Source: an uncultured Acidobacteriota bacterium (GTDB lineage Bacteria; Acidobacteriota; UBA6911). Taken from it: a stretch of 64,000 nucleotides of DNA. How positions within the stretch are numbered: position 1 is the stretch's first letter; each line of letters starts with the position of its first letter. Location of the stretch: NCBI GenBank assembly GCA_964474425.1, contig CAYYTC010000001.1, forward strand, positions 26,481 through 90,480, in the 5' to 3' direction. Shown here in pieces: positions 1-64,000 of the stretch. The notes beneath the pieces are model-generated. The model ran no database searches, was not told the DNA's origin, and saw only the letters and a list, made by a program, of their open reading frames with translations. The position numbers were made by a program, and so were the translations under genes.

Positions 1-703
1 GCAGGTCCATGGACAGGCCGTCGCTCAGGTCCATCATGCAGCGGACCAGGCCGGACTGAGCCAGCCATAGCCCGGCCTCGCAGCGCGCCTCCGGCCTTTG
101 ATGCGCTCGAACGGCCGCTTTTTGCGGCCCCGTGCGCACCCGTCCGAGGCCTTTCTCCAGCAGCTTAAAGCCTGCAGCCGACTGACCGAGGGTTCCGGTC
201 ACATACAGAAGGTCCCCCGCCTGCCCTCCTGAGCGATAGAGAATCCTCCGCCGCAGGGATTCTCCCAGGGCGGCAATGGAAATTGCTATGCCGCTTTCAG
301 AGCGCGAAAAATCTCCCCCGATCAGCGTTGCCCCCATGGAACCGCCCAGTTCCGTCAAACCGTCATAGAAATCCAGGATCCATTTCCGCGATATTTCCCC
401 GGGAAGCGCCAGCGAAACGGTATAGAAACGCGGCCTTGCGCCCATGGCGGCCAGATCGCTGAGGTTCACGGCGATCGATTTGCGACCCAGGTCTCCCGGA
501 GTCGTCCACCCGCGGCGGAAGTCGATATCTTCCAGCAGCATATCCGTGGTGATCAGCCAGTACTCCTCCGCATGCCTGGGACAAATTACGGCGGCGTCGT
601 CTCCGATCCCTTTCTTTACCAAAGGGTTTTTAGTCCGGTAGCGATCCTGCAGGAGGCGGATGAGCTCGTTTTCACTGTCGAGTTGCACTGGATTCCTTGA
701 CAT
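1..703 (-). CDS. thiL: thiamine-monophosphate kinase ThiL (C-terminus runs off the window edge)
   Basis: Manual minus-strand translation from the ATG at 703-701 gives MSRNPVQLDSENELIRLLQDRYRTKNPLVKKGIGDDAAVICP...LLEDIDFRRGWTTPGDLGRKSIAVNLSDLAAMGARP. The GDDAAV, DxxxEDxxF and NLSDLAAMGA motifs are typical of ThiL/AIR-synthase-related proteins. It is absent from the ORF track because it has no in-window stop. Confidence 0.7.
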   Translation of the reverse strand, partial: MSRNPVQLDSENELIRLLQDRYRTKNPLVKKGIGDDAAVICPRHAEEYWLITTDMLLEDIDFRRGWTTPGDLGRKSIAVNLSDLAAMGARPRFYTVSLALPGEISRKWILDFYDGLTELGGSMGATLIGGDFSRSESGIAISIAALGESLRRRILYRSGGQAGDLLYVTGTLGQSAAGFKLLEKGLGRVRTGPQKAAVRAHQRPEARCEAGLWLAQSGLVRCMMDLSDGLSMDL

Positions 704-853
704 TGGGACAATATAAATAAAGGGTCAGATTGCGGGCCGCGATGCCGGGGGACAAAAAAGCAGACACGAAATAGACGAAATCATTTGCTGCGCATTTCGT
801 GCATTTCGTGTTTGCTTTTTAAATCCGGCTGCCGCGCCGGGGCACACCCGCTG

Positions 854-1312
854 CTACTGTTTTTTTTCGAAAAGCTCATTGATCTCGGTCATGAATTCAC
901 TCACATCCTCGAATTCGAGATAAACAGAAGCGAAACGGAGATAAGCGACCTTGTCGATGCGTCTGAGTTCGGACAGAAGGATTTTCCCTATGTTCACCGA
1001 TTCCAGCTCGCGCTCAGGGCTTTCCTGAACGGTTTGTTCCACCTTGTCGACGATCTTCTCAAGCTGGGTGAGGCTGACCGGCCTCTTTTCGCATGCTTTG
1101 AGAAGCCCGTTGAGGATTTTATTGCGGTCGAACCTTTCCCTGCCGCCGTCCTTTTTCACCACCATATAGGGTATTTCATCGCTGCGCTCATAGCTGGTGA
1201 AACGACGCCCGCAGTTCAGGCACTGGCGCCTGCGCCGGATCGAATCTCCGTCGCGGCTCTCGCGCGAATCCACCACCCGGTCTTTTAAAAATCCACAAAA
1301 AGGGCATTTCAT
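854..1312 (-). CDS. nrdR: transcriptional repressor NrdR (Zn-ribbon plus ATP-cone)
   Basis: 152 aa, MKCPFCG...CLNCGRRFTSYER zinc ribbon followed by an ATP-cone. It matches the canonical NrdR length and motif. Confidence 0.9.
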   Translation of the reverse strand: MKCPFCGFLKDRVVDSRESRDGDSIRRRRQCLNCGRRFTSYERSDEIPYMVVKKDGGRERFDRNKILNGLLKACEKRPVSLTQLEKIVDKVEQTVQESPERELESVNIGKILLSELRRIDKVAYLRFASVYLEFEDVSEFMTEINELFEKKQ

Positions 1313-1724
1313 GGTGCGGGCCCTGGATTGAAGGTTCGGAAGCCGCCCTCTTTACTTCACGCCTGTTGCGGCACAAATTCTAGAATACAAAGATCTTGGA
1401 AGAATTCATAGGAAATTGTTTCAAAGGTCAAGAATAAACAAAGGCCCGGAGGTGCGGCGGCTGGAGACCGGGAGCCTGAATCCGTAACTCATCAAACTTC
1501 GAAGGTCCGGCAATCCGGTTGCTCAGGAATTATATGCACAAAGATTGCCGGCCATTCTGGCCATGTTCCTGCACTGCGGGCAAAATATGCCGGCAGGCCG
1601 GAAAATCCGTGCAGGCATAAATGCTGATTTTGTGCTATTTATTCATTAAACGATCCGGCTATGCAACACCGGGTACCCGGGACAAAGGCTTTTTGGGAAC
1701 TTTGATACATTCGATTTCGTTTCC

Positions 1725-2342
1725 ATGATTGAGAACAAGATAGTGGCCAAGGAGTTGCGAGTGCTCTCAGGCGATCACAAACTTGTAGAGCGCTGTATCC
1801 AAGGAGACGATGACGCCTGGGAAAGCCTGGTCAACTACTACGGGAAGCGTATCTATAACCTGAGCTACCGCTATACGAGCCGCAGAGATGAGGCCGAGGA
1901 TTTGACTCAGGAGGTGCTGATTCGAGTCTATCAAAACCTCCAGAGCTATCGTTCGGAGGCGGGAAGTTTTCAGAACTGGATTTTGAGAGTGGCGAGAAAC
2001 CTGGTCATCGATCACTACAGGCAAGGCCGCAGATATCCGCAGACGGCAGGGAGCGAAGAATTGGAAACCATGAATCTGAAGGATGAACGGACTCCAAATC
2101 CCCATCGCGCCGCAGAACAGTTGGAGGCGGCGAGTTTCCTTCAGGAAGGATTGCAGGCCCTCTCTCCCGAACTCAAAGAAGCCATTATACTTAGAGACCT
2201 GGAGGGGATGGCTTACCAGGAGATTGCCGACATGCTCGGTGTACCCGAAGGTACGGTTAAAAGCCGCATCAACCGCGGGCGTATCGAGTTGGCCAGGCTT
2301 TTGATGAAACGGCGCGCCCAACAGCAGGGCAGCCCCGTCTAG
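1725..2342 (+). CDS. ECF (sigma-24-type) RNA polymerase sigma factor
   Basis: 205 aa. Region 2 (DLTQEVLIRVYQNL) and region 4 (LSPELKEAIILRDLEGMAYQEIADMLGVPEGTVKSRINRGR) motifs of ECF sigma factors. Confidence 0.85.
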   Translation: MIENKIVAKELRVLSGDHKLVERCIQGDDDAWESLVNYYGKRIYNLSYRYTSRRDEAEDLTQEVLIRVYQNLQSYRSEAGSFQNWILRVARNLVIDHYRQGRRYPQTAGSEELETMNLKDERTPNPHRAAEQLEAASFLQEGLQALSPELKEAIILRDLEGMAYQEIADMLGVPEGTVKSRINRGRIELARLLMKRRAQQQGSPV

Positions 2343-2350
2343 GAGTCGTC

Positions 2351-2983
2351 ATGGATTGCCCAAGGGTTCAGGAACGGTTGAGCGAGTACATGGAATCCGG
2401 CCTCGCGGCTGAGCAAATGGATCAGGTTGGCGAGCATCTCAAAACCTGCCCTCAGTGCTCGGACCTGCTGGATGAAATGCGGGCCGTTGTCAAGCTGTGC
2501 CACAGCTTTCCATCCCTTGAAATAAACCTTGATGTTGTGGACAGAATCCTGCTTCGTACATCCGGACGTCCAAGGCGCCGATCCTTCCGTGAACAGCTGA
2601 AGCGCTATCTGGCGGGCCCGTTGCTCACCCCGCGGTTTGCGGTCGGCGCCGGTCTGGCGACCCTCTTCGTGGTTCTCCTGGCAAATTTCGCGGTTCCCCG
2701 CATTCCGGTGGCCTTATCGGGCATTTCCCCTGGGGAGGTGTTTCAGGTGATGGATCGGGGCGTACAGCGGCTATACGGCCAGGGGCTCAAGGCCTACGAC
2801 AAGACCAACGAATGGCAAGCCCAGTTCAACTATTTCAAAAACAATACGGTCAACAAACTGCGCTTCCTGATCGAGCGGATGGATGTGCCCATGGAGGGAA
2901 GAAAGAAATCGGAGGAGCCCGGACAGAGGAAAGAGCGGGCTCCGGCAGAAAAGAGGAGCGGTCTGCCGCTGTTGCCGGCATGA
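2351..2983 (+). CDS. anti-sigma factor, zf-HC2 type, single-pass membrane protein
   Basis: It begins 9 nt after the ECF sigma stop. It carries a putative zinc finger H-x3-C-x2-C (HLKTCPQC) and one TM helix (AVGAGLATLFVVLLANFAV). Confidence 0.6.
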   Translation: MDCPRVQERLSEYMESGLAAEQMDQVGEHLKTCPQCSDLLDEMRAVVKLCHSFPSLEINLDVVDRILLRTSGRPRRRSFREQLKRYLAGPLLTPRFAVGAGLATLFVVLLANFAVPRIPVALSGISPGEVFQVMDRGVQRLYGQGLKAYDKTNEWQAQFNYFKNNTVNKLRFLIERMDVPMEGRKKSEEPGQRKERAPAEKRSGLPLLPA

Positions 2984-3098
2984 CCGACACCCTATTGCCC
3001 GCGACTTCGAGCATTCCAGCAAGTCGCCCGCATTTTTCGAAGCGAAGATGCCCGGAGGAAAGACAGCGAGAAACAGAATCTCGGAGAGGAGATTGGAT

Positions 3099-3755
3099 AT
3101 GAAATGCTCATTTCACCCTGCAGCGGATTCCCAGGATTTTTGCAGCCTCTGCAACAAAGCCCTGTGCACTGAATGTGCGCACAGAGTGAAGAACAAGGTC
3201 TACTGCCAGAACTGCCTGACGGAAGGAGCCGAGTGGGCGGCTTCCATGAAGAATCTCCGGCTGCCGGCCGATGCTCCCAAAAGGGCCGCGCTCTGCGCCC
3301 TGATTCCCGGAATGGGCGCTGTCTACAACAGCGAATATATGAAAGGCCTCACCTATTTTGCCGTCTGGATCGGTCTGGTGATGATGGGCGACAAGGTGAA
3401 CGGAGTATTCGGTTTCGGCGCTTTTGCCTTCATTGTTTTTACCATGTTTGACGCCTATCGAACGGCCGAAACCAACGCCCGCAAACGACTGGAAGCCGGT
3501 TTCGCCTCCGCGAAGCTGCCGGGCCAGGACAAAACCAGCATCGGCTGGGGTGTCTTTCTGATAATTCTCGGCATCCTGTTCCTTCTGCAGAACCTCATTC
3601 CCTTTTACTTCCTGAACCGGTTGTGGCCCCTGATCTTCATCGCAATGGGCGCTTATCTGGTTTACCGGGCCATGAAGGAGCGGGAGAAGCGGAGCCGCGA
3701 TTCCGCCGGTCCGCTCACAATCCCCAAGGATTTCGGGCCGAAGGAGGATATCTGA
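3099..3755 (+). CDS. zinc-ribbon/B-box protein fused to a LiaF-like transmembrane module
   Basis: The internal ATG at 3099 has a GGAGAGGA ribosome-binding site 9 nt upstream; the track ORF 2883.. overlaps the anti-sigma gene in another frame. N-terminus: CSFHPAADSQDFCSLCNKALCTECAHRVKNKVYCQNC, two CxxC pairs. C-terminus: TM segments with the motif LIILGILFLLQNL...RLWPLIFIAMGAYLVYRA, shared with the next two genes. Confidence 0.55.
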   Translation: MKCSFHPAADSQDFCSLCNKALCTECAHRVKNKVYCQNCLTEGAEWAASMKNLRLPADAPKRAALCALIPGMGAVYNSEYMKGLTYFAVWIGLVMMGDKVNGVFGFGAFAFIVFTMFDAYRTAETNARKRLEAGFASAKLPGQDKTSIGWGVFLIILGILFLLQNLIPFYFLNRLWPLIFIAMGAYLVYRAMKEREKRSRDSAGPLTIPKDFGPKEDI

Positions 3756-3756
3756 A

Positions 3757-3972
3757 ATGTCCATTCGCACTCATAGCGGCGCACTCACTGCGGGCCTAAT
3801 ATTGATCGCCCTCGGAATAATTTTCCTGGCTGAAAATTTTTATGCGCCCTTCTCGGCGCTGCGGCTGATTTCCAAATACTGGCCGGTCATTTTCATCCTG
3901 ATCGGGGTGAAGAAGCTTGTGGAATATTTCACGTGGCCGGAAATCCCTCCCGCGCCTGATGAAGCGCCATAG
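3757..3972 (+). CDS. 71-aa membrane protein, minimal LiaF-TM-like module
   Basis: It starts 1 nt after the previous stop. LILIALGIIFLAENF...KYWPVIFILIGVKKLVEYF repeats the motif of its neighbours. Confidence 0.5.
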   Translation: MSIRTHSGALTAGLILIALGIIFLAENFYAPFSALRLISKYWPVIFILIGVKKLVEYFTWPEIPPAPDEAP

Positions 3973-3981
3973 GAGCGAACC

Positions 3982-5775
3982 ATGTCAAAGAGGCATCGTC
4001 CATCGCTGCTGGGAGCCCTGCTCTGGATCAGCTTCGGGGTTCTGTTCCTGCTGATGAATCTGGGAATCGGGCTCAACTTCTGGTCGGTTGCCAGCCGCTA
4101 CTGGCCGGTCCTGCTGATCCTGCTGGGCCTGGGAAAAGTGATCGATTACTACCTCAATAAGGACGCATTCTCGATCCGGATCGGGGAGATTTTGGGAATT
4201 CTCCTGCTGCTCCTTATCGGGTCGGCCATGACAAGAATGTCGGAAAGTCATTTCGTCCGCTTCGTCCGGGAGTTGCCCATAGAAATCGGCGGTACCTCCG
4301 TCCGGCCTGGCCAGTGGATAGGGGATTCCCACGCTTACACCGAGGAAGCCACATATCCGCTGGAACCTGCAAGGCCTATCCGCATCGAAAATTCCTACGG
4401 CCTGGTTGCCATAACCCCGGGAAACGACCGGGAGGTTCGCGTTCGTTTAAAAAAGGTCATTTATGCGGACGAGTCGCGCGCGAAAGACATTGCTTCGGAG
4501 ATCCGCCTGGAAACCGGAACGGAGGGTCAGGGCGGGCTTTCCGCAGACGCGAAGCCTGAAGCGAAGCCTGAAGCGGAGCCGGCTGCGAAACCGGATGCCG
4601 GCGTGTTCGTGTTGAGGACAAACCGTGAATCCCTAAGCTCGAAGCAATATGTTTTCAACACCGACATGGAAGTGCTGATCCCAAAAAACTCCGTGGTGGA
4701 AGTCAGAAATTCCTTCGGCGAGGTGCGGGCGGCAAATATCGACGGATCCATGAATCTCAGCACCACGCATCGCTCCCTTGAGATCCGCGACTGCATCGGC
4801 CAGTTCACCGTGTCCAACCGGTATGGGGAATCGCGTCTCACGAACCTGAAGGGGAACGTAGTCCTCGACAGCCGCGGCAGGGCTCAGCTCGAAGATATCA
4901 AGGGCGACGTAACCGTGACCAACGAATATTCGCCCCTGCAACTGCTCAACATCGAGGGAAAAGTTTCGATATCGATCACTGAAAACAATGTCCGGCTCGA
5001 AAAGGCGGCCGGACCCGTCACCATCGATGCCCGGGGCGCGGACGTCTATGTCGATGATTTGAAGGACAGCCTGAAAATCAATGCCAGCCACAGGAACGTC
5101 GAGATCTCCAATGTCGCCTCCAATGTCACCGCCGAGACGAGTTACGTCGCGCTCGTTTTGAAAAGCATACGGGGGAATGTCGAGATCCGCTCCAATTCCG
5201 ACAGCATCAGCGCCGCCGATATCGGCGGCTCCCTCAAACTGAAAGCCCGCGCCAGCGCCGTAAACGTCCATGAAATCCACGGGCCGCTCGACATCCAGAC
5301 CACGCTCAAAGACGTCGTCGTGACCGACGCATCCGATAACTGCGATATTACGAATGAATACGCCGATGTCAGCCTGACGGCGCGGAGCCTCGGCAAGAGC
5401 GGCATTCGTGTCGTAAACCGCAACGGCGCCATTGACCTGTCTCTTCCCGAAGGAGCTTCCTTCGTCATGGATGCCGTCTCCCGGAATGGGGACATCGAAT
5501 CCGGCTATTCGGGATTGGCTCCCGCCAGGAAGGAAGGAAATTCCTCGGTGCTCAAATCTACCGTGAAGTCGGGAGGGCCGAGGATCCTGCTGGAGACCGA
5601 ACACGACACCATCCAGATTACGCCTGCCACCGGTGATGAGGAGGATCGTGACGATCCGGAGGAGGAAACCAAAACCGTGCTGGAGTTGAGGCTGGGACAC
5701 GGTGAGAACTGGCCCGCAATTTTCGGGGCAATCCGCCGCACTGCGGACCGAATCCAGAAAGGAGTCGCGCGATGA
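3982..5775 (+). CDS. LiaF-like membrane protein with a C-terminal DUF4097 beta-repeat ('putative adhesin') domain
   Basis: 597 aa. The N-terminal TM motif (LLWISFGVLFLLMNLGIGLNF...RYWPVLLILLGLGKVIDYY) is followed by a long run of short beta-strand repeats (VEVRNSFGEV..., NVVLDSRG..., DVTVTNEYS...) typical of DUF4097/LiaF C-terminal domains. Confidence 0.65.
   Translation: MSKRHRPSLLGALLWISFGVLFLLMNLGIGLNFWSVASRYWPVLLILLGLGKVIDYYLNKDAFSIRIGEILGILLLLLIGSAMTRMSESHFVRFVRELPIEIGGTSVRPGQWIGDSHAYTEEATYPLEPARPIRIENSYGLVAITPGNDREVRVRLKKVIYADESRAKDIASEIRLETGTEGQGGLSADAKPEAKPEAEPAAKPDAGVFVLRTNRESLSSKQYVFNTDMEVLIPKNSVVEVRNSFGEVRAANIDGSMNLSTTHRSLEIRDCIGQFTVSNRYGESRLTNLKGNVVLDSRGRAQLEDIKGDVTVTNEYSPLQLLNIEGKVSISITENNVRLEKAAGPVTIDARGADVYVDDLKDSLKINASHRNVEISNVASNVTAETSYVALVLKSIRGNVEIRSNSDSISAADIGGSLKLKARASAVNVHEIHGPLDIQTTLKDVVVTDASDNCDITNEYADVSLTARSLGKSGIRVVNRNGAIDLSLPEGASFVMDAVSRNGDIESGYSGLAPARKEGNSSVLKSTVKSGGPRILLETEHDTIQITPATGDEEDRDDPEEETKTVLELRLGHGENWPAIFGAIRRTADRIQKGVAR
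4548..4600 (+). repeat. short tandem codon repeat encoding a KPEAKPEAEPAAKPDA low-complexity linker
   Basis: gcgaagcctgaa is repeated in tandem inside the 3982..5775 CDS, sitting as a linker between the TM and beta-repeat parts. Confidence 0.4.
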
Positions 5776-6635
5776 AAAGAGCAACCTGGATGATATGCAG
5801 CCTGCTGGTGCTTTCCGGATGCGGCTTTGACGAGCGTGTACCCATTGAAATGACATCGCTGAACCAGGCTCAACCTCTCGATAAGGAAAAAAGCCTGAAT
5901 TCAACGATCCGCTTTGGAATCGGTTCCCTGGAAATCACAGCCGGGGATAAAGAGTCCGAGCTGTATTCCTTCGACCTGGAATACGACAAGGCGAGCTATG
6001 CCCCGGATTTCCGCTTTGATACCGCCCTCGCGGGGGAGGAGGGCCGGTTTTCCTTTGACCTCCCAAGCACGCGACGATCAGGCGTGCGGAGGCAGAGTCA
6101 GAGCAACAGGCTTCGTCTGGAATTCAATGAATCCGTCCCCCTGGATCTGACCGTAAACGCCGGAGTGGGAGACGCCCGCCTTTCTCTGTCGGGGATGAAG
6201 CTGACCCGCCTCAATTTCGAGGCCGGCGTGGGAGGCGCAAAACTATCTGTTTACAAACCGAATCCGGTTCCCTGTGAACATATCAGCGTAAAGAACGGCG
6301 TCGGCAGCATTGAGGCGGTCGGCCTGGGAAATCTCAATTTTCGAGAGTTTGAATACGAGGGGGGCGTCGGCGGCGCGGATCTGGATTTCACGGGCGAATG
6401 GAGCCGCGATGCCGACATCCGCATCCAGGTCGGGGTGGGCGGAGTCAATATCAAGATGCCGCGGGGAATCGGAGTCAAGGTTGAAGCCGAAAAAAATTTC
6501 CTGAGCGGCGTGCACCTCGACGGCTTCAATCAGCGGAATTCCTCTTACTACAGCGCAAATTACGACACCGCGGCGATCAAGGTTTCCATTCGCGTCCAAA
6601 CCGGCATCGGCGGCCTGAAGATCAGCTGGCTCTAG
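5772..6635 (+). CDS. lipoprotein with a toast-rack/DUF4097-like beta-repeat domain
   Basis: ATGA overlap with the upstream gene. Signal peptide plus lipobox MKRATWMICSLLVLSGC. Repeated GVGxAxL/GVGGxxI beta-strand units. Confidence 0.6.
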   Translation: MKRATWMICSLLVLSGCGFDERVPIEMTSLNQAQPLDKEKSLNSTIRFGIGSLEITAGDKESELYSFDLEYDKASYAPDFRFDTALAGEEGRFSFDLPSTRRSGVRRQSQSNRLRLEFNESVPLDLTVNAGVGDARLSLSGMKLTRLNFEAGVGGAKLSVYKPNPVPCEHISVKNGVGSIEAVGLGNLNFREFEYEGGVGGADLDFTGEWSRDADIRIQVGVGGVNIKMPRGIGVKVEAEKNFLSGVHLDGFNQRNSSYYSANYDTAAIKVSIRVQTGIGGLKISWL

Positions 6636-6892
6636 CATCAGTCCCAAACTCTTGCCTTCAGACAGGCAACGATCCCGCATTTTTTAGTGAGGACGCCTCT
6701 CCGTTTTTTTTGTGAGGGCGGCTCTCCAGAGCCGTCCGAAGGGCGACTGACTGGTTATGGGCTTAGCCGGACCGGTCTGGAGACCGGTCCTCACCATTTA
6801 TTATTACTGGACGGGTCCCGGCGAACGGCCCTCGCCAAAACCTGGTGAAGGGTCGTAGCTGCCTGTTATTTTTGTGGGATAATACTATGTAA

Positions 6893-7840
6893 ATGAAAAT
6901 CTACGGTTGGGCCGGCCTGCTGCTCCTGATTGTCTCCGAATACTGCCTCATCCGCAAAATTGAACCTGTCTCCACATGGTTCTACTGTTTCGCCTGGTGG
7001 TCCTATATCCTGCTGGCTGATAACCTGCTTCTGAAGCTGCGTGGCCGATCGCTTCTTACCAACAGACGGCGCGAACTATGGTATATGCTGCCGCTCTCCG
7101 TTTTCATCTGGCTGCTTTTTGAAGCCTATAATTTCCGCATTCAGAACTGGTCCTACAATGTCGTCCCCATGCACCTTTGGCTGCGCTGGTTTGCCTATGC
7201 GCTGTCGTTCGCAACCGTGCTCCCTGCCCTCTTCATCACTTCGGATCTCGTGGAGCCGCTCTTCGGTACCTCGTCTCAATCCATGGCCTCGGAGTGCCGT
7301 CCGGCCCTTCCCGGCAACACGACGCGTTCGTCCGCCGTGTTTATTGCGCTCGGCCTGATAATGACGACCGCCCCCCTCGTGTGGCCGCGTTATTTTTTCG
7401 CTTCTGTCTGGCTGGGGCCCATTTTGCTTTTCGATCCTCTGCTGGAGAGGTCGGGGATGCAAAGCCTCTCGCAAAGCATAGTTTCCGGAGACCGCCGGCG
7501 CGTGTGGAGTCTGATGCTGGGAGGGCTTATTTGCGGCCTGATCTGGGAATTGTTTAATTTCTGGGCGGGCTCCAAGTGGATCTACACGGTACCGTTTTTC
7601 GGCAAATGGAAAGTGTTTGAGATGCCGGTCCTGGGATTTTTAGGATTTCCTCCTTTCGCCCTGGAATGCTGGATGCTGTATCATTGGATGCGGATCCTCC
7701 CGAGGCGCATGAACTCGCCGGCGGCACGCACGGCGTGGTGGATTTGCCTTGGGATTTTGTCCCTGGCGATATTTCGCGGGATAGACATCCACACCGTGGG
7801 CCGTCTCCCGGGGATTGCAGCGCCGGGTCTCTTCAAATAA
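6893..7840 (+). CDS. polytopic integral membrane protein of unknown function
   Basis: 315 aa with multiple hydrophobic, Trp-rich segments. No recognisable family. Confidence 0.5.
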   Translation: MKIYGWAGLLLLIVSEYCLIRKIEPVSTWFYCFAWWSYILLADNLLLKLRGRSLLTNRRRELWYMLPLSVFIWLLFEAYNFRIQNWSYNVVPMHLWLRWFAYALSFATVLPALFITSDLVEPLFGTSSQSMASECRPALPGNTTRSSAVFIALGLIMTTAPLVWPRYFFASVWLGPILLFDPLLERSGMQSLSQSIVSGDRRRVWSLMLGGLICGLIWELFNFWAGSKWIYTVPFFGKWKVFEMPVLGFLGFPPFALECWMLYHWMRILPRRMNSPAARTAWWICLGILSLAIFRGIDIHTVGRLPGIAAPGLFK

Positions 7841-7854
7841 AGGAGCGGTTGCCG

Positions 7855-8673
7855 ATGCGGTTCTTCATGATTTTGATGGGCTCCCTGTTGCTTCCGATGG
7901 TGCGGTCCCAGGAACCTGCCAAAACGCAGGTCCCCGAAGCACCCTATGTCGAACGCGAAGAAAAGCAATTCAATTTTTTCCCTGGCGGCAAGCTCGAGAT
8001 CACATCCGGGGTGCCGGGCAACATCACGATTGTGGGCTGGCAGAAGGGATCCATCCGCATGGAGGCGGAAAAAATCGTTTATTACCATTCCGCGGAGCGG
8101 GCCGTGCTCCTGCTCAAGGCTCATCCCATCAGGGTGCGCTGGAATCAGACCGGTTCCACGATCCGCATCGCGGAGCCGACGCAGCCGGACGCGACCATGG
8201 AATACAACCTTACCCTGTATGTCCCGAAGGAGAAGACGGACATCCGCAGCAGGATGAAGCGGGGTGATTTTTCCATCGAATCGGTGAACGGCTGGATTGA
8301 AATTTCGACCAGCGAAGGCAGTCTGGAAGCCAAATCGATGGAGGGATACTTTTCCGGCGAGACTTTAAGGGGAGATATTTCCGTCGAGATGTCCGGCAAG
8401 AACTGGCGAGGACTGGAATTTGCCGGACTGACCCAGCTCGGTTCGGTGGACGTGAAACTCCCTCCCGACTACTCCGCAGCCCTTCAGCTGGAGACGCGCG
8501 ACGGTACCATCACCATCGACTACCCTCCCCAAGTCGTCGAGGGCGAGCCCGAACCGCCGCAAATCGTCGTCCGGAAGAACTCGCAATCCTTGAAGGGCGC
8601 TGTAGGCAACGGCGGCGCGCCCATAAAGCTGGTTACCTATGCGGGAGATATCAGGCTGTCCCGGAATGAATAG
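7855..8673 (+). CDS. secreted DUF4097 beta-repeat protein
   Basis: The internal ATG at 7855 has an AAAGGAG ribosome-binding site; the track ORF 7666.. overlaps the previous gene. Signal peptide MRFFMILMGSLLLPMVRSQEP. DUF4097-like repeats (IESVNGWIEISTSEGSLEA..., ISVEMSGKN...). Confidence 0.6.
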   Translation: MRFFMILMGSLLLPMVRSQEPAKTQVPEAPYVEREEKQFNFFPGGKLEITSGVPGNITIVGWQKGSIRMEAEKIVYYHSAERAVLLLKAHPIRVRWNQTGSTIRIAEPTQPDATMEYNLTLYVPKEKTDIRSRMKRGDFSIESVNGWIEISTSEGSLEAKSMEGYFSGETLRGDISVEMSGKNWRGLEFAGLTQLGSVDVKLPPDYSAALQLETRDGTITIDYPPQVVEGEPEPPQIVVRKNSQSLKGAVGNGGAPIKLVTYAGDIRLSRNE

Positions 8674-10183
8674 CATGCACAGGATACCGGTAGACGGCGA
8701 ATCACTGACTCTCGAGACGCTAGCGCGCGTGGCGCTCGACTTCGCAGAGGTGGAATTGAACGCCGAAGCCCGCCGGAGAGTCCTCGCAAGCCGGGCGGTC
8801 ATAGACCGCGCGCTGGACAGCAACCTCCCGGTCTATGGTGTGACTACGGGATTCGGCAAGCTCAGCGATGTCCGTATACCTCACGATGAAATCCGTCAGC
8901 TGCAGCTGAACCTGCTGCGCAGTCACGCATGCGGCGCGGGGGAGCCCCTATCGGAGCCCGAGGTCCGGGCGGCGATCCTGCTACGCGCCAATTCGCTCGC
9001 CAAGGGCTTCTCCGGCGTCCGGCCCGAAATCATCGAAATGTTGCTCGCCGTCCTGAACAACAGGCTTTGCCCGGTCGTCCCTTCGCGCGGATCCGTGGGC
9101 GCCAGCGGAGATCTCGTGCCGTCCGCCCACATGGCGCTGGCGTTGATCGGAGAAGGGGAATCTTTTTACCGCGGGGAACGGCTCCCCGGATCCGCAGCTT
9201 TGCAGCGCTCAAGGCTTTCCCCGCTCGAGCTGCAGGCAAAAGAAGGGCTTTCATTGCTCAACGGCACTCAGTTCATGACAGCCGTGGGCGGGCTGGTGAT
9301 CGAGCGCGCGCGCAGCCTCATGGACACGGCAGATGTAGCGGCGTCTCTTACACTGGAGGTTCTGCTTGGCAGCGTGGTCGCCGACGACTCGCGTATCCAC
9401 CAGGTGCGGCCGCACCCCGGCCAGCGCAAGACCGCAGCCAACATCACCCGTATGCTGCGCAACAGCGCCATCGTGGAATCACACCACGATTGCGGGCGCA
9501 TCCAGGATGCCTACTCGCTGCGCTGCGTCCCCCAGGTTCACGGCGCCGTGCGGGACGCGCTGGGCCATATCCGGGAGATACTCACCCGGGAGATGAACAG
9601 CGCGACCGATAATCCGCTGGTTTTCGCGGACGGAGGGGCGATCCTTGCGGGCGGCAATTTTCACGGCGCACCCGTGGGCTATGCGCTCGACTACGCGGCG
9701 CTGGTTCTGGCCGACCTGGCAAGCATCTCCGAACGGCGCCTGGAACGCCTGGTCAATCCCGATTTGAGCGGCATGCCCGCCTTCCTGAGCCCGAGCCCCG
9801 GATTATCCTCGGGTTACATGATGCTTCAGGTCATGGTCGCTTCCCTGGTGTCGGAGAACAAAATCCTGGCGCACCCCGCCTCTGTGGACAGCATCCCCAC
9901 ATCGGGCAACAAAGAGGATCACGTGAGCATGGGCATGACGGCGGCATTGAAACTGCGGTCCGTGGCCGACAACCTGGAAACCGTGCTGGCCGCGGAAATT
10001 CTCGCTGCCTGCCAGGGGGTGGAATTTCGCAAACCGCTGGAGCCGGGCGAAGGGACCCGGAAGGCCTATGCCCTCGTCCGCAAGGCTATAGAGCCCCTTG
10101 CGAATGACAGGGATTCCTCGGCCGACATCGAAATCCTGCGCCGGCTGATCCGCCGGGGCAGTTTTGCGGAATTGCTTGCCTGA
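8666..10183 (+). CDS. hutH: MIO-dependent ammonia-lyase, histidine ammonia-lyase family
   Basis: About 505 aa with the SVGASGDLVPSAHMA MIO-forming Ala-Ser-Gly motif. The start overlaps the upstream stop (ATGAATAG). An alternative ATG lies at 8675. Confidence 0.85.
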   Translation: MNSMHRIPVDGESLTLETLARVALDFAEVELNAEARRRVLASRAVIDRALDSNLPVYGVTTGFGKLSDVRIPHDEIRQLQLNLLRSHACGAGEPLSEPEVRAAILLRANSLAKGFSGVRPEIIEMLLAVLNNRLCPVVPSRGSVGASGDLVPSAHMALALIGEGESFYRGERLPGSAALQRSRLSPLELQAKEGLSLLNGTQFMTAVGGLVIERARSLMDTADVAASLTLEVLLGSVVADDSRIHQVRPHPGQRKTAANITRMLRNSAIVESHHDCGRIQDAYSLRCVPQVHGAVRDALGHIREILTREMNSATDNPLVFADGGAILAGGNFHGAPVGYALDYAALVLADLASISERRLERLVNPDLSGMPAFLSPSPGLSSGYMMLQVMVASLVSENKILAHPASVDSIPTSGNKEDHVSMGMTAALKLRSVADNLETVLAAEILAACQGVEFRKPLEPGEGTRKAYALVRKAIEPLANDRDSSADIEILRRLIRRGSFAELLA

Positions 10184-10306
10184 AACAACCCGTCCTTTTT
10201 ACAATCTCGACGATTCCAGGCCGCTGAGGCCAATTTTTTTCTCTAAGAAAATCTGCGCTGAAACGTTGTTGCGTATAGGGAAGCCGGAAAAGCGAATGAG
10301 GGCCGC

Positions 10307-10825
10307 ATGAAGACTCCTGACTCAAGCTGGATTCCATCCGTTCTGGCCGAATTCGAAAAACCGCTGATACGCTATGCGGCTCACATCACCGGAGACAGGG
10401 AAAAGGCGCGCGAAGTCGTACAGGACACCTTCCTGAAGCTTTGTCTCCAGAAGCCGGCTGAAATCCGGGATCATCTGACGCAATGGCTTTATACCGTCTG
10501 CCGCAACCGCGCGTTGGATGTGCTTCGAAAGGAAAGAAAGATGACCGCAATCAGCGATGCGCAGATGCACTCCCGCTCCGGACCGGAGTTCCCCTCCGCC
10601 CTGGAGAAAGAGGAGCAGCTCACAGAAGTGCTGAAGGTGCTCGACACTCTCCCCCCAAACCAGCAGGAGGTCCTGAGGTTGAAGTTCCAGGGCGACCTGA
10701 GTTATCTGGAGATCAGCCGGATCACGAATCTTTCGGTAAGCAATGTCGGCTTTCTTATCCACACCGGACTCAAAAGCATTCGGGAGAGAGTCCGGAACCG
10801 GCCGGCCATAAGGAGGGTGAAATGA
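10307..10825 (+). CDS. ECF sigma factor (second copy in the window)
   Basis: 172 aa. Region 2 (REVVQDTFLKL) and region 4 (LPPNQQEVLRLKFQGDLSYLEISRITNLSVSNV) motifs. Confidence 0.85.
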   Translation: MKTPDSSWIPSVLAEFEKPLIRYAAHITGDREKAREVVQDTFLKLCLQKPAEIRDHLTQWLYTVCRNRALDVLRKERKMTAISDAQMHSRSGPEFPSALEKEEQLTEVLKVLDTLPPNQQEVLRLKFQGDLSYLEISRITNLSVSNVGFLIHTGLKSIRERVRNRPAIRRVK

Positions 10826-13191
10826 AGATGGACGCCAATGATCCGCGATGGACCGCCTACGCTCTCGGCGAAATTGCGGACGAGAAGGAAAGGGCCGAAA
10901 TCGAGGGCATCCTGGCAGAATCCCCTGAAATGCGCCGGCTCGTGGAAGAGATCCGCGAGACTGCCGGATTGTTGAGGGAGGATCTGCGGGCAGAGCCCGT
11001 CCTTCCGCTGACCCAAGCCCAGCATGAAAAGATCGAATCCCGCGCGGGCGCCGGCAGAAGCTGGCTCATGCGGAAGCCGGTATGGATTTTGGCCGGCGCC
11101 GCTGCTGCTCTGTTGCTGGCTTTTTCAGTGATTGTCCGCCACCCGGGACGCCAGGAAACAGCTGAGCTGCGGCAGAAAAGTAATCCGGTGATGACGGCTG
11201 AAGTAAAAGAACCTGCCCGAATCCAGGATCTTTCCGGGCAACTCAGAGAAAAAGCGCCTTCGTCCGAGCCCGCACAGAGTGCAAGCGCCTCCATGGATGT
11301 CAAAACCAACGAGCGGCATACGCCGGATCCCGCAGTCTCCAAAGACCGAAACGAAACATCCGTTGCCCCGCAAGGGACAGGTGCCTCCGCAGAGATAGGC
11401 CGTAGGGCCGAAGCGGAGCGGGCGAAGGGTGAAGAATATAAAGCCAAAGCGGACGCCATGCTGGCAGCCGCGGTTCCGGCGCCTGAAGGGCAGAAGAAAC
11501 AGCCCGAGAATGTCATAGCGGGTGAACTGTCTGAAGAACGGAAATCGCTCCCGGAAGCCTTGACGGCGGCTGCGCAGACCTCGTCCGCGCAGCGGCAGCC
11601 TCCAGGTCCAAATGCTCCTTCCCAAACGCGCGTAAAAGGGCTTGCCGCGGGCGTCGTCGCCGGGTCCCTGATGAGCAGCGTCGGCGGGGCATCGGCGGGC
11701 GAATCGATGCCGCCGAGACCGCGAAGGCGTCCGTGGGACGGACCGCCTCCAACCCCTCGTCAGCGGGGTTCGTTTAACACCGAAACCTATGACTACATCA
11801 GTGACAATCCTTTCCTGGATGCGGCGCAGAATCCGCTGTCCACTTTCTCCATCGACGTGGACACCGCATCGTATTCGAACGTGCGCCGCTTCCTGGAAAG
11901 CGGAAAACTGCCTCCAAAGGACGCGGTTCGCGTTGAGGAGCTCGTGAACTATTTTGATTACGACTACAAAGGTCCCAAGGACGAGAAACCATTTGCGGTC
12001 GATTTTGAACTCACCGAAGCTCCCTGGAAACCGGAGCACAAGCTTCTGCGCATCGGATTGAAAGGGCGCGAAATAAGCCCCGGCAAGCGTCCGGCGGGCA
12101 ACCTGGTATTCCTGCTCGACGTATCCGGATCGATGGCCGACGAAAACAAGCTTCCGCTCGTGAAGGAATCGATGCGCCTGCTCGTGGACCAGCTGACGGA
12201 ATCGGACCGCGTGGCGATTGTCGTCTATGCCGGAGACACGAGCCTTATTCTGCCCTCCACCAGCGGCGACCAGAAGGAGAAGATTCGCCGGGCCATCGAC
12301 TGCCTGCGGGCCGGCGGCAGCACCAACGGCGCCTCCGGCATCCAGCTTGCCTACAAAACTGCCAGGGAAAATTTCATGAAAGGCGGAACAAACCGCGTGA
12401 TACTGGCGACCGACGGCGATTTCAATGTCGGCGTCTCCAACCGCGGAGATTTGACGCGCCTGATCGAGGACCAGACGAAAAGCGGAATCTATCTCAGCGC
12501 CCTGGGATTCGGGATGGGCAACTATAAGGACGCGACCCTGGAATTGCTGGCAAACAAGGGCCGCGGCAACTATGCCTACATCGACACTCTGCGCGAGGCA
12601 AAGAAGGTCCTGGTCGAGCAGATGAACGCAACCCTGATCACGATTGCCAAAGACGTTAAAATACAGGTCGAATTCAACCCGCGACGCGTGAGTTCCTACC
12701 GTCTGATTGGTTACGAAGACAGGATGATGCCCAAGGAGGATTTCAACGACGACGACAAAACAGCAGGCGCGGTAGGGGCCGGTCATTCGGTGACGGCCCT
12801 TTACGAGCTTGTTCCCGCAGCTGCGGCGGCTTCCGCGCCGAGCGTGGATCCTCTGAAGTATCAAAAGCCGGCCCAGCCCTCCGCCTCCGCGGAAAGTAAC
12901 GAAATCCTGACGGTAAAAATCCGCAGCAAGGAGCCGGAGAAAGACAAGAGTATTCTCTCCGAGTTCGCGGTCAAGGATTCGGCGGAGAAATTCAGCAGGG
13001 CTTCGCAGGATTTTAAATTTGCCGCGGCTGTGGCCGCTTTCGGAATGGTGCTGCGCGACTCCCCGCACAAAGGGAGCTCCAACCTGGAAAGCGTGCTGGA
13101 ATGGGCAAAGGAAGGGCGGGGAACCGACAGCCAGGGTTACCGCCAGGAATTCATCCGGCTGGTACACCGCGCCATTTCAATCTCTTTCTGA
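10822..13191 (+). CDS. membrane anti-sigma factor fused to a YfbK-like von Willebrand factor A domain
   Basis: The ATG at 10822 overlaps the sigma-factor stop (ATGA) in the frame of track ORF 10483... N-terminus: MKMDANDPRWTAYALGEIADEKERAEIEGIL, an anti-sigma N-terminal domain, then one TM helix. C-terminus: VWA with the MIDAS motif DVSGSM and a YfbK/DUF3520-type tail. Confidence 0.7.
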   Translation: MKMDANDPRWTAYALGEIADEKERAEIEGILAESPEMRRLVEEIRETAGLLREDLRAEPVLPLTQAQHEKIESRAGAGRSWLMRKPVWILAGAAAALLLAFSVIVRHPGRQETAELRQKSNPVMTAEVKEPARIQDLSGQLREKAPSSEPAQSASASMDVKTNERHTPDPAVSKDRNETSVAPQGTGASAEIGRRAEAERAKGEEYKAKADAMLAAAVPAPEGQKKQPENVIAGELSEERKSLPEALTAAAQTSSAQRQPPGPNAPSQTRVKGLAAGVVAGSLMSSVGGASAGESMPPRPRRRPWDGPPPTPRQRGSFNTETYDYISDNPFLDAAQNPLSTFSIDVDTASYSNVRRFLESGKLPPKDAVRVEELVNYFDYDYKGPKDEKPFAVDFELTEAPWKPEHKLLRIGLKGREISPGKRPAGNLVFLLDVSGSMADENKLPLVKESMRLLVDQLTESDRVAIVVYAGDTSLILPSTSGDQKEKIRRAIDCLRAGGSTNGASGIQLAYKTARENFMKGGTNRVILATDGDFNVGVSNRGDLTRLIEDQTKSGIYLSALGFGMGNYKDATLELLANKGRGNYAYIDTLREAKKVLVEQMNATLITIAKDVKIQVEFNPRRVSSYRLIGYEDRMMPKEDFNDDDKTAGAVGAGHSVTALYELVPAAAAASAPSVDPLKYQKPAQPSASAESNEILTVKIRSKEPEKDKSILSEFAVKDSAEKFSRASQDFKFAAAVAAFGMVLRDSPHKGSSNLESVLEWAKEGRGTDSQGYRQEFIRLVHRAISISF

Positions 13192-13197
13192 AACAAA

Positions 13198-13255
13198 AAA
13201 CAGCCACGAATAAAAGCGAAGGGGATTCGCCATTTTCGTGGCTGTTGTATTTTAT
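13198..13255. terminator. bidirectional rho-independent terminator hairpin
   Basis: aaaaaaCAGCCACGAAtaaaagcgaaggggattcgccattTTCGTGGCTGttgtatttt sits between the convergent VWA gene and aspS. Confidence 0.5.
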
Positions 13256-15018
13256 TCCACTATTTTTATGTGGAGCTCGCGCAGATGTTTGGTCGCAAGA
13301 TCCGACGGCGCATCGAACATGAGATCGGTGGCGCTGGCTGTTTTGGGGAACGCGATGACCTCGCGAATGTTCAGCTCGTCGGCCAGCAGCATTATCAGCC
13401 GGTCGAGTCCGGGAGCCATTCCGCCATGGGGCGGGGCGCCAAACTCGAAAGCGTCCAGCATGTGGCCGAAACGGCGCTGGATCTCCTCGTCGCCGTAGCC
13501 CAGGCACCTGAAAATTCTGGCCTGGACATCCCGGCGATGGATACGGATGCTGCCGCTGGCCAGCTCGTACCCGTTGCACACAAGATCGTAGGCATTGCTC
13601 ATGACGGATCCGGGATCGCTCTCGAGCCTGTCCAGGTCTTCTTCCTTGGGGCTGGTAAAGGGATGGTGCGCCGAATCCCAGGACTTCTCTTCCTCGTTCC
13701 ACTCGAACATGGGAAAATCGACAACCCATCCGAAGGCCAGCAGGTCCGGCGGGGCCAGTTTCAGACGGTCCCGGAATTCCAGGCGCAGCGCGCCCAGCGC
13801 TTTGCAGGCCGCGGCCGCCTTATCCGCGATGATGCAGGCAAGATCGCCCTCTTTCGCCTGCGTGAGACGCGATATTTCGGACGCCTCCTCCGGTTTGAGC
13901 GATTTCGCCACAGTCCCTTTGAGTCCCTCCGCGGTCCACGCCAGCGTCGCAAGATTTCTGGCGCCCGCCGCCCTCACAAATTCGGTCAGTATGTCCAGGT
14001 CCTTGCGTGAGTAAGAAGCGCAGCCGGGCGCGAGGATGCATTTGACGGCGCCGCCCGATTGAATCGTCTCGGCAAACAGCCTGAGATCGGACGCCCGCAC
14101 GGCATCGGTCAGATCGACGATGCCCATGCCGAAGCGCAGGTCCGGCTTGTCCGTTCCATAGCGGGCCATGGCTTCCTTATAGCTCATCCTGGGAAACGGG
14201 CTGAAAATGCGCTTGTGGGGCGTCACGACGGGAATCAGGCCTGTTACCAAGCCTTCGACCAGGTCCAGGACGTCGTCCCGCTCGACAAACGACATCTCGA
14301 GGTCCAGCTGGGTGAATTCAGGCTGGCGGTCTCCGCGCAGATCTTCGTCGCGCATGCAGCGGGCAATCTGAAAATATTTCTCATAGCCGGCCACCATCAG
14401 AAGCTGCTTGAGCTGCTGAGGGCTTTGCGGCAGTGCATAAAACTTGCCCTGCTGCACCCTGCTCGGAACCACATAATCGCGGGCACCTTCCGGGGTGGAC
14501 TTGATCAGCATCGGCGTCTCGATTTCCACAAACCCCTGTTGATCCAGATAATCGCGTATGAACTTGATCGTTTTGTGGCGCAGCATGAGGTTTTTCTGAA
14601 GCCGTGTCCGACGGAGATCCAGGTACCGGTATTTCAGCCGCGTCGTTTCATCTGTCTTATATCCGTCGTCGTCAATTGGCATCGGGACCGTTTTGGCGGT
14701 ATTGAGGATGGTGATCGCCTGCGCCAGGACCTCTATCTCGCCGCTCGCCAGGTTGGGATTGGTCTTTCCCTCAAGCCTCGGACGGACCGTCCCGGATACC
14801 TGGAGCACATATTCGCTCCTGGCTTTCTCGGCGACCGCAAAAGCTTCCCCCACCGTCGGATCTGCCGTTACCTGGATCAGGCCGGAGCGGTCGCGCAGGT
14901 CCATGAATATCAAATTGCCGTGGTCCCTTCTTCCCTGCAGCCAGCCGGCGAGGTTCACGCTCTTTCCGGCATCCGCCAATCGCAAATCCCCACAATTATG
15001 CGTTTTCAACATATGCAT
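13252..15018 (-). CDS. aspS: aspartate--tRNA ligase
   Basis: 588 aa. N-terminal anticodon-binding OB fold, then class II synthetase motifs (FMDLRDRSGLIQV..., GGAPPHGGMAPGLDRL). Confidence 0.95.
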   Translation of the reverse strand: MHMLKTHNCGDLRLADAGKSVNLAGWLQGRRDHGNLIFMDLRDRSGLIQVTADPTVGEAFAVAEKARSEYVLQVSGTVRPRLEGKTNPNLASGEIEVLAQAITILNTAKTVPMPIDDDGYKTDETTRLKYRYLDLRRTRLQKNLMLRHKTIKFIRDYLDQQGFVEIETPMLIKSTPEGARDYVVPSRVQQGKFYALPQSPQQLKQLLMVAGYEKYFQIARCMRDEDLRGDRQPEFTQLDLEMSFVERDDVLDLVEGLVTGLIPVVTPHKRIFSPFPRMSYKEAMARYGTDKPDLRFGMGIVDLTDAVRASDLRLFAETIQSGGAVKCILAPGCASYSRKDLDILTEFVRAAGARNLATLAWTAEGLKGTVAKSLKPEEASEISRLTQAKEGDLACIIADKAAAACKALGALRLEFRDRLKLAPPDLLAFGWVVDFPMFEWNEEEKSWDSAHHPFTSPKEEDLDRLESDPGSVMSNAYDLVCNGYELASGSIRIHRRDVQARIFRCLGYGDEEIQRRFGHMLDAFEFGAPPHGGMAPGLDRLIMLLADELNIREVIAFPKTASATDLMFDAPSDLATKHLRELHIKIVE

Positions 15019-15101
15019 GAATTCCGTTCCAAAGGTTGTTTCTCCGAAAAATTATTAGGATACATCAGAAACCGGCCGTTAACGGCACGAATTATGAATT
15101 T

Positions 15102-16319
15102 CTAAGGGAGCCGGTAGCGGGAAGCGACGTACTCTTCGAGCATTTCGATGAATTGCGGAATAATGTCATCCCCTTGCAGAATTGCCGCCAGCCGGCCGTC
15201 CGCATAAACGGGCGCTTTTGGATCTTCTCCGGCTCCCGGAAGAGAGATGCCCAGGTTTGCATGCCTGGATTCGCCGGGACCGTTTACCACGCAACCCATG
15301 ACGGCAATTTTGAGCTCTTCAATCCCCTTGAGGCGGACTCTCCAAACCGGCATCCGGTTCCTGATGTGGTTCTGGATCCGGTCCGCCATCTCCTGAAAAA
15401 AAGAGGATGAAGTGCGTCCGCAGCCCGGGCAGGCGGAAACCTGGGGCATAAAGCTCCGGATCTCGAGGGACTGAAGAATCTGCTGCGCTACAAGAACTTC
15501 CTCGGCGCGATCGCCTTTGGGCGCAGGAGTCAGCGAAACACGGATCGTGTCGCCTATCCCTTCCTGCAGCAATACGGCCAGCGCCGCCGTGGATGCGACG
15601 ATGCCCTTTGCCCCCATACCGGCTTCGGTCAGACCCAGGTGCAGCGGATAGGAGCAGCGTTTCGCGAGTGCGCGGTAAACTTCGATCAGGTCCTGGACGC
15701 CGGAGAGTTTTGCGCTCAGGATTATGTGATCGGCGCGCAAACCGTATTCCTCGGCCATGGCAGCCGATTCCAGGGCGCTCAGGCACATGGCCTCAATCAT
15801 CAAATCCCGGGCATCTTTGGGAGCCGCGCTCTTATTGTTGGCATCCATCAGGCGCGCGACAAGCTCCGGGTCGAGGGACCCCCAGTTCACGCCGATACGG
15901 ACGGGCTTGTCCTGCCCGACGGCAATATCGATAATCCGCCTGAAGTTTTCATCGCGCTTTTTGCCGACGCCCACGTTCCCCGGATTGATGCGGTATTTTG
16001 CCAGAATGCGCGCGCATTCCGGATATTTCGCCAGGAGAATGTGTCCGTTGTAGTGGAAATCCCCGATGATGGGGATGCGTATCCCCCGGTCCTCGACCCT
16101 TCGGGCTATCTCAGGAACAGCCTTTGCCGCTTCCGGGGTATTGACGGTGATGCGCACCAGTTCCGACCCGGCGGCGGCAAGCGCGGCAACCTGGCTCGCC
16201 GTGGCGGCGGCATCTTCGGTGTCGGTGTTGGTCATCGATTGCACGACGACCGGGGCGCCGGCTCCCACCGGAGTGCTGCCGACATTCACGCCCAGTGACA
16301 TTCGTCTCGGAAGAATCAT
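15102..16319 (-). CDS. ispG: 4-hydroxy-3-methylbut-2-enyl diphosphate synthase IspG (GcpE)
   Basis: GcpE signature, with C-terminal CPGCGRTS and GCVVNGPGE cluster ligands. The ATG at 16319 has an AAGGA ribosome-binding site. The track's longer version starts at a TTG at 16349. Confidence 0.9.
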
Positions 16320-16517
16320 TCCTCGCGTCCTTTCGCTTAGCGGGCACAAGGCGTGAATTATACCAACAAACCGGGAGCCGGGATAACTCTGTCCGGCGGC
16401 AATATCTCCGGCTTTCCCGGAAACGCCGCCTCCGTTCCCGGCGCGGTTTGTTTTCAGGCTCTTTCCTATTCACAGATCCTATGGTAAAGATGAATCACTC
16501 ATCTAAAGGAAACAGCC

Positions 16518-17078
16518 ATGGAAGTCCAATGGGATAATCCAATGGATGCTTCGATCGAATCCATTCTGCTGGATTCCCGGACCATCCGAAGGCGCGTGCG
16601 CGAGTTGGGCGTTCAAATCACGCAGGACTACGGCGGGAAGACGCCGCACCTGGTCGCCGTCCTGAAAGGCGCCAGCATCTTTCACGCGGACCTCGTGCGG
16701 TCCATCGAGCTGGAGCTGTCCTACGATTTTATTGCGGCGGGCAGCTACGGGAACCAGACCCAGAGCAGCGGCGAGATTCATCTTCTGAAGGACGTGGACG
16801 AAAGGGTGGAAGGAAGGGATGTGATCCTGGTCGAGGATATCATCGACACCGGCCTGACGCTCCACTACATCGTGCAGAGCCTTCGGGCGCTCGGACCGAC
16901 GTCTCTAAAAGTTGCGGCGTTGCTCAACAAGCCCTCGAGACGCAAGATCCATGTGCCCGTGGAGTATATCGGATTCGACATCCCTGATGAATTCGTGGTC
17001 GGCTACGGCCTGGACTACGGCCAGCGCTATCGCAACCTTCCCGACATCTGTATCCTGCGCACGGGCGAAAACGCCTGA
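16518..17078 (+). CDS. hpt: hypoxanthine phosphoribosyltransferase
   Basis: 186 aa with the PRPP-binding motif VILVEDIIDTGLTL. Confidence 0.9.
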   Translation: MEVQWDNPMDASIESILLDSRTIRRRVRELGVQITQDYGGKTPHLVAVLKGASIFHADLVRSIELELSYDFIAAGSYGNQTQSSGEIHLLKDVDERVEGRDVILVEDIIDTGLTLHYIVQSLRALGPTSLKVAALLNKPSRRKIHVPVEYIGFDIPDEFVVGYGLDYGQRYRNLPDICILRTGENA

Positions 17079-17105
17079 AAAACCGGGCATATTCCTTCTA
17101 ATGAA

Positions 17106-18275
17106 TCAGCGCAGTTCGTTGAGGAATGACGTTCCGGCCGGCAGCCGCAGGCCGAAGTTTTCCGCGACGGTCTGCCCCATGTCCGCCAGTGAAGCCCGTG
17201 TCCCCAGATTCACGCCTCCGCGGAGCCGCTTGCCATAGACAAGAATGGGAACATACTCGCGGGTGTGGTCGGTCCCGCGAGCCGTGGGATCGCAGCCGTG
17301 GTCGGCGGTGAGTATGAGACAGTCGCCTTCGCGCATGCAGTTCTGGATCTCCGGAATCCGGCTGTCGCAGTATTCCATCGCAAGCGCATAGCCATGGCTG
17401 TCCCTGCGGTGGCCCCACAACATGTCGAAATCTCCCAAATTGACGAAGATGAGCCCCTCTGGAGCCGTTTCGAGGGCATGGATCGTCTGAGAAAGGGTCT
17501 CCGCATTATCATGAGATTCAAGATTTGCAGTTATGCCCCTGAAGTCAAAAATCGAGGCTATTTTGCCGACGCCGATCGAGGCCAAACCCCTATCCTTGAG
17601 GAGGTCCAGCAATGTCCTGGCGGGCGGAGGGACGGCGAAATCTTTCCGGTTTCCTGTGCGTGTGAAGCTTCCCGGCCGGCCGATAAAGGGCCGCGCAATG
17701 ACGCGTGCCGCACGGTCCGGACCGTCGAGCAGTTCGCGGGCAATTTTGCATATGCGGTAGAGTTCAGGGAGCGCAATAACCTGTTCGTGCGCGGCCACCT
17801 GGAATACGGAATCAGCCGAGGTGTATACGATGGGCTTCCCCGTCCGCATATGTTCCGCGCCCAGCTCCTGGATGATTTCCGTTCCCGAGGCCGGCATGTT
17901 GCCCAGCACATCCCGCCCGATGGAGCGCTTAAACGGCTCCAGGATATGGGATGGAAAACCTTCCGGGTAGGTGGGAAAGGGCTCCGGGGTGATCAGGCCT
18001 GCCAATTCCCAGTGCCCCACGGTAGTATCCTTGCCCCGTGAGGCTATGGCTGCTTTGCCGAAGGATCCCGCAGGTTCGGGGGAAGGCGGAAGGTTGGGCA
18101 ATGTACGTATATTGCCCAGGCCCAGTTTTTCGAGATTCGGGAGGCGCGGTTTTTCCGCAGCCAGCACATGGCCGAGCGTATCCACGCCGGCGTCCCCCCA
18201 ATCCGCAGCGTCGGGCATCTCCCCGATCCCTGCGCTGTCCAGCACCATCAGTATCATCCGCCCGAATTTTTCCAT
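17106..18275 (-). CDS. deoB: phosphopentomutase
   Basis: 389 aa. MILMVLDSAGIGEMPDA... metal-dependent alkaline-phosphatase-like fold of DeoB. Confidence 0.9.
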   Translation of the reverse strand: MEKFGRMILMVLDSAGIGEMPDAADWGDAGVDTLGHVLAAEKPRLPNLEKLGLGNIRTLPNLPPSPEPAGSFGKAAIASRGKDTTVGHWELAGLITPEPFPTYPEGFPSHILEPFKRSIGRDVLGNMPASGTEIIQELGAEHMRTGKPIVYTSADSVFQVAAHEQVIALPELYRICKIARELLDGPDRAARVIARPFIGRPGSFTRTGNRKDFAVPPPARTLLDLLKDRGLASIGVGKIASIFDFRGITANLESHDNAETLSQTIHALETAPEGLIFVNLGDFDMLWGHRRDSHGYALAMEYCDSRIPEIQNCMREGDCLILTADHGCDPTARGTDHTREYVPILVYGKRLRGGVNLGTRASLADMGQTVAENFGLRLPAGTSFLNELR

Positions 18276-18641
18276 AAGGCACCCGCTGTAGTGTAGCAGG
18301 GATTAGGGATTAGACCATAACGATACACAAAACGTGTCGTGAGGATCTTGGCTCCCGTGCCAATGAATCCTTTTTCTATCTTGATCCCAATAATGGCGGT
18401 TCGGCCGCAGTTCCGCCCTGACGAGTGAAATTCGCAAAGAATTGCTTATAAAAATCCGCTACAATAGGCGCATCTTCTTGGCAACTTGATTAACGCACTT
18501 CACGGATGGCGATGGTGGAAGGCGCGGGATGTACGTTTTCGCCGCATCTTAGCGATCAAGAAGGCAAAGAAGCCTGGAGCCGTGATCTTCTCTGCAATCC
18601 CGATTTGTTCAAAACCTGAAAGGTTTTCTTACAAGCTATCG

Positions 18642-19808
18642 TCAGGATTCGGCGAGCTCCTCCAAGGCTTCGAGGTATGGAAGGGCTTGGACTCCGTTGT
18701 CAAATAATTGCCGCCGGTCTCCGGCATACGCAATCCACTTCTTCAACGGCTTGTAGCACCCGATGATTTGTTCCAATGAAATCAGCCCGCGGCCATCCGT
18801 CCTCGATACGTTTCGCCCCGATTTGATTTCAAGGCCCAGAATGTCTTGTTCCCTCTCAACGACAAGGTCGACCTCAGCGCCCGCATTGGTGCGATAGCTT
18901 GAAAAATCCCATCCTTTGCGCAATGCCCGATTCAAATAAATGATCTGCAGAATCAGCCATTGCTCGAAGGCGGGTCCTTTCCGGTCTGGGGTAAGCGGGC
19001 GGCGGTGGATTCCCAGCAATGCATTGCGGACGCCTATGTCAAAGAAAAGAAATTTGTCCCGTTGGGCAACGCGTCGCGTGATTTTTCGGCGGGGGGCAAA
19101 GGGGGGTAACCGGAATATGAGAAGCGTGTCTTCAAGCACTGCTGTATATCTGCGGATTGTCTCTTTGGGAATTTCGGTTTCAGAGCTTATTTTCGAATAA
19201 TTGAGCCACTGTCCACTGAGAACTGCCGCCATATCCAGAAACCGGGCGTAATGCCCCATGTTCCTGACCAGGGCTTCGGTGCGGATCTCTTCTCGAAGAT
19301 AGACTTCTACATAAGTATCCAGCACGGAGATGGCCTCATCTCCGCCCAAATATATCCCGGGCAACATCCCTGTCTGCAAAGCGCGCGGCAAATCGAATGA
19401 ATCCTTTACCTCCGCATGGGTCAGCGGATCCATGTATTCCAGAATTATTCGCCCCGGCAGGAGATTTGCTCCTCCGCGTTTGAGCTTGCGCGCACTGGAG
19501 CCGGTAAGGATGAAGCGGAAGGGATTGCAGGGATCATCGACCAGCGACTGGACGGTATTCAGCATGGAAGGGAGCCGCTGCACCTCATCTATGACGATAA
19601 GGCCCATGCCTTGGGCTGCCGCGAGCTCCCGCCGCAGCAGACCTGCATCTTTTGCGTGAGAGAGAAACACCTGCTCGTCCGCCAGATCGACAATGCGGAG
19701 CGGGGCCATGGACCGGCATAGTGTGGATTTGCCCACTTGGCGGGGCCCCAGGAGCAGGACGTTTTTTTTCGACCGGCGAATTCTGCCTGATAACAGCCTG
19801 TCTCGCAT
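18642..19808 (-). CDS. AAA+ ATPase with a C-terminal DUF4143 domain
   Basis: Walker A LLLGPRQVGKST, Walker B IVIDEV. The C-terminal about 150 aa have the DUF4143 pattern. Confidence 0.8.
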   Translation of the reverse strand: MRDRLLSGRIRRSKKNVLLLGPRQVGKSTLCRSMAPLRIVDLADEQVFLSHAKDAGLLRRELAAAQGMGLIVIDEVQRLPSMLNTVQSLVDDPCNPFRFILTGSSARKLKRGGANLLPGRIILEYMDPLTHAEVKDSFDLPRALQTGMLPGIYLGGDEAISVLDTYVEVYLREEIRTEALVRNMGHYARFLDMAAVLSGQWLNYSKISSETEIPKETIRRYTAVLEDTLLIFRLPPFAPRRKITRRVAQRDKFLFFDIGVRNALLGIHRRPLTPDRKGPAFEQWLILQIIYLNRALRKGWDFSSYRTNAGAEVDLVVEREQDILGLEIKSGRNVSRTDGRGLISLEQIIGCYKPLKKWIAYAGDRRQLFDNGVQALPYLEALEELAES

Positions 19809-19948
19809 GCAGGTATTTTACATTGCATTTGACCTATATGCAAGACGTTTAGCTACCCTCAGAGCCGGGGCCATTCGGGTGAGAGATCCTATGTAGAATA
19901 GGCTGTTGAAGCCTGGATTATTTAAACACTCCAATATAGAGTATTAGC

Positions 19949-20239
19949 ATGACAGCCAAAGAACAGATAATGCACACTTTGCGAGAACAGCGGGAGCGAT
20001 TAAGTCGCCGTTATCCAATCCGGCGCCTGGCTCTTTTCGGATCGTGGGCTCGTGGTGATGCTCAGGAAAAGAGCGACGTTGATATCCTGGTTGAAGTGGA
20101 TCCGTCGATCGGCATTCGATTCGTAGAACTCGCCGAGGAACTTGAGCGAGCGCTGGGGAGACGTGTGGACCTGGTATCCAGCCGTGCCATTAAGCCTGCC
20201 TATTGGAAGCGGATCGAGCCGGAGTTGATTGATGCCTAA
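19949..20239 (+). CDS. mntA: MntA-type nucleotidyltransferase (antitoxin of a HepT/MntA toxin-antitoxin pair)
   Basis: GSWARGDAQEKSDVDILVEV minimal nucleotidyltransferase motif, 96 aa. Confidence 0.8.
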   Translation: MTAKEQIMHTLREQRERLSRRYPIRRLALFGSWARGDAQEKSDVDILVEVDPSIGIRFVELAEELERALGRRVDLVSSRAIKPAYWKRIEPELIDA

Positions 20240-20564
20240 GCGAGATCCGGATTTATTGGTACGAGATATGCTCGAAGCAATTCGAAAGATCGAGCTATAT
20301 ATTGCAGGCTTGGACCGGTCTTCATTCCTTGGCGATGAAAAGACAACCGACGCTGTGGTTCGGAATCTCGAAGTGCTGGGTGAGGCGGCAAGGCAATTGC
20401 CAGGCGATTTCACATCTCGACACTCCTACATTCCATGGAATGAGATCGCGGGATTGCGTAATCGAATCGTTCATGATTATTTTGGCCTGGATCTGGAGAT
20501 CATATGGCAAGTTATCGATAATGATTTGCCTTCGCTTAAGGCCGAGCTGGAGAAACTGGTATAG
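20229..20564 (+). CDS. hepT: HepT (DUF86) toxin
   Basis: It overlaps the mntA stop by 11 nt. RNRIVHDY (Rx4HxY) HEPN motif, 111 aa. Confidence 0.8.
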   Translation: MMPKRDPDLLVRDMLEAIRKIELYIAGLDRSSFLGDEKTTDAVVRNLEVLGEAARQLPGDFTSRHSYIPWNEIAGLRNRIVHDYFGLDLEIIWQVIDNDLPSLKAELEKLV

Positions 20565-20634
20565 GTGGGTCTCCGGTTGATCAAAAAATGAGTGAAGCTG
20601 CGGGCGGCATTTTCCCTCTTTCAGCGTGCTCCTT

Positions 20635-21456
20635 CTATGCAGCCGCGAGTCTCGGGATAATGCCGTCGAGGAGCGACGCGAAGCTTTCCTTCGACCGCTC
20701 GGTGGTGTCGATCACTTCCTGATGCGTGAGTTTTCGCGGAAGGATGCCGGCGGCCATGTTCGTGATGCATGAGATGCCGAGCACCGGTATTCCCATGTGG
20801 CCGGCTATGATGACTTCCGGAATGGTGGACATGCCCACGGCGTCGGCGCCGAGCATGCGCAACATGCGGATTTCGGCGGGCGTCTCGTAGCTGGGGCCGC
20901 ATAATCCTGCGTATACGCCTTGCCGCAGGGACATCTGCCTTTCACGGGCAACCTCCAGCGCGATTTTGCGCAGATGCGGGTCATAGGCTTCGCTCATGTC
21001 CGGGAACCGCGGACCGAACTCATCCGGGTTGGCTCCCGTCAGAGGATTCGCCCCCATCAGGTTGATATGATCGGTGATAAGCATCCAATCGCCCGGCCGG
21101 AAATCCTCATGGATGCCGCCGGCTGCATTCGTGACGATCAGCCTGCGGATGCCCAGGCAGCCGAGGACTCTGGCGGGGAAAGCGACGTCCGCTATGGAAT
21201 ACCCCTCATAAAGGTGGATTCTTCCCTGTAAAGCAACCACCGGGACGCCTTCCACGTCGGCGCTGATCAGGTTGCCGGAATGACCCGAAACCGTAGATAC
21301 GGCGAAATGAGGGATTTCATCAAAGGGCAGGGCCGTCCGCTCCTGGAGCGAGTCGGCATAGGAGCCGAGCCCGGAGCCGAGGATCAGGCCCACAGACGGC
21401 TGCACTTTGCAGCGGGTACGGATAAAGGCGACACTCTCGGCAATTCTCGAGTACAC
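20635..21456 (-). CDS. punA: purine nucleoside phosphorylase (PNP/MTAP family I)
   Basis: 273 aa with PNP-I signatures (GLILGSGLG, VTNAAGGI). Confidence 0.85.
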   Translation of the reverse strand: MYSRIAESVAFIRTRCKVQPSVGLILGSGLGSYADSLQERTALPFDEIPHFAVSTVSGHSGNLISADVEGVPVVALQGRIHLYEGYSIADVAFPARVLGCLGIRRLIVTNAAGGIHEDFRPGDWMLITDHINLMGANPLTGANPDEFGPRFPDMSEAYDPHLRKIALEVARERQMSLRQGVYAGLCGPSYETPAEIRMLRMLGADAVGMSTIPEVIIAGHMGIPVLGISCITNMAAGILPRKLTHQEVIDTTERSKESFASLLDGIIPRLAAA

Positions 21457-21600
21457 AGGCAGATTTTGAGGTTGCGGCAGAGGACTTCAGTTCTCTGGAA
21501 AAACAAAGAACATCATGGCAACTGCCGCGGGACAGGAAAGATCTCCCAGGCCGGATGGGATTATGGCCAACATCAGGCCTGGGATAGGCTGTTGTGCGGT

Positions 21601-21798
21601 CTAGAATCGCACCCCGCGCATTTTTTTGCGCAGACGCTTGCGGGCCAGGGCCTGTTTGATACGTTTCTTCTCGCCAGGCTTGAGGTAGAAGGAATGCTTT
21701 TTGACATCCTTGATGATGTCTTCCTGCTGAACCTTGCGTTTGAAGCGCCGGAGGGCGCTTTCAAGGGACTCGCCTTCGTTTAAAATGACTTCCGCCAA
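21601..21798 (-). CDS. rpsU: 30S ribosomal protein S21
   Basis: The C-terminal 65 aa of track ORF 21601..21894 match S21 (ESLESALRRFKRKVQQEDIIKDVKKHSFYLKPGEKKRIKQALARKRLRKK). A TTG at 21798 lies 9 nt after AAAGGAGG. The longer ORF is a read-through extension. Confidence 0.8.
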   Translation of the reverse strand: MAEVILNEGESLESALRRFKRKVQQEDIIKDVKKHSFYLKPGEKKRIKQALARKRLRKKMRGVRF

Positions 21799-22001
21799 AT
21801 CCAAACACCTCCTTTGCGGACGAGGGAGAAAGTTACTCTTGGTCCGGACCCCTGTCAAGGTCCTTTTTATCAAACATTTAACCTCGCTTCCCAAATATCA
21901 TGAGTCAGGTACCTTCGGCAAAGCCGGGGGTTTGCCAATGTAATTGTCGGCGTGCGTCAGCGTCCATTGAGATTGAGCCGGAATCGCGAATCCCAGGAAA
22001 C

Positions 22002-24449
22002 TTAATCTTCGGTCTTTTCGCCGTCTTCTTCGCCGGCGACGACAGTGACGCTGGCTACGTAGTCGCCCTCTTCGAGATCGATGCACTTGACGCCCACGGC
22101 GGCGCGGCTCTGGGTGTTGCGGATATCCTCGGCATTGAGCTGGATCAGTTTGCCCTGCGCCGTAATCAGCATGACCGACGAATCTTCCTGCACGTGACAG
22201 GTGTTCACCACGCTGCCGTTTTTCTCGCCTACCTTGACGTTGATGACGCCGGATCCGCCGCGCCCCTGACAGGGATACTCTTCCACATCCGTCCGCTTGC
22301 CAAATCCTTTTTCCGTAACGGTCAGGAACTGGCCGGGGCCTTTGAAGGCGGACATGGCTACCACCTTATCGTCTCCGGCCAGGCGGATGCCGATGACGCC
22401 CCGCGCCGTGCGGCCCATTTCGCGCGCGTTCTTTTCCGAAAAGCGGATCGCTTTTCCCATGCGCGTGGCCAGAAGGACATCGTAGTTGCCGTCCGTCAGC
22501 TGGCATCCGATAAGTTCATCATCGTCGGGTATGTAAATGGCGATGATACCCGAGCTGCGCGGATTGGCATATTCGCGCAGGGCGGTTTTCTTCACAATCC
22601 CGTTGCGTGTGGCCATCACCACGTTTTCGCTGGTTTCGAAGTCCTTCACGGCGATGATATCGGCGATTTTTTCGTCCGTGCCCAGGTTGACGAGGTTCAC
22701 AATGGCCTTCCCTTTGCCCGCGGTGCCGACATCGGGAATCTCATAGACCTTGAGCCAATATACCTGGCCCCGGTTGGTAAAAACGAGCAGGTAGCTGTGG
22801 GTGGAGGCGACGAACACGTGATCGATAAAATCCTCGTCCCGCGTCGTCATCCCGATGCGTCCCTTGCCGCCCCGCCCCTGCGGACGGTAGAGAGAAGCCG
22901 CCGTTCGCTTGATGTAGCCGGAGTGCGTGACGGTGATGACCACATCTTCGTCGGCGATGAGGTCCTCGAGCGTAATTTCCACTTCCTCGTCCACAATCTG
23001 GGTCCGGCGGGCGTCGCCGTATTTTTCCTGCACTTCCTTCAACTCCCCGACCACCACCCCTTCCAGCGCTTTCTCGCTGGCCAGGATTTCCTTGAGGCGG
23101 GCGATGAGCTTCAGCGTCTCTTCGTACTCGGCGAGGATTTTTTCGCGCTCGAGCCCGGTCAGCCGCTGCAGGCGCATATCCAGGATCGCCTGGGCCTGCT
23201 CCGTGCTGAACTGGAACCGCGTCATCAGGCCTTCTTTGGCCACGGCAGGCTCCTTCGACGCGCGGATCAGGGCGATGATTTCATCCAGCATATCCAGCGC
23301 GCGCTTGAGTCCTTCGAGGATATGAGCCCTGGCCTCCGCTTTGCCCAGTTCAAAGACGGTTCTCCGGCGGACGACCTCCTTCCGGTACTCGACGAAGCAC
23401 AGAAGGCATTCGCGCAGGGTCAGCACTTTGGGCTGGCTGTTCACGATGGCCAGCAGAATGATGCCGAAACTGGCCTGCATCGGCGTCATCTTGTAAAGAT
23501 TGTTCAGAACAACCTGCGCCGGCTCCTCTTTCTTGAGCTCGATGACGATGCGCATGCCTTCCCGATCGGACTCGTCGCGCAGGTCGGAGATGCCCTCGAT
23601 CTTTTTGTCCCTCACGAGCTCGGCGATGCGCTCGATCAGTTTTGCCTTGTTGACCTGGTAGGGAATTTCGGTCACCACGATCGCTTCCCGTTCCCGCGAT
23701 ATTTTTTCGATCGCCGCCCGGGCGCGCATGACGATGATCCCCCGCCCGGTCTCATAGGCTGTCCTGATGCCGCTTCGCCCGTAGATGAAGCCCGCCGTCG
23801 GGAAATCAGGGCCCGGAACCCGTGCCATGATTTCTTCCAGCGTAGCGCCGGGGTTCTCGATCAGAAGGATGGTCGCCCCGATGATTTCGGTAAGGTTGTG
23901 AGGCGGCACATTGGTCGCCATGCCGACCGCAATGCCCGAAGAGCCGTTGACGAGCAGATTGGGAAATTTGGCCGGGAGAACCAGGGGCTCGGTTAGCGAT
24001 TCGTCGTAGTTGGGGCCGAAATCCACCGTGTTCTTTTCGATATCGGCCAGCAGCTCCTCAGAAATGCGAGCCATGCGTACTTCGGTATATCGCATGGCGG
24101 CCGCATTGTCGCCGTCCACGGAGCCGAAATTCCCCTGGCCGTCAATCAGCGGGTAGCGGACCGAAAAGTCCTGGACCAGCCGAACGATGGTGTCGTAGAC
24201 CGCGACGTCGCCGTGCGGGTGGTATTTGCCGATCACATCGCCGACGATGCGCGCCGATTTTTTGTAAGGCTTGTTATACGCGTTCCCCAGGTCATTCATC
24301 GCGTACAGGACGCGCCGGTGCACGGGTTTGAGCCCGTCGCGCACATCCGGCAGCGCCCGGCCGATGATGACGCTCATGGCATAATCCAGGTAGGACTTGC
24401 GCATCTCATCGATGATATTGACCGGGATCTGTTCGAGAGCTTCATTCAT
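22002..24449 (-). CDS. gyrA: DNA gyrase subunit A
   Basis: 815 aa. Active-site region AAMRYTE, QRR region, C-terminal beta-pinwheel. Confidence 0.97.
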
Positions 24450-24464
24450 GGCAAAGGCTTTTGT

Positions 24465-26948
<2,484 letters not shown>

Positions 26949-27153
26949 TCATTGTTTCAAAGACTGGGCGATAAAAAATGCTGCAAGCTTTTTATTTACA
27001 ATAAATTATTTGATTAGTCCCAAAGTCAGAAGTATAGCACAAGCTGCCCTCAAAATGGAGCAAAAATAAGCGATTTAATTTAATATTAAGGTATTGATAT
27101 TATTGAACTTACATCGATGCTTCGGACGTCCCGGAACCGGCCGCCGTCGCCGT

Positions 27154-28266
27154 CTATTCGGCCGCCGTCGCCGGAGGGAAAACCACCCCGTTTTTTACCT
27201 CAAAATGACATGCGTTTTCGACGGCTCCGTCCATAAGAAAATCCTTGGCGGAGGTTAAAAACGTCTGGGTTCTCTGCGACAGATAATCCAGGAATGTTTG
27301 AAATCGATACCTGTCCAATTCGGCCTCGGCGTCGTCAACGAGGAAAACCGGATAGAAGCCATGGAGTTTTTTATGGATTTCCATTTGCGAAAAATACAGC
27401 GCCAGAAGAGCGGAGCGCTGCTGTCCGGCGGATCCGAAATCGGCGATGGATCTGCCGTCGACATACAGCCTGAGATCATCACGGTGCGGTCCGACTGAGG
27501 TTGCTCCCGTTTTCAGGTCACGGTCCCGCGCCTGCAGAAGGCGCTGACGGAAAACCTTCTCGATTTGAGGCGCGTCCGCGTCCTCGGCATGAATGGAAGA
27601 AACATAGTGCATTTTCAAAACTTCGTCGTCGAACAGTCCCAGGGGCAGTTCCCGTTTCATATTCTCGACGTAGCGCAGGCGGTTCCACAGGATGCGCGCC
27701 CCGGGCCCGATAAGCGCTTCATCCCAGCTTTCCAGCAGCCTCTCATCGATATTGCCGGCTCCCTCGCGCCCGGACGACAGGATCCTGTTTCTTTGTTTGA
27801 GGGACCGTCCATAGGCGGCAAGGCAGTTCAGGTGGCCGGGATAGAGCGTGACCATCGCCCGATCCAGAAATGCCCTCCGATCTGCCGGCGCCCCCCGAAC
27901 AACACGGAGGTGCTCCTGCGTGAACGCCAGCAAATGGAAATTCCCGACGAAGCCGTCCAGCGTCACGGGTTTGCCGAGCGCAAAAAGTTTTTTTTCATTT
28001 TTTGTAATCGATATTTGAAGATCGCGCGTCAGAGTCCCGTGCTCCACGGTTCCCTCGACGCGGCACTCGCTCAGGCCCTGCTGAATGCAATCCGCAGGCG
28101 TTGCAGTGCGAAAGCTCCTGCCGTAGGCCAAAAAGTAGATGGATTCGAGAAGATTTGTTTTGCCCTGGCCGTTCCGTCCCACAAACAGGCTTGTCCCGGC
28201 GGATGGAAAAATCTCCATTTCACGGATATTGCGGTACTGAAAGAGACGCAGTCTTTTGAGCTGCAC
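27154..28266 (-). CDS. recF: DNA replication and repair protein RecF
   Basis: Walker A GRNGQGKTNLLE, 370 aa, sited between dnaN and gyrB. Confidence 0.93.
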   Translation of the reverse strand: MQLKRLRLFQYRNIREMEIFPSAGTSLFVGRNGQGKTNLLESIYFLAYGRSFRTATPADCIQQGLSECRVEGTVEHGTLTRDLQISITKNEKKLFALGKPVTLDGFVGNFHLLAFTQEHLRVVRGAPADRRAFLDRAMVTLYPGHLNCLAAYGRSLKQRNRILSSGREGAGNIDERLLESWDEALIGPGARILWNRLRYVENMKRELPLGLFDDEVLKMHYVSSIHAEDADAPQIEKVFRQRLLQARDRDLKTGATSVGPHRDDLRLYVDGRSIADFGSAGQQRSALLALYFSQMEIHKKLHGFYPVFLVDDAEAELDRYRFQTFLDYLSQRTQTFLTSAKDFLMDGAVENACHFEVKNGVVFPPATAAE

Positions 28267-28268
28267 AC

Positions 28269-29378
28269 CTAGAGCTTCATCGGCATGACAACATAACGGT
28301 AATCCAGTTCGGATCCGCCGACGGGCCGGAACAGGCCCTGTGTCTCCGAATCCTTGATGGCGATAGAGACAGTATCCGAACCGCAGGCGCCGACAAAATC
28401 GAGAAGGTAGAGAGGATTGAAACCTATATCGACTTCATCGCCTTCAAAGTCCACCGGAACCACCTCGTGCGCTTCCCCGGCTTCCGCGCAACTGGCCGTC
28501 AGCTCCAAAGCCGCTTTTTTAAAAGAGAGACGGATTGCCCGGAGCTTCTCATCCGACATGACGGCTGCCCTGCGGATTCCGTCGCCCAGATTCCTTGTCG
28601 AGGCCACGATAAATTTGTCGTTATCCCGCGGGATCACCAGTTCATAGTTGGGGAACTGCCCGGCCAGGATGCGGGAAACAAGCCGTTTTCCGCCGGCAGA
28701 GAAGAACAGGTGGTTTTCATCGCGCCCGAATTCCAGCAGCACATCCTGATCCCCTATGAGCTTTTGGATTTCCACCAGTGTCTTGCGGGGAATGAGGGCC
28801 CGGACCTCCATATCCAGTCCGGGCATTTCCAAGCTCTTGCTCACCAGGGCCAACCGATGCCCGTCCGTGGCCACCATGCGGATTTCCCCAGGCAGCAGCG
28901 CCAGGAGAGCTCCGTTGAGCGAGTAGCGGGATTCTTCCTGCGTGATCGCGAACATGGTGCGCTGAATCATGCTTCTCAAAAGCCCTCCCGGGATCTGGGC
29001 CGTGGCGGGAGCGGATTCGGGAATGGATGGGAAATTTTCCTTGGGCAGAGCCACAATCTTGTATTTCGAGTTTCCGGACCGCAGTTCGACCCAGTCGTTT
29101 TCAAGCAGGGAAAACGAGATATCCGCCCCATCCGGCAGAAGCCGAACGATATCAAAGAGGCGCCGCGCCGAAAGAGTGGTCGTCCCCTCGGCCGAAACCG
29201 ATGCCTCGCAACCGCAGCGGATGGTCACATCAAGGTCCGTGGCCGCAATGTCGACATGTTCGCCGGCGCATTCCAGGAGAATATTGGAGAGAATGGGAAT
29301 GGTGCTTTTTTTCTCTATCACGCCCTGCACAAGGTTAAGCTCGTTCAGCAGCGAGTTCCTCTTAACAGTAAATTTCAT
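28269..29378 (-). CDS. dnaN: DNA polymerase III beta sliding clamp
   Basis: 369 aa, three-domain clamp, directly downstream of dnaA. Confidence 0.93.
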   Translation of the reverse strand: MKFTVKRNSLLNELNLVQGVIEKKSTIPILSNILLECAGEHVDIAATDLDVTIRCGCEASVSAEGTTTLSARRLFDIVRLLPDGADISFSLLENDWVELRSGNSKYKIVALPKENFPSIPESAPATAQIPGGLLRSMIQRTMFAITQEESRYSLNGALLALLPGEIRMVATDGHRLALVSKSLEMPGLDMEVRALIPRKTLVEIQKLIGDQDVLLEFGRDENHLFFSAGGKRLVSRILAGQFPNYELVIPRDNDKFIVASTRNLGDGIRRAAVMSDEKLRAIRLSFKKAALELTASCAEAGEAHEVVPVDFEGDEVDIGFNPLYLLDFVGACGSDTVSIAIKDSETQGLFRPVGGSELDYRYVVMPMKL

Positions 29379-29832
29379 GAAGGACGCTCCTTGGAGGAAA
29401 TAAGAGAGAACATTTGAAGTGAGGATTATACAGCTTTTCCCGCTTCCTGTTTCAAGCTCAATTCGGGGCTGCTGATGTTTTTATATGATTTATTTTAATA
29501 AAATATATCTAGTAGAAGTAGAAGGTCCTGTGAATATGTGGAAAATCCGGTCAATCCCCAATAGCTACAATGAATAGACGGTGCAAGAGGATAAAAGGGC
29601 CCTGTTCAAAGAAGGGACTTTTTGTGGAAAACTCCGGCTTCGAGAATATCCACAGCGAACGCAAACCGGCACGGTGTGGACAACTCCGATAATGCTATCC
29701 ATTGCTTCACATTGCATTGTGCAGAAGACAGTGGAAATCGGACCGCTCATGGAGTTCGGCTGTAACGCCGATGTGCGCTGACAAAAGCGCGGATATACGC
29801 TGGGAATCATTGCGGAAGTTTTTATATAAGGG
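29379..29832. promoter_or_regulatory. candidate chromosomal replication origin (oriC) in the dnaA-dnaN spacer
   Basis: Four DnaA-box-like 9-mers within about 150 bp: TGTGGAAAA at 29537 and 29623, ATATCCACA at 29646, TGTGGACAA at 29676. An AT-rich stretch lies at 29478-29520 (tttttatatgatttattttaataaaatatatctag). Confidence 0.45.
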
Positions 29833-31143
29833 TTAGCGCAGGGATTTTACGATTGCGGCCACGGCGGCGGAAATCTCGGCATCCTTTTTGCGCAGCGCAT
29901 CAATTTTGCGGACGGAATGCAGGACGGTGGTGTGGTGCTTGCCGCCGAAATCCTTGCCGATCTGGGGCAGGGACTGTTTCGTGAGCTCCTTGCAGATATA
30001 CATGGCGATCTGACGGGGCACCGCGATGGGCCGGGAGTTGCTTTTTGCTTTAAGCTGCGCCGGCTTCAGGGAGAAGAAAGTGGCCACGGCGCGCATCACC
30101 TTGTCGGTGGAAACGGGCGGCTCTTCATTGAGGGTGAAGCCTTTCAGGACATCCTTGGCATAACCGATGTCTATATCGGCTGAGTCCAGGCCGTCCAGAG
30201 AAGCGCGGGCACTGAGCCGATTCAGAGCCCCTTCCAGTTCGCGTATGTTGGAGCGGATGCCGCCGGCGATGTAAATGGCTACGTCGTTGCGAAGGCCAAA
30301 AGCGTCCGATTCCGCCTTTTTGCGGAGAATCGCGAGTTTGGTTTCAAGATCGGGCGGCTGTATATCGGCGATCAGTCCCCATTCAAAACGGGAATGAAGC
30401 CTTTCCTCCAGCGTGGGAATCTGCTTGGGAGGACAGTCGCTTGTAATCACGATTTGCTTCTGGGCGTCATACAAGGCATTGAAGGTATGGAAAAACTCCT
30501 CCTGGGTGCGTTCCTTGCCCGCGATGAATTGGATGTCGTCCATGAGAAGTACATCGATATTCCTGTACTTCTGGCGGAACTGAATCGTGCGGTCAAAACG
30601 GATGGCATTGACCAGTTCGTTCATGAATTTTTCCGAAGACATGTACGCCAGGCGGACGCTTCGGTTCCGCTTCTGGATGTGATTGCCGACCGCGTGCATC
30701 AGGTGGGTTTTGCCCAGCCCCACGCCGCCATATAGGTACAGGGGATTGTATGCCTTGGCCGGACGTTCGGCGACGGCCAGGGCCGCAGCGTGGGCCAGCT
30801 GGTTGCTGCTGCCCACAACGAAGGAATCAAAAGTATATTTCGGTATCAGGACCGGAGGCGAATCCGGGGAGTCCGGGGAAATCGGAGAAAGAGGTTCTCG
30901 GGAGGGTGTATTTTCCACGGAAACGCTGAGCTCAAAGGAGGTTTTGCCGATTTCGGCGGCGGCGGTCAGCAAAAGGTCGGAGTAATTCTCGAGCAGGCAC
31001 TTTTTGAAACTGTCCGTTGGGACCGTCAGGTGCAGGATCCCGTTCTCGCGGCCCTGATAAGCGATCGGCCTGAACCAGGTATCGAGGCATTGCCTGTTTA
31101 CACGCTTCTCGACAAGCGAGAGTACATGATGCCAGAAATTCAT
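29833..31143 (-). CDS. dnaA: chromosomal replication initiator DnaA
   Basis: AAA+ (GGVGLGKTHL) and C-terminal DNA-binding domain. The probable start is the ATG at 31143 (MNFWHHVLSLVEKRV...). The track ORF runs to 31215 through the DnaA-box pair. Confidence 0.93.
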   Translation of the reverse strand: MNFWHHVLSLVEKRVNRQCLDTWFRPIAYQGRENGILHLTVPTDSFKKCLLENYSDLLLTAAAEIGKTSFELSVSVENTPSREPLSPISPDSPDSPPVLIPKYTFDSFVVGSSNQLAHAAALAVAERPAKAYNPLYLYGGVGLGKTHLMHAVGNHIQKRNRSVRLAYMSSEKFMNELVNAIRFDRTIQFRQKYRNIDVLLMDDIQFIAGKERTQEEFFHTFNALYDAQKQIVITSDCPPKQIPTLEERLHSRFEWGLIADIQPPDLETKLAILRKKAESDAFGLRNDVAIYIAGGIRSNIRELEGALNRLSARASLDGLDSADIDIGYAKDVLKGFTLNEEPPVSTDKVMRAVATFFSLKPAQLKAKSNSRPIAVPRQIAMYICKELTKQSLPQIGKDFGGKHHTTVLHSVRKIDALRKKDAEISAAVAAIVKSLR

Positions 31144-31189
31144 GGATCCATACCTGGCGGCGACTGGAAAGAGATATGATTGCCTGTAT

Positions 31190-31226
31190 CGGAGTTTTCC
31201 ACAGCCCTTCCACAACTGTGGAAAAC
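31190..31226. promoter_or_regulatory. DnaA-box pair upstream of dnaA (autoregulatory site)
   Basis: gTTTTCCACAgccctTCCACAacTGTGGAAAAc holds convergent TTTTCCACA/TGTGGAAAA boxes around the palindrome TCCACAACTGTGGA, 50-80 bp upstream of the dnaA ATG. Confidence 0.4.
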
Positions 31227-31688
31227 GAGAGGACCCACTTGAGCAGCCATTCCCGGACCTTGTATGCTGCCCTCCGAAATTCTAAATGTCAGGATTTCGC
31301 GTGCCCCCGCGTTTAGTATTTTTTAAACAACGCGGCGGAAAGTTAGCACATGGAGTTTCAAACATTCAACAAAAAAATAGAAAAAGGGCTATTTTGTTGA
31401 ATAGTGAAAATTTCCAGTAATGGCGCGGGTTTGACGGCATGCAATGCAGGAAAACGCCCAAGAATAAAGGGGAAAAAAAGTATGGTAAAATATAAAAAGT
31501 CCTATCGTGATTGGTATAGGATATTTGATAAAATTATCACCCGAAAACCCGAGCGGAAGCGAAACAGCCAGCACCCAAGAGCGTGTCCCGAGGCCGGGCC
31601 CGGGCAACCTAAAAACTAAATCATATGTAGCCCGTTTGGCCGGCGGCGTGGCGAGGCCGCAATCGCTGTAATTTCGCGGAAAAACGCG

Positions 31689-32174
31689 TCAAAAATCCCT
31701 GAAATAGGGTTTTAATCGCTGATAGGTGGCGGGCAATTCCTCAGGCAGGACGCGGGTTTCACCGACAACGGAAACAAAATTCGAATCTCCAATCCACCGG
31801 GGAAGGATGTGCATGTGCAGATGGTGTTCCACCCCCGCGCCGGCCGCCCGGCCGAGATTCAATCCCATGTTGTATCCGTCGGGGTGATATTCCTGCCGGA
31901 GCGCGAGCTCGCATCGGCGGGCAAGTTCAAGCATTTCATGCAGTTCTTCGGGCTGCGCATCGCTCAGGGAAGCGATATGGCGGTTGGCCACGATCAGCAG
32001 GTGGCCGGAAGTGTAGGGATACAGGTTTAGGATGATAAACGTGTTGCGTCCGCGGCAAAGCACGAAGTTTGCGGGATCCTCGGCCTGCTGCAGGATCCCG
32101 CAAAAAACACACGAAGGCTCAAGATCGGCCTTTCGGAGATATTCGAAACGCCAGGGGGTCCAGAGACGGTCCAT
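31689..32174 (-). CDS. HIT-family nucleotide hydrolase/transferase
   Basis: Histidine triad HHLHMHIL near the C-terminus, 161 aa. Confidence 0.85.
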   Translation of the reverse strand: MDRLWTPWRFEYLRKADLEPSCVFCGILQQAEDPANFVLCRGRNTFIILNLYPYTSGHLLIVANRHIASLSDAQPEELHEMLELARRCELALRQEYHPDGYNMGLNLGRAAGAGVEHHLHMHILPRWIGDSNFVSVVGETRVLPEELPATYQRLKPYFRDF

Positions 32175-32449
32175 TACAGGTTGACGAGGTCCTTGATTTC
32201 TTTGCCGGGCTTGAAATACGGGACCTTCTTGGCCGGAACGCTGACGCCGGATCCCGTTTTGGGGTTTCGGCCCTGGCGGGACGAGCGGTTGCGGATCCGG
32301 AAAGACCCGAAGCCCCGCAGCTCAATTTTTTCGCCGCGCTGGAGAGATTCGGTGATGCTGTCCAGCACGGTCTGGACGATGACCTCCGCGTCCTTCTTGG
32401 TCAGTTCCGACTCATTGGCGACTTCTTCCACTAATTCAGCTTTTGTCAT
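32174..32449 (-). CDS. ihfB: HU/IHF-family DNA-binding protein, IHF-beta-like
   Basis: GFGSFRIRNRSSRQGRNPKTG...VPYFKPGKEIKD beta-arm motif. It lies downstream of rpsA, as ihfB does in E. coli. Confidence 0.6.
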   Translation of the reverse strand: MTKAELVEEVANESELTKKDAEVIVQTVLDSITESLQRGEKIELRGFGSFRIRNRSSRQGRNPKTGSGVSVPAKKVPYFKPGKEIKDLVNL

Positions 32450-32455
32450 GGCTTT

Positions 32456-33361
32456 CTATCTCCAGAGGTATGCAAACCGTATATGAGATTCCGAACGGTC
32501 CCGCTTCAGGGAAAGAACGGACCGGGAATCCCCGAGTACGAGGTCGAGAATAGAAATGCTTTTCTTCGAGGGGCTCACGACCCTGGGCGTGCCTGAAATT
32601 CCGGCCATTCTGGCCGCCGCCGCGACTGCGTCCTGATAAGTCCCGATTTCGTCCACGAGCCCGTCGCTCTTTGCCTGCTGGCCCGTATACACGCGGCCGT
32701 CGGCCAGCCTGCGCACGGTCTCTTCGTTCATATTGCGGCTTTTTGCGACCGTGGAAACGAACTGGCCGTACATGCTGTCGATGAGAGATTGAAAATAGGC
32801 CCGTTCCTCGGCCGTCAGCGGCCGGGTTGACGAACCGGCGTCCTTGAAAACCCCGCTCTTAATGACCACGTCTTCCATCTTTGCCCACCGCAGCAGGTCC
32901 CCGTAGTTGTACCATTCCGCGATGACGCCGATGCTTCCCGTAATGGTTCCCGGGTTGGCAAAAATCCTGTCCGCGCCGCAGGCGACGTAATACCCGCCCG
33001 AGGCGGCCACGGAGGCCATGCTCACCACTACTTTCTTTTTCGTCTCGGCGCGGAATTTTTTTATAGCTTCGAATATTTCCTGCGACGCCGCAACCCCGCC
33101 GCCGGGGCTGTTGATGCGGACGACGACGGAGCGGACGTTGGACCGGTTGCCGAAATCCTTGAGCTCGTCCACGAAATCCTTCGAGTCGGAGATGACACCC
33201 TCGATGTCCAGCGATGCTATCTGGGCGCCGGACAGGGAGAGGCCGGGGGAGCCTTCGCCGGAAAATTGAGCGGCCAGGACCAGAAGACAAAGGATGAAAA
33301 ACAGAAAGGCTCCCCCGCCCAGGATAAGAACGAGCAACAAACTGGTTCGTTTCTGTGCCAT
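32456..33361 (-). CDS. sppA: signal peptide peptidase SppA (36K type)
   Basis: The ATG at 33361 gives MAQKRTSLLLVLILGGG; the track ORF extends into the rpsA 3' end. ClpP/crotonase fold with catalytic Ser in ASVAASGGYY. Confidence 0.85.
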   Translation of the reverse strand: MAQKRTSLLLVLILGGGAFLFFILCLLVLAAQFSGEGSPGLSLSGAQIASLDIEGVISDSKDFVDELKDFGNRSNVRSVVVRINSPGGGVAASQEIFEAIKKFRAETKKKVVVSMASVAASGGYYVACGADRIFANPGTITGSIGVIAEWYNYGDLLRWAKMEDVVIKSGVFKDAGSSTRPLTAEERAYFQSLIDSMYGQFVSTVAKSRNMNEETVRRLADGRVYTGQQAKSDGLVDEIGTYQDAVAAAARMAGISGTPRVVSPSKKSISILDLVLGDSRSVLSLKRDRSESHIRFAYLWR

Positions 33362-33389
33362 CTCTGACCTCGCGGGCTGCGCCGGCCGG

Positions 33390-35186
33390 CTATTCGTTTT
33401 CGGTTTTCTTGAAACGCTGAAGCTGGTCCCCCAGGCGCTCGCCCATTGAGGCGTTCCCCGAGTCGGCGGAAGCCAGGTAAGATGTGAATTCGAGCCTGGG
33501 CTCATCCTCTTTCATCGCCTTCAGGCTCAGGCCGATCTTTTTCTCCTGAAGGTTCAGCTTGATGACCTTCATCTCGATTTCCTGGCCGATGTTGAGAAAC
33601 TCGGTAGGTTTCTCCACGTGCTTTTCGTCGAGTTCCGAGACGTGGCACAGGCCTTCGATTCCCTCTTCCAGCTCGACGAAGGCGCCGAAGTTTGTCATCC
33701 GCACCACCCTGCCGCGGACGGTTTCGCCCAGGTTATGACGGCTGAACCAGTCCTCCCAGCGGTCCGGCTCGAGCTGCTTGATGCCGAGCGAGAGTTTCTG
33801 GTTGGCGGCGTCGATGCTCAGTATGACCGCCTGCACCTCGTCGCCTTTCTTCAGAACCTCCGACGGGTGTTTCATACGTTTCGTCCAGGAGATATCCGAG
33901 ACGTGCACCAGTCCGTCGATTCCCTCCTCCACCTCGACAAAGGCCCCGAAATCGGTGATATTGCGCACCTTGCCCGTTATGACGGTTCCGGGAGCGTACC
34001 GCGTCTCGATAACGTCCCACGGATTCGGTTCGGTCTGCTTCAGCCCGAGGGAGATGCGCCGGGACTCCACGTCAATGTCCAGGACGACGGCCTCGACGGT
34101 ATCGCCGACGTTAAGAATTTTCGACGGGTGTTTTACCCTCTTGTTCCATGTCATTTCCGAAATGTGGATCAATCCCTCGACCCCGGGCTCCAGTTCCACG
34201 AAAGCGCCGTAGTCCGTCAGGCTGACAACTTTTCCCTGGACCCTCATGTTCTTGGGATATCGCATGTCGGCGTGAAGCCAAGGGTCTTCCGTCATCTGCT
34301 TGTATCCGAGGGAAACGCGGCCGTCTTCCTTGGTGAACTTGATGACTTTGACCGTGAGCTTGTCGCCTACGGAGAAGAGCTCGGACGGATGGTTCACCCG
34401 GCCCCACGACATGTCCGTTATGTGCAGCAGGCCGTCCACCCCGCCCAGGTCGATGAAAGCGCCGTAGTCGGTGATGTTCTTGACGACGCCTTCCATGACT
34501 TTGCCGCTCTCCAGGACCTCCATGGTCTTGGCTTTTTCCTCTTTCATCGATTCTTCGAGGACCGCCTTGCGGGACAGCACGATGTTGCCGCGCTTTTTGT
34601 TCACCTTGATGACGCGCATTTCAAATTCTTCACCGCGCAGGCTGTCGAGATTGCGCACGGGGCGAACGTCAATCTGGGACCCGGGCAGGAACGCGCGCAC
34701 CCCGATGTCCACGGCCAGGCCGCCCTTGATGCGCTCGATGACGCGGCCCTTGACAACCGTCCCTTCCCTGTAAGCGCGCTCAATTTCGTCCCAGATCTTC
34801 ATCCTCTCGGCCTTTTCCCTGGACAGGACGACGTAGCCGTTGGCGTCTTCCGTCTGCTCGAGGAAGACGTCGATAGAATCGCCCTCCTTGATGGTTATCT
34901 GGCCGCGGTCGTTCATGAACTGCTCGACCGGGATGATCCCCTCGGACTTGAAGCCGACATCGACAATCACGCCGCTGCCTTGGATGGCGATGACTCTACC
35001 CCGGATCACCTCGCCTTCCGAGAAACTCTGGGTTCTGCCTTCGTACGCCGCAAGGAGATTCTCGAAACTGTTTTCATCCTCCCGGGACTGGGCTCCGGCA
35101 GCCGGAACATTTTCCTGACCGGAACCGGCGTCCGGCTGAACGGATTTATCGGCTGCGGGATTTGTTTCGTTTACGTCCACTGACAT
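33390..35186 (-). CDS. rpsA: 30S ribosomal protein S1
   Basis: 598 aa, six S1 repeats. Confidence 0.95.
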   Translation of the reverse strand: MSVDVNETNPAADKSVQPDAGSGQENVPAAGAQSREDENSFENLLAAYEGRTQSFSEGEVIRGRVIAIQGSGVIVDVGFKSEGIIPVEQFMNDRGQITIKEGDSIDVFLEQTEDANGYVVLSREKAERMKIWDEIERAYREGTVVKGRVIERIKGGLAVDIGVRAFLPGSQIDVRPVRNLDSLRGEEFEMRVIKVNKKRGNIVLSRKAVLEESMKEEKAKTMEVLESGKVMEGVVKNITDYGAFIDLGGVDGLLHITDMSWGRVNHPSELFSVGDKLTVKVIKFTKEDGRVSLGYKQMTEDPWLHADMRYPKNMRVQGKVVSLTDYGAFVELEPGVEGLIHISEMTWNKRVKHPSKILNVGDTVEAVVLDIDVESRRISLGLKQTEPNPWDVIETRYAPGTVITGKVRNITDFGAFVEVEEGIDGLVHVSDISWTKRMKHPSEVLKKGDEVQAVILSIDAANQKLSLGIKQLEPDRWEDWFSRHNLGETVRGRVVRMTNFGAFVELEEGIEGLCHVSELDEKHVEKPTEFLNIGQEIEMKVIKLNLQEKKIGLSLKAMKEDEPRLEFTSYLASADSGNASMGERLGDQLQRFKKTENE

Positions 35187-35538
35187 GCATTCCTCCTGAA
35201 TGAGATCCGGGCACGCCGGAGGCGCGCCGAGGACCGTATTATTTTCGAAGCTATGATTGCGTATGGGTATGAAACAGGGAGAGAACTATCCGCGTTCTTT
35301 TGACTGATTCGGTGGGGCAACTCCAAAGGTCCACATCCCTATATTCACGAGAGATATAAACAAGTACTTATAGCCTTTTGGACCCTGAATGTCAAGGGAT
35401 TCACCGATGAACGCGCCTCCTCAAAACGGGGGCGCGGCCGCGAAAAAGCGGATACGCTGCGGGGAACTTCCGGCTGCTTTTTGTTTGATCCCGGACACGG
35501 CCGGAGATATCTTCGCTCTGAAGGAACGGGAGACGGCC

Positions 35539-37557
35539 ATGAAACGATACCAGTACCCATTTTCGGCCATGGTGGATCAGGAGGGATTGAAAACGGCGCT
35601 TTTGCTGAACGCGGTGGACCCGTCGATCGGGGGATTGCTGATACGCGGGCACAAGGGGACCGGCAAATCAACGGCGGCGCGAGCCCTGGCTCAGCTCCTG
35701 CCCTTGCTTGAAGTCTGGGAGGACAGCCCGTTCAATTCGGACCCAAAGGGTCCCGTAAGTGATGCAGATGCGGATTATATGGGTGGACCGGAGAAGCCCC
35801 GGCGGGCGGTTTCGCGGCCCATGCCCTTTGTCGAACTTCCCTTGAACGCGACCGAGGACAGGCTGGTCGGCAGCCTCCACATTGAGAGGGCGCTGCAGGC
35901 CGGAGAGCGCCGTTTCGAGCCCGGACTGCTCGCCCGGGCCAACCGGGGGATCCTCTACGTGGATGAGGTGAACCTCCTTGCCGATCATCTTGTGGATATG
36001 CTTCTGGACGCGGCAGCCTCGGGAGTCAACACAGTGGAGCGCGAAGGCATCTCATTTGTCCATCCTGCCCGTTTCATCCTGATCGGCACCATGAATCCCG
36101 AGGAAGGGGAACTCCGGCCTCAATTTTTGGACCGTTTCGGCCTGTCTGTAACGGTGGAAAGCGTGCTGGACCTGGCGTCGAGGAAAGCGATTGTGCAGCG
36201 GCGCCTGGCTTTCGAGCGCGACCCGGAAGGTTTTTGGGATGCCTGGGCATCCGCGGACCGGATCGTTTCGGATCAGATAGCCTATGCGCGCGGGCATCTG
36301 AACCAGGTAAGCATCCCCGGCGAATTGATGACAGCCGTGGTCGGGATGACGCGCGAACTCCAGCTTCAGGGGCACCGCGCCGATGTCACCATCCTCAAGG
36401 CTGCGCGCGCTCATGCAGCCCTGATGGAAAAAAGCAGGATCGACGCTCCGGATATATCCGAATCGGCCCAGCTTGCGATCCGGCACCGCATGAAATCCTT
36501 TTCTCTGGAAGCGCCGGAGACGCTGCGCGGGAAAATTGCGGATGCGTGCGAAAGTGCTTTTGGATCGGGCGCAAAGTCGGATCCCGGGCGGAGAAGGGAA
36601 ATCAGCCTCGAGGAAATGGCGGAAAGCATGCAGGTCCCCGGTTCCATGGCTGCGGGCAGCGTTCTGTTTTCGTTTCTCGGCAAAAAACATGCGGAGACGG
36701 TGCACGAACCGGACAGGGAGTATGGAGGGACCGCCGAAACTATTGAGAAGCTGCTGTCCGGGGGAGAACACGGGAAGAGGAAAGCCAGGACCGCGGCGGT
36801 CAGCGGTGGAGGCCGCTACCTGAGGGCCGAACGCATCCGGGCCGGCGACCGCGATTTCAGCCTTGCCGTTGACGCCACGCTGCGCCAGGCGGCCCTCCGG
36901 TCGGGCTTCGCAGGCGGCGGCAGCGAAGGAAGATTTGGCGTAAAAGAGGAAGACTTACGGAAAAAGCGGCGCGCCAAACCGTGTGAGAACCTGGTTGTCT
37001 TCGTGGTGGACTCCTCGGGGTCCATGGGCTCCGGACCCCTGGTCCGGATGAAAGCCGCCAAAGGAGCGGCCCTGGCGATGCTTCGCAATGCGAAGCAGGA
37101 AAGAAGCGAAGTCGCCCTGGTTGCGTTCGGGGGGCAGAGCGCCTCGGTGCTCCTGCCGCCCACCTCGAGCGTGGCCGTCGCCGAGTCGGCCCTCGAGAGC
37201 CTGCCGTCCGGCGGAGGAACCCCCTTCAGCGACGGATTGTTTCGGGCCTGGCAGCTCATACGTTCCGAGCGTTTGAAGAATGCAGGCGTGCGTCCGGTCC
37301 TCGTCATTATCTCCGACGGCGAGGCCAACGTGCCGATTTCCCCTGGAGCCGACCCGCTGGAAGAGGTTTCGCTGCTGGCGGAAAAGATCGCAGCCGACCG
37401 GATAGATGCGGTCTTCATCGATGCCGCGGGCGGGAAAAAGGGCAGGAGCGGGATGCAGCACCTCGCCGGCCGGATGCACGCCGCCTACGTCGCCCTGAGC
37501 GATCTCTCGGCTCCCTCCATCCTGAAAGCGGTTTTGGACCGCGGCGAGCCGGAGTGA
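35539..37557 (+). CDS. Mg-chelatase-like ChlI/ChlD-type protein (AAA+ ATPase fused to a VWA domain)
   Basis: The ATG at 35539 (MKRYQYPFSAMVDQEGLKTALLLNAVDPSIGGLLIRGHKGTGKST) is the ChlI-type N-terminus. C-terminus: VWA with MIDAS VVDSSGSMG. Confidence 0.75.
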   Translation: MKRYQYPFSAMVDQEGLKTALLLNAVDPSIGGLLIRGHKGTGKSTAARALAQLLPLLEVWEDSPFNSDPKGPVSDADADYMGGPEKPRRAVSRPMPFVELPLNATEDRLVGSLHIERALQAGERRFEPGLLARANRGILYVDEVNLLADHLVDMLLDAAASGVNTVEREGISFVHPARFILIGTMNPEEGELRPQFLDRFGLSVTVESVLDLASRKAIVQRRLAFERDPEGFWDAWASADRIVSDQIAYARGHLNQVSIPGELMTAVVGMTRELQLQGHRADVTILKAARAHAALMEKSRIDAPDISESAQLAIRHRMKSFSLEAPETLRGKIADACESAFGSGAKSDPGRRREISLEEMAESMQVPGSMAAGSVLFSFLGKKHAETVHEPDREYGGTAETIEKLLSGGEHGKRKARTAAVSGGGRYLRAERIRAGDRDFSLAVDATLRQAALRSGFAGGGSEGRFGVKEEDLRKKRRAKPCENLVVFVVDSSGSMGSGPLVRMKAAKGAALAMLRNAKQERSEVALVAFGGQSASVLLPPTSSVAVAESALESLPSGGGTPFSDGLFRAWQLIRSERLKNAGVRPVLVIISDGEANVPISPGADPLEEVSLLAEKIAADRIDAVFIDAAGGKKGRSGMQHLAGRMHAAYVALSDLSAPSILKAVLDRGEPE

Positions 37558-37773
37558 GCGCCTTCCTTCGGGGCACTGCAGCGCGAGACCGGGATCAACA
37601 AAGGCACGCTTTCCAGCCACCTGTCCCGCCTGGAGGAAGCAGGGTATGTGGAAATCATCAAAACCTACCGCGGTAAAGTGCCTCAGACGCTCCTGAAACT
37701 CACGCCTGCGGGCCGCAAGTCTTTCGGCCAATACCGCAGGGGACTGAAGTCGCTTCTGGGAGGGGCGCACTAA
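37558..37773 (+). pseudogene. N-terminally truncated winged-helix (ArsR-like) transcriptional regulator remnant
   Basis: The frame reading ...GALQRETGINKGTLSSHLSRLEEAGYVEIIKTYRGKVPQTLLKLTPAGRKSFGQYRRGLKSLLGGAH* has an ArsR-type recognition helix/wing. It has no in-frame start codon after the upstream stop and begins inside the 3' end of the ChlI/ChlD gene. Confidence 0.45.
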
Positions 37774-38096
37774 AGACTATGCGGGCATACTGCCTTCCGG
37801 GAAAGAAGCTATTGTCGGGAGGCAGCCTCAGTTTGACAAATACCAATATTGAATATCGAAGGTCGAACCGCCCGACTTCGAAATTCATCATTCTATATTC
37901 CTACTATATTCCTATATTCGACATTCTGCGGTTCAAAAAGTTTTACAGAGGGTTATTGCGCGTGAAACCGGTTTTATATTTTATCGGTTGCGACCAGGCC
38001 CCTTTGAGGGACCCGCAACCGTCAAGCCGGCTCTGCCGGAGGATACTTGCTTTGTGCCTCCTGCAATGGATTGTCGCCCATCACTACAAAGGTTTT

Positions 38097-38129
38097 TAAT
38101 TCGTCAATCGTCATTCGTAATTGCTCAGG
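38097..38129. repeat. solo arm of the CGTCAAT-heptad MITE-like repeat family
   Basis: ttaattcgtcaatcgtcattcgtaattgctcag matches the arms of the elements at 62351 and 63706. Confidence 0.4.
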
Positions 38130-38472
38130 GGACCCACAGGACCATGCGGGGCTTCTTCCCCAGTTCGGCGGCGAGATCCTCGACGCGACCGTATTTCATG
38201 CAGGCAGCCATGCAGTGCTTCACGCATGCCGGTTCAAGGTCCTCCCGGGTGAGATGCGGGCAAAGGACGCAGGTTTCGGTGGGAAACGGGAAATAGGACA
38301 GGTAGAGGCGGCCGTTGGGCAGCTTCTGTTCCGCCTCGAAGACCTTGATGCCGCGCACGCCGGGCGGATGGTTGTATTCCTGGGCACAGGCGATTTCGCA
38401 GCTGTGGCATCCTGTGCAGTATTCGTAATCGATCAGCAATCCGAATTCGGGCTTCTTTTCCATCCTATTCAT
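38125..38472 (-). CDS. 2x[4Fe-4S] ferredoxin-like electron-transfer subunit
   Basis: 115 aa. CTGCHSCEIAC and CVLCPHL...CVKHCMAAC cysteine clusters. 8-nt overlap with the upstream oxidoreductase gene. Confidence 0.7.
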   Translation of the reverse strand: MNRMEKKPEFGLLIDYEYCTGCHSCEIACAQEYNHPPGVRGIKVFEAEQKLPNGRLYLSYFPFPTETCVLCPHLTREDLEPACVKHCMAACMKYGRVEDLAAELGKKPRMVLWVP

Positions 38473-40927
38473 CCCGCCCCCGGGCTTTGTAAACCTTGCA
38501 CAGCAGATTTTTGATGGGCGCGCCCAGCCCGTCTTTTCCCTGGCTCCCCATCGGGATCAGCTGGTTGATGTTCGACTTCCACGCGCCGAACAGAGACGGC
38601 TCCGCGCCGTCCTCTTCGGGGAACCACCATCCGTGCGCCGCCATGACCATCTGCGGAAGGACCGCAAGAGTCACTTTGGCTTTAAACGTCTGCCTGCCCA
38701 GCCAGTTTTCAATCCACGCCCAGTCCCCGTCGGCGATACCAAGCGCCTTGGCGGTGTCGGGGTGAATCTCGACGGTCGGGTCCGGATCGAGCTCCCGCAG
38801 CCATGGGATCATGCGGTGCTCCGCGTTGAAATACGCGAACGAGCGCCGGCCGGTTGAAAGAATCAGGGGATACTCCTTTGCCAGGTCGGGCCTGCTTACG
38901 GGCGTAAACGGAGGCTCCTCGTAGTGAGGCAGCGGCTCCAGGCCCCACTCCTCGCGAAGCGCGGAATACAGCTCCATTTTTCCCGAAGAAGTGGCGAAGC
39001 CCGGCTGCCCGTCCTGGCGCAGCAGTCCCTTTTCGTGTCGGCGGTAGGGAGCGCTTGAATTCCCTTCAGGCGGCAGGGCCCACTCTTTTTCCTGCAGTTC
39101 CTTGAAAGTCATTCCGGAATTTTTCAGGATTTCGTCGAACAGTTCCTCCACGGATTTCCAGCGCAGGTTTGGATCGAACCTGCGGGCGAGCTCAAAATTG
39201 ATTTCGACGTCCGATTTGCAGCCCTCGACCGAAATCGCCTTGTTGATGGTCTGTAGCGGTACCCACCAGCTGCGGACGCCGTCCTTTTCAAGAAACGTGG
39301 CGGCGGGAAGAACAATGTCCGCAAACTGGGTTGTGGGGGTCATAAACAGGTCGACCGCCGCTACAAAATCGAGCTTCCTGAGAGCTTCGCGCCACTTTTT
39401 CGGCTCAAAACCAATGCCGGCGATCAGGTTGCCGGTTTGCATCCAGAGGGCTTGAATCGGGTACGGTTTTCCGCTGAAAATCTGATCCAGGACCGTGTCC
39501 GTCTGAGTTCGCCAGATGAACTTTCTGAACGGGCCGTATTTGTCGGTGCCGATCCGTGGCTGATCCGCCTCTTTGGAGGACAGGCGTATGATCCCTTGGG
39601 CGCCCGGCAAAGCGTACGATACGCATTCGAACGCGTTGCGGGCGATTACGTTGCCGCCGGGGACTTCCAGGTTGCCCGTGAGGCACCAGAGAGCCGTAAT
39701 CGCCTGGGCTGCCGGCGTAATGCCCGGGGTGGAATCTATCGGCAGGCCCCAATGAATCGACGCAGGTTTGCTTTCGGCGAAGAAGCGCGCGGCGGCCTGG
39801 ATTTCCTTTTTGGGCACCCAGGTGATTTCCGATACCCGGTCGAGGGTGTACCGGTCGACCTCAGCGCAAAACGCATCCCACGCAGTTCCGCATTCGGCCT
39901 CGGAGCCGTCCTCCAGCTCGATTGAATAAGCGCCGCGAAGAGCCGGCCTGGGATTCCCGGATGCGTATCGTGCTTTTCCGGATTCCCAAACAGCCGCCTG
40001 CCCTGCTTCGCGGTCCCATACCACAAAGTTATCCCGTGAACCGTTTTTCCGCACATCGGCTTCACGCAGCAGCTTGCCGGTATCCTTTCTGATGAGGAAC
40101 GGGGCGTTCGTCCATTTTTCCACGAAGTCGTGGTCGTAGAGGTCCTCGGCGAGGATCGTGTTCAGGAAACCCATGGCCAGGGCTCCATCGGTGCCGGGAC
40201 GGAGTCTGAGCCAATGCTTTGCGCGCGACGAAAACCACGTCAGGCGTGGATCCACGCAAACAATTTCGGTCCCGCGCTTCATCAGATCGATGAACCAGTG
40301 GCCGAAAATGTTGTCGGGGCACGTGTTGGGAATGTTGTAACCCCAGATCACGATGCACTGCGGCGCCCGGTAGCGCGGGTCCTCGTAACGAGTCTCAAAC
40401 CATTGCGCGGCATCCGGCACGCAGTAGTCGCCCATCACCGTTTCCACCGCGGCAATCCTCGGGCTGTAACAGGCGTTTCCGCTCAATGCAAACATGACGT
40501 TCGGGCTGCCGTAAGCGTAGGCCAGCATGCAAAGCCACGGGCTGATGTCGCGGCCCGTCCCCATGCTGAAAACGACGCTCTCAGGACCGTATTGCTTCCG
40601 GATGGCGACCAGCTTTTCTTCGATCAGGTCGAAGGCTTCTTCCCAGGATATCTCCTCCCATTTCCCTTCGCCCCGTTCGCCGGCACGCTTCAAGGGACGG
40701 GTCAGGCGGTCGGGGTGATATACGTACTGGGTCATCGCCAGGCAGCGGGCGCAAAGCCGCCCCTGGTTCCACGGATGATCCGGATCGCCTTCTATCTTGA
40801 CGAGTTTGCCCTTGCGCACGTGGGCGAACACGCCGCAAGTCCCGTGGCATCCGGGTCCGGCGGACCACACGGTAGTCCGCAGGATCTCAGTGTCTTTTGT
40901 TTTTGGCTTGATTTTCAAGCCGGCCAA
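38465..40927 (-). CDS. molybdopterin/tungstopterin (bis-MGD) oxidoreductase catalytic subunit, DMSO-reductase family
   Basis: 820 aa, domain order typical of the family. The N-terminal cluster region SAGPGCHGTCG...CARC is a variant in which the first Cys is Gly. Confidence 0.85.
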   Translation of the reverse strand: MAGLKIKPKTKDTEILRTTVWSAGPGCHGTCGVFAHVRKGKLVKIEGDPDHPWNQGRLCARCLAMTQYVYHPDRLTRPLKRAGERGEGKWEEISWEEAFDLIEEKLVAIRKQYGPESVVFSMGTGRDISPWLCMLAYAYGSPNVMFALSGNACYSPRIAAVETVMGDYCVPDAAQWFETRYEDPRYRAPQCIVIWGYNIPNTCPDNIFGHWFIDLMKRGTEIVCVDPRLTWFSSRAKHWLRLRPGTDGALAMGFLNTILAEDLYDHDFVEKWTNAPFLIRKDTGKLLREADVRKNGSRDNFVVWDREAGQAAVWESGKARYASGNPRPALRGAYSIELEDGSEAECGTAWDAFCAEVDRYTLDRVSEITWVPKKEIQAAARFFAESKPASIHWGLPIDSTPGITPAAQAITALWCLTGNLEVPGGNVIARNAFECVSYALPGAQGIIRLSSKEADQPRIGTDKYGPFRKFIWRTQTDTVLDQIFSGKPYPIQALWMQTGNLIAGIGFEPKKWREALRKLDFVAAVDLFMTPTTQFADIVLPAATFLEKDGVRSWWVPLQTINKAISVEGCKSDVEINFELARRFDPNLRWKSVEELFDEILKNSGMTFKELQEKEWALPPEGNSSAPYRRHEKGLLRQDGQPGFATSSGKMELYSALREEWGLEPLPHYEEPPFTPVSRPDLAKEYPLILSTGRRSFAYFNAEHRMIPWLRELDPDPTVEIHPDTAKALGIADGDWAWIENWLGRQTFKAKVTLAVLPQMVMAAHGWWFPEEDGAEPSLFGAWKSNINQLIPMGSQGKDGLGAPIKNLLCKVYKARGRDE

Positions 40928-41007
40928 TCCATCACCTCCCAGATAGAATTTTCAGAATAGATGATCGGGGGGATAATTGAAACGGCAAACATATCGATAA
41001 TCTCAGA

Positions 41008-41067
41008 GCTCTGCCGGGGGACTCAAAGAGTTTGACAGCTCCGTATTTTATAACGCTGTAAAAACGC
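41008..41067. repeat. about 60-bp conserved intergenic element, copy A, upstream of the Mo-oxidoreductase operon
   Basis: gctctgccgggggactcaaagagtttgacagctccgtattt (41 nt) is identical to 47328-47368, followed by a related aacgctg(t/a)taaaaacgc. Confidence 0.6.
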
Positions 41068-41116
41068 GGAGTAACGCTGGTTCTTGAGGCGCTGGTTCCT
41101 GAGGCAGAGGTCGAGT

Positions 41117-41761
41117 TCAGCGCTTTTGTTTTTCCAGAAGAGCGCGGGCGATAGACACCGCGGAGCCGGCGTTTTCCCCATACCCGTCGGCCCCGATTTC
41201 ATCCGCATAAGCCTGGGTGACGGGCGCTCCGCCCACCAGGATCCTTACCCGGTGGCGAAGGCCTGCGCGGCTGAGCGCCTCGATGGTCCTTTTCATTTCC
41301 GGCAGTGTGACCGTTAGAAGAGCCGAGAGCGCGAGTATGTTCGCGTTGCTGTTCCCGACCGCCTCGACGAACTTCTCGGCCGGTACATCGATCCCAAGAT
41401 CGGTGACTTGAAAGCCTGCGCCTTCCAGCATGGAGCCGACCATGTTTTTGCCGATATCGTGCAGGTCCCCTTTCACGGTCCCGAGGACTACCCGCCCGGT
41501 CGGCTGCTCTCCGCGCGCCGCGAGCAGAGGGCGCAAAGGCTCCATCGCTGTTTTCATTGCGCGGGCGGCCAGCAGGATTTCCGGGATGAAGTATTCCTGG
41601 GCTTCAAAGCGCCTGCCGACCTCATCCATGGCCGGGATCATCCACCGGCCGATCAGCTCGGTGGGATTGGCGGATTCCTGCAGAGCTTCCTGGACAAGCT
41701 GCAGCGCCAGTTTGTCCTCGCCGTTAAGGATCGCATCATAAAGCCGGGACCTATCGGGCAT
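41117..41761 (-). CDS. cobalamin-binding (corrinoid) protein, B12-binding domain
   Basis: DxHxxG motif GDLHDIGKN plus GG at the Rossmann end. 214 aa with an N-terminal B12-binding-2 cap. Confidence 0.8.
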   Translation of the reverse strand: MPDRSRLYDAILNGEDKLALQLVQEALQESANPTELIGRWMIPAMDEVGRRFEAQEYFIPEILLAARAMKTAMEPLRPLLAARGEQPTGRVVLGTVKGDLHDIGKNMVGSMLEGAGFQVTDLGIDVPAEKFVEAVGNSNANILALSALLTVTLPEMKRTIEALSRAGLRHRVRILVGGAPVTQAYADEIGADGYGENAGSAVSIARALLEKQKR

Positions 41762-41954
41762 AATTTGTCGACTCCTTTGCGCATCCGGGCTTTGGCCGGA
41801 CCGCGGAAGAGTCTAGCACGCCGGGGAAACCAGGGGCAAACAGACTTGCCTGCTTTTCTCACAGTCGCCCTGCAGCAAATGAAGTCCGAACATCATGGCG
41901 GTTTTATGCGCATCCGTGCTATATAGACATATCTTTTTCGCATGGGAGTGTCGG

Positions 41955-42794
41955 ATGAGCGGAATACCTGTTTTGCACGTTGAGGCGGACTGCATCGCGC
42001 GCGGCTGGGAGGACTCCCTGGTGGAACTGTATCGGCGCGGTTGCGACATCCGCACGCAATATGACAAGGACGGAGATCCGCCGAGCAAGGACTGCACCAT
42101 GATCCTGACCATCGCCGATCCGCTCCGGGAACCCATGATCCACAAAGACTTTCCGGGCGGGCCGGTGGAGCTCCAGGAATATGTCCTGGAGGTGTGCGAA
42201 GGCATCAAGGACCACCTGGTGCGCGATCCCGGCGACCCGGCGGATACGCGCTGGGAGTACACCTATCACCGCCGGCTTTTCGCCTACGACGTGCCGGGCT
42301 TACGGCCTTTCGACCAGATCAATTTAATGTGCCGGAAACTGGCTGAAATCCCGCACACGCGGCGCGCTCAGGCGATAACCTGGAAAGTCTGGGAGGACAA
42401 CGACTGCTTCGATCCCGCCTGTCTTCAAAGCCTGTGGGGCCGCATCATCGAGGAAAACGGCGAATGGTTCCTCAGCTTCAACACTCGTTTCCGCTCCAAC
42501 GATGCCTACAAGGCCGCTTTTATGAACATATTCGCCCTGGTGCAGCTGCAGAAGCTGATGGCCGGCCGTATTGCCGAGATGTCGGGCAAAGAGATAAAAG
42601 TCGGGCGATATTGCCACATTGCGGACAGCTATCACCTTTACGGGTCGTATTTCAAAGATTTCGAAGGCCGGTTCCTCGGCGCTCTCGCGAAGCGCACCTT
42701 CGAGCAGCGCACCCTGCGGTACGAAGCGCTGCGCGGCATGATGGAGGAATCGCGGCCCTCGATCCTGGATAAGGCCAGGCGCATGGGAAGGTAA
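41955..42794 (+). CDS. thymidylate synthase (ThyA)-fold protein
   Basis: [26 protein letters not shown] aligns with E. coli [38 protein letters not shown] aligns with APCHAFFQFYV (catalytic Cys). NIFALVQL...[16 protein letters not shown] aligns with NIASYALL...GDTHLY. Start taken at MSGIPVLHV. Confidence 0.7.
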   Translation: [279 protein letters not shown]

Positions 42795-42883
42795 GGATTA
42801 AGAGCATCGGCGGGAGGTCGATCTTCTTGACTGGCCTTTTCCCGCCGACTATAGTAGCGGTTTTTTCAAAAGGAGGATTTCAG

Positions 42884-44095
42884 ATGTCCGGGCCACTGAC
42901 AGGCGTTCGCGTAGTGGAAATAACCATGTTTCAGCAGGGGCCGGTCGCCGGAACAAAACTGGCGGACCTCGGCGCCGACGTCATCAAAGTCGAACCCAAG
43001 GAGGGAGATCCTGCCCGCGGCTTTATGCGCCTGATCGGAGCCACGGTGGGCCTGAGAGGCGAAAACTATTACTTTGAAAGCAACAACCGCAACAAGCGCA
43101 GCATCGCGCTGGACCTCAAGTCGCCCCAGGGGAAAGAAATCTTCCTGAAGCTGATAGACAAGGCCGATGTCTTCCTGACGAATATGAGCATCGACGCGCC
43201 GATCAAAATCGGCCTCGGTCCCGAAGACCTGATCAAGCGGAACCCGCGCCTCATCTACGGCCATTCCTCGGGATGGGGAAGGAAGGGTCCTGCGGCCGGC
43301 GATCTATCTTTTGACTACACCGGCATTGCCCGTTCCGGTCTGATGATGTGCGCCGGCGAAAAGGGGAGCCCTCCGGGGCAAATGCTGCCCGGCCTGGGCG
43401 ACCAGATCGGCGCCTTAATGCTTGCCTGGGCAATCACGGCGGCTCTGTACGCCCGCGAGAAGACCGGCAAAGGCCAGTTGATCGATACATCGCTGATGGG
43501 CAGCATTATCGCCCTGGAAGGCCTCATCCTCGATGCTCCTGCGATGCTGGGACAGGAATACCCCAGGGAATGCCGGAACGAGGCGGGCAATCCGATGTAT
43601 AACCATTATCCGTGCCGCGACGGCAAATGGATTGCGGTCGCGCACCTGCAGCCGGACCGGTATTGGCCGGCCTTCTGCAAGGCCATGGGCCTTGAGCATC
43701 TGGAACACGATCCCAGGTTCCACACCATGGAAGCGCGCGGCCAGAATTCAAAGGAGCTTATCCGCGTTCTGGACGAGAAGTTTGCCGCCAAAACGCGCGA
43801 TGAGTGGCTTGAGCAGCTGAAGAAAGGAGGCTGCATCTGCACTCCTGTCCAGTCTCTTGCGGAAGTCTGCCAGGATCCCCAGGCAATGGCCAACCAATAC
43901 ATCATAGAAGTCGATCATCCTGTCTGGGGACGGCGGGTTCGGGAAGTCGGCTTTCCGTGGGACTTCAGTGAGACCCCTGCATCCTGGAGAAAGCCGGCGC
44001 CTCAACTGGGCGAGCACACGGAAGAGATTTTGCTGGAACTGGGATACAACAGGGAAGAAATCGGCCGCCTGAAAAGCTCCGGCGCAACCGTGTAG
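42884..44095 (+). CDS. family III CoA-transferase (CaiB/BaiF/FldA/HadA type)
   Basis: The ATG at 42884 has an AAAGGAGG ribosome-binding site. MSGPLTGVRVVEITMFQQGPVAGTKLADLGADVIKVEP is the characteristic N-terminus. Active-site Asp region present. Confidence 0.85.
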   Translation: MSGPLTGVRVVEITMFQQGPVAGTKLADLGADVIKVEPKEGDPARGFMRLIGATVGLRGENYYFESNNRNKRSIALDLKSPQGKEIFLKLIDKADVFLTNMSIDAPIKIGLGPEDLIKRNPRLIYGHSSGWGRKGPAAGDLSFDYTGIARSGLMMCAGEKGSPPGQMLPGLGDQIGALMLAWAITAALYAREKTGKGQLIDTSLMGSIIALEGLILDAPAMLGQEYPRECRNEAGNPMYNHYPCRDGKWIAVAHLQPDRYWPAFCKAMGLEHLEHDPRFHTMEARGQNSKELIRVLDEKFAAKTRDEWLEQLKKGGCICTPVQSLAEVCQDPQAMANQYIIEVDHPVWGRRVREVGFPWDFSETPASWRKPAPQLGEHTEEILLELGYNREEIGRLKSSGATV

Positions 44096-44107
44096 GAGCT
44101 TATAAGC

Positions 44108-44170
44108 GAACCACGAAATACACTAAATACTCAAAATTTACATTCGTGTAATTGGTGTATTTCGTGGTTT
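44108..44170. terminator. long stem-loop (15-bp perfect inverted repeat) between convergent genes
   Basis: gAACCACGAAATACAC ... GTGTATTTCGTGGTT followed by tgttcgtcttt. Confidence 0.4.
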
Positions 44171-44190
44171 GTTCGTCTTTCCGCAATCGC

Positions 44191-45474
44191 CTATTTCACG
44201 GATGGGATGATAATGCCGCCTGAGGGGAGAATCGTTACATCGGCCCGGGGCATTTTCTTCTGAGCTTCGCGGATCGCATCGTCGAGCGAGGAGGCATATC
44301 CGAAATTCATCAGCTCCACCTGCTCCCGTGTTAATCCTTCCGTCACGTGGACCACGTCGTACTGCTCCGACATTTCCTTGAACGGAACACCGAGCATGAA
44401 GAACGAAATACCGTAAGGTTTGATGCTGTCCGGGATATCGCCGTTCAGAAGTCGGCGATGGTATTCGTTGGCGCTTTTGGCGGCCGCCATCTGCTCGATG
44501 AGGGCCATCAGCGGGCCCGCCTGCTTTTGCCCAGCCACCCAGATGATCGTGGAGTCTGTCCTGGCGGCGCTCTTGGCGTTGAGCAGCGATTTCGTCGCCT
44601 GGACGCCGACTTCAAGAGGCGATGCGGACGTGATCACGACATCCGCCGGTTTCGGCAGGGAAACCACGTAGAGGGAGGCGGCGTGATCGCAGGCTTGCCG
44701 GTGCTCCTCGACGGGGTCTCCCGCAAAGACCCTGATGACCTGGTTGGTTTCGTTCAGGAGGAAATCGATTTTGAAGGCCAGACAGCCCAGGCGGGCTATT
44801 TCCACGATTTCTTCGTAATAGGGATTCCCTTCCAGGACATTCAGTTTGCAGCTTTTGTTGCGAAGCCAGTTGTAGTGGTGATCCCCGATGGTGCGGTAAG
44901 AGGCAACTCCAGGCATGATGATCTTGCAGCCGCCCCCGAATCCGGCATTGGGATGGGGCATGCAAGCCCCGATGCCCAGAACCAGATCGGCTTCGGCCAC
45001 ATGCCTGTTGATCTCGACCACCGTTCCGCGGCGGGTTTTGCCTATCCACACGTTTTCCGGCGACTGGGATTCGTGGATGTGGATACGGCCCGCGAGCCGG
45101 CGCACGGCTTCCGTCCCGATTTTCTTTTCAACCTGCTCCGGCGTCGGCGCGGGATGAGTTCCCCGGGCGCAGATGGCCGTAATCCGTTCGTCCGGCACCC
45201 CGGCCTTGTTCAGGCGGTTCAGGACCGCCGGGAGAGCCAGATAGGCGGGAGTCGGCCTCTGCATGTCATCGAAAAGCACCACCGTTCTCATTCCCGGACG
45301 GGCGAGCTTTTCAAGGGGCGCAGTCCCGATAGGGTTGTCGAGAGCGCGCTCGACCTCTTTGACGGGGTCCTCAACCAAAGGCGCAGGCGCGCAATCCCGG
45401 GAGCTGATCACGTTCCATTCCGCCGGCAGGGAGAAATTCATTCTACCGCCGCCGTAGTTCAAATAGTAGTTCAT
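44191..45474 (-). CDS. LarA-family (lactate-racemase-like, DUF2088) Ni-pincer-nucleotide-dependent racemase/epimerase homologue
   Basis: The ATG at 45474 has an AGGAAGAGGA ribosome-binding site; the track ORF to 45903 is a read-through. MNYYLNYGGGRMNFSLPAEW...GTHPAPTPEQ...MPHPNAGFGGGCKIIMPG with His residues in LarA-like positions. Confidence 0.8.
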   Translation of the reverse strand: MNYYLNYGGGRMNFSLPAEWNVISSRDCAPAPLVEDPVKEVERALDNPIGTAPLEKLARPGMRTVVLFDDMQRPTPAYLALPAVLNRLNKAGVPDERITAICARGTHPAPTPEQVEKKIGTEAVRRLAGRIHIHESQSPENVWIGKTRRGTVVEINRHVAEADLVLGIGACMPHPNAGFGGGCKIIMPGVASYRTIGDHHYNWLRNKSCKLNVLEGNPYYEEIVEIARLGCLAFKIDFLLNETNQVIRVFAGDPVEEHRQACDHAASLYVVSLPKPADVVITSASPLEVGVQATKSLLNAKSAARTDSTIIWVAGQKQAGPLMALIEQMAAAKSANEYHRRLLNGDIPDSIKPYGISFFMLGVPFKEMSEQYDVVHVTEGLTREQVELMNFGYASSLDDAIREAQKKMPRADVTILPSGGIIIPSVK

Positions 45475-45571
45475 GGTTCCTCTTCCTGAAATTGATATCG
45501 TCTTACAACTATGCCACGAATCCGCGCAAATTTCACGGGAATCCGGCCGGAAATCCCGGTTGGCGGGACGT

Positions 45572-46333
45572 CTATCCCAGGATTGCCGCTCCGACTGCGG
45601 CAGAAACCTGAGGCTCCTCGGGAACCAGTATTTTTGCGCCCAGCTCTGTTTCCAGCGTCCGCACGAGGCCGATGTCTTTGGCGCCCCCGCCGGTGACGGC
45701 GCAGTCGGGAGCCAGACCGAGGCGGACGATGAGGTTGACGATTTTTGCCGCCATCGCTTTGTGCACTCCCGCCAGGATATCCGCCGGGCCGGCGCCTTCG
45801 GCAATCCGCGAAACCGCTTCAGACTCGGCAAAGACCGCACATCCTGTGGTGAATTCGACCGGATTTGCAGACTCCAGGGACAGGGCGCCGATATCCGCGA
45901 CATTCATATGGAGAATCCGCGCGATGACCTGGAGAAACTTGCCGCTTCCGCCCGCGCACTTCTCGTTCTGAACAAAATTCATCACCTTGCCGTCGTTCCC
46001 CAGCTTAATCGCCCGGCTGAACTGGCTGCCGATGTCCACCACGGTCCGGGCCGAAGGGAAGAAATGAAAAATCCCGGCAGCGTGACAGGAGATGTCGGCA
46101 ACGGTCCGGTCGGCAAAATCAACCGCCCCGGCTCCCCAGCCTGTCGCCACCGTCGTTGAAATTTCCGCGCGGGAGAGGTTTGCCTTTTCGAGTGCGGCAT
46201 CCGAGACTTTCCGGGCCGATTCCGCGTAGTTACCGCCCGAAGGCACTGTGGCATGCGACATTAGGCCGGCATCTCCCACGACGGCCGCCTTCGCGAAACT
46301 GGAGCCTACATCGATGCCCAGGTTGTATTTCAT
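45572..46333 (-). CDS. BadF/BadG/BcrA/BcrD-type ATPase (HgdC/BcrD-like activator/electron-transfer subunit)
   Basis: 253 aa. Actin-fold ATPase GIDVGSSFAKA; cluster-binding motif NEKCAGGSGKF. Confidence 0.85.
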   Translation of the reverse strand: MKYNLGIDVGSSFAKAAVVGDAGLMSHATVPSGGNYAESARKVSDAALEKANLSRAEISTTVATGWGAGAVDFADRTVADISCHAAGIFHFFPSARTVVDIGSQFSRAIKLGNDGKVMNFVQNEKCAGGSGKFLQVIARILHMNVADIGALSLESANPVEFTTGCAVFAESEAVSRIAEGAGPADILAGVHKAMAAKIVNLIVRLGLAPDCAVTGGGAKDIGLVRTLETELGAKILVPEEPQVSAAVGAAILG

Positions 46334-46451
46334 GCCGCGGTTCCTATCCCCTATCTATATCTATACCGGCGAAAAACATCAAACGCAAGCATATGGGACC
46401 GGGATTGGCGGCCATGATCCTGCGGGAGGTCGATCCCGAATGGGTCCCGGA

Positions 46452-47306
46452 TCATTGGAAAAAGCTTGCTTCGCCCAGCTGCCGGGGCTTTGTGGCGAGT
46501 TTGCCGCCGGTCTTTACGGCCTTTTCGTACATCTCCTGCCCTATGAGTGCCGCTCCGAGAGCGCCCGTGATGAGCGGCTCGCGGGGAACCTTAACAGGGC
46601 AGCCGAATTTTGCCTCCAGCGCTTTCACCAGCCCGATATTTTTCGCTCCGCCGCCCGTTATGGCTACATCGGGCCTGATTTTGAGCTTGCTGACGAGAGC
46701 GAATATGCGCGTCGCGATAGCCTGGTGAATGCCCGCCACAAGGTTGGGGATGGACTCGCCGTCCGCCAGCTGCGAGATAACCTCCTGTTCGGCGAAAACA
46801 GTGCACGTGTTGCCGATAACGGCCGGTTTCTCGGCGGCCAGGGACAGTTCCCCGAGTTTTTCCAGGGGAATGCCGAGAGCTTCCGCAATGATTTCCAAAA
46901 AGCGACCCGTGCCGGCGGCGCATTTGTCATTCATGACGAAATCGACAACCTTGCCGTTTTCCAGGCGAATCCCTTTGCTGTCCTGGCCCCCGATGTCCAC
47001 TACGGTGTGCGCCGAGGGGAGGAGGCTCGACAGGCCCTTTGCGTGACAGGTGATCTCCGTAACCTGCCGGTCGGCAAACGGCACATTTATTCTTCCGTAA
47101 CCGGTTGAAACAACATAGGTTACATCGTCGAAAGATATCCCCGCCCGGAGCAGGGCTTCCTCCATCACCCGGTTGGCCAGTTTCCTGTGCTCGGGCCCCG
47201 TAGGTCCAATGATTGAGGACTCCTCGCCGCCGCCCAGGATGACGACCTTGGTCATCGTCGATCCGATATCCACGCCGGCGAAGTAACTGTTGGCAACCTG
47301 CATCAT
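46452..47306 (-). CDS. BadF/BadG/BcrA/BcrD-type ATPase, second paralogue
   Basis: 284 aa. GVDIGSTMTKV; NDKCAAGTGRF. Clearly a different paralogue from 45572..46333. Confidence 0.85.
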   Translation of the reverse strand: MMQVANSYFAGVDIGSTMTKVVILGGGEESSIIGPTGPEHRKLANRVMEEALLRAGISFDDVTYVVSTGYGRINVPFADRQVTEITCHAKGLSSLLPSAHTVVDIGGQDSKGIRLENGKVVDFVMNDKCAAGTGRFLEIIAEALGIPLEKLGELSLAAEKPAVIGNTCTVFAEQEVISQLADGESIPNLVAGIHQAIATRIFALVSKLKIRPDVAITGGGAKNIGLVKALEAKFGCPVKVPREPLITGALGAALIGQEMYEKAVKTGGKLATKPRQLGEASFFQ

Positions 47307-47327
47307 AAATACATTGGTAAATCCCCG

Positions 47328-47387
47328 GCTCTGCCGGGGGACTCAAAGAGTTTGACAGCTCCGTATTTCGAAACGCTGATAAAAACG
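47328..47387. repeat. about 60-bp conserved intergenic element, copy B, immediately upstream of the ATPase/activator genes
   Basis: Identical 41-nt core to 41008-41048. It lies 22 nt upstream of the 46452..47306 start codon. Confidence 0.6.
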
Positions 47388-47550
47388 CTGACAACCGATT
47401 TGTTCGGCGAGGATCGGAAGCGCCCCATCGGCTTTTGCCCGCGTAGGTCAGCGTTCAAGACCGGCGTAACTCCTCCAACCGCTTTGAGGGGTTCAAATCT
47501 TTCAAGCCTCCGGCTTTGCCGGAAGTACCTGACCCGACACGGAGCTGCTA

Positions 47551-48876
47551 TTACTTCCCTTTCCTGGCCGCCAGGGTCTCGATGAACGCGTCGATCCTGT
47601 TATGCGTATCGGCCTCATTGTAGGAGCTGATGTCGACGATGTCCCCCTCCATGATAAGAGTGGGAACGTCGCCGTAGACCTTGTTCAGCACCTGGGCCTG
47701 CTGGACGATGCCCGCGTGCCAGCTGCGGCAGGAATATGCGGAGTGGAATACCACTCCGTCGCACCGGTAGTCTTCCATATATTCGATGATGCGCTCGACC
47801 TTCGGCAGCGAACCCGGCCGCTTGCGCGCCTTGTCGAACCAGCGGGTCCAGAGACGCACCCATCTCCATGCGAGGTGTTCGAGGGGATCGCTGGTTTTGG
47901 GCAGGTCGAGGCGTTCAATCTTCTCGGCGTTGCGATAGGTGACTTCAACCGGGAAAACGGCTCCCTTATCGTTGAAGTACTGGAAATCGCCCAGAGCAAA
48001 CCAGGAAGGCAGGCCGGCGCCCCAGACGAGCCGGTATTTCTCGTCCTCGGCCACGCCTTTTTTCTGAGCAATCTTTTCCTGGAGCTCGCTATAGAGTTCT
48101 TTATAAAAATCGAGGGCTTCCTGGGTGCCCAGATTGAAAGTCAGCGGCACCATCGTGTTCATGGCGTCGCCCGTATCCATAGGGGTCGGAATGGCTTTCC
48201 GCAGCTCATAGCTGTCGATAAACATGTCCCAGGTCCGGTCGGTCAAATCGACCAGCGCGGCGAGCCGGTCCCAGTCCATTTTTTTCCCCGTGTGCTTTTC
48301 ACAGAATCGCACCAGGCTCCGGAGTTCTTCGGTGGCGTACTTTACGTAAAGCTTCTCCTGCTCCTTGTGATCGATGGCCGGATCCCAGGGAGGATAGTAC
48401 ATGGTCCCCATCCAGACAGGGACGTCCTGGAGATAGTGCTGGGTTGCCTGGGGCCACTTTATCCTCGGGTCGCACAACTGCTGGGCGCTGCCGATAATCA
48501 TATCGGGCCTTCCCATCCCCCCCCACGGAGTATTCGGGGGAATCTCCCCTCCCAGTTCCTCGCGCCACATGTCGAAGCCGATGGTGCATGTCGCATAGGT
48601 GCACAGCGAGCGGGAGAAATTTTCAGCCTCCGCCTTCTGGAGAAATTTCTCCGCGTCTCTCTTGGCGGAACAAACGCCGGCGAAATTCTCGCCCCAGGCC
48701 GGGACGATATCCATGGCGCGGACGATTTCGTCCTGAGCGTTGTTGATATAGGTGTAGGCTACCTTCTTGCCTTCTTCCCTGGCTTTCAAAGTTGCGGCCA
48801 TGTTGGTCCTGCCGAATTTCCCTGCTTTCCCCGCCGCCTGTGTCGCCAGTGGTCTTGGTTTTCTGATTTCAGCCAT
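47551..48876 (-). CDS. BcrB/BzdO/HgdB-like subunit of a benzoyl-CoA reductase / 2-hydroxyacyl-CoA dehydratase family enzyme
   Basis: 441 aa. Conserved Cys/His pattern; C-terminus NRIDAFIETLAARKGK shared with the 50301 paralogue. Confidence 0.8.
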   Translation of the reverse strand: MAEIRKPRPLATQAAGKAGKFGRTNMAATLKAREEGKKVAYTYINNAQDEIVRAMDIVPAWGENFAGVCSAKRDAEKFLQKAEAENFSRSLCTYATCTIGFDMWREELGGEIPPNTPWGGMGRPDMIIGSAQQLCDPRIKWPQATQHYLQDVPVWMGTMYYPPWDPAIDHKEQEKLYVKYATEELRSLVRFCEKHTGKKMDWDRLAALVDLTDRTWDMFIDSYELRKAIPTPMDTGDAMNTMVPLTFNLGTQEALDFYKELYSELQEKIAQKKGVAEDEKYRLVWGAGLPSWFALGDFQYFNDKGAVFPVEVTYRNAEKIERLDLPKTSDPLEHLAWRWVRLWTRWFDKARKRPGSLPKVERIIEYMEDYRCDGVVFHSAYSCRSWHAGIVQQAQVLNKVYGDVPTLIMEGDIVDISSYNEADTHNRIDAFIETLAARKGK

Positions 48877-48888
48877 GTATCTCTCCCG

Positions 48889-50046
48889 TTACGCAATCAT
48901 TTCCAGGAATGCTTCTATCCGGGTTTTCACCCGGCCGAGGCTGGACGTGTTGTATTCATCCTCAATATAGAGGACCGGCGTCCCGGCGGTTTCAATGAAG
49001 CTTTTTATCGCGGGGACTTCAAAGCCGTATGGATCGCAATATTTGTAGATGAAAAGGATCGCCCCGTTCACCCGGAAGTCTTTGATGTACTGCCTCATGT
49101 GGCCGAAGCGCGCTTCGAGATTTTCCGAATAGGTGTTTCCCCCGGAGACGAACGTCGTGGGGAATTTCAATTTTTTGAGGTACCTCTCGGTGATGCCCCG
49201 GACCGGATCGTCTGTCGGATCCACGTCGCCCCAGTACATTTTGCTGCCTGTCGAAAGGTCGTCCATGACCATGCACGCACCGGCATCTTCTATGGCCCTG
49301 ACGATCGCCACGTCGTCGATCTGGTCCCCCACGAGCATGATCCGCGCCGTTGGACTGCCGTTTGCGCGAACCCGATTTTTTGCTTCTTGGGTAACGCTTT
49401 TTATCAGGGCGGTGGACTCGTCGACGGGGAGGCTCATGGAGGCTATGAGGACCTTCATCATTTCGGCGCCGGAGATGCGGGGCGCATCTTCTTTCCGAAG
49501 CTCGTAAAGCTCTCTCATGGCCCGCCGGTTTTCGTTATGAGCGCGGACGGCTTCCGTGAGTGCCTGATCGGTGATGCTTTTCCCCGTGAACTTTTCCAGA
49601 GTCCTCAGGAAAATTCTCAGGATCTCGTCCGTAAACTCGATCGATGGATCGTCCGTGACATGAGGGTAGTTGATAAAATGCCAGTACGGGAGTTCCAGTT
49701 TTTCACTCCACACATCAAAGGTTCTTTCGACGCTGTCGCATTGATGCGGCAATACCATGCCGTCCAGGTAAGCGTATCTCCCCTTGAGAGCCGCATCGAA
49801 GGCATTCCGGACAAAGGGGCATATCATCGTCTCCATATAGGCATCGGCCTTCGTCACCGGTTCCGATACGTAGCCCTTCAGCCGGACCGGCACGACGCCC
49901 GCCGCCGTGAGGATCTCCACGGGGCAGAGAGCGGACATATACCCGATGACTTTTCTGCCCGAGCTCCTCAGTTCCCGGGCTCTCGACCCATAGTCGGAAT
50001 AGTATTTTTCAACCGTTGCCAATCCGCCCGATTGCGCTTCTCCCAT
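48889..50046 (-). CDS. BcrC/BzdN/HgdA-like subunit of the same enzyme family
   Basis: The ATG at 50046 has a GGAGGTG ribosome-binding site; the track ORF to 50274 is a read-through. 385 aa, MGEAQSGGLATVEKYYSDYGSRAREL... Confidence 0.8.
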   Translation of the reverse strand: MGEAQSGGLATVEKYYSDYGSRARELRSSGRKVIGYMSALCPVEILTAAGVVPVRLKGYVSEPVTKADAYMETMICPFVRNAFDAALKGRYAYLDGMVLPHQCDSVERTFDVWSEKLELPYWHFINYPHVTDDPSIEFTDEILRIFLRTLEKFTGKSITDQALTEAVRAHNENRRAMRELYELRKEDAPRISGAEMMKVLIASMSLPVDESTALIKSVTQEAKNRVRANGSPTARIMLVGDQIDDVAIVRAIEDAGACMVMDDLSTGSKMYWGDVDPTDDPVRGITERYLKKLKFPTTFVSGGNTYSENLEARFGHMRQYIKDFRVNGAILFIYKYCDPYGFEVPAIKSFIETAGTPVLYIEDEYNTSSLGRVKTRIEAFLEMIA

Positions 50047-50300
50047 CTTTTCACCTCCCCGGCTGGCCGCCGATATGAAACTGCGCATGCCGAAAAAGAC
50101 TAAGTGTAACATTGGAAGCAGCAAGCCAAAAGCCAGAAGACAGCATGAAGAAATTTGACATTCGGGCTCGAGGCAAGCCATATTTGGGATTGAGGACAGG
50201 TGTGTCCGATGAACAGCAACCCCATAGATACAGGAGCGAGGGAGTGAAAACGGAACAAAGCAAGCCGCAGGCATTCAAGAAAATCCAAGCAACCAACAAG

Positions 50301-51503
50301 ATGAAAGAAATCATGGAGCAGCATTTCCGCGAGCTGGATGAAGCCGCCAGGACCCAAAGCAGCAAGATCGCCTGGTGCACCAGCGTCGGGCCCGCCGAAC
50401 TGTTGCGCGCAGCGGGATTCCTGGTTTTCTTTCCGGAAAATCACGGCGCCATGCTCGGATCGACCCGCATGGCTACGGATCTTATTCCTTTAGCCAATGC
50501 CCTGGGCTACTCTCCCGACATCTGTTCGTATCTGACCAGCGATATCGGGTCCTACATCAAGGGCGAAAGCCCCATAAGCAAGGCGTACCCCGGCATCAGC
50601 GGCCCGCCCCGGCCCGACGTGCTGGTTTACAACACCAACCAGTGCCGCGATGTGCAGGACTGGTACAACTTCTATGCGCGGGAATTCAAGGTGCCCGTTA
50701 TCGGCGTTGAGACGCACCGCGGCGTCGGCGACATTACCAAGGCGCATGTGGATTCCATCTCAGCGCAGATCCAGGGGCTTGTGCCGAAGCTGGAGGAGAT
50801 CTCCGGCCGGAAACTCGATTACGAGGAATTCAGGCGCGTGGTCGGCCTTTCCCGTCAATGCACGGACCTGTGGAAACAGGTGCTGCAGATCGCCTCGAAC
50901 GTTCCGTCGCCCTTGACATTCTTTGACGGCACGATCCAGATGGGACCCGCGGTGGTTCTCCGCGGCGAGCAGAGGGCGGTCGATTATTACAAACTCCTTC
51001 TTGCGGAACTGCAGCAGCGGGTCAAGGACGGGGTTGCCGCCATCGACAATGAGAGGTTCCGCCTATACTGGGAAGGCATGCCGATCTGGGGCAAGCTGCG
51101 GGAACTGTCCACTCAGTTTGCGAGCCTGGATACCTGCGTTCTGGCTTCGACCTACTGCAGCAGCTGGGTTTTCCCCGCTCTGGACCCGGACGATCCCTTC
51201 GACAGCATGGCGCGCGCTTACATCGAGCTGTTCATCGTTCGCAATGAAGCGTACAAGGAGAACTATTTCGAGAGAGAGATCGATCTGTACAAGATCGACG
51301 GCATGATTTTTCACGATGCAAAAACCTGCCCCAACAATTCCAACAACCGTTACGGCCTGCCGGAACGTCTCTCCCAAAACTACAGCATGCCGATGCTCGT
51401 GCTGCACGGGGACCTGAACGACCTGCGCTGCTACTCGGAAGAACAGGCCCGCACCAACATCGAGGCGTTCATCGAGCAGCTGGCGGAGAGGAAGGGCCGT
51501 TGA
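50301..51503 (+). CDS. second BcrB/HgdB-like subunit paralogue
   Basis: The ATG at 50301 gives MKEIMEQHFRELDEAARTQSSKIAWCTS... C-terminus NIEAFIEQLAERKGR. 401 aa. Confidence 0.8.
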   Translation: MKEIMEQHFRELDEAARTQSSKIAWCTSVGPAELLRAAGFLVFFPENHGAMLGSTRMATDLIPLANALGYSPDICSYLTSDIGSYIKGESPISKAYPGISGPPRPDVLVYNTNQCRDVQDWYNFYAREFKVPVIGVETHRGVGDITKAHVDSISAQIQGLVPKLEEISGRKLDYEEFRRVVGLSRQCTDLWKQVLQIASNVPSPLTFFDGTIQMGPAVVLRGEQRAVDYYKLLLAELQQRVKDGVAAIDNERFRLYWEGMPIWGKLRELSTQFASLDTCVLASTYCSSWVFPALDPDDPFDSMARAYIELFIVRNEAYKENYFEREIDLYKIDGMIFHDAKTCPNNSNNRYGLPERLSQNYSMPMLVLHGDLNDLRCYSEEQARTNIEAFIEQLAERKGR

Positions 51504-52291
51504 TTTCCGACGCGATTTACGGCGGTGTGGATGTCGGGGCTTCGGCGACCAAGGTCGCCATCATCGACTCCCGGAAAGAGCTCCTGGCTTCCGACGTGAG
51601 GAAGACCGGGGTCAATTTTGAAACCTGCGCGCAGGAGGCCATGGATGCGGCTTTGGCCTCCTGCGGCAAAAGCCTGTCCGATCTCGCGCGCATCCTCTCG
51701 ACCGGCTACGGCCGCCACAACGTCGCTTTCGCGCAGGCAACCCGGACCGAGATCGCCTGCCACTCCCGCGCCGCACACCACTTCTTCCCGCGCAAAATTG
51801 CGGTCGTTGATGTCGGAGGCCAGGATAATAAGGTCATTCATGTGGACGCCGAAGGCAGGCGCATCAATTTCAAGATGAACCGCAAATGCGCTGCGGGAAC
51901 GGGCGCCTTCCTCGAAGAGGTTGCCCAGCGCATGGACGTGCCGATGGACCAGATTGAACCCCTGGCGCGCCAGGCCCAACACATCGTCCACATGGGAAGC
52001 TTTTGCACCGTATTTACCAAAACGGAAATTTTGGCCCATTTGCGCGCGGGCGAGAAGGTGCCTGAGATCGTGGCCGGGCTCATCGAATCGGTCGTGAAGC
52101 GGATTATAGAAATGGATCCGCTCTCGGGCGATGTCGTCATCAGCGGCGGGGTGGTGGCCCACAATCCGGTGCTCGCGGAAATGCTGTCCCAGCGTTTGGG
52201 CCGCCCGGTAAACATTTTGCCTCACGCGCAGCTGGCAGGCGCTTTTGGAGCCGCCCTGCTTGCCGCCGATGATCGGGAGAATGAACCGTAG
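51500..52291 (+). CDS. BadF/BcrA/HgdC-type ATPase (third activator paralogue)
   Basis: The TTG start overlaps the upstream stop (GTTGA) behind a GGAGAGGA ribosome-binding site. GVDVGASATKV; NRKCAAGTGAF. 263 aa. Confidence 0.8.
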   Translation: MISDAIYGGVDVGASATKVAIIDSRKELLASDVRKTGVNFETCAQEAMDAALASCGKSLSDLARILSTGYGRHNVAFAQATRTEIACHSRAAHHFFPRKIAVVDVGGQDNKVIHVDAEGRRINFKMNRKCAAGTGAFLEEVAQRMDVPMDQIEPLARQAQHIVHMGSFCTVFTKTEILAHLRAGEKVPEIVAGLIESVVKRIIEMDPLSGDVVISGGVVAHNPVLAEMLSQRLGRPVNILPHAQLAGAFGAALLAADDRENEP

Positions 52292-52300
52292 GGGCGGCCT

Positions 52301-53578
52301 TTATGCAGTAAGTTTGGGAAGCGCGCTCGAACCTTGAGGCATGAGGTAGATTTTCTTCCCTCCCCTGGCGAGGGCCATCTCCAGAGCTTCCTCCACGGTC
52401 CTGGCGGTCTTCAGCGCAGTCCGCTTCAGCAGCGAAGGATCCCCGCCGCCCACAATGATGATGTTCCACTTTTCTGCGGCGGTGCACATGTAATAGCTCA
52501 CGTATTTGGCCACCGTGAAGAGACTGCGGACCTCTTTTTCCCTCTCCGCGTTCGTGCCGCATCCCAGGAATATCGTGTTTGCGTCCGGCGGCCCGATGCC
52601 TTCCGAGCAGTCGCTCAGGATGATCATGGTGCCGCCCGGCTTCGTCGCTTCCTGCGTATGGTAGATGCCCTTGCCGGTCTGGCAGACGTCGATATCCTTC
52701 GGGTACCCGCCCTGCGACGAGATCGTGATGTCGGCAAGCTCTTGGATCGGCACGGCATAGAGATCGTCCACGATTTTTCGTCCCACGGCGTGCGCCTGCT
52801 CATAGTGCCCGCAAACGGCCTGCGCGATTTTTCCGTCGTGTCCCATGATCACGTTGAACATGAACGAAGGATTCACAATCGAGGCGACTTCGAGCATGTC
52901 CAGGTGCATCGGGTTATCCTGGATATTCCCGCTCCTGACTTCAGGACGTTGTTGTCCCCTTTCATCCATCACCATCAGGTGATTGTGCTGGATGGATTCG
53001 ATGGAGGAAATCCCGGGCAGAATCGACTTCTTCCCTCCTCCCCAGCCGACCCACGGGTGATAGGTGCAGCAGCCGGTCAGGATCAGGTGGTCGGCCTCCG
53101 CCGCAATTCTGTTGATGGTCACGGGTGTTCCGCGGCTGGTTTTGCCCAGAGGGACCAGGTTGGCCTTATCCATGCAGTCATGGTCAATGATTCCAAAACG
53201 CTCCAATAGCGCCTTACCCAGCTGCTTTTCGTGCTCCTCCGGAGTCTGACCGCGGTGGTAGCCGAGAGCGCACAGGAAGCGTATATCCTTGTCCCTGACA
53301 CCCGCTTCATTCAGTTCGTTCACGATATGCGGCAGATAGACGTGCATTCTCTGCCAGGCGCGGGTCACGTCGGATACGACAACGCAGACGGTCTGACCGG
53401 GCTTGACGATCTCCTTCAGCCTTGGAGCGCCGATCGGTCTGGCGAGCGCGGCCAGGATCGCTTCATCTTCGGTCATTGTGGAGGGGGGCACCTCCTTGAG
53501 GATCACGCCCAGCAGGTTTTCCTCCGGGACGGATACATCTACGTAGCCATGGCCGAGCTTCATTTTTATGGTCTTCAT
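52301..53578 (-). CDS. LarA-family racemase/epimerase homologue, second copy
   Basis: The ATG at 53578 has an AAGGAG ribosome-binding site. MKTIKMKLGHGYVDVSVPEEN...CALGYHRGQTPEEH...HPWVGWGGGKKSILPG. Confidence 0.8.
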   Translation of the reverse strand: MKTIKMKLGHGYVDVSVPEENLLGVILKEVPPSTMTEDEAILAALARPIGAPRLKEIVKPGQTVCVVVSDVTRAWQRMHVYLPHIVNELNEAGVRDKDIRFLCALGYHRGQTPEEHEKQLGKALLERFGIIDHDCMDKANLVPLGKTSRGTPVTINRIAAEADHLILTGCCTYHPWVGWGGGKKSILPGISSIESIQHNHLMVMDERGQQRPEVRSGNIQDNPMHLDMLEVASIVNPSFMFNVIMGHDGKIAQAVCGHYEQAHAVGRKIVDDLYAVPIQELADITISSQGGYPKDIDVCQTGKGIYHTQEATKPGGTMIILSDCSEGIGPPDANTIFLGCGTNAEREKEVRSLFTVAKYVSYYMCTAAEKWNIIIVGGGDPSLLKRTALKTARTVEEALEMALARGGKKIYLMPQGSSALPKLTA

Positions 53579-53816
53579 GCATGGGCTCCTTCTGTGACCG
53601 GCATATGGGAAGGGGGAAAATGCCACGCATGGACGCGAATGTGAGAACTTCCCGGAAGAGAACCCATGAAATCCGTGGCGGTCGCCTGCATTGCATCGGA
53701 GACCTCAGAGCCTGTCACATCTGGAATTTTACACTGAAAACAGGGAATCGGGGCCATAAAATCGGGCCTCTCCCTGCGCGGTGTGAAGCCCGTTTAATAT
53801 TTTGCAGCGGGCACCG

Positions 53817-54806
53817 TCACCGAAGCACGATGCTGCCGGACCCGGTGCGCACCTCCACCAGGTTGCCGCCGCCGCGAAACTTGCCGCTGGCCACCTTCGA
53901 GCTCAGCGCGCCGTTAAAATCCGATGCTCTTTCGAAATTTATCCGGCCCGAGGCTGTGCGGGCATTGAGATCAAAAGCCGCGTCCGGCGGCACATCGAGC
54001 GCGACGCTTCCGGATGAGGCATGGATGCTCCAATTGCCCGCGGGATTTCCGCCGGCCTTGATGCTTCCGCTTCCCGTGCTTGCGCGAAGGGATCCTGAGA
54101 TTCCGGAAATTTCGATGCTGCCCGAACCGGTGCGGGCAGCCACGTCCATGGCCGAACCCTGTTCAGCGGCCGTCAGGTCCAGCGTTATGGCGCCGCTACC
54201 GGTGCTTGCGCTGACGGATCCGGCAATCCCCATAGCCTTGATGGAACCGCTGCCGGTTCTCACCTCGAGCCTTCCGGTCAAACTGCGGGCTTCGATGCCG
54301 CCCGAGCCGGCCTGTGCGTTCACATCACCCCGGATATTGTCTATGTTGATGGATCCGGAGCCGGTAGCAAGTTCCACGCGTCCCTGCAATCCATAAATCC
54401 GCTGGCTTCCGGACCCGGCACGGCTGCTCAAGCTCGTTTCGGGAGGCGTTTCGATCTCGTATCTGATTGAGACATTGTTCCTGTAGTCGTCCTCCTCGAT
54501 CCGGCCGACGCGGATCACATTGCCGTTCTGTTCGATCGGCGGCTGCGATTCCAGGTACTTGATCTTCTCTTCCGCGGTCGCGTGCCGGTCATCCCGGGCT
54601 TTGATTATGCCCCGAATCCTGAGGAAGCCGAAATTTCCGGCCTTTACATCAACACTCCCGGATCCGGTTATGACATCCAGGGTGACCGGGCCGGCCACAG
54701 TCAGAGTGCGCTCAAATGTTCCTTCCACGGCCGGGAATGCCGCCAGGCATCCCGTAAGGCTGGTCAAAGCTATAATTGTTGAGATGCGCAACAGGTAGTG
54801 TCTCAT
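53817..54806 (-). CDS. lipoprotein with a DUF4097 beta-repeat domain
   Basis: Lipobox LTSLTGC. Repeated TGSGSI(D/E)(V/I) strands. 329 aa. Confidence 0.65.
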   Translation of the reverse strand: MRHYLLRISTIIALTSLTGCLAAFPAVEGTFERTLTVAGPVTLDVITGSGSVDVKAGNFGFLRIRGIIKARDDRHATAEEKIKYLESQPPIEQNGNVIRVGRIEEDDYRNNVSIRYEIETPPETSLSSRAGSGSQRIYGLQGRVELATGSGSINIDNIRGDVNAQAGSGGIEARSLTGRLEVRTGSGSIKAMGIAGSVSASTGSGAITLDLTAAEQGSAMDVAARTGSGSIEISGISGSLRASTGSGSIKAGGNPAGNWSIHASSGSVALDVPPDAAFDLNARTASGRINFERASDFNGALSSKVASGKFRGGGNLVEVRTGSGSIVLR

Positions 54807-55022
54807 GGCGAATAGCCTCCCTGCCCGTTAAAACGAAATAGCCGGCCCGGATGTTCCATCCCGTTTTGCAATTGTTTCAGGATCGGCCCGGCCGGCCACC
54901 GTTAGCGTGGCGGTCCGGCGGATCCCTGTGATATATTGGCCATCGGGTTGCCGGGGGCCAGGTTCCATACAGGCATCCCCAGTTGAAAGATTTTTGGAAA
55001 TTAATTCATCGGGAGGAATGCA

Positions 55023-56234
55023 ATGTCAGAAGGACCGCTCTCAGGGATCAGGGTCATAGAGATTTCCACATTTCAGCAGGGACCGGTGGCCGGCATGAGG
55101 CTGGGGGACCTGGGGGCCGACGTGATCAAGATCGAAACGAAGGACGGGGATCCCGCAAGGCGCCACTTCCGGACGATCGAGGCCGAATTCAACGTCAAGG
55201 GTTATAACTATTACTTCGAACATGCCAACCGCAACAAGCGGGGCATCGTCCTGGACATGAAAAAGAAGGAGGGCATGGATGTCTTCCTCAAGCTCATCGA
55301 TACGGCGGACGTTTTCCTGAACAACATGAGCATTGCGGCCCCAATCCGTCTCGGGATCGGTCCTGAGGCGCTTCTTGCACGCAATCCGCGGCTCATCTAC
55401 GCGCAGGCATCCGGCTGGGGACGCAAAGGTCCGTCCGCCAACAGCCTTTCCTTCGACTACACCGGCATCGCGCGGTCCGGCCTGATGATGGCGGCCGGAG
55501 AAGACCAGACGCCGCCCTGCATGATGCTTCCCGGCCTCGGCGACGAGATGGGCGGGCTCGTAAGCGCCTGGGGCGTAAGCCTGGCGCTCTTCGCGCGCGA
55601 GCGGACGGGCAAAGGCCAGGTGGTCGACACCTCGCTGATGGGCAGCGTCGTCGCCCTGATCGGGCACCTCATGTCCGGCACGGCAATGCTGAAGCAGGAA
55701 TTTCACAGATTTGTGAGAACAAAAATGGGAAATCCCATGTACAACCACTATCGCTGCAAAGACGACAAGTGGATTGCCATCGCCCACCTGGACCCCGACC
55801 GGTGGTGGGCAAAGGTTTGCGGCGCCCTGGGAGTCGAGAATTTGATTAATGACCCGAGATTCAGCACTTTTGCCGCCCGTTCCGCCAACCGCGAAGAACT
55901 GATTGCCATTTTTGACGGGCTTTTTGCCAGCAAGACCCGGGACGAATGGATGAAGATCCTGGAAGAACACGGCTGCATCTATACTCCGGTTCAAAACATC
56001 CCCGACGTTGTGGAGGACCCGCAGGTGCTGGCGAACAATTACATGATCAACATCGATCACCCTGTTCACGGGCCCACAAAAACCATGGGTTTCCCCTGGG
56101 ACCTCAGCGAAACGCCGGCGTCCTGGAGAAGGAAAGCGCCGAATCTGGGCGAGCACACGGAAGAGGTGCTGCTCGAAATCGGCTACAGCAGGGAGGGAAT
56201 CGCAAAGCTCAGAGAAGCCGGGGCAATCCAGTAG
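55023..56234 (+). CDS. family III CoA-transferase, second copy
   Basis: MSEGPLSGIRVIEISTFQQGPVAGMRLGDLGADVIKIETKDGDP is paralogous to 42884..44095. Confidence 0.85.
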   Translation: MSEGPLSGIRVIEISTFQQGPVAGMRLGDLGADVIKIETKDGDPARRHFRTIEAEFNVKGYNYYFEHANRNKRGIVLDMKKKEGMDVFLKLIDTADVFLNNMSIAAPIRLGIGPEALLARNPRLIYAQASGWGRKGPSANSLSFDYTGIARSGLMMAAGEDQTPPCMMLPGLGDEMGGLVSAWGVSLALFARERTGKGQVVDTSLMGSVVALIGHLMSGTAMLKQEFHRFVRTKMGNPMYNHYRCKDDKWIAIAHLDPDRWWAKVCGALGVENLINDPRFSTFAARSANREELIAIFDGLFASKTRDEWMKILEEHGCIYTPVQNIPDVVEDPQVLANNYMINIDHPVHGPTKTMGFPWDLSETPASWRRKAPNLGEHTEEVLLEIGYSREGIAKLREAGAIQ

Positions 56235-56300
56235 ATCGGGCTGCCCGTTCGCGAGCCGCTATTTCCACAGAACACCCACTTTTCCTTTTAAGGAGCTATT

Positions 56301-58352
56301 ATGCTTGATTCACTGTTCCGGCCCCGCGGCGTCGCCGTCATAGGGGCTTCCAACAATACTTTTTCGATCGGAAACCGCGTCGTTAAGAACCTGCTGGACC
56401 ACGGCTTCAAGGGCCCGATTTTTCCGGTTCATCCGAAGGAGCCCGAAATCCTTGGCCTGAAGGCATACCCGAGCATCCTGGATGTGCCCGGACCGGTGGA
56501 TATCGCGAGCATAGTGGTCAAGAACACCATGGTTCCTCAGGTGGTCGAGGATTGCGGCAAAATGGGCGTCAAGTTCGTCATCATCCACACTGCCGGGTTC
56601 CGCGAGATGGGAGAGGAAGGCGCAAAACTCGAAGATGCCCTGCTCGACGCGGCCCGCCGATACGGCGTGCGTGTTTATGGCCCGAATTCCCAGGGAGTCA
56701 TGAATTCGGATCCGGAAATTTCCGTCTACGCCAACTTCACCTTTACGCCGATGCGTCCCGGCAAGGCCTCGATCCTGGCCCAGAGCGGCGGCGTGGCGGA
56801 GATGCTCAACCTGAACCTGCGCAGGATGGGCTCGGGTTTCCGCATCTATGCATCGCACGGCAATGCCACCGATGTGAATACCAACGAACTGCTGGACTAT
56901 CTCGGCAATGATCCGGAGACGCGGACCATCATCATGCATATCGAGAGCATGAAAGATACCCCGGGATTCATCGAGCGCTGCAGGCGCATTGCCCGCGAGA
57001 AATCCATACTGGCGATCCGGACCGGGCGCACCGCCGCCGCCGCCAAAGCGGTCAGCTCCCATACGGGATCGCTCATGCAGAAGGATTCCCTCACGGACAC
57101 GATATTCGAGCACGCCGGCGTGATGCGGTTCAACACGACGGAAGAGATGATTTCCGCGGCATACGCGTTCGCCACCCAGCCGGTGCCCGCCGGTCCGAAC
57201 GTTGGCATCATCGCGAACGCCGGCGGTCCCGGCATCATGGCCGTGGATGAGTGCGTAGGCCGCGGGCTCTCGCTGGCCAGGTTTACCGAGGAAACGAAGA
57301 GCAGGCTGCGCGCCGGGCTGATTGCGGAATCCTACGTGGAAAACCCCGTCGATGTGGCTGCAACGGCCAACGCCGACCATTTCGCCTTGGCTCTGTCCTG
57401 CCTGAACGATGACCCGGGCGTCGACTCCATACTCATTCCTATGGTTACTCCGTTTTTCGTGGATTGCGAAGCCATTGCCCGCAGCATCGCCGAGACGGCG
57501 CGCAAAGCGACCAAGCCCATCATCGCCGTCGTCATGACCAACGAGAATTGGGCAAAAACAGTCGAGACCATCAAGAGCGCGGGAATCCCGGTCTTCGACT
57601 TCCCGGAGACAGGCGCGCGCGTCCTGGCTGCCATGGTGCGTTACGGTGAGATCCGGAAACGCCTTGCCGAACAGCCTGCTATAGTTTCGGGAAACAAGAC
57701 CGAGGCGCAGGAGATACTGGCCGGACAGCCTTCCGGATTCGTTTCGCAAACTGCTGCCTTCAAAGTGCTGGATGCCTATAAGATTCCCAGCGCCCGCACG
57801 GTTCCGCTGACCGGGACGCAGCTGCCCCCCGGGTTAAAATTCCCCGTGGCTGTGAAAGTCGACAGCGCCGAGGTCGTTCACAAGAGCGATGCGGGGGGAG
57901 TTGCTCTGAACATCGCCCGCAAGGCAACGCTTCAGAAGGCAGTCGAAGAAATGTCCGGCCGGTTTCCGGGCGCGAATCTGGTCGTGCAGGAGCAATGTCC
58001 GCAGGGAATGGAATTCATCATAGGCCTCAGACGCGAACCGGGCGTCGGCCCGGTTGTCATGTTCGGAATGGGCGGCGTTCATGTGGAATCGCTCAAGGAT
58101 GTCTCGTTCCGGATGGCGCCGCTCTCCGAGGCAGGCGCCGCGCGCATGGTCCGGGAAATCCGGTCGCTCCCGCTGCTCAAGGGCGGGCGGGGACTCCCTG
58201 CCGCCGATCTGGCTGCTGTGGAGCGCCTGTTGATCACTGTATCTCAGATAGCCGTCGATCTGCCCGAAATCACGGAAATGGACCTGAATCCCGTTATCGT
58301 TTATCCGGAGGGACAGGGAGCCAAAGTAGCAGACGTCCGCATCAAAAAGTAA
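56301..58352 (+). CDS. ADP-forming acyl-CoA synthetase (NDP-forming acetate/acyl--CoA ligase, fused alpha-beta)
   Basis: 683 aa. N-terminal CoA-binding domain (VAVIGASNN...), succinyl-CoA-synthetase-like His region, C-terminal ATP-grasp. Confidence 0.85.
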   Translation: MLDSLFRPRGVAVIGASNNTFSIGNRVVKNLLDHGFKGPIFPVHPKEPEILGLKAYPSILDVPGPVDIASIVVKNTMVPQVVEDCGKMGVKFVIIHTAGFREMGEEGAKLEDALLDAARRYGVRVYGPNSQGVMNSDPEISVYANFTFTPMRPGKASILAQSGGVAEMLNLNLRRMGSGFRIYASHGNATDVNTNELLDYLGNDPETRTIIMHIESMKDTPGFIERCRRIAREKSILAIRTGRTAAAAKAVSSHTGSLMQKDSLTDTIFEHAGVMRFNTTEEMISAAYAFATQPVPAGPNVGIIANAGGPGIMAVDECVGRGLSLARFTEETKSRLRAGLIAESYVENPVDVAATANADHFALALSCLNDDPGVDSILIPMVTPFFVDCEAIARSIAETARKATKPIIAVVMTNENWAKTVETIKSAGIPVFDFPETGARVLAAMVRYGEIRKRLAEQPAIVSGNKTEAQEILAGQPSGFVSQTAAFKVLDAYKIPSARTVPLTGTQLPPGLKFPVAVKVDSAEVVHKSDAGGVALNIARKATLQKAVEEMSGRFPGANLVVQEQCPQGMEFIIGLRREPGVGPVVMFGMGGVHVESLKDVSFRMAPLSEAGAARMVREIRSLPLLKGGRGLPAADLAAVERLLITVSQIAVDLPEITEMDLNPVIVYPEGQGAKVADVRIKK

Positions 58353-58354
58353 AA

Positions 58355-58448
58355 AAGATGGGGACAGTCACCTGTGTCCCCATTCCTACAAAAAGCAGGG
58401 ACGATTTACCAATCGTGGAATGGGGACACAGGTGACTGTCCCCATCTT
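58355..58448. repeat. perfect 32-bp inverted repeat separated by 30 bp, directly after the acyl-CoA synthetase stop
   Basis: 58355-58386 aagatggggacagtcacctgtgtccccattcc is the exact reverse complement of 58417-58448. Each copy is also an internal GGGGACA(N8)TGTCCCC hairpin. Confidence 0.7.
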
Positions 58449-58628
58449 TGTCCCCATCTTTCAACTTATTCCCTTCAATTCTCTTATTGAACGCCTGGGA
58501 TTGAACGCGGTTCGGGCGATGGGGGACAAGCTGTCAAGCGAGATATAGCAGGAAGAGCTGCTGGCGATATTTGGACACCCGCAACACCGCATCAATTCCC
58601 CGTGGCATAAGGATATAGATTTCGCTGA

Positions 58629-58943
58629 ATGAAACCGCAAAACCCCCGGTCGGCCAGGAGGATTTCCACACGAACCATTACCCGACGCAGTCCCGAGGAC
58701 AAGAGGAAGAAGAAAACCTACGGGCCCCATTATCAATGGACTTATAGGATTCAAGGGAAAGCAGTCACCGTGAATCTGACAAAGAACCAGGCCGTGGAGT
58801 TAAAAAAGGCAATCGATAACAATCGAAGACTCGAGTCTATCCTCAGCGATAATTATTTGGAGGGTGGAACAATCGGCGGCGAAGCTTGCGGTACACTTCC
58901 AGTCTCCAGCAATTTTCCACACACAGCTTTTAATCCGAGTTAG
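58629..58943 (+). pseudogene. short ORF resembling the arm-type DNA-binding N-terminal domain of a tyrosine integrase (truncated)
   Basis: TYGPHYQWTYRIQGKAVTVNLTKNQAVELKKAIDNNRRL follows the W-x-Y/R-x3-GK-x3-L-x6-A-x2-A pattern of lambda/P4 Int arm-binding domains. Only 104 aa, with no catalytic domain. Confidence 0.3.
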
Positions 58944-59413
58944 TGATTTGAGAGTATGTGGAGCAAGCGGCTGCCGAACTGCGGAACCAGGGCGAGCATG
59001 CCGAAGTGTAGCAATCGCCCGAACGTTCCCACCGCGATGAACCGACTGAAGCGCAAGCGGAATGCTCCCGAGAGAATTGTAATGACATAAAAGGGAGGGA
59101 TGCCGAAAACGGCGCTGACAAATACGAGGCTCAAAGATTTTTTTGGGGATTGCTCAAAGCGCGCCCGCCAGAGGGTCAATGCCTTGCCGATGCGTCCTTC
59201 TCTGATCGGGACAGCTCCACGGCCCACCCAATACAGAATGCACTTTCCAATCATCTGCCCTGCGCTTGCCAGGATAACGAATCCCGCGAGGTAAATAGGA
59301 GAAGGTGCAAACGCAGAATGCGTCAGAAGCAATAACTCTCCGTTTACCCATGGGCACAGCGCACTCACAATGGATGATAAAAAACACGTGACCAGTAATG
59401 CCGGCCCACTCAT
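58940..59413 (-). CDS. YqaA/DedA-superfamily small membrane protein
   Basis: 157 aa, collinear with E. coli YqaA (…SALCPWVNGELLLL…; …VFVSAVFGIPPFYVITILSGAFRL…). Confidence 0.6.
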   Translation of the reverse strand: MSGPALLVTCFLSSIVSALCPWVNGELLLLTHSAFAPSPIYLAGFVILASAGQMIGKCILYWVGRGAVPIREGRIGKALTLWRARFEQSPKKSLSLVFVSAVFGIPPFYVITILSGAFRLRFSRFIAVGTFGRLLHFGMLALVPQFGSRLLHILSNH

Positions 59414-60022
59414 TTGTCGCCTGCTTTCCTGGCCAGGTGCTCTACATCGGCCCCTTCATCCAGCAGTAGTTCTGCCTGAAACCACCAACGGGGCTGATAC
59501 GTGATGCGAACGGGTATCTTCGAGAGTTCATCGTCGGTTCCATAGGTGACGGTGAAACGACTTGCCTTGCCGGTTTCAGTGTTGAGCGCCTCAAACTGGC
59601 TCTCGATGAGTTCATGGTATTCCCGGCCATTTACGGATATTTTTTTTCAAATGCCGCGAGGATTGCAGCGACAGAGTGAAAAGAGAAGCGTTATAAACAT
59701 ACTTTCGAGGTTTTATACGGCTCAGATTGCCGGACGCGCGGTACTGGGAGACGCTCTCGCAAATCAGCGCCTTCACTGCATAAAGAAAACCGGGATCCGT
59801 GCCTGGGGAAATCCGCAATTTTCGTGTGAAGGATGCAGTTTCCGGGATTTGTCCCAGCAGCAGCGAAGCATCCCTGTAAGTGAAATTCGGATCGGATTGC
59901 AGTGGGAATACAAATACGGCGGCATCCGGTTCCATAGATTGAAATGGCGACAGAATCGCCTTATAAATCCATACTGTGCAGCCGCCAAAACAGTATGTGT
60001 AAACGGGCGTATAACTGCACAA
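59410..60022 (-). pseudogene. ORF interrupted by a frameshift at an A8 homopolymer, translationally coupled (ATGA) to the yqaA-like gene
   Basis: Track ORF 59612..60022 ends ...SSRHLKKNIRKWPGIP*. Removing one A from aaaaaaaa (plus-strand T8 at about 59640-59647) joins it to ...SVNGREYHELIESQFEALNTETGKASRFTVTYGTDDELSKIPVRITYQPRWWFQAELLLDEGADVEHLARKAGDK*, which stops at 59410. Function unknown. Confidence 0.35.
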
Positions 60023-60370
60023 TAAGTGCGTCCAATAAAGATTTGGCGCTTGCCATTGGCTTCGAGCGCCCTATATTGGGTCCTAGTAGAGGAGTCAGAA
60101 CTCTTCAAACTGTGAAGAGCTCCAAATGGACTGCGGCGAGGCCATTTCTCGGACCCGTAGATGGACACCGTCGGCGGCGGTGCTTCCGCACGATCGATCT
60201 GGCTCCTGCATGTCATGGCCTCATGACGGCCGGCAATGCGCCCATAGGCCACATATTTTCTCCCGCCGATTTTTTCGCTGGTTGTGTTTCAGGCAAAACG
60301 GGGTCGTAGCTTCGCCAGCCATCTTTTCGCGAAGCCTGGGTTCAGGCGGCAAGCAGCAGGGAGAGATTCA

Positions 60371-60973
60371 ATGAATGCGAAGACCCAAAACGATAATTTA
60401 GTCAGCGAGTCAAACAAAGGGATGATTTTTCTCGACAAGGCTCAGATATGCTTTGAAAAAGTGCAGCATGGCATCGCCACGGGCGGACTCCCGGACTTTC
60501 ATGCAACCATGCGGCCGCACCAGCGGGAACAGGTTTGTCGGTTTCAAGTATCCTTTAAGGATGATGGATACGCGATAATATCTGCCGATGAGCTGAATCC
60601 GCTTGAAGCTACGCCGGTCCTGGGGAAACTGGCTCATTATCTCGCCTCCGAAGCAGGCCGCGTCAAACGGGACAAAGAGGACGATCCTTTTGTGCCGTTT
60701 AAGGACACCGAGGAGATCATTGCCTACATGACAAGTTCCGAAAAGGAATTCACCCGGCGAGCGCTCAAACAGGCAATCCATCGGCTGCGTCGTCTTCTGG
60801 CGTTCAATGGCTGCCGGGATATACTTCAAAGCCACCGCCCGAGGAGGGCGTACCGAATCCGACTGCGTCAAAAAAAATTTTGTGATCTGGCCAAACCGAA
60901 TGCGGCTTTATTGGGCGTATCCGCGAGTACCAATCCGCCGTCTCCAACTCAAGGGCGGGGTTACGAAAGGTAG
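60371..60973 (+). CDS. hypothetical protein (200 aa), no recognisable family
   Basis: The ATG at 60371 has a GGGAGAG ribosome-binding site. It ends 35 nt before repeat copy 3. Confidence 0.5.
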   Translation: MNAKTQNDNLVSESNKGMIFLDKAQICFEKVQHGIATGGLPDFHATMRPHQREQVCRFQVSFKDDGYAIISADELNPLEATPVLGKLAHYLASEAGRVKRDKEDDPFVPFKDTEEIIAYMTSSEKEFTRRALKQAIHRLRRLLAFNGCRDILQSHRPRRAYRIRLRQKKFCDLAKPNAALLGVSASTNPPSPTQGRGYER

Positions 60974-61007
60974 GGATGGGGCAGATCCATCAACAAAGAG
61001 GAAGCAG

Positions 61008-61042
61008 AATGGGGACACTGGTGACTGTCCCCCATCTTTCCT
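61008..61042. repeat. third copy of the GGGGACA-hairpin repeat (direct orientation relative to 58417-58448)
   Basis: gaatggggacactggtgactgtcccccatctttcc versus ggaatggggacacaggtgactgtccccatctttg. Confidence 0.6.
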
Positions 61043-61104
61043 CGCAAAATTCCGCAAACTTATTCCTCCCGATTTTCGTATGGGAAATTAGCGATGGAGG
61101 AATC

Positions 61105-62346
61105 ATGGCCAAAAAGCGTCTATTTACCTTTTCCTTCCTGTCGATTGTCGGGCTCCTGCTTCTGTTTGGCGGATATTGGCTGTTTGGCGCCCTGTTCGAA
61201 GTCGACAAAACCATTCCGCCGGAAAAGCTGGCGAAAGTCGAATCGGGTTCCATCGCCCGATCGGTCGTGGCCACAGGGAAAGTCGAACCGCTCTCCAAAG
61301 TGGATATCAAGTCGAAGGCAAGCGGACTCATCAAATACCTCTATGTCAACGCAGGAGATCGCGTTCGCGAAGGGCAGCTTCTGGTCGAACTCGACAAGGA
61401 GACGCTGGAAGCGGAGCTGAAAGAGGCGGAGGCGGTTTTGAGGTCCGCTGAAAGCAATCTTCAGGAAATGGAATCCCAGGGCAAAACACTGCGAGCCAAC
61501 CTGAAGAAGTCGCAGCTTGAAGCCGAAAACAGGGACTTTGAGTTCATGAGCGCGGAATACCGGCGCCAGCAGCAGCTCTTCGGCCAGGGTTTGATCTCGA
61601 AATCCGACTTCGACAGCATGGAGCAGAAAATGATATCGGCGGAGGTGACCCAGAAAACCCTGAATGCCGCGGTGGGAGTGCGGGAGGCGGAAATAGAGCA
61701 GAACAGCCGGACGATCGAGAAAGCCAGGTCGGCGGTGATCCAGGCGCAGGCGCAGCATGAAAGGGCCGTGGAAAACCTGAAATACGCCTCCATCCGCTCC
61801 CCCATAGATGGCTTGGTTTTGAGCCGCGAAGTGGAAGTGGGCGACGCCGTTTCGTCGATTCTCCAGCTGGGATCCAACGCGACATTGATAATGACGCTGG
61901 GCGATGTGCGGGAGCTTTATATAAAAGGCAAGGTCGACGAGACGGACATCGGGCTGGTGAAAGTGGGCCAGCTCGTGCGCGTGACGGTCGACGCATATAA
62001 AAACCGCTCTTTCCAGGGGAAAGTATTCCGGATAGCTCCCATGGGAGTCGAGAAGGACAACGTCACGCGCTTCGAAGTGCGCGTGTCGATCCTGAATGAC
62101 CTCGATCTCCTGAAAGTCAACATGAGCGCCAACGCCGAGATTATCCTTGAGGAGCATCACAACGTGCTTCTCATCCCGGAGAGTGCCCTGATCTACAACG
62201 AAAAGCGCGAGACTTTTGTGGAGGTGCCGGACGTCTCCGCAAAAACAGGCCGGCGCCAGGTTTCCGTAAAAACGGGACTGGGCAACGGCTCGCGCGCCGA
62301 GCTTCTTTCAGGATTGAAACCCGGAGACTCTTTGATCCTCCAATGA
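61105..62346 (+). CDS. HlyD/MacA-family periplasmic adaptor (membrane fusion) subunit of an efflux transporter
   Basis: The ATG at 61105 has a GGAGG ribosome-binding site. TM anchor, coiled-coil (LEAELKEAEAVLRSAESNLQEME), beta-barrel/lipoyl domains. Confidence 0.85.
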   Translation: MAKKRLFTFSFLSIVGLLLLFGGYWLFGALFEVDKTIPPEKLAKVESGSIARSVVATGKVEPLSKVDIKSKASGLIKYLYVNAGDRVREGQLLVELDKETLEAELKEAEAVLRSAESNLQEMESQGKTLRANLKKSQLEAENRDFEFMSAEYRRQQQLFGQGLISKSDFDSMEQKMISAEVTQKTLNAAVGVREAEIEQNSRTIEKARSAVIQAQAQHERAVENLKYASIRSPIDGLVLSREVEVGDAVSSILQLGSNATLIMTLGDVRELYIKGKVDETDIGLVKVGQLVRVTVDAYKNRSFQGKVFRIAPMGVEKDNVTRFEVRVSILNDLDLLKVNMSANAEIILEEHHNVLLIPESALIYNEKRETFVEVPDVSAKTGRRQVSVKTGLGNGSRAELLSGLKPGDSLILQ

Positions 62347-62350
62347 CTAT

Positions 62351-62458
62351 TTTCGATTTACGATTGACGATTGGCAACAAACGGTGAGGGTCATGAGTAT
62401 TCCCATGCCTGAACGCATGTTTCAAATCGTCAATCGTCAATTGTAAATCGTCAATTTG
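62351..62458. repeat. MITE-like element with inverted arms built from AATCGTC/GACGATT heptads (short core)
   Basis: Left arm ttcgatttacgattgacgattggcaacaaa; right arm tttcaaatcgtcaatcgtcaattgtaaatcgtcaatt. It fills the whole MFP-permease spacer. Confidence 0.55.
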
Positions 62459-62462
62459 CACC

Positions 62463-63707
62463 ATGGCTCTACTGAAACAGACGCTTTTGAATCTGGCCGC
62501 CAACAAGACCCGGTCGTTCCTGACCATGTTCGGAATCGCCTGGGGCCTGGTCTGCCTCATTCTCATGACGTCGATGGGCGAGGGGATGTGGGTCGCGCAG
62601 AGGCAGAAGGCGCGCGCCCTCGGCCAGAATATCCTGATTGTCTGGGGCGGGATAACGAGCAAATCCGCCGGGGGAATCCGGGCCGGAAAGACCGTCAGGC
62701 TCATGCTCGACGATTACTTTCTGCTCAAGGAAAAGGCCACGTACCTCCAGCGCTCCAGCCCCGAGATCCGGAGATCGCTGGCAGCGCGTTCCAGCATCAA
62801 CAACGGCACGTTCAGCACTCATGGCGTATTTCCCGACTATATGCAGATGCGGACCATTGAGTTGAAACCGGGGGGCAGGCCCATCAATCATGGCGACAAC
62901 CAAAACGCCCTTCGCGTCTGCATCCTGGGCGATGAGGTCAAAGACCAGCTGTTCAGCAAAGAAAATCCCCTCGGCCGGACAATCATGATCGGGGAATTTC
63001 CCTACCTCATCATCGGGGACCTGATCCCCAAGGATCAGAACTCCAACTACAGCGGTCCGGACAAGAAGAAGATTTTTGTCCCTTTCTATTCGATGTCGCG
63101 GGATTTTCCGCTGCCCAAAGCCGCCGGCGGCAAATTCGAGCTTACCAACATGATTCTGCAGCCGCGGAGCGCCGATCTGGGAGAGGCGGCCGAACTGCAG
63201 GTGCGCCGGATCCTCGCCGGCGAAAAGAATTTCGACTATCTGGATGAAGACGCCGTGGGCATCTGGAACACTGTGCAGCAGGCCAAATTTATCAAGAAGG
63301 TGTTTGATTCGCTCCGGATTTTTCTCGGGGCGGTTGCCGCCGTAACCCTGATCCTGGGCGGAGTCGGGGTTATGAACATCATGCTCCTCTCCATCGGCGA
63401 ACGGACACGGGAGATCGGCGTCTGCAAAGCCGTCGGGGCCACGACGCGCAGGATCCTGCTGCAGTTTTTTGCCGAATCGATGGTGCTGACAATGTCCGCC
63501 GGCCTGGCCGGCATTGCCTTCGGCTGGGGGATTTGCGCCCTGATCAACCAGCTGCCGAAGATCGACTTCTTCGCGGGCATGATCGTGACCCCCGGAATCG
63601 GGCTGTTCGCTTTCGGATTCCTGACGGTGGTGGGCGTGCTCTCGAGCATTTACCCGGCCTTTATGGCGGCCGTGGTGGATCCGATAGAAGCCCTCAGACA
63701 TGAATGA
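62463..63707 (+). CDS. ABC-transporter permease, MacB/FtsX-type (MacB-like periplasmic domain plus FtsX 4-TM)
   Basis: 414 aa. N-terminal TM, large periplasmic domain, C-terminal FtsX helices. No ATPase domain fused. Confidence 0.85.
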   Translation: MALLKQTLLNLAANKTRSFLTMFGIAWGLVCLILMTSMGEGMWVAQRQKARALGQNILIVWGGITSKSAGGIRAGKTVRLMLDDYFLLKEKATYLQRSSPEIRRSLAARSSINNGTFSTHGVFPDYMQMRTIELKPGGRPINHGDNQNALRVCILGDEVKDQLFSKENPLGRTIMIGEFPYLIIGDLIPKDQNSNYSGPDKKKIFVPFYSMSRDFPLPKAAGGKFELTNMILQPRSADLGEAAELQVRRILAGEKNFDYLDEDAVGIWNTVQQAKFIKKVFDSLRIFLGAVAAVTLILGGVGVMNIMLLSIGERTREIGVCKAVGATTRRILLQFFAESMVLTMSAGLAGIAFGWGICALINQLPKIDFFAGMIVTPGIGLFAFGFLTVVGVLSSIYPAFMAAVVDPIEALRHE

Positions 63708-63934
63708 CGAATTACGATTTACGATTGACGATTGGAAACAAAAGGCCTGGAAAGAGGATGCAGCATCGCCTTGACCGGCAAATTTCTTTTGGCCTTATAG
63801 GATATTTTTTGGAGCGGGGATCAATCGGATTTGGATCTATGGGAATGAATGTCGACTGGAAGACGATGGTTCGGCCAATGAAGATGCCCCTATCGGGGCG
63901 TATGTTTCCAATCGTCAATCGTAATTCGTCAATG
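63706..63934. repeat. second MITE-like element of the CGTCAAT-heptad family (about 33-bp terminal inverted repeats around a 157-bp core)
   Basis: Left arm tgacgaattacgatttacgattgacgattggaaacaaa; right arm tgtttccaatcgtcaatcgtaattcgtcaatga, a near-perfect reverse complement. Confidence 0.55.
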
Positions 63935-64000
63935 AGTTCATCATGGTTCTCGAAATAGTTCGGCGGGTCATCGAAAATCTGGCGGCGTACGGGAAGCGCT

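Follow-up and report, generated by a model that had tools for sequence, protein, structure and literature searches.

A Lia-type membrane module coupled to an ECF sigma/anti-sigma pair in Acidobacteriota

In the 64-kb window analysed here (the whole stretch of DNA, 64 000 nucleotides), the genes of a Lia-type membrane module lie downstream of those for an ECF sigma factor and a zf-HC2 anti-sigma factor, all on the + strand, and the module is genuinely coupled to this pair. The evidence points to one autoregulated operon, from about 1696 to 6635, that comprises the sigma, anti-sigma and Lia-like genes: a promoter motif is conserved 5′ of the sigma gene and occurs only once in the window, the gaps between the genes are tight, and a structured, U-rich stretch follows the last of them, a lipoprotein gene. 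As an explanation of the whole, we favour, with modest confidence, an autoregulated operon (1761–6635) whose Lia-like proteins modulate the release of the sigma factor.

The sigma factor, its promoter and its anti-sigma factor

The sigma gene (1761..2342, + strand) encodes 193 aa, with Pfam matches to Sigma70_r2 (1e-19), r4_2 (1e-16) and Sigma70_ECF, and scores 113.6 bits against the NCBIfam sigma70-ECF model (cut-off 42.9). Its best named NCBIfam matches are SigE and SigW, the latter second best at 126.6 bits; both are under the equivalog cut-offs. From the sequence, the start is most likely the GTG at 1761, behind a conserved Shine–Dalgarno AAGGAG (1749–1754), and close-clade loci keep the arrangement AAGGAG-N6-GTGCTCTC. 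The gene as called in locus L003 encodes 192 aa. The ATG at 1725, the start in the open reading frame list, is missing in many loci.

Upstream is an ECF-type promoter, GGAACTT-N15-CGTT (1696..1721, + strand; −35 GGAAC at 1696–1700, −10 CGTT at 1718–1721), with a predicted transcription start near 1727–1730. It is the sole strict match in the window, where 0.32 would be expected by chance. Among 83 loci, the identical motif with the identical 15-nt spacer stands 5′ of the sigma gene in 66 and further upstream of it in 4 more (total 66–70); strict matches overall number 87 in 1.28 Mb. The original prediction had suggested a check for ECF promoters upstream of 3099 and 3982; a search of the window with the strict motif found none at either place. 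On present evidence the genes at 3099 and 3982 are probably transcribed from the sigma promoter, and a promoter of another type could lie within the 115-nt gap 5′ of 3099.

The anti-sigma gene (2351..2983, + strand) encodes a single-pass protein with a cytoplasmic zf-HC2 domain (Pfam 8.9e-8; ligands H29-x3-C33-x2-C36) and, by hydropathy, one TM helix at residues 97–115, beyond which come a conserved extracytoplasmic region of ~60 aa and a charged tail. Mean identity is 0.54 for residues 116–175 versus 0.53 for the cytoplasmic domain. Because the extracytoplasmic part is as conserved as the sigma-binding domain, the comparison suggests that it has a dedicated partner.

Hairpins, zinc fingers and toastrack domains

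The three consecutive genes that follow each encode a LiaI-LiaF TM hairpin above the curated Pfam cut-off (27 bits for these families). The two-helix motif had been noticed from the sequence alone, in a double CxxC, a 71-aa and a DUF4097-fused version; profile searches find it significant, and Pfam matches and conserved ligands bear out all three versions. The 71-aa protein aligns with the N-terminus of the 597-aa protein (36% identity, 58 aa, E 2e-11) and with the zinc-finger protein (45% identity over 38 aa, E 3e-6), and by these alignments the common motif is not a chance resemblance.

The first of the three proteins (3099..3755, + strand; LiaF-TM 34.9 bits, LiaI-LiaF-like_TM1 32.8 bits) begins with a B-box-like double zinc finger with the ligands C3-x2-H-x8-C-x2-C-x4-C-x2-C-x9-C-x2-C/H. 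Two or three TM segments with a PGxGxxY motif come next, after which a basic linker leads to the LiaI-LiaF TM hairpin and the chain ends in a basic tail. Its start codon is preceded by GGAGAGGAG, and the N-terminal MKCS(Y/F)HP is conserved. Of the ~75 distinct orthologues listed, every one except L054 retains the eight zinc ligands; in L054 the reading frame seems to change ahead of the last pair, which is lost. The second, a LiaI-like mini protein of 71 aa (3757..3972, + strand), consists of the TM hairpin alone (LiaF-TM 44.3 bits; LiaI-LiaF-like_TM1 38.4 bits, 1.9e-11) and in distant clades carries a CxCxxC motif.

Such modules might make the system a membrane-located sensor of thiol, zinc or redox state. 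When oxidants, electrophiles or metals stress the cell, loss of zinc from the HxxxCxxC anti-sigma and the eight-ligand zinc finger, or disulfide formation within them, would set the sigma factor free, as with RsrA/sigma-R; in distant clades the CxCxxC motif of the mini protein would participate too. Two operon proteins (and a third in distant clades) do have conserved Cys/His-rich cytoplasmic modules, and the anti-sigma weakly matches the NCBIfam RsrA-type model (4.4e-5, below cut-off). However, zinc is structural in most zf-HC2 anti-sigmas and not a redox switch, no thioredoxin or other thiol-repair gene was found within or next to the operon in three relatives, and the exported beta-helix proteins would be left unexplained. 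We regard a redox sensor as improbable.

The third protein (597 aa; 3982..5775, + strand) scores 30.9 bits for LiaF-TM and 35.7 bits for DUF4097 (cut-off 22.9). After the LiaF-TM hairpin it has one more TM helix and then a long DUF4097 (toastrack) beta-helix, which an acidic linker joins to a helix at the C-terminus. The AlphaFold2 model (pLDDT 82.6) places helices at 9–26, 33–58 and 67–88, the beta-helix at 116–548 and the last helix at 578–596. In a Foldseek search of the PDB its best match was 4QRK, the toastrack exemplar, followed by DUF4097/DUF2807 ‘putative adhesin’ structures. The membrane side of the beta-helix is ambiguous: a count of three TM helices would put it on the non-cytoplasmic side, the charges that follow TM3 are neutral in their distribution, and toastrack domains have been argued to be intracellular (Ravi et al. 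mSystems 2024, PMC11237479).

The start of the next gene (5772..6635, + strand) overlaps the preceding stop by 4 nt. It encodes a LiaF-type toastrack lipoprotein (Toast_rack_N 35.3 bits; LiaF-like_C, DUF2154, 32.5 bits) with the lipobox L-S-G-C17, in which G16 and C17 are invariant in 12 orthologues and Gly/Cys are at least 90% conserved. The original prediction had equated LiaF with DUF4097, but the C-terminal domain of LiaF is DUF2154/LiaF-like_C and DUF4097 is LiaG-type; between the lipoprotein and the two DUF4097 proteins there is no detectable sequence relationship, the fold class alone being common. From the sigma gene through the lipoprotein gene, the intergenic spacings are 8, 115, 1, 9 and −4 nt. 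The following region (6636..6892, + strand) is rich in hairpins and U-runs, with an RNA fold of −104.7 kcal/mol (z = −4.06 versus shuffles) and no Rfam match, and is the probable end of the sigma operon.

As first noted, the lipoprotein gene is followed, downstream of the sigma/anti-sigma pair, by genes for a membrane protein and for a secreted DUF4097 protein. The first (315 aa; 6893..7840, + strand) is a multi-pass protein of an unnamed family, modelled by AlphaFold2 at pLDDT 85, that has neither a Pfam or NCBIfam match nor a PDB fold match to the model; its 3772 homologues are all listed as hypothetical. The second (272 aa; 7855..8673, + strand) has a signal-peptide-like N-terminus, falls just below the Pfam cut-off for DUF4097 (2.5e-4, 20.9 bits) and far below that for NCBIfam LiaG (2.9e-5), and aligns with the 597-aa family by HHalign (probability 96.8%, E 3e-10). 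In most of the close-clade loci where both were found, the 6893 gene immediately precedes the one for the secreted DUF4097 protein. Its distance from the operon varies, and several loci yielded no copy of it; it is a partner of the 7855 gene whose attachment to the operon is loose.

Export signals are present on two of the three beta-helix proteins, and the nearest solved structures are labelled ‘putative adhesin’, which would fit a cell-surface or adhesin-like structure in which these proteins are exported structural or adhesive components and the sigma factor merely times their production, with no role for them in stress signalling. These labels, however, are unverified structural-genomics names; the repeats, anchors and secretion-system genes typical of adhesins are absent, and the partner proteins with hairpins and zinc fingers belong to the inner membrane and the cytoplasm. 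We consider an adhesin very improbable.

Conservation and known relatives

The 83 loci, all acidobacterial, were fetched via the toastrack gene, and their sigma factors range from 45% to 98% identity. The order sigma, anti-sigma, zinc-finger-LiaF-TM, LiaF-TM-toastrack is found in 82 of them; the remaining locus is on a contig of 2.2 kb, not long enough to judge gene order. The block is therefore conserved in relatives and, together with the conserved promoter, upholds the proposed wiring of the membrane module to an ECF sigma factor rather than a two-component system. In most inspected loci, distant clades included, a mini-hairpin ORF lies between the zinc-finger-LiaF-TM and LiaF-TM-toastrack genes. 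Among the fetched loci, the lipoprotein gene occurs only in the close clade (L001–L036). The extra toastrack genes differ between clades, and the extra exported toastrack proteins are an addition of the present lineage. In three relatives, the genes recorded up to 10 kb from the operon include no histidine kinase, response regulator or PspA, and none of 10 PspA-sized ORFs in the window matches PspA.

Of the known systems, liaIH-liaGFSR of Bacillus subtilis (related: vraTSR of Staphylococcus aureus) likewise has a small LiaI-like hairpin, a DUF4097 LiaG-type protein, a DUF2154 LiaF-type toastrack, a LiaF-TM anchor and an autoregulated, envelope-linked locus. Here, in contrast, LiaS kinase, LiaR regulator and LiaH/PspA are absent from the locus and regulation is by an ECF sigma/anti-sigma pair; the zinc-finger protein is an extra component, the toastrack is anchored by 3 TM helices rather than 4, the organism is diderm, and NCBIfam LiaG/LiaF matches are far below equivalog cut-offs. 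Bacillus sigma-W controls yvlABCD, i.e. an ECF sigma factor driving a toastrack/PspC operon. The sigma-W regulon (yvlABCD, pspA) is alike in that a SigW/SigE-like ECF sigma controls a membrane-associated toastrack protein; its targets, however, are unlinked to sigW whereas ours share the sigma operon, and the PspC, SHOCT-like and PspA partners are absent here. Escherichia coli rpoE-rseABC also has an autoregulated ECF sigma, a single-pass anti-sigma and a GGAACTT-type promoter, and the accessory modulators transcribed along with them include a periplasmic one, but these resemble ours in neither fold nor sequence and the likeness is a functional analogy only.

A model for the operon

In the model that we favour, the single-pass zf-HC2 anti-sigma would at rest keep its sigma factor tethered to the inner membrane, and a membrane or envelope perturbation would inactivate this anti-sigma. 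The freed sigma factor would act at the promoter 5′ of its own gene, giving more sigma and anti-sigma together with the four co-transcribed Lia-like membrane proteins (the B-box-like zinc-finger protein, the 71-aa hairpin, the LiaF-TM-anchored DUF4097 beta-helix and the toastrack lipoprotein). These may assemble beside the anti-sigma via their common TM hairpins and there help to sense the signal and modulate the release of sigma by feedback, as LiaF restrains LiaS or RseB restrains cleavage of RseA, with the beta-helices as large interaction surfaces at the membrane. The domain content, the layout of the operon, its conserved promoter and the co-occurrence of the genes are observed; the nature of the stress signal, physical contact between these proteins and the anti-sigma, the direction in which they modulate it and the membrane side of the 597-aa beta-helix are inferred.

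Co-transcription of this obligate kind would be just as expected of Lia-like proteins that are only outputs of the regulon. They might be pure effectors, the sigma/anti-sigma pair alone sensing the signal, and as its main regulon shield or mend the membrane, for instance by anchoring or scaffolding a PspA/IM30 protein encoded elsewhere. Their genes sit downstream in a sigma-driven operon, and so are induced together with the sigma factor; LiaI-type hairpins are membrane anchors in Bacillus, LiaI anchoring LiaH, and sigma-W drives pspA and controls the toastrack gene yvlB; and clade-variable extra toastrack genes are as expected of accessory effectors. Such a role is not exclusive of modulation, but it sits less easily with linkage in every sufficiently long locus across the phylum, with a linked cytoplasmic zinc finger that has no obvious protective role, or with PspA being unrecorded near the operon in the three relatives and absent among the window ORFs tested. 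We think it rather unlikely that they are effectors alone.

Operons of sigma, anti-sigma, LiaI-LiaF-TM and Toastrack genes were predicted by a genome survey (Ravi et al. mSystems 2024, PMC11237479, Table S4, Text S2.4), with examples in Granulicella mallensis (AEU34960.1, AciX8_0610) and, as a B-box-LiaI-LiaF-TM variant, Acidobacterium (ACO33311.1), for which a lia-like signal routed through the sigma factor was proposed. The present locus is a further case, alike in phylum, in the order sigma, zf-HC2 anti-sigma with TM, TM+LiaI-LiaF-TM, LiaI-LiaF-TM+TM+Toastrack, in the B-box fusion and in the proposed logic. Relative to the operons in those parts of the survey, the LiaF-type lipoprotein inside the operon and the nearby membrane and secreted DUF4097 pair are additions of the present lineage; the mini hairpin gene and the promoter featured here are not given in the rows compared; and at least two toastracks are exported here, whereas the survey argues for an intracellular domain. 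Overall, the observation that led to this analysis is confirmed and its interpretation partly supported: by analogy, an envelope-stress or phage-shock-like function may be expected, and the ‘unusual composition’ first proposed holds relative to Firmicutes only, since ECF sigma plus Lia-like module, as described by Ravi et al. (PMC11237479), is the standard arrangement in Acidobacteriota.

Domain composition of the locus

Downstream of nrdR (854-1312, identified with Pfam and divergent to the block) lie eight closely spaced genes on the + strand. The first two encode an ECF sigma factor (ORF 1725-2342, start corrected to a GTG at 1761; Sigma70_r2, 1e-19, and r4_2, 1e-16) and an anti-sigma factor (2351-2983) with a zf-HC2 domain, one transmembrane (TM) helix and ~95 residues past the membrane. 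These are followed by a 218-aa zinc-finger protein (3099-3755; start preceded by GGAGAGGAG) in which a Cys/His-rich N-terminus precedes hydrophobic segments and, at the C-terminal end, a LiaI-LiaF TM hairpin; a 71-aa mini protein (3757-3972) that is scarcely more than such a hairpin; a 597-aa protein (3982-5775) that adds a third TM helix and a DUF4097 domain to the TM hairpin; and a lipoprotein (5772-6635; lipobox LSGC) whose Toast_rack_N and LiaF-like_C domains both exceed the Pfam cut-off. After a 257-nt gap come a 315-aa multi-pass membrane protein with no family match (6893-7840) and a 272-aa secreted protein (7855-8673) with a signal-peptide-like N-terminus, in which DUF4097 scores slightly below the Pfam cut-off. 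These domains and this layout agree with the original prediction, apart from its equation of LiaF with DUF4097: LiaF is DUF2154, and DUF4097 is LiaG-type.

The two-helix motif that had been noticed in three consecutive genes proved real, both by Pfam gathering scores and by mutual similarity. Against the LiaI-LiaF-like_TM1 and LiaF-TM models (PF18917 and PF22570), the zinc-finger protein scored 32.8 and 34.9 bits and the mini protein 44.3 and 38.4 bits, all above the gathering scores; the 597-aa protein exceeded the gathering score for LiaF-TM (30.9 bits) and scored 26.1 bits, slightly below the 27 required, with the TM1 model. The mini protein matched the N-terminus of the 597-aa protein with 36% identity over 58 aa (E 2e-11), and the zinc-finger protein matched the mini protein with 45% identity over 38 aa (E 3e-6). 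All three are LiaI-LiaF-TM proteins, and the basic residues flanking their hairpins fit an N-in, C-in orientation. Many Terriglobales- and Acidiferrales-type mini proteins have an N-terminal CxCxxC(R) and a C-terminal S(S/T)EGH, neither of which is found in the mini protein of the window; this form is seen in locus L039 (7757-7975), in equivalent ORFs of L040, L041, L043, L055, L069 and L070, and in others.

The N-terminus of the zinc-finger protein has an eight-ligand, two-zinc pattern, C-x2-H-x8-C-x2-C-x4-C-x2-C-x9-C-x2-C/H, which recurs in all but one of ~75 distinct orthologues; in the exception, L054, the last ligand pair is lost after an apparent frame change. The relevant passages of Ravi et al., a survey predicting sigma/anti-sigma/LiaI-LiaF-TM/Toastrack operons, label this domain a B-box (PMC11237479). 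Its matches to B-box families in Pfam were sub-threshold (ANCHR-like_BBOX, E 0.02, 15.4 bits, cut-off 27), and a PDB sequence search for B-box relatives gave no significant match. A homologue search returned close acidobacterial relatives alone and is uninformative on spread outside the phylum. One could read the locus, with this protein in mind, as a thiol or zinc sensing system; we regard that as improbable, and rank it below a reading in which the Lia-like membrane proteins serve as effectors only.

The DUF4097 domain of the 597-aa protein scores 35.7 bits (Pfam cut-off 22.9). An AlphaFold2 model of the protein (pLDDT 82.6, built on 72 aligned sequences) begins with three helices, continues as a long beta-helix (residues 116-548) and ends in a C-terminal helix; its best Foldseek match in the PDB is 4QRK, the structure that defines the toastrack fold, followed by DUF4097/DUF2807 'putative adhesin' entries. 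The secreted protein aligns with the 597-aa family in HHalign (96.8%, E 3e-10) and is a true paralogue of its C-terminal cap. The lipoprotein has no significant sequence relationship to these two DUF4097 proteins and is of the LiaF/DUF2154 branch within the same fold class. The toastrack proteins of the locus are thus members of the toastrack fold (DUF4097 / DUF2154 / DUF2807). That they have a surface-structure role seems very unlikely, and we again place this reading behind the effector-only one.

Export signals are present in the lipoprotein (conserved, with G16 and C17 invariant) and in the secreted paralogue. In the 597-aa family the N-terminus is strongly basic (mean 2.6 Lys/Arg per 8 residues, zero acidic); since three TM helices follow it, helix parity would place the beta-helix (450 residues) outside the cytoplasm. 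This assignment is uncertain: the charges after TM3 are balanced, and the charge distribution does not fix topology. A possible disulfide between C271 and C454, both invariant, was dropped as a topology argument, the two cysteines being ~180 residues apart along the beta-helix. In the text of Ravi et al. that deals with them, toastracks are taken to be intracellular (PMC11237479), a claim with which the lineage-specific exported toastracks are in tension.

Sigma factor, anti-sigma factor and promoter

The sigma factor consists of regions 2 and 4 alone, without region 3 or 1.1. It matched Sigma70_ECF as well as Sigma70_r2 and r4_2 in Pfam and scored 113.6 bits against the NCBIfam ECF superfamily model TIGR02937 (cut-off 42.9); it is an ECF (group 4) sigma-70 factor. 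Among the matches listed, all NCBIfam equivalogs (SigE, SigW, RpoE and others) were below cut-off. The anti-sigma factor matched zf-HC2 with 32.5 bits (cut-off 22.2) and is of class I (zf-HC2 / ZAS-type), with an N-terminal H29-x3-C33-x2-C36 domain and a membrane anchor at residues 97-115. Its short extracytoplasmic region is conserved to the same degree as the sigma-binding domain, which hints at a specific partner.

A predicted ECF promoter, GGAACTT-N15-CGTT, lies upstream of the sigma gene at 1696-1721 (GGAAC from 1696, the motif shared with other loci occupying 1697-1721). It is the sole strict match across the 64-kb window, where shuffles gave 0.32. Alignment of the region upstream of the sigma gene yielded GAAC(T/C)T-N15-CGT(T/A) in 66 loci with an invariant spacer, and the motif lies further upstream in 4 Bryobacterales-type loci; strict matches totalled 87 in 1.28 Mb. 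As AAC -35 and CGT -10 elements are the canonical ECF promoter architecture, it is very probable that the operon is driven by its own sigma factor.

Downstream of the promoter, AAGGAG-N6-GTGCTCTC is kept in the loci of the close clade (L001-L036), and many loci lack the ATG at 1725. We therefore place the start of the sigma factor at GTG 1761; the resulting 193-aa product agrees with the 192-aa gene called in L003, an annotated relative. The apparent N-terminal extension (1725-1760) is a 5' leader bearing the conserved Shine-Dalgarno AAGGAG, and gene callers take the upstream ATG in several relatives (e.g. giving a 204-aa sigma factor in L001).

The anti-sigma gene begins 8 nt past the sigma stop, and the gaps from the sigma gene through the lipoprotein gene (8, 115, 1, 9 and -4 nt) argue for a single transcript that starts at ~1728 and runs through the lipoprotein gene to its end. 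A check for ECF promoters upstream of 3099 and 3982 had been proposed; the motif scan found none at either position, nor upstream of 6893. A relaxed match at 3977-4000 was dismissed as it overlaps the start codon, and a match at 27105 as it has no gene ahead on its strand. A simple scan for sigma-70-type promoters and intrinsic terminators gave a yield no higher than shuffles.

Two further observations concern transcription. In Terriglobales-type relatives the sigma coding region itself contains another strict match to the promoter motif (GAACTTGCGCG...CGTA), over the E-L-A-R codons of region 4.2, ~20-80 nt before the end of the sigma match and just upstream of the anti-sigma gene (L038, L042, L046-L048, L051, L057, L058, L060, L071 and L080; absent from the window). 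Coding constraint may account for it, or it may be a promoter internal to the operon. After the lipoprotein gene, the sequence at 6636-6892 has a much stronger fold than its shuffles (z = -4.06), with hairpins and U-runs; it is probably the operon terminator, though unusually long and structured, and an Rfam search of window positions 1-12000, which include it, gave no match.

Conservation across relatives and neighbouring genes

Homologues of the 597-aa protein form an acidobacterial family, many of them sharing 50-65% identity, and the annotation of three relatives (L001-L003) shows the same block adjoining nrdR. A one-genome-per-species scan gave 80 loci, all from metagenome-assembled genomes. 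Nearly all bear an Acidobacteriota label, among them Terriglobales, Bryobacterales and 'Acidiferrales', and a few contigs bear that of another phylum (Omnitrophota, Sphingobacteriales, Limnocylindrales and Binatus). The relatives' labels include one of subdivision gp18 and one of gp1, and L011 matches the window at 93-98% identity.

When the eight window proteins were compared with all 83 loci by tblastn, the sigma gene was detected in 82, the one without it being a 2.2-kb contig, and the zinc-finger-LiaF-TM gene in all 83; the anti-sigma gene went undetected in about one-third of the distant-clade loci. Gene order was identical wherever genes were detected. Identities of the sigma factor lay between 45% and 98%. 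No other protein of the block is as well conserved (~75-80% vs ~50-60% for the others). A small hairpin ORF is present between the zinc-finger and toastrack genes in most loci inspected, distant clades included, where its sequence is divergent; because this slot is occupied, we count five genes in the core.

The lipoprotein gene is restricted to the close clade. In most close-clade loci where both were found, the membrane-protein gene lies immediately before the secreted DUF4097 gene. The distance of this pair to the operon varies, and several loci gave no match to the membrane protein; the two are best seen as a second unit, loosely tied to the operon. The membrane protein has 3772 homologues, which make up a large family that has no name and no Pfam domain in any member. 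Its N- and C-terminal halves align, with the invariant E77/N80 matching E219/N222, and by eye look like an internal duplication; a confident AlphaFold2 model (pLDDT 85, pTM 0.86) had no PDB match.

Abutting the secreted DUF4097 gene is a histidine/aromatic ammonia-lyase gene (8639-10183; Lyase_aromatic, E 9e-197), with a likely start at 8675, 1 nt past the DUF4097 stop. The same adjacency, with larger gaps, is found in L001 and L003; the lyase gene is missing in L002. The region 10307-13191 contains a second ECF sigma gene of the window. L001 and L002 have a matching second sigma gene, then a large protein with CarboxypepD_reg, vWF_A/VWA and YfbK_C domains, of which the long window ORF ending at 13191 is the counterpart by position.

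Relation to known systems and proposed mechanism

No kinase or receiver domain was found within 10 kb in L001-L003 or in the window operon. Likewise, no PspA/IM30 or PspC was recorded within 10 kb in L001-L003, the operon proteins had no match to them, and ten PspA-sized ORFs in the window were all unrelated to PspA. The NCBIfam models for LiaF_C_term (28.5 bits, cut-off 57) and LiaG (18.8-23.4 bits, cut-off 285) stayed below cut-off. With the defining kinase and regulator, and PspA, absent at the searched loci, the locus falls outside the LiaFSR / VraTSR and Psp systems; it has domains, and probably also logic, in common with LiaFSR and Psp.

That a Lia module could be connected to a sigma factor is already in print. 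Text S2.4 of Ravi et al. describes an Acidobacterium variant in which LiaI-LiaF-TM is fused to an N-terminal B-box, and the authors propose a lia-operon-like working routed through the sigma factor (PMC11237479). The main text of the ECF classification of Casas-Pastor et al. 2021 mentions none of LiaF, DUF4097, DUF2154 and PspC, and its three passages on Acidobacteria contain nothing on such a gene context (PMC7826278). Literature searches for DUF4097 with ECF and anti-sigma returned no paper, those for DUF4097 with 'sigma factor' returned Firmicutes work and Ravi et al. only, and no experimental study of such operons was found; the operon belongs to a computationally described, experimentally uncharacterised group. 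A lead, and no more than that, is the induction by high sugar (osmotic) stress of a gene annotated sigma-W in Granulicella sp. WH15 (PMC7074687).

The overall interpretation, a Lia module wired to an ECF sigma factor, was partly borne out. The wiring itself (operon, promoter and linkage in 82 of 83 loci) is well supported; what we infer is the signal, a role of the proteins as modulators and the compartment in which the large beta-helix lies. The reading we favour, with somewhat better than even confidence, is of an autoregulated ECF envelope-stress operon in which the Lia-like membrane proteins would be both sigma-dependent products and accessory sensors or feedback modulators of the anti-sigma factor, in the manner of LiaF acting on LiaS, or RseB on RseA. 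The main rival, that the Lia-like proteins are effectors only, is a lesser but real prospect. A further reading, which we offer tentatively, is that a periplasmic beta-helix scaffold informs a minimal anti-sigma factor of the state of the envelope, with the LiaF-TM hairpins and the cytoplasmic zinc finger as relays. If true, a periplasmic toastrack scaffold would be a mode of ECF control so far undescribed.

Acidobacteria rank with the most abundant bacteria of soils and, to our knowledge, almost nothing is known of how they sense envelope damage. Being syntenic and phylum-wide, the operon could be their principal envelope-stress pathway; its presence across the phylum, its stable neighbourhood beside nrdR and the conservation of its sigma factor, the best of the block, mark it out as a strong contender for a central stress pathway. 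Beyond the predictions of Ravi et al., the present work contributes a five-gene core found across the phylum, a promoter motif, the corrected start of the sigma gene, the lineage-specific exported toastracks and the tension of these with an intracellular placing of toastracks. Motif, start and core make the published prediction directly testable in cultured Granulicella or Acidobacterium, and such tests would reveal what the LiaF-TM/toastrack module does without a two-component system or PspA.

Follow-up and report, generated by a model that had tools for sequence, protein, structure and literature searches.

We think it fairly likely that positions 42884-58352 of the window (the whole stretch of DNA that we analysed, 64,000 nucleotides long) are a composite of two separate BCR/HAD-family radical-enzyme systems that became joined in one acidobacterial lineage. 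One of these, module 2 (CoAT1, LarA1, B2, ATPase3, LarA2, CoAT2, and ACD), would be a 2-hydroxy-acid dehydratase system, and the other, module 1 (C, B1, ATPaseA, and ATPaseD; 45572-50046, minus strand), would be an independent reductase. If so, module 2 represents a widespread and previously uncharacterised 2-hydroxy-acid dehydratase operon that does without a second subunit. A preliminary description of this DNA had instead viewed the span as an island that encodes one complete route.

Gene content of the span

We assigned the gene families in 42884-58352 by searching with profiles from Pfam and NCBIfam. Every family that the preliminary description had named is present where it had been placed, with matches far above chance: there are two family-III CoA-transferases, two LarA homologues, three HGD-D (BCR/Hgd-family) genes (one of the N/C type and two of the B/O type), three BcrAD-type ATPases, and one ADP-forming acyl-CoA synthetase (ACD). 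The span also encodes one DUF4097 protein. Gene starts were set by ribosome-binding sites and by the lengths of homologues, and several of the mechanically called ORFs begin too early. The start of CoAT1 is preceded by the ribosome-binding site AAAGGAGG. The features are:

41895..42794, plus strand: ThyA-like protein (TIGR03283), co-oriented with CoAT1 and 90 bp upstream of its start at 42884
42884..44095, plus strand: CoAT1, family-III CoA-transferase (CoA_transf_3) of module 2, 403 aa from ATG 42884
44109..44169, no strand: inverted repeat between the convergent genes CoAT1 and LarA1, its 27-nt arms 85% complementary and its loop 7 nt long
44191..45474, minus strand: LarA1, nickel-pincer (NPN) 2-hydroxy-acid racemase homologue (Lar_N + LarA_C), 427 aa
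45572..46333, minus strand: ATPaseD, second BcrAD-type ATPase of module 1 (BcrAD_BadFG), 253 aa
46452..47306, minus strand: ATPaseA, first BcrAD-type ATPase of module 1 (BcrAD_BadFG), 284 aa
47551..48876, minus strand: B1, catalytic-type (BzdO/BcrB/HadB-like) HGD-D protein of module 1, 441 aa
48889..50046, minus strand: C, accessory HGD-D protein (BzdN/HadC type) of module 1, 385 aa from ATG 50046
50047..50243, no strand: divergent intergenic region of 197 bp, bounded by the starts of C and B2
50244..51503, plus strand: B2, "solo" HadB-like HGD-D protein at the core of module 2, 419 aa from GTG 50244
51500..52291, plus strand: ATPase3, single activator ATPase of the HgdC/HadI type (BcrAD_BadFG), 263 aa, its start overlapping the B2 stop
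52301..53578, minus strand: LarA2, second LarA-family racemase homologue (Lar_N/LarA_C), nearest to the LarAH10 group, 425 aa
53817..54806, minus strand: DUF4097/LiaG-like "toastrack" protein (DUF4097, 62 bits)
55023..56234, plus strand: CoAT2, family-III CoA-transferase (CoA_transf_3), apparent paralogue of CoAT1, 403 aa
56301..58352, plus strand: ACD, fused alpha-beta ADP-forming (NDP-forming) acyl-CoA synthetase of module 2, 683 aa

An antisense ORF at 47602-50103 (833 aa) matches no Pfam family, and we treated it as spurious. In base composition the span does not differ from the remainder of the window, so it is not an island in that sense. The inverted repeat is possibly a bidirectional terminator for CoAT1 and LarA1. 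The DUF4097 protein scores 73 bits against the LiaG model (cut-off, 285). L004 and L090 are the only related loci in which we detected it, and it is probably outside both pathways. We are uncertain if the ThyA-like gene belongs to module 2: its match to TIGR03283, the model for methanogen-type thymidylate synthase, is below the cut-off (88 bits versus 175), and the gene adjoins CoAT1 again in L084, L096, L099, and L009. The intergenic region between C and B2 contains a promoter-like match at 50155-50184 (plus strand; TTGACA, an 18-nt spacer, and CATATT), but such matches are no commoner than in shuffled sequence. When the region is compared to L084, L097, and L099, conservation is limited to the GGAG ribosome-binding site and the GTG start.

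Both modules across related loci

Our comparison set contained about 170 related loci, with 83 fetched through B1 and 86 through B2. We compared all of the window's proteins to the 83 B1 loci with tblastn; ORF-based clustering of neighbours can miss genes in these high-GC loci. C, B1, ATPaseA, and ATPaseD are found together in about 60 of the 83, in both Acidobacteriota and Syntrophorhabdaceae. B2, ATPase3, LarA2, CoAT2, and ACD lie beside module 1 in just one of the 83 (L004, which is 99% identical and from the same species), and LarA1 and CoAT1 lie beside it only in L004 and in L009, a second species with this pairing. Similarly, among the 86 B2 loci, module 1 is present only in L090, which matches the window.

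The other arrangements of B2 show what module 2 looks like on its own. For example, the order in L084 and L085 is MoOx, corrinoid protein, ThyA-like, CoAT, and LarA, followed by B2, ATPase, and ACD, which is the order in the window without module 1, LarA2, DUF4097, and CoAT2. The set of CoAT, LarA, B2, ATPase, and ACD occurs in L084, L097, and L099 as well, and L086 has CoAT, ApbA, B2, ATPase, and ACD. CoAT1 is syntenic with LarA1 and B2 in L084, L096, L097, and L099, while LarA2 is also beside B2 and an ATPase in L090 and L091. In L084 and L085, the orthologue of LarA1 is next to B2 and divergent from it; in the window, LarA1 is 97 bp downstream of ATPaseD, the last gene of module 1, on the same strand. 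Judging from these neighbourhoods, LarA1 is a member of module 2 by ancestry, and it may now be co-transcribed with module 1. Only in this lineage does module 1 separate LarA1 from B2; it probably came to lie there by insertion after horizontal transfer and is probably outside the module 2 pathway. The homologues of B1 in Acidobacteriota and Syntrophorhabdaceae are 75-99% identical, and the identity of 75-86% between the two groups, along with the AbiEii toxin gene that flanks module 1 in L009, is consistent with horizontal mobility. The two modules might still be co-regulated in this organism.

Could the span nevertheless be a single integrated and complete reductive route of the Had/Fld type, in which the duplicated genes serve two substrates or two stereochemistries and ACD recovers ATP, as the preliminary description proposed? 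We think this is unlikely, even though all of the genes are adjacent and tightly packed, LarA1 follows module 1 so closely, and L004 and L090 keep the arrangement, as L009 does in part. The duplication of CoA-transferases would fit, as CoAT1 and CoAT2 are 62% identical and look like paralogues, but they are the sole such pair among the supposed duplicates. Identity is just 30% between LarA1 and LarA2, 25% between B1 and B2, and 30-43% among the ATPases, so what seemed to be a duplicated B subunit and activator belong to two different systems. Furthermore, module 1 occurs without the module 2 genes in about 60 loci, and module 2 occurs without module 1 in about 80. Two distinct ATPase genes are a hallmark of benzoyl-CoA reductases, not of dehydratases. 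Nor is the route complete: the window contains no 2-hydroxy-acid dehydrogenase, enoyl-CoA hydratase, or thiolase, and there was no enoyl-CoA reductase or ETF among the ORFs that we scanned against Pfam and NCBIfam, so the pathway is incomplete locally. The likeness to Had/Fld logic does survive for B2 (which is HadB-like), ATPase3, LarA, CoA-transferase, and ACD, as this set recurs in the loci described above. It fails for C, B1, ATPaseA, and ATPaseD: module 1 is separate, has the architecture of a benzoyl-CoA reductase, and is mostly found elsewhere without LarA, CoA-transferase, or ACD, so it is no parallel to an activator plus dehydratase subunits.

Module 1 as a candidate reductase

As judged from its predicted proteins, module 1 has the architecture of a class-I benzoyl-CoA reductase, with two different HGD-D subunits and two different ATPase subunits that would form a self-contained enzyme of four subunits. 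Its gene order (N-like, O-like, ATPase, ATPase) is of the bzdNOPQ type. Like module 1, BzdNOPQ (PDB 8s02; PMC11971306) and MbdONPQ (PDB 9g87/9gai) combine two different HGD-D proteins with two small ATPases in one operon. However, no characterised equivalog was matched, and all four subunits are far below the NCBIfam equivalog cut-offs.

Among solved structures, B1 is most similar to BzdO (81 bits), MbdO (67 bits), and HadB (61 bits). It has three cluster cysteines (C92, C135, and C383) and has equivalents of Cys95, Cys128, Cys380, Glu65, Tyr97, and Tyr298 of BzdO, but it differs from BzdO in having Arg instead of His131, Leu instead of Gln274, Glu instead of Leu302, and Trp instead of Leu383. 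Across the B1 family, R131, L274, E302, R381, and W383 (BzdO numbering) are invariant pocket residues. C is most similar to BzdN (198 bits), followed by HadC (124 bits) and DCCP (93 bits), but it keeps cysteines at only four of the six double-cubane positions of BzdN (C41, C76, C103, and C337); the remaining two are occupied by S265 and F295. Because C lacks two of these cysteines and B1 has Arg instead of His131, module 1 is not a canonical benzoyl-CoA reductase. C is paired with B1 in 67 loci, and ATPaseD directly follows ATPaseA in about 50. The best solved relatives of ATPaseA are MbdQ (249 bits), HadI (225 bits), and HgdC (209 bits), and ATPaseD scores 221 bits against TIGR00241; the two are 43% identical, and each has a cysteine pair (C129/C168 in ATPaseA and C126/C165 in ATPaseD).

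Module 1 most likely carries out the ATP-dependent reduction of a CoA thioester, and the AMP-forming ligases beside it in other genomes presumably supply that thioester. Its commonest neighbours elsewhere are PAS-LuxR regulators (28 loci), AMP-binding ligases (23 loci), sigma-54 regulators (22 loci), and DctP (12 loci). We saw no genes of the dienoyl-CoA pathway near module 1, and Syntrophorhabdus uses an ATP-independent reductase for benzoyl-CoA (PMC5946492). Alternatively, module 1 could be a dehydratase whose activator is a heterodimer.

Module 2 and its proposed chemistry

The closest solved relative of B2 is HadB (170 bits), ahead of MbdO (114 bits) and BzdO (93 bits), and the AlphaFold model of B2 also matches HadB best (TM-scores of 0.84/0.87). 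B2 has the three-cysteine [4Fe-4S] pattern of the catalytic subunit HadB (C94, C134, and C362), and several pocket positions are identical: B2 and HadB agree at the positions that correspond to BzdO W46, E65, Y97, V131, Y298, and W302. Its score against NCBIfam's equivalog model for HadB is 214 bits, as compared to a cut-off of 750. ATPase3 has a cysteine pair (C130/C169) and is related to MbdQ (169 bits) and HadI (162 bits). To see the context of B2 we used the 30 well-flanked B2 loci, in which the sequence extends 4 kb or more to either side. An ATPase adjoins B2 in all 30, a CoA-activating gene (ACD, AMP ligase, or CoAT) is found in 25, and a 2-hydroxy-acid enzyme is found in 19 (ApbA in 11, GlcD-FeS in 6, and LarA in 3); the ACD gene adjoins B2 and the ATPase in 18. 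We also found fusions of ApbA with HGD-D (P0242, P0250, and P0263).

A second HGD-D gene lies within 10 kb of B2 in only 3 of the 86 loci, leaving 83 with no beta-subunit gene nearby. As far as we know, all of the characterised 2-hydroxyacyl-CoA dehydratases are alpha-beta heterodimers, and a beta-less enzyme is without precedent. Nevertheless, B2 probably acts as a homodimer without a beta partner, although the gene for such a partner could be located elsewhere in the genome. In the broader HGD-D family, the sole beta-less precedent that we know of is DCCP. This solo HGD-D protein forms a homodimer and works with a homodimeric ATPase of its own, DCCP-R (PDB 6eno/7yyl; PMC7317905), which is the arrangement that we infer for B2 and ATPase3.

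Of the two racemase homologues, LarA1 is nearest to the malate racemase Mar2 (6d6z, 179 bits) and LarA2 is nearest to LarAH10, a group of racemases for hydrophobic 2-hydroxy acids. Both are below the equivalog cut-offs (274 versus 500 for LarA1, and 450 versus 540 bits against NF052525 for LarA2). As in the wider LarA superfamily (PMC7583248, PMC11770544), both keep the catalytic histidines, the cofactor-tethering lysine, and the nickel-binding histidine. LarA1 retains D72, R75, H108, H174, K184, H200, Q295, and K298 of Lactobacillus plantarum LarA, and LarA2 retains all of the catalytic and NPN-binding residues. The larBCE genes for cofactor synthesis are absent from the window. CoAT1 and CoAT2 each match the full CoA_transf_3 profile (1-366/366, E about 1e-115) and are below every NCBIfam equivalog cut-off. 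The preliminary description had said that grouping with formyl-CoA/oxalate enzymes would count against its reading; at 219 bits they fall short of the cut-offs (442 and 504) and are not equivalogs of those enzymes, so this objection falls away. Their nearest solved relative is SUGCT (9br6, 185 bits for CoAT1). ACD has the domains CoA_binding_2, Succ_CoA_lig, Ligase_CoA_2, and ATP-grasp_5, and it scores 483 against the 4-hydroxybutyrate-CoA ligase model (cut-off, 1300) and 465 against the acetate-CoA ligase model (cut-off, 1200).

We propose that the NPN-dependent LarA racemases would supply a D-(R)-2-hydroxy acid, a role that an ApbA-type 2-oxo-acid reductase or a GlcD-FeS dehydrogenase would play in other genomes. 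A family-III CoA-transferase would convert this acid to the (R)-2-hydroxyacyl-CoA. ATPase3, presumably a homodimer with a bridging [4Fe-4S] cluster, would then spend ATP to inject one low-potential electron into B2, which would use its three-cysteine [4Fe-4S] cluster to dehydrate the substrate to a 2-enoyl-CoA. Finally, ACD would couple the acyl-CoA pool to ATP, by either conserving ATP from the product thioester or priming the CoA pool. The 2-hydroxy acid that serves as substrate is probably small or hydrophobic, and the window encodes nothing for the further conversion of the enoyl-CoA.

Some of these assignments have alternatives. B2 lacks its own beta subunit, it diverges from C across a common 197-bp intergenic region, and C has a HadC-like complement of four cysteines, so C (and perhaps the ATPases) might be shared by B1 and B2 as alternative catalytic subunits, with a single electron-delivery module for two active sites in this organism. 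This seems very improbable, as the absence of any C-like gene within 10 kb of B2 in 83 of 86 loci implies that the family works without one, C has its own partner in B1, and B2 has a dedicated ATPase. We also doubt that B2 and ATPase3 are, like DCCP and DCCP-R, an ATP-dependent two-component reductase (of a 2-oxo or enoyl CoA ester or a small molecule) rather than a dehydratase. The architecture is indeed that of DCCP (PMC7317905), and two more of the double-cubane positions are occupied by cysteines of B2, C45 and C305. But in relatives below about 40% identity these vary (to V/I/L/S/T and T/P/A), as expected of pocket residues, and B2 lacks the 7-Cys motif of DCCP and is closer to the catalytic alpha subunits. 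Searches of the sequences of solved structures gave no DCCP match to B2 up to E = 0.01, and B2 scores 52 bits against the NCBIfam double-cubane model, whose cut-off is 350. The fold and the pocket point to HadB, and the genes around B2 are for CoA esters and 2-hydroxy acids; the association of B2 with enzymes of 2-hydroxy-acid formation, the ApbA fusions among them, fits dehydration. As for ACD, it is possible, if not what we expect, that it is an ATP-consuming acid-CoA ligase that feeds B2, with no ATP gained by substrate-level phosphorylation. In 7 of the 30 well-flanked loci, an AMP-forming ligase is the sole nearby CoA-activating gene, with no ACD or CoA-transferase, and among the best NCBIfam matches of ACD are ADP-forming enzymes that carry "ligase" in their names (4-hydroxybutyrate-CoA and 3-hydroxypropionate-CoA ligases). 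On the other hand, ACD and an AMP ligase occur together in several operons (e.g., L088, L104, L122, and L139), which suggests that they have different roles, and the two CoA-transferases in the window could do the activation.

Module 2 as we propose it resembles the Had system of Clostridioides difficile (HadA/HadI/HadBC, which acts on (R)-2-hydroxyisocaproyl-CoA) and the Fld system (FldABC/FldI) in its family-III CoA-transferase and in its single-gene, ATP-dependent activator with a cysteine pair. Unlike those systems, it has no HadC-like beta subunit for B2, it would obtain the D-2-hydroxy acid from LarA racemases instead of the dehydrogenases LdhA or FldH, its conserved cluster includes an ADP-forming acyl-CoA synthetase, and it has no local acyl-CoA dehydrogenase/ETF. 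The lap cluster of the acrylate pathway encodes a propionyl-CoA transferase, a lactoyl-CoA epimerase, and a three-component lactoyl-CoA dehydratase, and its stereochemistry is assigned to the putative epimerase, which acts on the CoA ester and not on the free acid (PMC8914356). The lap dehydratase, unlike that of module 2, has activator, alpha, and beta components, and the lap cluster lacks an ACD. Still, the lap cluster and module 2 share a common logic: the stereochemistry of the 2-hydroxy acid, then CoA transfer, and then radical dehydration.

Two modules in the span

The span 42884-58352 encodes the genes listed below, and Pfam and NCBIfam scans bore out the gene list of the preliminary description. 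We refined the gene starts using ribosome-binding sites and the lengths of homologues.

Genes of the span (positions in the window, strand, and family)
CoAT1: 42884-44095, plus, family-III CoA-transferase
LarA1: 44191-45474, minus, LarA homologue
ATPaseD: 45572-46333, minus, BcrAD-type ATPase
ATPaseA: 46452-47306, minus, BcrAD-type ATPase
B1: 47551-48876, minus, HGD-D protein, BzdO/BcrB/HadB-like
C: 48889-50046, minus, HGD-D protein, BzdN/HadC-like
B2: 50244-51503, plus, HGD-D protein, HadB-like
ATPase3: 51500-52291, plus, BcrAD-type ATPase
LarA2: 52301-53578, minus, LarA homologue
DUF4097 protein: 53817-54806, minus, LiaG-like "toastrack"
CoAT2: 55023-56234, plus, family-III CoA-transferase
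ACD: 56301-58352, plus, fused ADP-forming acyl-CoA synthetase

These genes had been interpreted as one integrated pathway with duplicated components. Our comparison of gene order shows instead that the span consists of two modules that recur separately, and that these are two uncharacterised variants of known radical-enzyme systems. Module 1 is C, B1, ATPaseA, and ATPaseD; module 2 is CoAT1, LarA1, B2, ATPase3, LarA2, CoAT2, and ACD. Their adjacency in one genome made two systems resemble a single pathway, which is a lesson for annotation.

For this comparison, we fetched 80 genome loci via B1 and 80 metagenome loci via an alignment of B2 homologues, plus several contigs from exact protein lookup, and we searched all of them by tblastn with every protein of the region. 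Clustering the neighbours by longest ORF had missed real genes in high-GC loci (for example, C in the B2 locus L090 was masked by an antisense ORF), so the counts around B2 were taken by tblastn on the DNA. This high-GC sequence is prone to long, spurious antisense ORFs, and one of these in the window, of 833 amino acids (47602-50103, plus strand), runs opposite B1 and C and matches no Pfam family.

The C-B1-ATPaseA-ATPaseD block recurs as a unit in about 50-60 loci from Acidobacteriota and Syntrophorhabdaceae, including S. aromaticivorans UI. Among the loci fetched via B1, the block is joined by B2, ATPase3, LarA2, CoAT2, and ACD only in L004, which is from the same species, and by LarA1 and CoAT1 only in L004 and L009. 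(L004 is from an uncultured Acidobacteriota genome bin that matches the window with 99% identity for B1; looking up the exact sequence of B1 among the contigs of the collection gave no match.) In the other direction, B2 and its ATPase recur in all 86 of the B2 loci; of these, just L090, a match to the window, also has module 1. In L084 and L085, the order is molybdopterin oxidoreductase, corrinoid protein, ThyA-like gene, CoA-transferase, LarA, and then B2, ATPase, and ACD. This is the order in the window minus module 1 and minus the LarA2-DUF4097-CoAT2 segment.

Most of the apparent duplications are not duplications, because the identities are low: 25% for B1 and B2, 30% for the two LarAs, and 30-43% for the three ATPases. 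The idea that the B subunit, the activator, and LarA were duplicated thus falls away, and only its CoA-transferase part survives. CoAT1 and CoAT2 are 62% identical, and judging from their sequences, they are the only pair in the span that look like paralogues.

B1 is 75-86% identical between bins labelled as Acidobacteriota and as Syntrophorhabdaceae (Desulfobacterota) (L004-L083), and several genomes (OY762209.1, CAWIGL010000002.1) have two copies of B1, which suggests horizontal transfer and expansion into paralogues. Immediately before module 1 in L009, from another acidobacterial genome, come genes for an AbiEii toxin (type IV toxin-antitoxin system) and for an acetoacetate-decarboxylase-like protein (754-2627, upstream of the module). 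Together, the identity of B1 across two phyla and the flanking toxin gene suggest that module 1 is horizontally mobile, and the data are consistent with its insertion between LarA1 and B2 in this lineage. The GC content of the span is the same as that of the rest of the window. A search for direct or inverted repeats that would mark the insertion of module 1 found only the similarity of the paralogous ATPases and one intergenic hairpin. When the DNA upstream of B2 was aligned with related loci, only the ribosome-binding site and the start codon were conserved, which is uninformative about the breakpoint. Promoter and terminator scans gave sites that were no commoner than in shuffled sequence, so we describe operon structure by spacing and strand. 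LarA1 follows ATPaseD on the same strand after a gap of 97 bp and may by now share a transcript with module 1. It is conceivable that module 1 has a secondary functional link with LarA1 and CoAT1 in these Acidobacteriota; the pairing recurs in L009.

Our literature search found no description of the four-gene module of Syntrophorhabdus and Acidobacteriota, nor of a cluster with a solo HadB-like protein, ApbA, and ACD.

The four-gene module

Module 1 routinely receives the annotation "benzoyl-CoA reductase" and serves as a marker of anaerobic aromatic degradation. It does have the four-subunit architecture of class I, with two different HGD-D proteins (one N-like and one O-like) beside two different small BcrAD-type ATPases, each with a cluster cysteine pair. 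C is closest to BzdN (198 bits) and ATPaseA is closest to MbdQ (249 bits). Nevertheless, every subunit is far under the cut-offs of the NCBIfam equivalogs (BzdN/O/Q and BcrA/B/C/D): C scores 203 against 454 for BzdN, B1 scores 96 against 449 for BzdO and 100 against 487 for BcrB, and the ATPases score 145-175 against 380 for BzdQ.

We compared active sites using a MAFFT alignment that included PDB sequences reconstructed from HMMER printouts; the numbering of the reconstructed BzdO reproduces the residues named in PMC11971306. The Bzd-type N subunit has a six-cysteine [8Fe-9S] double-cubane site (PMC11971306). C keeps four of the six cysteines (C41, C76, C103, and C337), which is a HadC-like pattern, and has Ser265 and Phe295 at BzdN C263 and C293; these ligand positions come from alignments (BzdN via DCCP), not from structure coordinates. 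In BzdO, the active site comprises Cys95, Cys128, Cys380, Glu65, and His131; Trp46, Leu302, and Leu383 form a hydrophobic aryl pocket, and Gln274, Tyr97, and Tyr298 are at the thioester (PMC11971306). In B1, the cluster cysteines and the counterparts of Glu65, Tyr97, and Tyr298 are retained, but His131 is replaced by Arg, Gln274 by Leu, Leu302 by Glu, Leu383 by Trp, and Trp46 by Tyr, and none of these replacements varies within the B1 family. At 20-30% identity, such comparisons of pocket residues, here and for B2, are approximate. His131 is not diagnostic of class I as a whole, since MbdO has Phe at this position.

Elsewhere, the commonest neighbours of module 1 are AMP-forming CoA ligases (in Syntrophorhabdaceae, for example, at 5484-8738 of L001), DctP (a TRAP-transporter binding protein), and PAS-LuxR and sigma-54 regulators. 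This is a ligase-plus-reductase pattern and not 2-hydroxy-acid metabolism. Also, genome-resolved work assigned benzoyl-CoA reduction in Syntrophorhabdus to an ATP-independent enzyme (PMC5946492). Because module 1 scores below the equivalog cut-offs, agrees with the BzdN and BzdO sites only in part, and occurs where benzoyl-CoA is reduced by a different enzyme, its use as a marker may mislead metagenomic surveys.

In the type strain Syntrophorhabdus aromaticivorans UI, the homologue of C (L024, 8642-9674) seems to be divided between two ORFs that overlap (8642-9196 and 9081-9674), which points to a frameshift, a pseudogene, or a mistake in the draft assembly.

B2 and its partners

Of the two systems, the HadB-like operon without a beta subunit is of greater interest. 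To our knowledge, all characterised 2-hydroxyacyl-CoA dehydratases are alpha-beta heterodimers, in which the activating electron passes through the cluster of the beta subunit. This picture would change with a relative that is conserved, abundant, and without a beta subunit; if it is truly beta-less, it would also let ketyl-radical catalysis be studied in a simpler system. As to abundance, our metagenome scan alone gave at least 564 tblastn-confirmed matches to the B2 alignment.

By sequence and by AlphaFold fold, B2 is closest to HadB, the catalytic alpha subunit of (R)-2-hydroxyisocaproyl-CoA dehydratase. Its scores against solved relatives are 170 bits for HadB, 114 for MbdO, and 93 for BzdO. 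A fold search with the AlphaFold model (pLDDT 78, pTM 0.82) returned HadB first (TM-score 0.84/0.87), followed by reductase alpha subunits, DCCP (0.72), and then beta subunits. B2 has what we would look for in an alpha subunit, namely the HGD-D fold, a three-cysteine [4Fe-4S] site, and a HadB-like acyl pocket: C94, C134, and C362 align with the [4Fe-4S] cluster cysteines of HadB and BzdO, and, as far as the approximate alignment of the pocket goes, B2 carries HadB's residues at the equivalents, in BzdO numbering, of W46, E65, Y97, V131, Y298, and W302.

We also considered, and rejected, a double-cubane cluster in B2, where cysteine occupies five of the six ligand positions. The two additional invariant cysteines, C45 and C305, sit at second-cubane ligand positions of BzdN and DCCP (again as placed by alignment), but our search of 1.8 billion cluster representatives showed that they vary in relatives below about 40% identity. 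Because they vary, we read them as pocket residues rather than cluster ligands; furthermore, both the fold and the sequence of B2 are of the alpha type. DCCP has a 7-Cys motif, six of whose cysteines bind the cluster (PMC7317905), as compared to the three universal cysteines of B2 and the variable C45 and C305. Against the double-cubane model NF040772, which has a cut-off of 350, B2 scores 52 bits and C scores 203 bits.

Just 3 of the 86 B2 loci have another HGD-D-like sequence within 10 kb (by tblastn, with E up to 1e-4), so the B2 family is without an adjacent beta subunit. In the window, too, no beta gene is encoded with B2: the adjoining C belongs to module 1. Such a gene could lie in another part of the genome. 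ATPase3 has the features of a single-gene activator of the HgdC/HadI type (a BcrAD_BadFG match, 217 bits to TIGR00241, and the cysteine pair C130/C169). In searches of solved structures with the ATPases, the reductase and activator types were not separable, as MbdQ, HadI, and HgdC score alike.

To describe the neighbourhood of B2, we used the 30 loci in which it is flanked by 4 kb or more on each side and checked the family identities with Pfam.

Genes near B2 in the 30 well-flanked loci
Activator-type ATPase, beside B2: 30/30
Any CoA-activating gene (ACD, AMP-forming ligase, or family-III CoA-transferase): 25/30
ACD: 18/30
AMP-forming ligase: 13/30
Family-III CoA-transferase: 5/30
Any 2-hydroxy-acid enzyme: 19/30
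ApbA/PanE-type reductase: 11/30
GlcD-FeS fusion: 6/30
LarA: 3/30
Thiolase or enoyl-CoA hydratase: 13/30

B2 is linked both to the supply of (R)-2-hydroxy acids, with LarA as the linked gene in the window, and to CoA activation. Three cluster representatives (P0242, P0250, and P0263) join an ApbA domain, of the ketopantoate-reductase family, to a B2-like HGD-D domain. These are a direct fusion link between 2-hydroxy-acid synthesis and the B2 family. The HGD-D domains of P0250 and P0263 are probably non-catalytic because they have lost all three cluster cysteines. In four Desulfobacterota-type loci (L106, L116, L129, and L157), the order is malonyl-CoA decarboxylase, GlcD-FeS dehydrogenase, B2, ATPase, AMP ligase, and thiolase, which hints at a route of the lactate/acrylyl-CoA/3-hydroxypropionyl-CoA/malonyl-CoA type.

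A candidate 2-hydroxy acid route and its surroundings

[quoted passage not shown] The residues are D72, R75, H109, H176, K186, H201, Q294, and K297 in LarA1 and D86, R89, H124, H190, K200, H216, Q316, and K319 in LarA2. LarA2 is nearest to the LarAH10 group, which are racemases of hydrophobic 2-hydroxy acids (PMC11770544), and LarA1 is distantly related to malate racemase. The window ORFs that we scanned did not include larB, larC, or larE.

The preliminary description had named a grouping of the CoA-transferases with formyl-CoA/oxalate enzymes as a result that would count against it. This is not what we see: CoAT1 scores 219 and 215 bits against the equivalog and subfamily models of formyl-CoA:oxalate CoA-transferase (Frc/YfdW), with cut-offs of 442 and 504, and CoAT2 is similar. 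Among solved structures, SUGCT (185 bits) is ahead of YfdW and Frc (about 150).

ACD has all five Pfam domains of the fused enzyme in order (residues 9-682), and it reaches no substrate-specific equivalog cut-off. It could act as a ligase, as its nearest NCBIfam models include the ADP-forming 4-hydroxybutyrate-CoA and 3-hydroxypropionate-CoA ligases, and 7 of the 30 well-flanked B2 loci have an AMP-forming ligase without ACD or a CoA-transferase. On the other hand, ACD and an AMP ligase co-occur in several operons, and the CoA-transferases in the window could do the activation instead, which leaves room for the conservation of ATP by ACD.

Whichever way ACD runs, the route is incomplete locally, because the window has no homologues of ApbA, GlcD, hydratase, or thiolase and the scanned window ORFs include no acyl-CoA dehydrogenase or ETF. 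So the proposal of a complete reductive or fermentative route is not borne out. Its comparison to the Had/Fld systems holds for B2, ATPase3, LarA, CoAT, and ACD, given the likeness to HadB, the neighbours, and the conserved residues, but not for module 1. And unlike in Had/Fld, the putative dehydratase here is without an adjacent beta subunit.

By analogy with DCCP, which is homodimeric (PMC7317905), B2 would be a homodimer served by ATPase3. In this picture, the two would dehydrate an (R)-2-hydroxyacyl-CoA with catalytic use of ATP. The conserved association of B2 with ADP-forming acyl-CoA synthetases and with ApbA, GlcD, or LarA points to an unrecognised route for 2-oxo or 2-hydroxy acids in anaerobic bacteria of soil and sediment. 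We can combine these ideas in a joint reading, which we put forward tentatively and would not bet on. B2 and ATPase3 would represent a widespread, uncharacterised class of beta-less (homodimeric) 2-hydroxyacyl-CoA dehydratases, in which the HadB-like protein both accepts the ATP-energised electron and catalyses the reaction. This class would be tied, and sometimes fused, to ApbA-type 2-oxo-acid reductases, would be tied to ADP-forming acyl-CoA synthetases, and in Acidobacteriota and Desulfobacterota would form the core of an ATP-yielding pathway that converts 2-oxo or 2-hydroxy acids to enoyl-CoA. In the same joint reading, the ATP-dependent BCR-type reductases would gain a new substrate class in module 1, present in strict anaerobes, among them syntrophs in which an ATP-independent enzyme already serves for benzoyl-CoA.

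The window is chromosomal, with the replication-origin region about 12 kb from the span, because dnaA (29833-31215), dnaN, recF, gyrB, and gyrA are grouped at 22002-31215 (minus strand). The span is flanked on the left by a ThyA-like gene, a corrinoid protein, and a molybdopterin oxidoreductase, and on the right by an efflux system. The corrinoid protein (methyltransferase-type, MtgC/MtbC-like, 203 bits) adjoins the 820-amino-acid molybdopterin oxidoreductase (38465-41761, minus strand), which matches no equivalog. This pair is kept beside the ThyA-like gene and CoAT1 in L084, L096, L099, and L009. The ThyA-like gene (41895-42794, plus strand) scores 88 bits against a methanogen-type thymidylate-synthase model with a cut-off of 175. 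It ends 90 bp upstream of the start of CoAT1 at 42884, in the same orientation, and adjoins CoAT1 in other genomes too, which reflects either a functional link or inherited gene order.

Near the start of the window (1725-6635), there is a cluster of an ECF sigma factor, an anti-sigma factor, and LiaF/LiaG-like "toastrack" (DUF4097) proteins, and a second DUF4097 gene (53817-54806) is embedded between LarA2 and CoAT2. Finally, about 33 kb from the span, the window encodes an aromatic amino-acid ammonia-lyase (HAL/PAL family, 655 bits; 8639-10183, plus strand), which, going by its family, could supply aryl-acrylates.

Follow-up and report, generated by a model that had tools for sequence, protein, structure and literature searches.

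Genes around the two LarA homologues

The 64 kb window (the whole stretch of DNA analysed) carries two genes of the LarA superfamily, which lie among CoA-transferase, HGD-D and activase-type genes as follows.

42827..44095, + strand: CoAT1, family III CoA-transferase (Pfam CoA_transf_3, 1.8e-117)
44191..45474, - strand: LarA1, 427 aa, LarA-superfamily (nickel-pincer nucleotide) 2-hydroxy-acid racemase homologue
45572..46333, - strand: ATPase_c, second activase-type ATPase of the four-gene module (Pfam BcrAD_BadFG, 4.6e-48)
46452..47306, - strand: ATPase_b, first activase-type ATPase of the module (Pfam BcrAD_BadFG, 1.3e-66; TIGR00241, 268 bits)
47551..48876, - strand: alpha (BzdO/HadB-like) HGD-D subunit of the module, 441 aa (PDB: BzdO 4.5e-22, HadB 7.7e-16)
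48889..50046, - strand: beta (BzdN/HadC-like) HGD-D subunit of the module, 385 aa (PDB: BzdN 1.9e-57)
50047..50243, no strand: divergent intergenic region of 197 bp between the module and the HadB-like gene (refined starts)
50244..51503, + strand: HadB-like alpha-type HGD-D protein, 419 aa (Pfam HGD-D; start refined with orthologues)
51500..52291, + strand: ATPase_a, acyl-CoA dehydratase activase-type (Pfam BcrAD_BadFG, 6.1e-52; TIGR00241, 217 bits against a 125-bit cut-off)
52301..53578, - strand: LarA2, 425 aa, second LarA-superfamily homologue
55023..56234, + strand: CoAT2, second family III CoA-transferase (Pfam, 5.6e-115)
56301..58352, + strand: ACD, fused ADP-forming acyl-CoA synthetase (Pfam CoA_binding, Succ_CoA_lig, ATP-grasp_5)

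Both LarA reading frames of the initial annotation proved real in Pfam searches (minus strand, ending at 44191 and 52301), with Lar_N matches at E=3.6e-52 for LarA1 and 1.9e-73 for LarA2 and LarA_C matches at 1.2e-08 and 5.4e-14, respectively. Its start codons are also favoured, as the ATGs at 45474 (LarA1) and 53578 (LarA2) are preceded by the ribosome-binding sites GGAAGAGGA and AGAAGGAG, respectively, and the resulting proteins have the lengths of their orthologues. Longer mechanical ORFs, reaching 45903 for LarA1 and 53626 for LarA2, run into upstream sequence and were rejected.

The proposal that each LarA gene is convergent with an activator gene holds for LarA2, whose stop codon is 9 bp away from that of the BcrAD/BadFG activator-type ATPase_a, but not for LarA1. 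The latter lies 97 bp downstream of ATPase_b and ATPase_c on the same strand, both of which follow the two HGD-D genes of the module, and it is convergent with CoAT1 across a 95 bp gap. Likewise, the "BCR/Hgd-type module" proposed for both LarA genes turned out to be two unlike things: a four-gene minus-strand set at LarA1 and, at LarA2, an alpha-only HGD-D gene with one ATPase gene on the plus strand. This HadB-like gene has no beta-subunit gene of its own and is overlapped by ATPase_a by 4 bp. ATPase_c is 44% identical to ATPase_b and CoAT2 62% identical to CoAT1, while two bridging Cys are kept in all three ATPases. The intergenic region contains a single sigma-70-like match (50155-50184, + strand), which is not above chance there.

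Family placement, cofactor and specificity residues

Members of the LarA superfamily are NPN-dependent enzymes that racemise or epimerise 2-hydroxy acids (Desguin et al. 2020, PMC7583248; Urdiain-Arraiza et al. 2024, PMC11770544). LarA1 and LarA2 share the two-domain Lar_N/LarA_C build of the superfamily but are only 25-35% identical to any characterised member, and 25-26% to each other. The best PDB match of both is the malate racemase Mar2 (2.2e-51 for LarA1, which also matches LarA at 9.2e-44, and 9.9e-69 for LarA2). Neither reaches a curated NCBIfam cut-off: the top score of LarA1 is 276 bits against 500, LarA2 scores 450 bits against the 540 of NPN_LarAH10, and both miss the Mar and LarA cut-offs widely. 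By these scores the family closest to LarA2 is that of LarAH10 and the hydrophobic 2-hydroxy-acid racemases, and alignment places LarA1 in a subfamily of its own, "LarA1-type", in which a single residue is deleted at Tyr294.

In the alignment (L. plantarum numbering), every residue of nickel-pincer cofactor binding and catalysis is kept in both proteins: the tethering Lys184, the nickel ligand His200, the catalytic His108 and His174, and the carboxylate binders Arg75, Gln295 and Lys298; LarA1 also keeps D72. The initial annotation would have given up the racemase assignment had the genome no NPN biosynthesis genes and the proteins no tethering Lys, or had they clustered with non-racemase DUF2088 members. 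The nearest curated families of both are all NPN racemases and the cofactor residues are kept, which leaves neither ground for giving it up. Tyr294, however, is absent from both proteins, being replaced by Cys in LarA2 and deleted throughout the LarA1-type subfamily, in which positions 109 and 183 are changed too. This residue is reported to be important for cofactor stability in LarA of Isosphaera pallida, and its absence counts against the explanation favoured below. So does the question of NPN supply: larB, larC and larE are indeed absent from the window, as the initial annotation had it, with no such Pfam family in any ORF of at least 250 aa (ORF 7666-8673 being the only one of this size across the 64 kb that matches neither Pfam nor NCBIfam), and a crude motif scan saw none in the fetched loci of relatives.

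At positions 175/176/358/359, published as specificity positions, the residues are P, N (Y in the clade), F and F in LarA1 and P, W, Y and Y in LarA2. These hydrophobic and aromatic residues agree with the pattern that racemases of hydrophobic 2-hydroxy acids show at 358 (F/Y) and fit the substrates suggested earlier; the lactate, malate, 2-hydroxyglutarate and gluconate patterns find no match in either protein at these positions, and the typical malate-racemase pair, His/Gln-Lys, is lacking. Since Arg75, Gln295 and Lys298 bind the carboxylate in LarA (PMC11851776), we count their conservation in favour of a free-acid substrate. A different activity, in which LarA1-type proteins lacking Tyr294 would epimerise 2-hydroxyacyl-CoA thioesters or carry out non-racemising hydride transfer, could draw on the subfamily-wide deletion with its altered positions 109 and 183, on the constant pairing of LarA1-type genes with a CoA-transferase or ligase, and on acrylate-pathway clusters, in which epimerisation occurs at the level of the CoA ester (PMC8914356). 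Yet the free-carboxylate binders and both His are invariant and the TRAP carboxylate transporters often linked to these genes speak for a free acid, and we regard this activity as very improbable.

HGD-D partners in Acidobacteriota and other lineages

Known 2-hydroxyacyl-CoA dehydratases are alpha/beta heterodimers. The best PDB match of the HadB-like protein is the HadB alpha subunit (7.5e-49), with all three cluster-binding Cys aligned, and it scores 214 bits against the 750-bit NCBIfam HadB cut-off. We infer dehydratase rather than reductase chemistry and regard this protein as a putative catalytic subunit, belonging to an oxygen-sensitive iron-sulfur enzyme of the 2-hydroxyacyl-CoA dehydratase type. 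To our knowledge an alpha-only dehydratase has no precedent; such an enzyme might carry out a different chemistry, which counts against the favoured explanation.

Synteny was assessed in 22 GTDB species-representative Acidobacteriota MAGs, all from one phylum-level clade. No neighbour of LarA1 is more constant than CoAT1, which adjoins it in 21/21 assessable loci. The HadB-like gene lies near LarA1 in 20 of the 22, and in 19 of these ATPase_a was detected next to it; the cluster includes ACD in at least 16/22 and ApbA in 13/22. LarA2 is present in eight loci, seven of which have Ldh_2, and CoAT2 adjoins it divergently in four (L007-L009 and L011). Adjacency survives local insertions and replacements, and the cluster is conserved across one group of uncultured soil and sediment Acidobacteriota, of which UBA6911 is one member.

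The BCR-like module, taken by the initial annotation for the partner of LarA1, has to be set aside in favour of the alpha-only HadB-like enzyme, as the four genes are found in only 2/22 genomes. Among the 120 listed homologues of its alpha subunit, at 74-95% identity, are proteins from Syntrophorhabdaceae and other MAGs, and no LarA gene lies near its orthologues (78-81% identity) at four non-Acidobacteriota loci (two Syntrophorhabdaceae MAGs, two unassigned). This distribution points to a HAD/BCR-family enzyme that is widespread, has dehydratase-like iron-sulfur content and was inserted later in a lineage-specific manner, probably displacing the ApbA gene in the present lineage.

The module equals class I (Bzd-type) benzoyl-CoA reductase BzdNOPQ (PMC11971306) in its four-gene composition, with two different ATPase genes and an alpha subunit that conserves the three Cys of the catalytic [4Fe-4S] cluster. 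Together with its best PDB matches, BzdN and BzdO, and with orthologues adjoining 4-hydroxybenzoyl-CoA-reductase-like and aryl-CoA-ligase-like genes and an IorA-like oxidoreductase, this would suit ATP-driven reductases (BCR- or double-cubane-like) of unsaturated or aromatic acyl-CoA, the racemases then acting elsewhere in the breakdown of aromatics or amino acids. We consider this quite unlikely. Of the six BzdN [8Fe-9S] double-cubane ligands the beta subunit keeps only Cys73, Cys100 and Cys327, clade-wide and in every member checked, as in HadC, which makes the module dehydratase-like rather than a canonical benzoyl-CoA reductase. Moreover, it scores far under the bzdN/O/Q equivalog cut-offs, no BCR or double-cubane NCBIfam cut-off is reached, and the top match of LarA1's conserved partner is a dehydratase alpha subunit.

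Conservation may in part reflect shared ancestry alone, since ThyA-like, corrinoid protein and molybdopterin oxidoreductase genes, which have no obvious link to the cluster, are about equally syntenic in the clade. This counts against the favoured explanation, and so does the lack of HGD-D neighbours both beside the LarA2-like genes of Myxococcota and Proteobacteria MAGs (60-62% identity) and in the largest LarA1-like metagenome clade (P0361-like), in which the neighbours are TRAP transporters, 2-oxo-acid:ferredoxin oxidoreductases and ACD. The LarA genes could then be ordinary stand-alone racemases (e.g. for lactate or malate use), near HGD-D genes through inherited order in the one clade that supplied all 22 loci and unconnected to them by any pathway; the Mar2 matches would agree. 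However, distant LarA1-type genes (43-57% identity) adjoin HGD-D genes in two further, unrelated lineages, one of them probably archaeal: L069 (57%) has a convergent beta/alpha/activase operon 1.6 kb away, and L074 and L075 (43-44%) have the same-strand, operon-like order larA-dctPQM-beta-alpha, the L075 contig also bearing a thermosome-type chaperonin. Given in addition the missed Mar and LarA cut-offs, the absent malate-racemase pair and a single pathway that accommodates seven gene families of the cluster, we hold stand-alone racemases to be unlikely. Other LarA1-type contexts (TRAP transporters, an IorA-like oxidoreductase with ACD, an acyl-CoA ligase) point to carboxylate uptake, 2-oxo-acid oxidation and CoA esters.

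A candidate pathway for 2-hydroxy acids

With moderate confidence, we favour LarA1 and LarA2 as racemases within a conserved Acidobacteriota cluster for 2-hydroxy-acid catabolism; as part of this explanation, the two would be anciently diverged nickel-pincer-nucleotide enzymes. The activity, the substrate class and the direction of the pathway are deduced from sequence and context. A hydrophobic 2-hydroxy acid (aromatic or branched/linear aliphatic) would enter from outside, or arise from a 2-oxo acid through ApbA/PanE-type and Ldh_2-type reductases, which are present in most relatives. LarA1 and/or LarA2 would interconvert its D and L forms, the paired CoAT1 and CoAT2 would make (R)-2-hydroxyacyl-CoA, and the HadB-like [4Fe-4S] enzyme, activated by its ATP-dependent activase, would dehydrate it to enoyl-CoA. 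ACD, whose NCBIfam matches are ADP-forming ligases under cut-off, is predicted to turn the final acyl-CoA into acid and ATP. Two features fit poorly and count against this scheme: no enoyl-CoA reductase (acyl-CoA dehydrogenase/Etf) is present in the cluster, and the CoA-transferases are nearest to dicarboxylate-type enzymes (SUGCT, the best PDB match of CoAT1 at 9.3e-54, and formyl-CoA transferase) rather than to any suited to hydrophobic substrates.

Among the closest known counterparts are the HadA/HadI/HadBC and FldA/FldI/FldBC 2-hydroxyacyl-CoA dehydratase systems of amino-acid-fermenting Clostridia (HadBC structure 3O3M). These share the family III CoA-transferase, HGD-D proteins with three cluster Cys each and the ATP-dependent BcrAD/BadFG activase. 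The present cluster departs from them as follows: its conserved enzyme consists of an alpha-type subunit alone; in place of the stereospecific (R)-2-hydroxy-acid dehydrogenase, or in addition to it, there is a racemase; the linked genes include one for an ADP-forming acyl-CoA synthetase; and the host belongs to Acidobacteriota rather than Firmicutes.

The logic of joining a racemase functionally to an (R)-specific dehydratase is not new: lactate fermentation through the acrylate pathway (Megasphaera elsdenii, Anaerotignum propionicum, Coprococcus catus) offers a physiological precedent, in which both lactate enantiomers have to converge on (R)-lactoyl-CoA, the substrate of an (R)-specific radical dehydratase. 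In the described lap clusters, however, stereo-inversion falls to the gene of a putative lactoyl-CoA epimerase, with LarA in a separate lct cluster (PMC8914356), whereas here the LarA genes are inside the dehydratase cluster and larger, hydrophobic substrates are predicted. The 2020 study (PMC7583248) lists contexts for 25 LarAH groups, and the HGD-D/activase/CoA-transferase context is not one of them; nor was any LarA pairing with HGD-D and activase found in the literature searched, in line with the initial annotation's remark that the association is not well documented. Its idea that the racemase feeds the dehydratase gains support, short of proof, from comparative genomics: the link holds in 20/22 Acidobacteriota and recurs in L069 and L074/L075, though not for LarA2-like genes elsewhere. 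The cluster points to an undescribed fermentation of both mirror forms of 2-hydroxy acids.

Gene order around the two LarA homologues

The two genes that the initial annotation had assigned to the LarA family of nickel-pincer nucleotide (NPN) racemases, hereafter LarA1 and LarA2, are real genes: chance cannot account for their Pfam and PDB E-values, and ribosome-binding sites are present at the proposed starts. The claim that each is convergent with an activator gene holds for LarA2, which faces the activase gene ATPase_a with stop codons 9 bp apart, and fails for LarA1, which is convergent with a CoA-transferase gene (CoAT1) and is the last of a same-strand series of beta, alpha, ATPase_b, ATPase_c and LarA1. 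No terminator-like structure lies between the stops of ATPase_a (+) and LarA2 (-) (52292-52300), so that the two transcripts must overlap or end within the opposite gene.

Genes of the cluster and its flanks (positions in the window, strand; HGD-D, Pfam family of dehydratase and benzoyl-CoA reductase subunits)
38465-40927 (-), molybdopterin oxidoreductase, 820 aa; best matches PhsA, DMSO-reductase type II and Fdh, all far under cut-off
41117-41761 (-), methyltransferase-type corrinoid protein, MtgC/MtbC-like, under cut-off
41895-42794 (+), ThyA-like protein, Pfam Thymidylat_synt 1.6e-06
42827-44095 (+), family III CoA-transferase, CoAT1
44191-45474 (-), LarA1, Lar_N and LarA_C
45572-46333 (-), ATPase_c
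46452-47306 (-), ATPase_b
47551-48876 (-), alpha-type HGD-D
48889-50046 (-), beta-type HGD-D
50244-51503 (+), HadB-like HGD-D
51500-52291 (+), ATPase_a
52301-53578 (-), LarA2, Lar_N and LarA_C
53817-54806 (-), DUF4097 protein
55023-56234 (+), family III CoA-transferase, CoAT2
56301-58352 (+), ADP-forming acyl-CoA synthetase, ACD

At about 58% G+C, the window is part of a chromosome, and the genome that matches it most closely is an uncultured Acidobacteriota MAG, whose LarA1 is 98% identical to that of the window. The set dnaA, dnaN, recF, gyrB and gyrA at 22002-31215 (-) places the cluster ~15-25 kb from the probable oriC. The genes for the corrinoid protein and the molybdopterin oxidoreductase (38465-41761) are retained next to the cluster in many relatives. 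The ThyA-like gene, divergent in sequence (best NCBIfam match methanogen-type ThyA, 88 bits vs a 175-bit cut-off), has the same orientation as CoAT1 and lies 32 bp upstream of it, an arrangement shared by most of the Acidobacteriota loci; the DUF4097 gene at 53817-54806 (-), between LarA2 and CoAT2, adjoins LarA2 in the related locus L005 and not in more distant relatives. Further away, several LiaF/toastrack membrane proteins (DUF4097, DUF2154) are encoded at 2883-6635 (+), with an ECF-type sigma factor gene at 1725-2342, and there is a histidine ammonia-lyase gene at 8639-10183 (+; 670 bits vs the 539-bit NCBIfam hutH cut-off); the 335 aa ORF ahead of it (7666-8673) matches nothing in Pfam or NCBIfam.

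An 833 aa ORF at 47602-50103 (+), antisense to both HGD-D genes of the LarA1 series, was rejected as a gene: it lacks any Pfam match, and G+C at third codon positions is 0.56, compared with about 0.70-0.75 in neighbouring real genes. It is a shadow ORF of the kind that high-G+C DNA typically contains. Across the whole window no Rfam element (riboswitch or other RNA) was matched at gathering thresholds and no tRNA gene was found. Scans of 41700-58500 for promoter-like sites (5 vs 6.3 expected) and terminator-like sites (24 vs 17.6 ± 4.8 expected) were not informative.

LarA1 and LarA2 proteins

Both proteins show Lar_N and LarA_C over their full length, in Pfam as well as in full-length PDB alignments to Mar2 and LarA. 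They are only 25-26% identical to each other, which rules out a recent duplication, and each is 25-35% identical to characterised members. The cofactor-tethering Lys to which the initial annotation had drawn attention (Lys184, L. plantarum numbering) and the nickel ligand His200 are present in both alignments, together with Asp72, Arg75, His108, His174, Gln295 and Lys298; these residues are invariant in 30 LarA1 orthologues and likewise in distant LarA1-type proteins. Their roles are those of cofactor tether, nickel ligand, two catalytic His and carboxylate binders (PMC11770544, PMC11851776). Tyr294 is lost in both, through a one-residue deletion in all LarA1-type proteins and by replacement with Cys in LarA2 and its orthologues; this residue forms a hydrogen bond to the 2-OH and, in I. 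pallida LarA, is reported to be needed to retain the cofactor (PMC11851776).

Comparison with the NCBIfam racemase equivalogs (lactate racemase NF033504, malate racemase NF052593/NF052595, LarAH10 NF052525) gave no score at cut-off. For LarA1 the scores and cut-offs in bits were 276/500 (best; malate racemase, LarAH6), 241/540 and 237/460, and for LarA2 450/540 (best; LarAH10), 381/500 and 293/460. Malate racemase, the identity suggested by the best PDB match, was rejected on these scores and on the absence of the His/Gln-Lys pair. Among 50%-identity representatives, which were searched exhaustively, just three full-length clusters are 40-47% identical to LarA1; below these, values drop to at most 39% identity and at most 258 bits, compared with at least 346 bits above the gap. 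LarA1-type proteins thus form a compact, separate subfamily.

Specificity in the LarA superfamily is associated with positions 175, 176, 358 and 359 (PMC11770544). The group 10 sequences of the 2020 supplement (PMC7583248), with its residue table, served to anchor the C-terminal (alpha-14) specificity loop, because a MAFFT alignment to L. plantarum LarA contradicted the published structure-based residue table. LarA2 carries P175, W176, Y358 and Y359, and LarA1 is tentatively assigned P175, N176 (Y in its clade), F358 and F359. As aligned, both have the F/Y-at-358 pattern of racemases of hydrophobic 2-hydroxy acids, the assignment of LarA1 being tentative, and the pattern differs from those of the lactate, malate, 2-hydroxyglutarate and gluconate enzymes.

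As the initial annotation had stated, larB, larC and larE are absent from the window, where no ORF of at least 250 aa belongs to any of these families. A crude motif scan for the same genes in the window and in a subset of the retrieved loci returned only two antisense chance hits.

The HadB-like enzyme and the four-gene module

In a PDB search the HadB-like protein (50244-51503, +) matches best the alpha subunit of 2-hydroxyisocaproyl-CoA dehydratase (7.5e-49), with which its three cluster Cys align; it scores under the HadB equivalog cut-off (214/750 bits). A double-cubane protein (DCCP, NF040772) was rejected as its identity, at 52/350 bits and with no DCCP match in the PDB search; DCCPs are homodimers of one HGD-D subunit and carry a six-Cys double cubane. 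No gene for a beta partner is found in 18 of the 20 relatives that carry the HadB-like gene (loci L007-L026), nor does the window's copy have one. HAD systems, in contrast, have alpha and beta subunits with three cluster Cys each, the two being encoded within the inserted four-gene module (45572-50046, -) and only the alpha by the HadB-like gene. We know of no described precedent in the dehydratase/BCR family for an enzyme that is alpha-only and has an activase to itself. HAD systems also have a cognate CoA-transferase nearby, and here two family III CoA-transferases are present, conserved beside LarA1. All three ATPases score above the TIGR00241 cut-off, and the Cys of the KCAAG and CTVF motifs are conserved, in agreement with the pair that each activase monomer contributes to the bridging [4Fe-4S] cluster.

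With two HGD-D subunits and two different BcrAD/BadFG ATPases, the four-gene module has the composition of a Bzd-type class I BCR, and its beta subunit has BzdN as best match (1.9e-57). The [8Fe-9S] double cubane of BzdN is bound by Cys36, Cys73, Cys100, Cys263, Cys293 and Cys327 (PMC11971306). Only Cys73, Cys100 and Cys327 are present in the module's beta subunit, in the window and in four orthologues, the other three positions being Ser, Ser and Phe (Ile or Leu in relatives); HadC has this same three-Cys pattern, and the alpha subunit of the module retains its three Cys. Scores against NCBIfam bzdN, bzdO and bzdQ were 204/454, 96/449 and 175/380 bits, none reaching its cut-off, and the HGD-D enzymes missed all BCR, HAD and double-cubane equivalog cut-offs. 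Benzoyl-CoA reductase is therefore ruled out as the identity of the module by the Cys pattern and the NCBIfam cut-offs together, and DCCP as that of its beta subunit by a score of 204/350 bits and the loss of three of the Cys. On the same evidence the module is a hybrid, BCR-like in subunit composition and dehydratase-like in cluster content.

At least 120 homologues of the module's alpha subunit were found, 74-95% identical among the matches listed, in hosts that include Acidobacteriota, Syntrophorhabdaceae and other MAGs. Such identity across these hosts suggests either horizontal spread of the module or very strong constraint on its sequence. In four non-Acidobacteriota loci the module lies beside 4-hydroxybenzoyl-CoA-reductase-like, aryl-CoA-ligase-like or IorA-like oxidoreductase genes, and LarA is absent near it in all four. 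The IorA-like oxidoreductase neighbour of the module is accompanied by an IclR regulator.

Conserved neighbourhood and proposed pathway

A genome scan gave 22 loci, all from Acidobacteriota MAGs and one per GTDB species, with LarA1 68-98% identical; neighbours were counted by mapping the window's proteins and two extra ones from relatives onto these loci. CoAT1 adjoins LarA1 in all 21 assessable loci, the HadB-like gene lies within 10 kb of LarA1 in 20/22 (with ATPase_a detected beside it in 19), and ACD is present in at least 16/22. An ApbA/PanE-type reductase gene lies between the HadB-like gene and LarA1 in 13/22. LarA2 occurs in eight of the 22, followed in seven of these by an Ldh_2-family dehydrogenase, and several of the LarA2-bearing loci have CoAT2 divergent from it. 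The four-gene alpha/beta/ATPase/ATPase module is found in only two of the 22. The ancestral layout is ACD <- activase <- HadB-like <- (ApbA) / LarA1 -> / <- CoAT1. The window's lineage has the four-gene module in the usual place of ApbA and lacks Ldh_2.

Outside this clade, LarA2-like genes of 60-62% identity in Myxococcota and Proteobacteria MAGs have a gene of the enoyl-CoA hydratase family and one for a zinc alcohol dehydrogenase nearby, and no HGD-D gene beside them. When metagenomes were scanned with distant LarA1-type sequences, 58 loci were obtained. In their largest clade, 44-48% identical to LarA1, TRAP transporter genes precede the LarA1-type gene, and several loci also carry an IorA-like 2-oxo-acid:ferredoxin oxidoreductase and ACD, with an acyl-CoA ligase in one. 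HGD-D genes occur in three of the 58: in L069 (57% identity) the LarA gene and a convergent beta/alpha/activase operon are 1.6 kb apart, and L074 and L075 (43-44% identity) share a same-strand larA-dctPQM-beta-alpha series, ahead of which L074 has a 2-oxo-acid oxidoreductase and L075 has beta-oxidation genes, with no activase gene within the retrieved flanks. On these two contigs of ~45% G+C (L075 1954-17575, +; L074 2558-13877, +) a deacetylase-family gene also follows the LarA1-type gene on the same strand. The L075 contig encodes a thermosome-type chaperonin, which suggests an archaeon, as well as archaeal-style thiolase/DUF35 genes. Taken with L069 and L074/L075, the link between LarA1-type and HGD-D genes is seen in at least three lineages and is not universal.

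The Had, Fld, Hgd and Lcd dehydratases are stereospecific for (R)-2-hydroxyacyl-CoA, and the acrylate pathway needs a racemase. In the pathway that we propose, a 2-hydroxy acid would be taken up or formed, racemised by LarA and activated by CoA transfer; the (R)-2-hydroxyacyl-CoA would be dehydrated by a radical mechanism, and ATP would be formed from acyl-CoA. Described acrylate clusters differ, in that their inversion gene encodes a putative lactoyl-CoA epimerase and not LarA (PMC8914356). The weak points of the pathway are that larB/C/E were not found in the window, that Tyr294 is missing, that an enoyl-CoA reductase is absent from the cluster, that no precedent is known for an alpha-only dehydratase, that unrelated neighbours are about as syntenic as the cluster genes, and that CoAT1 and CoAT2 are closest to dicarboxylate-type CoA-transferases. 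A wider reading, which we consider possible and on balance rather doubtful, is that the Tyr294-deleted LarA1 type would serve as a dedicated entry module of a hitherto unrecognised pathway by which widespread Acidobacteriota and some archaea ferment D/L aromatic or branched 2-hydroxy acids, with as its core a new alpha-only, probably homodimeric, radical 2-hydroxyacyl-CoA dehydratase with a single activase, and with ATP formed via ACD.

We found no paper in the searchable literature that joins LarA to 2-hydroxyacyl-CoA dehydratases. The 2020 LarA context table (PMC7583248) has no COG1924 or COG1775 association, and the UBA6911 Acidobacteriota genome paper does not mention the cluster genes. 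Each of the proteins falls within a superfamily already known; the novelty, which is that of variants, lies in their arrangement and in the LarA1-type subfamily. No function is predicted for about half of the LarA superfamily (PMC11770544), and even its characterised members are of uncertain physiological role. An uncharacterised LarA subfamily gains a concrete, testable role from its recurring association with radical dehydratase-type enzymes, CoA-transferases, TRAP transporters and 2-oxo-acid oxidoreductases. The findings also suggest a Stickland-like 2-hydroxy-acid fermentation, unreported in the group's genome surveys, in a clade of uncultured Acidobacteriota from soil, peat and sediment metagenomes. 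The alpha-only HadB-like enzyme and the four-gene module are unstudied members of the BCR/HAD family, and together they could reveal how this family shifted between dehydration and reduction chemistry.
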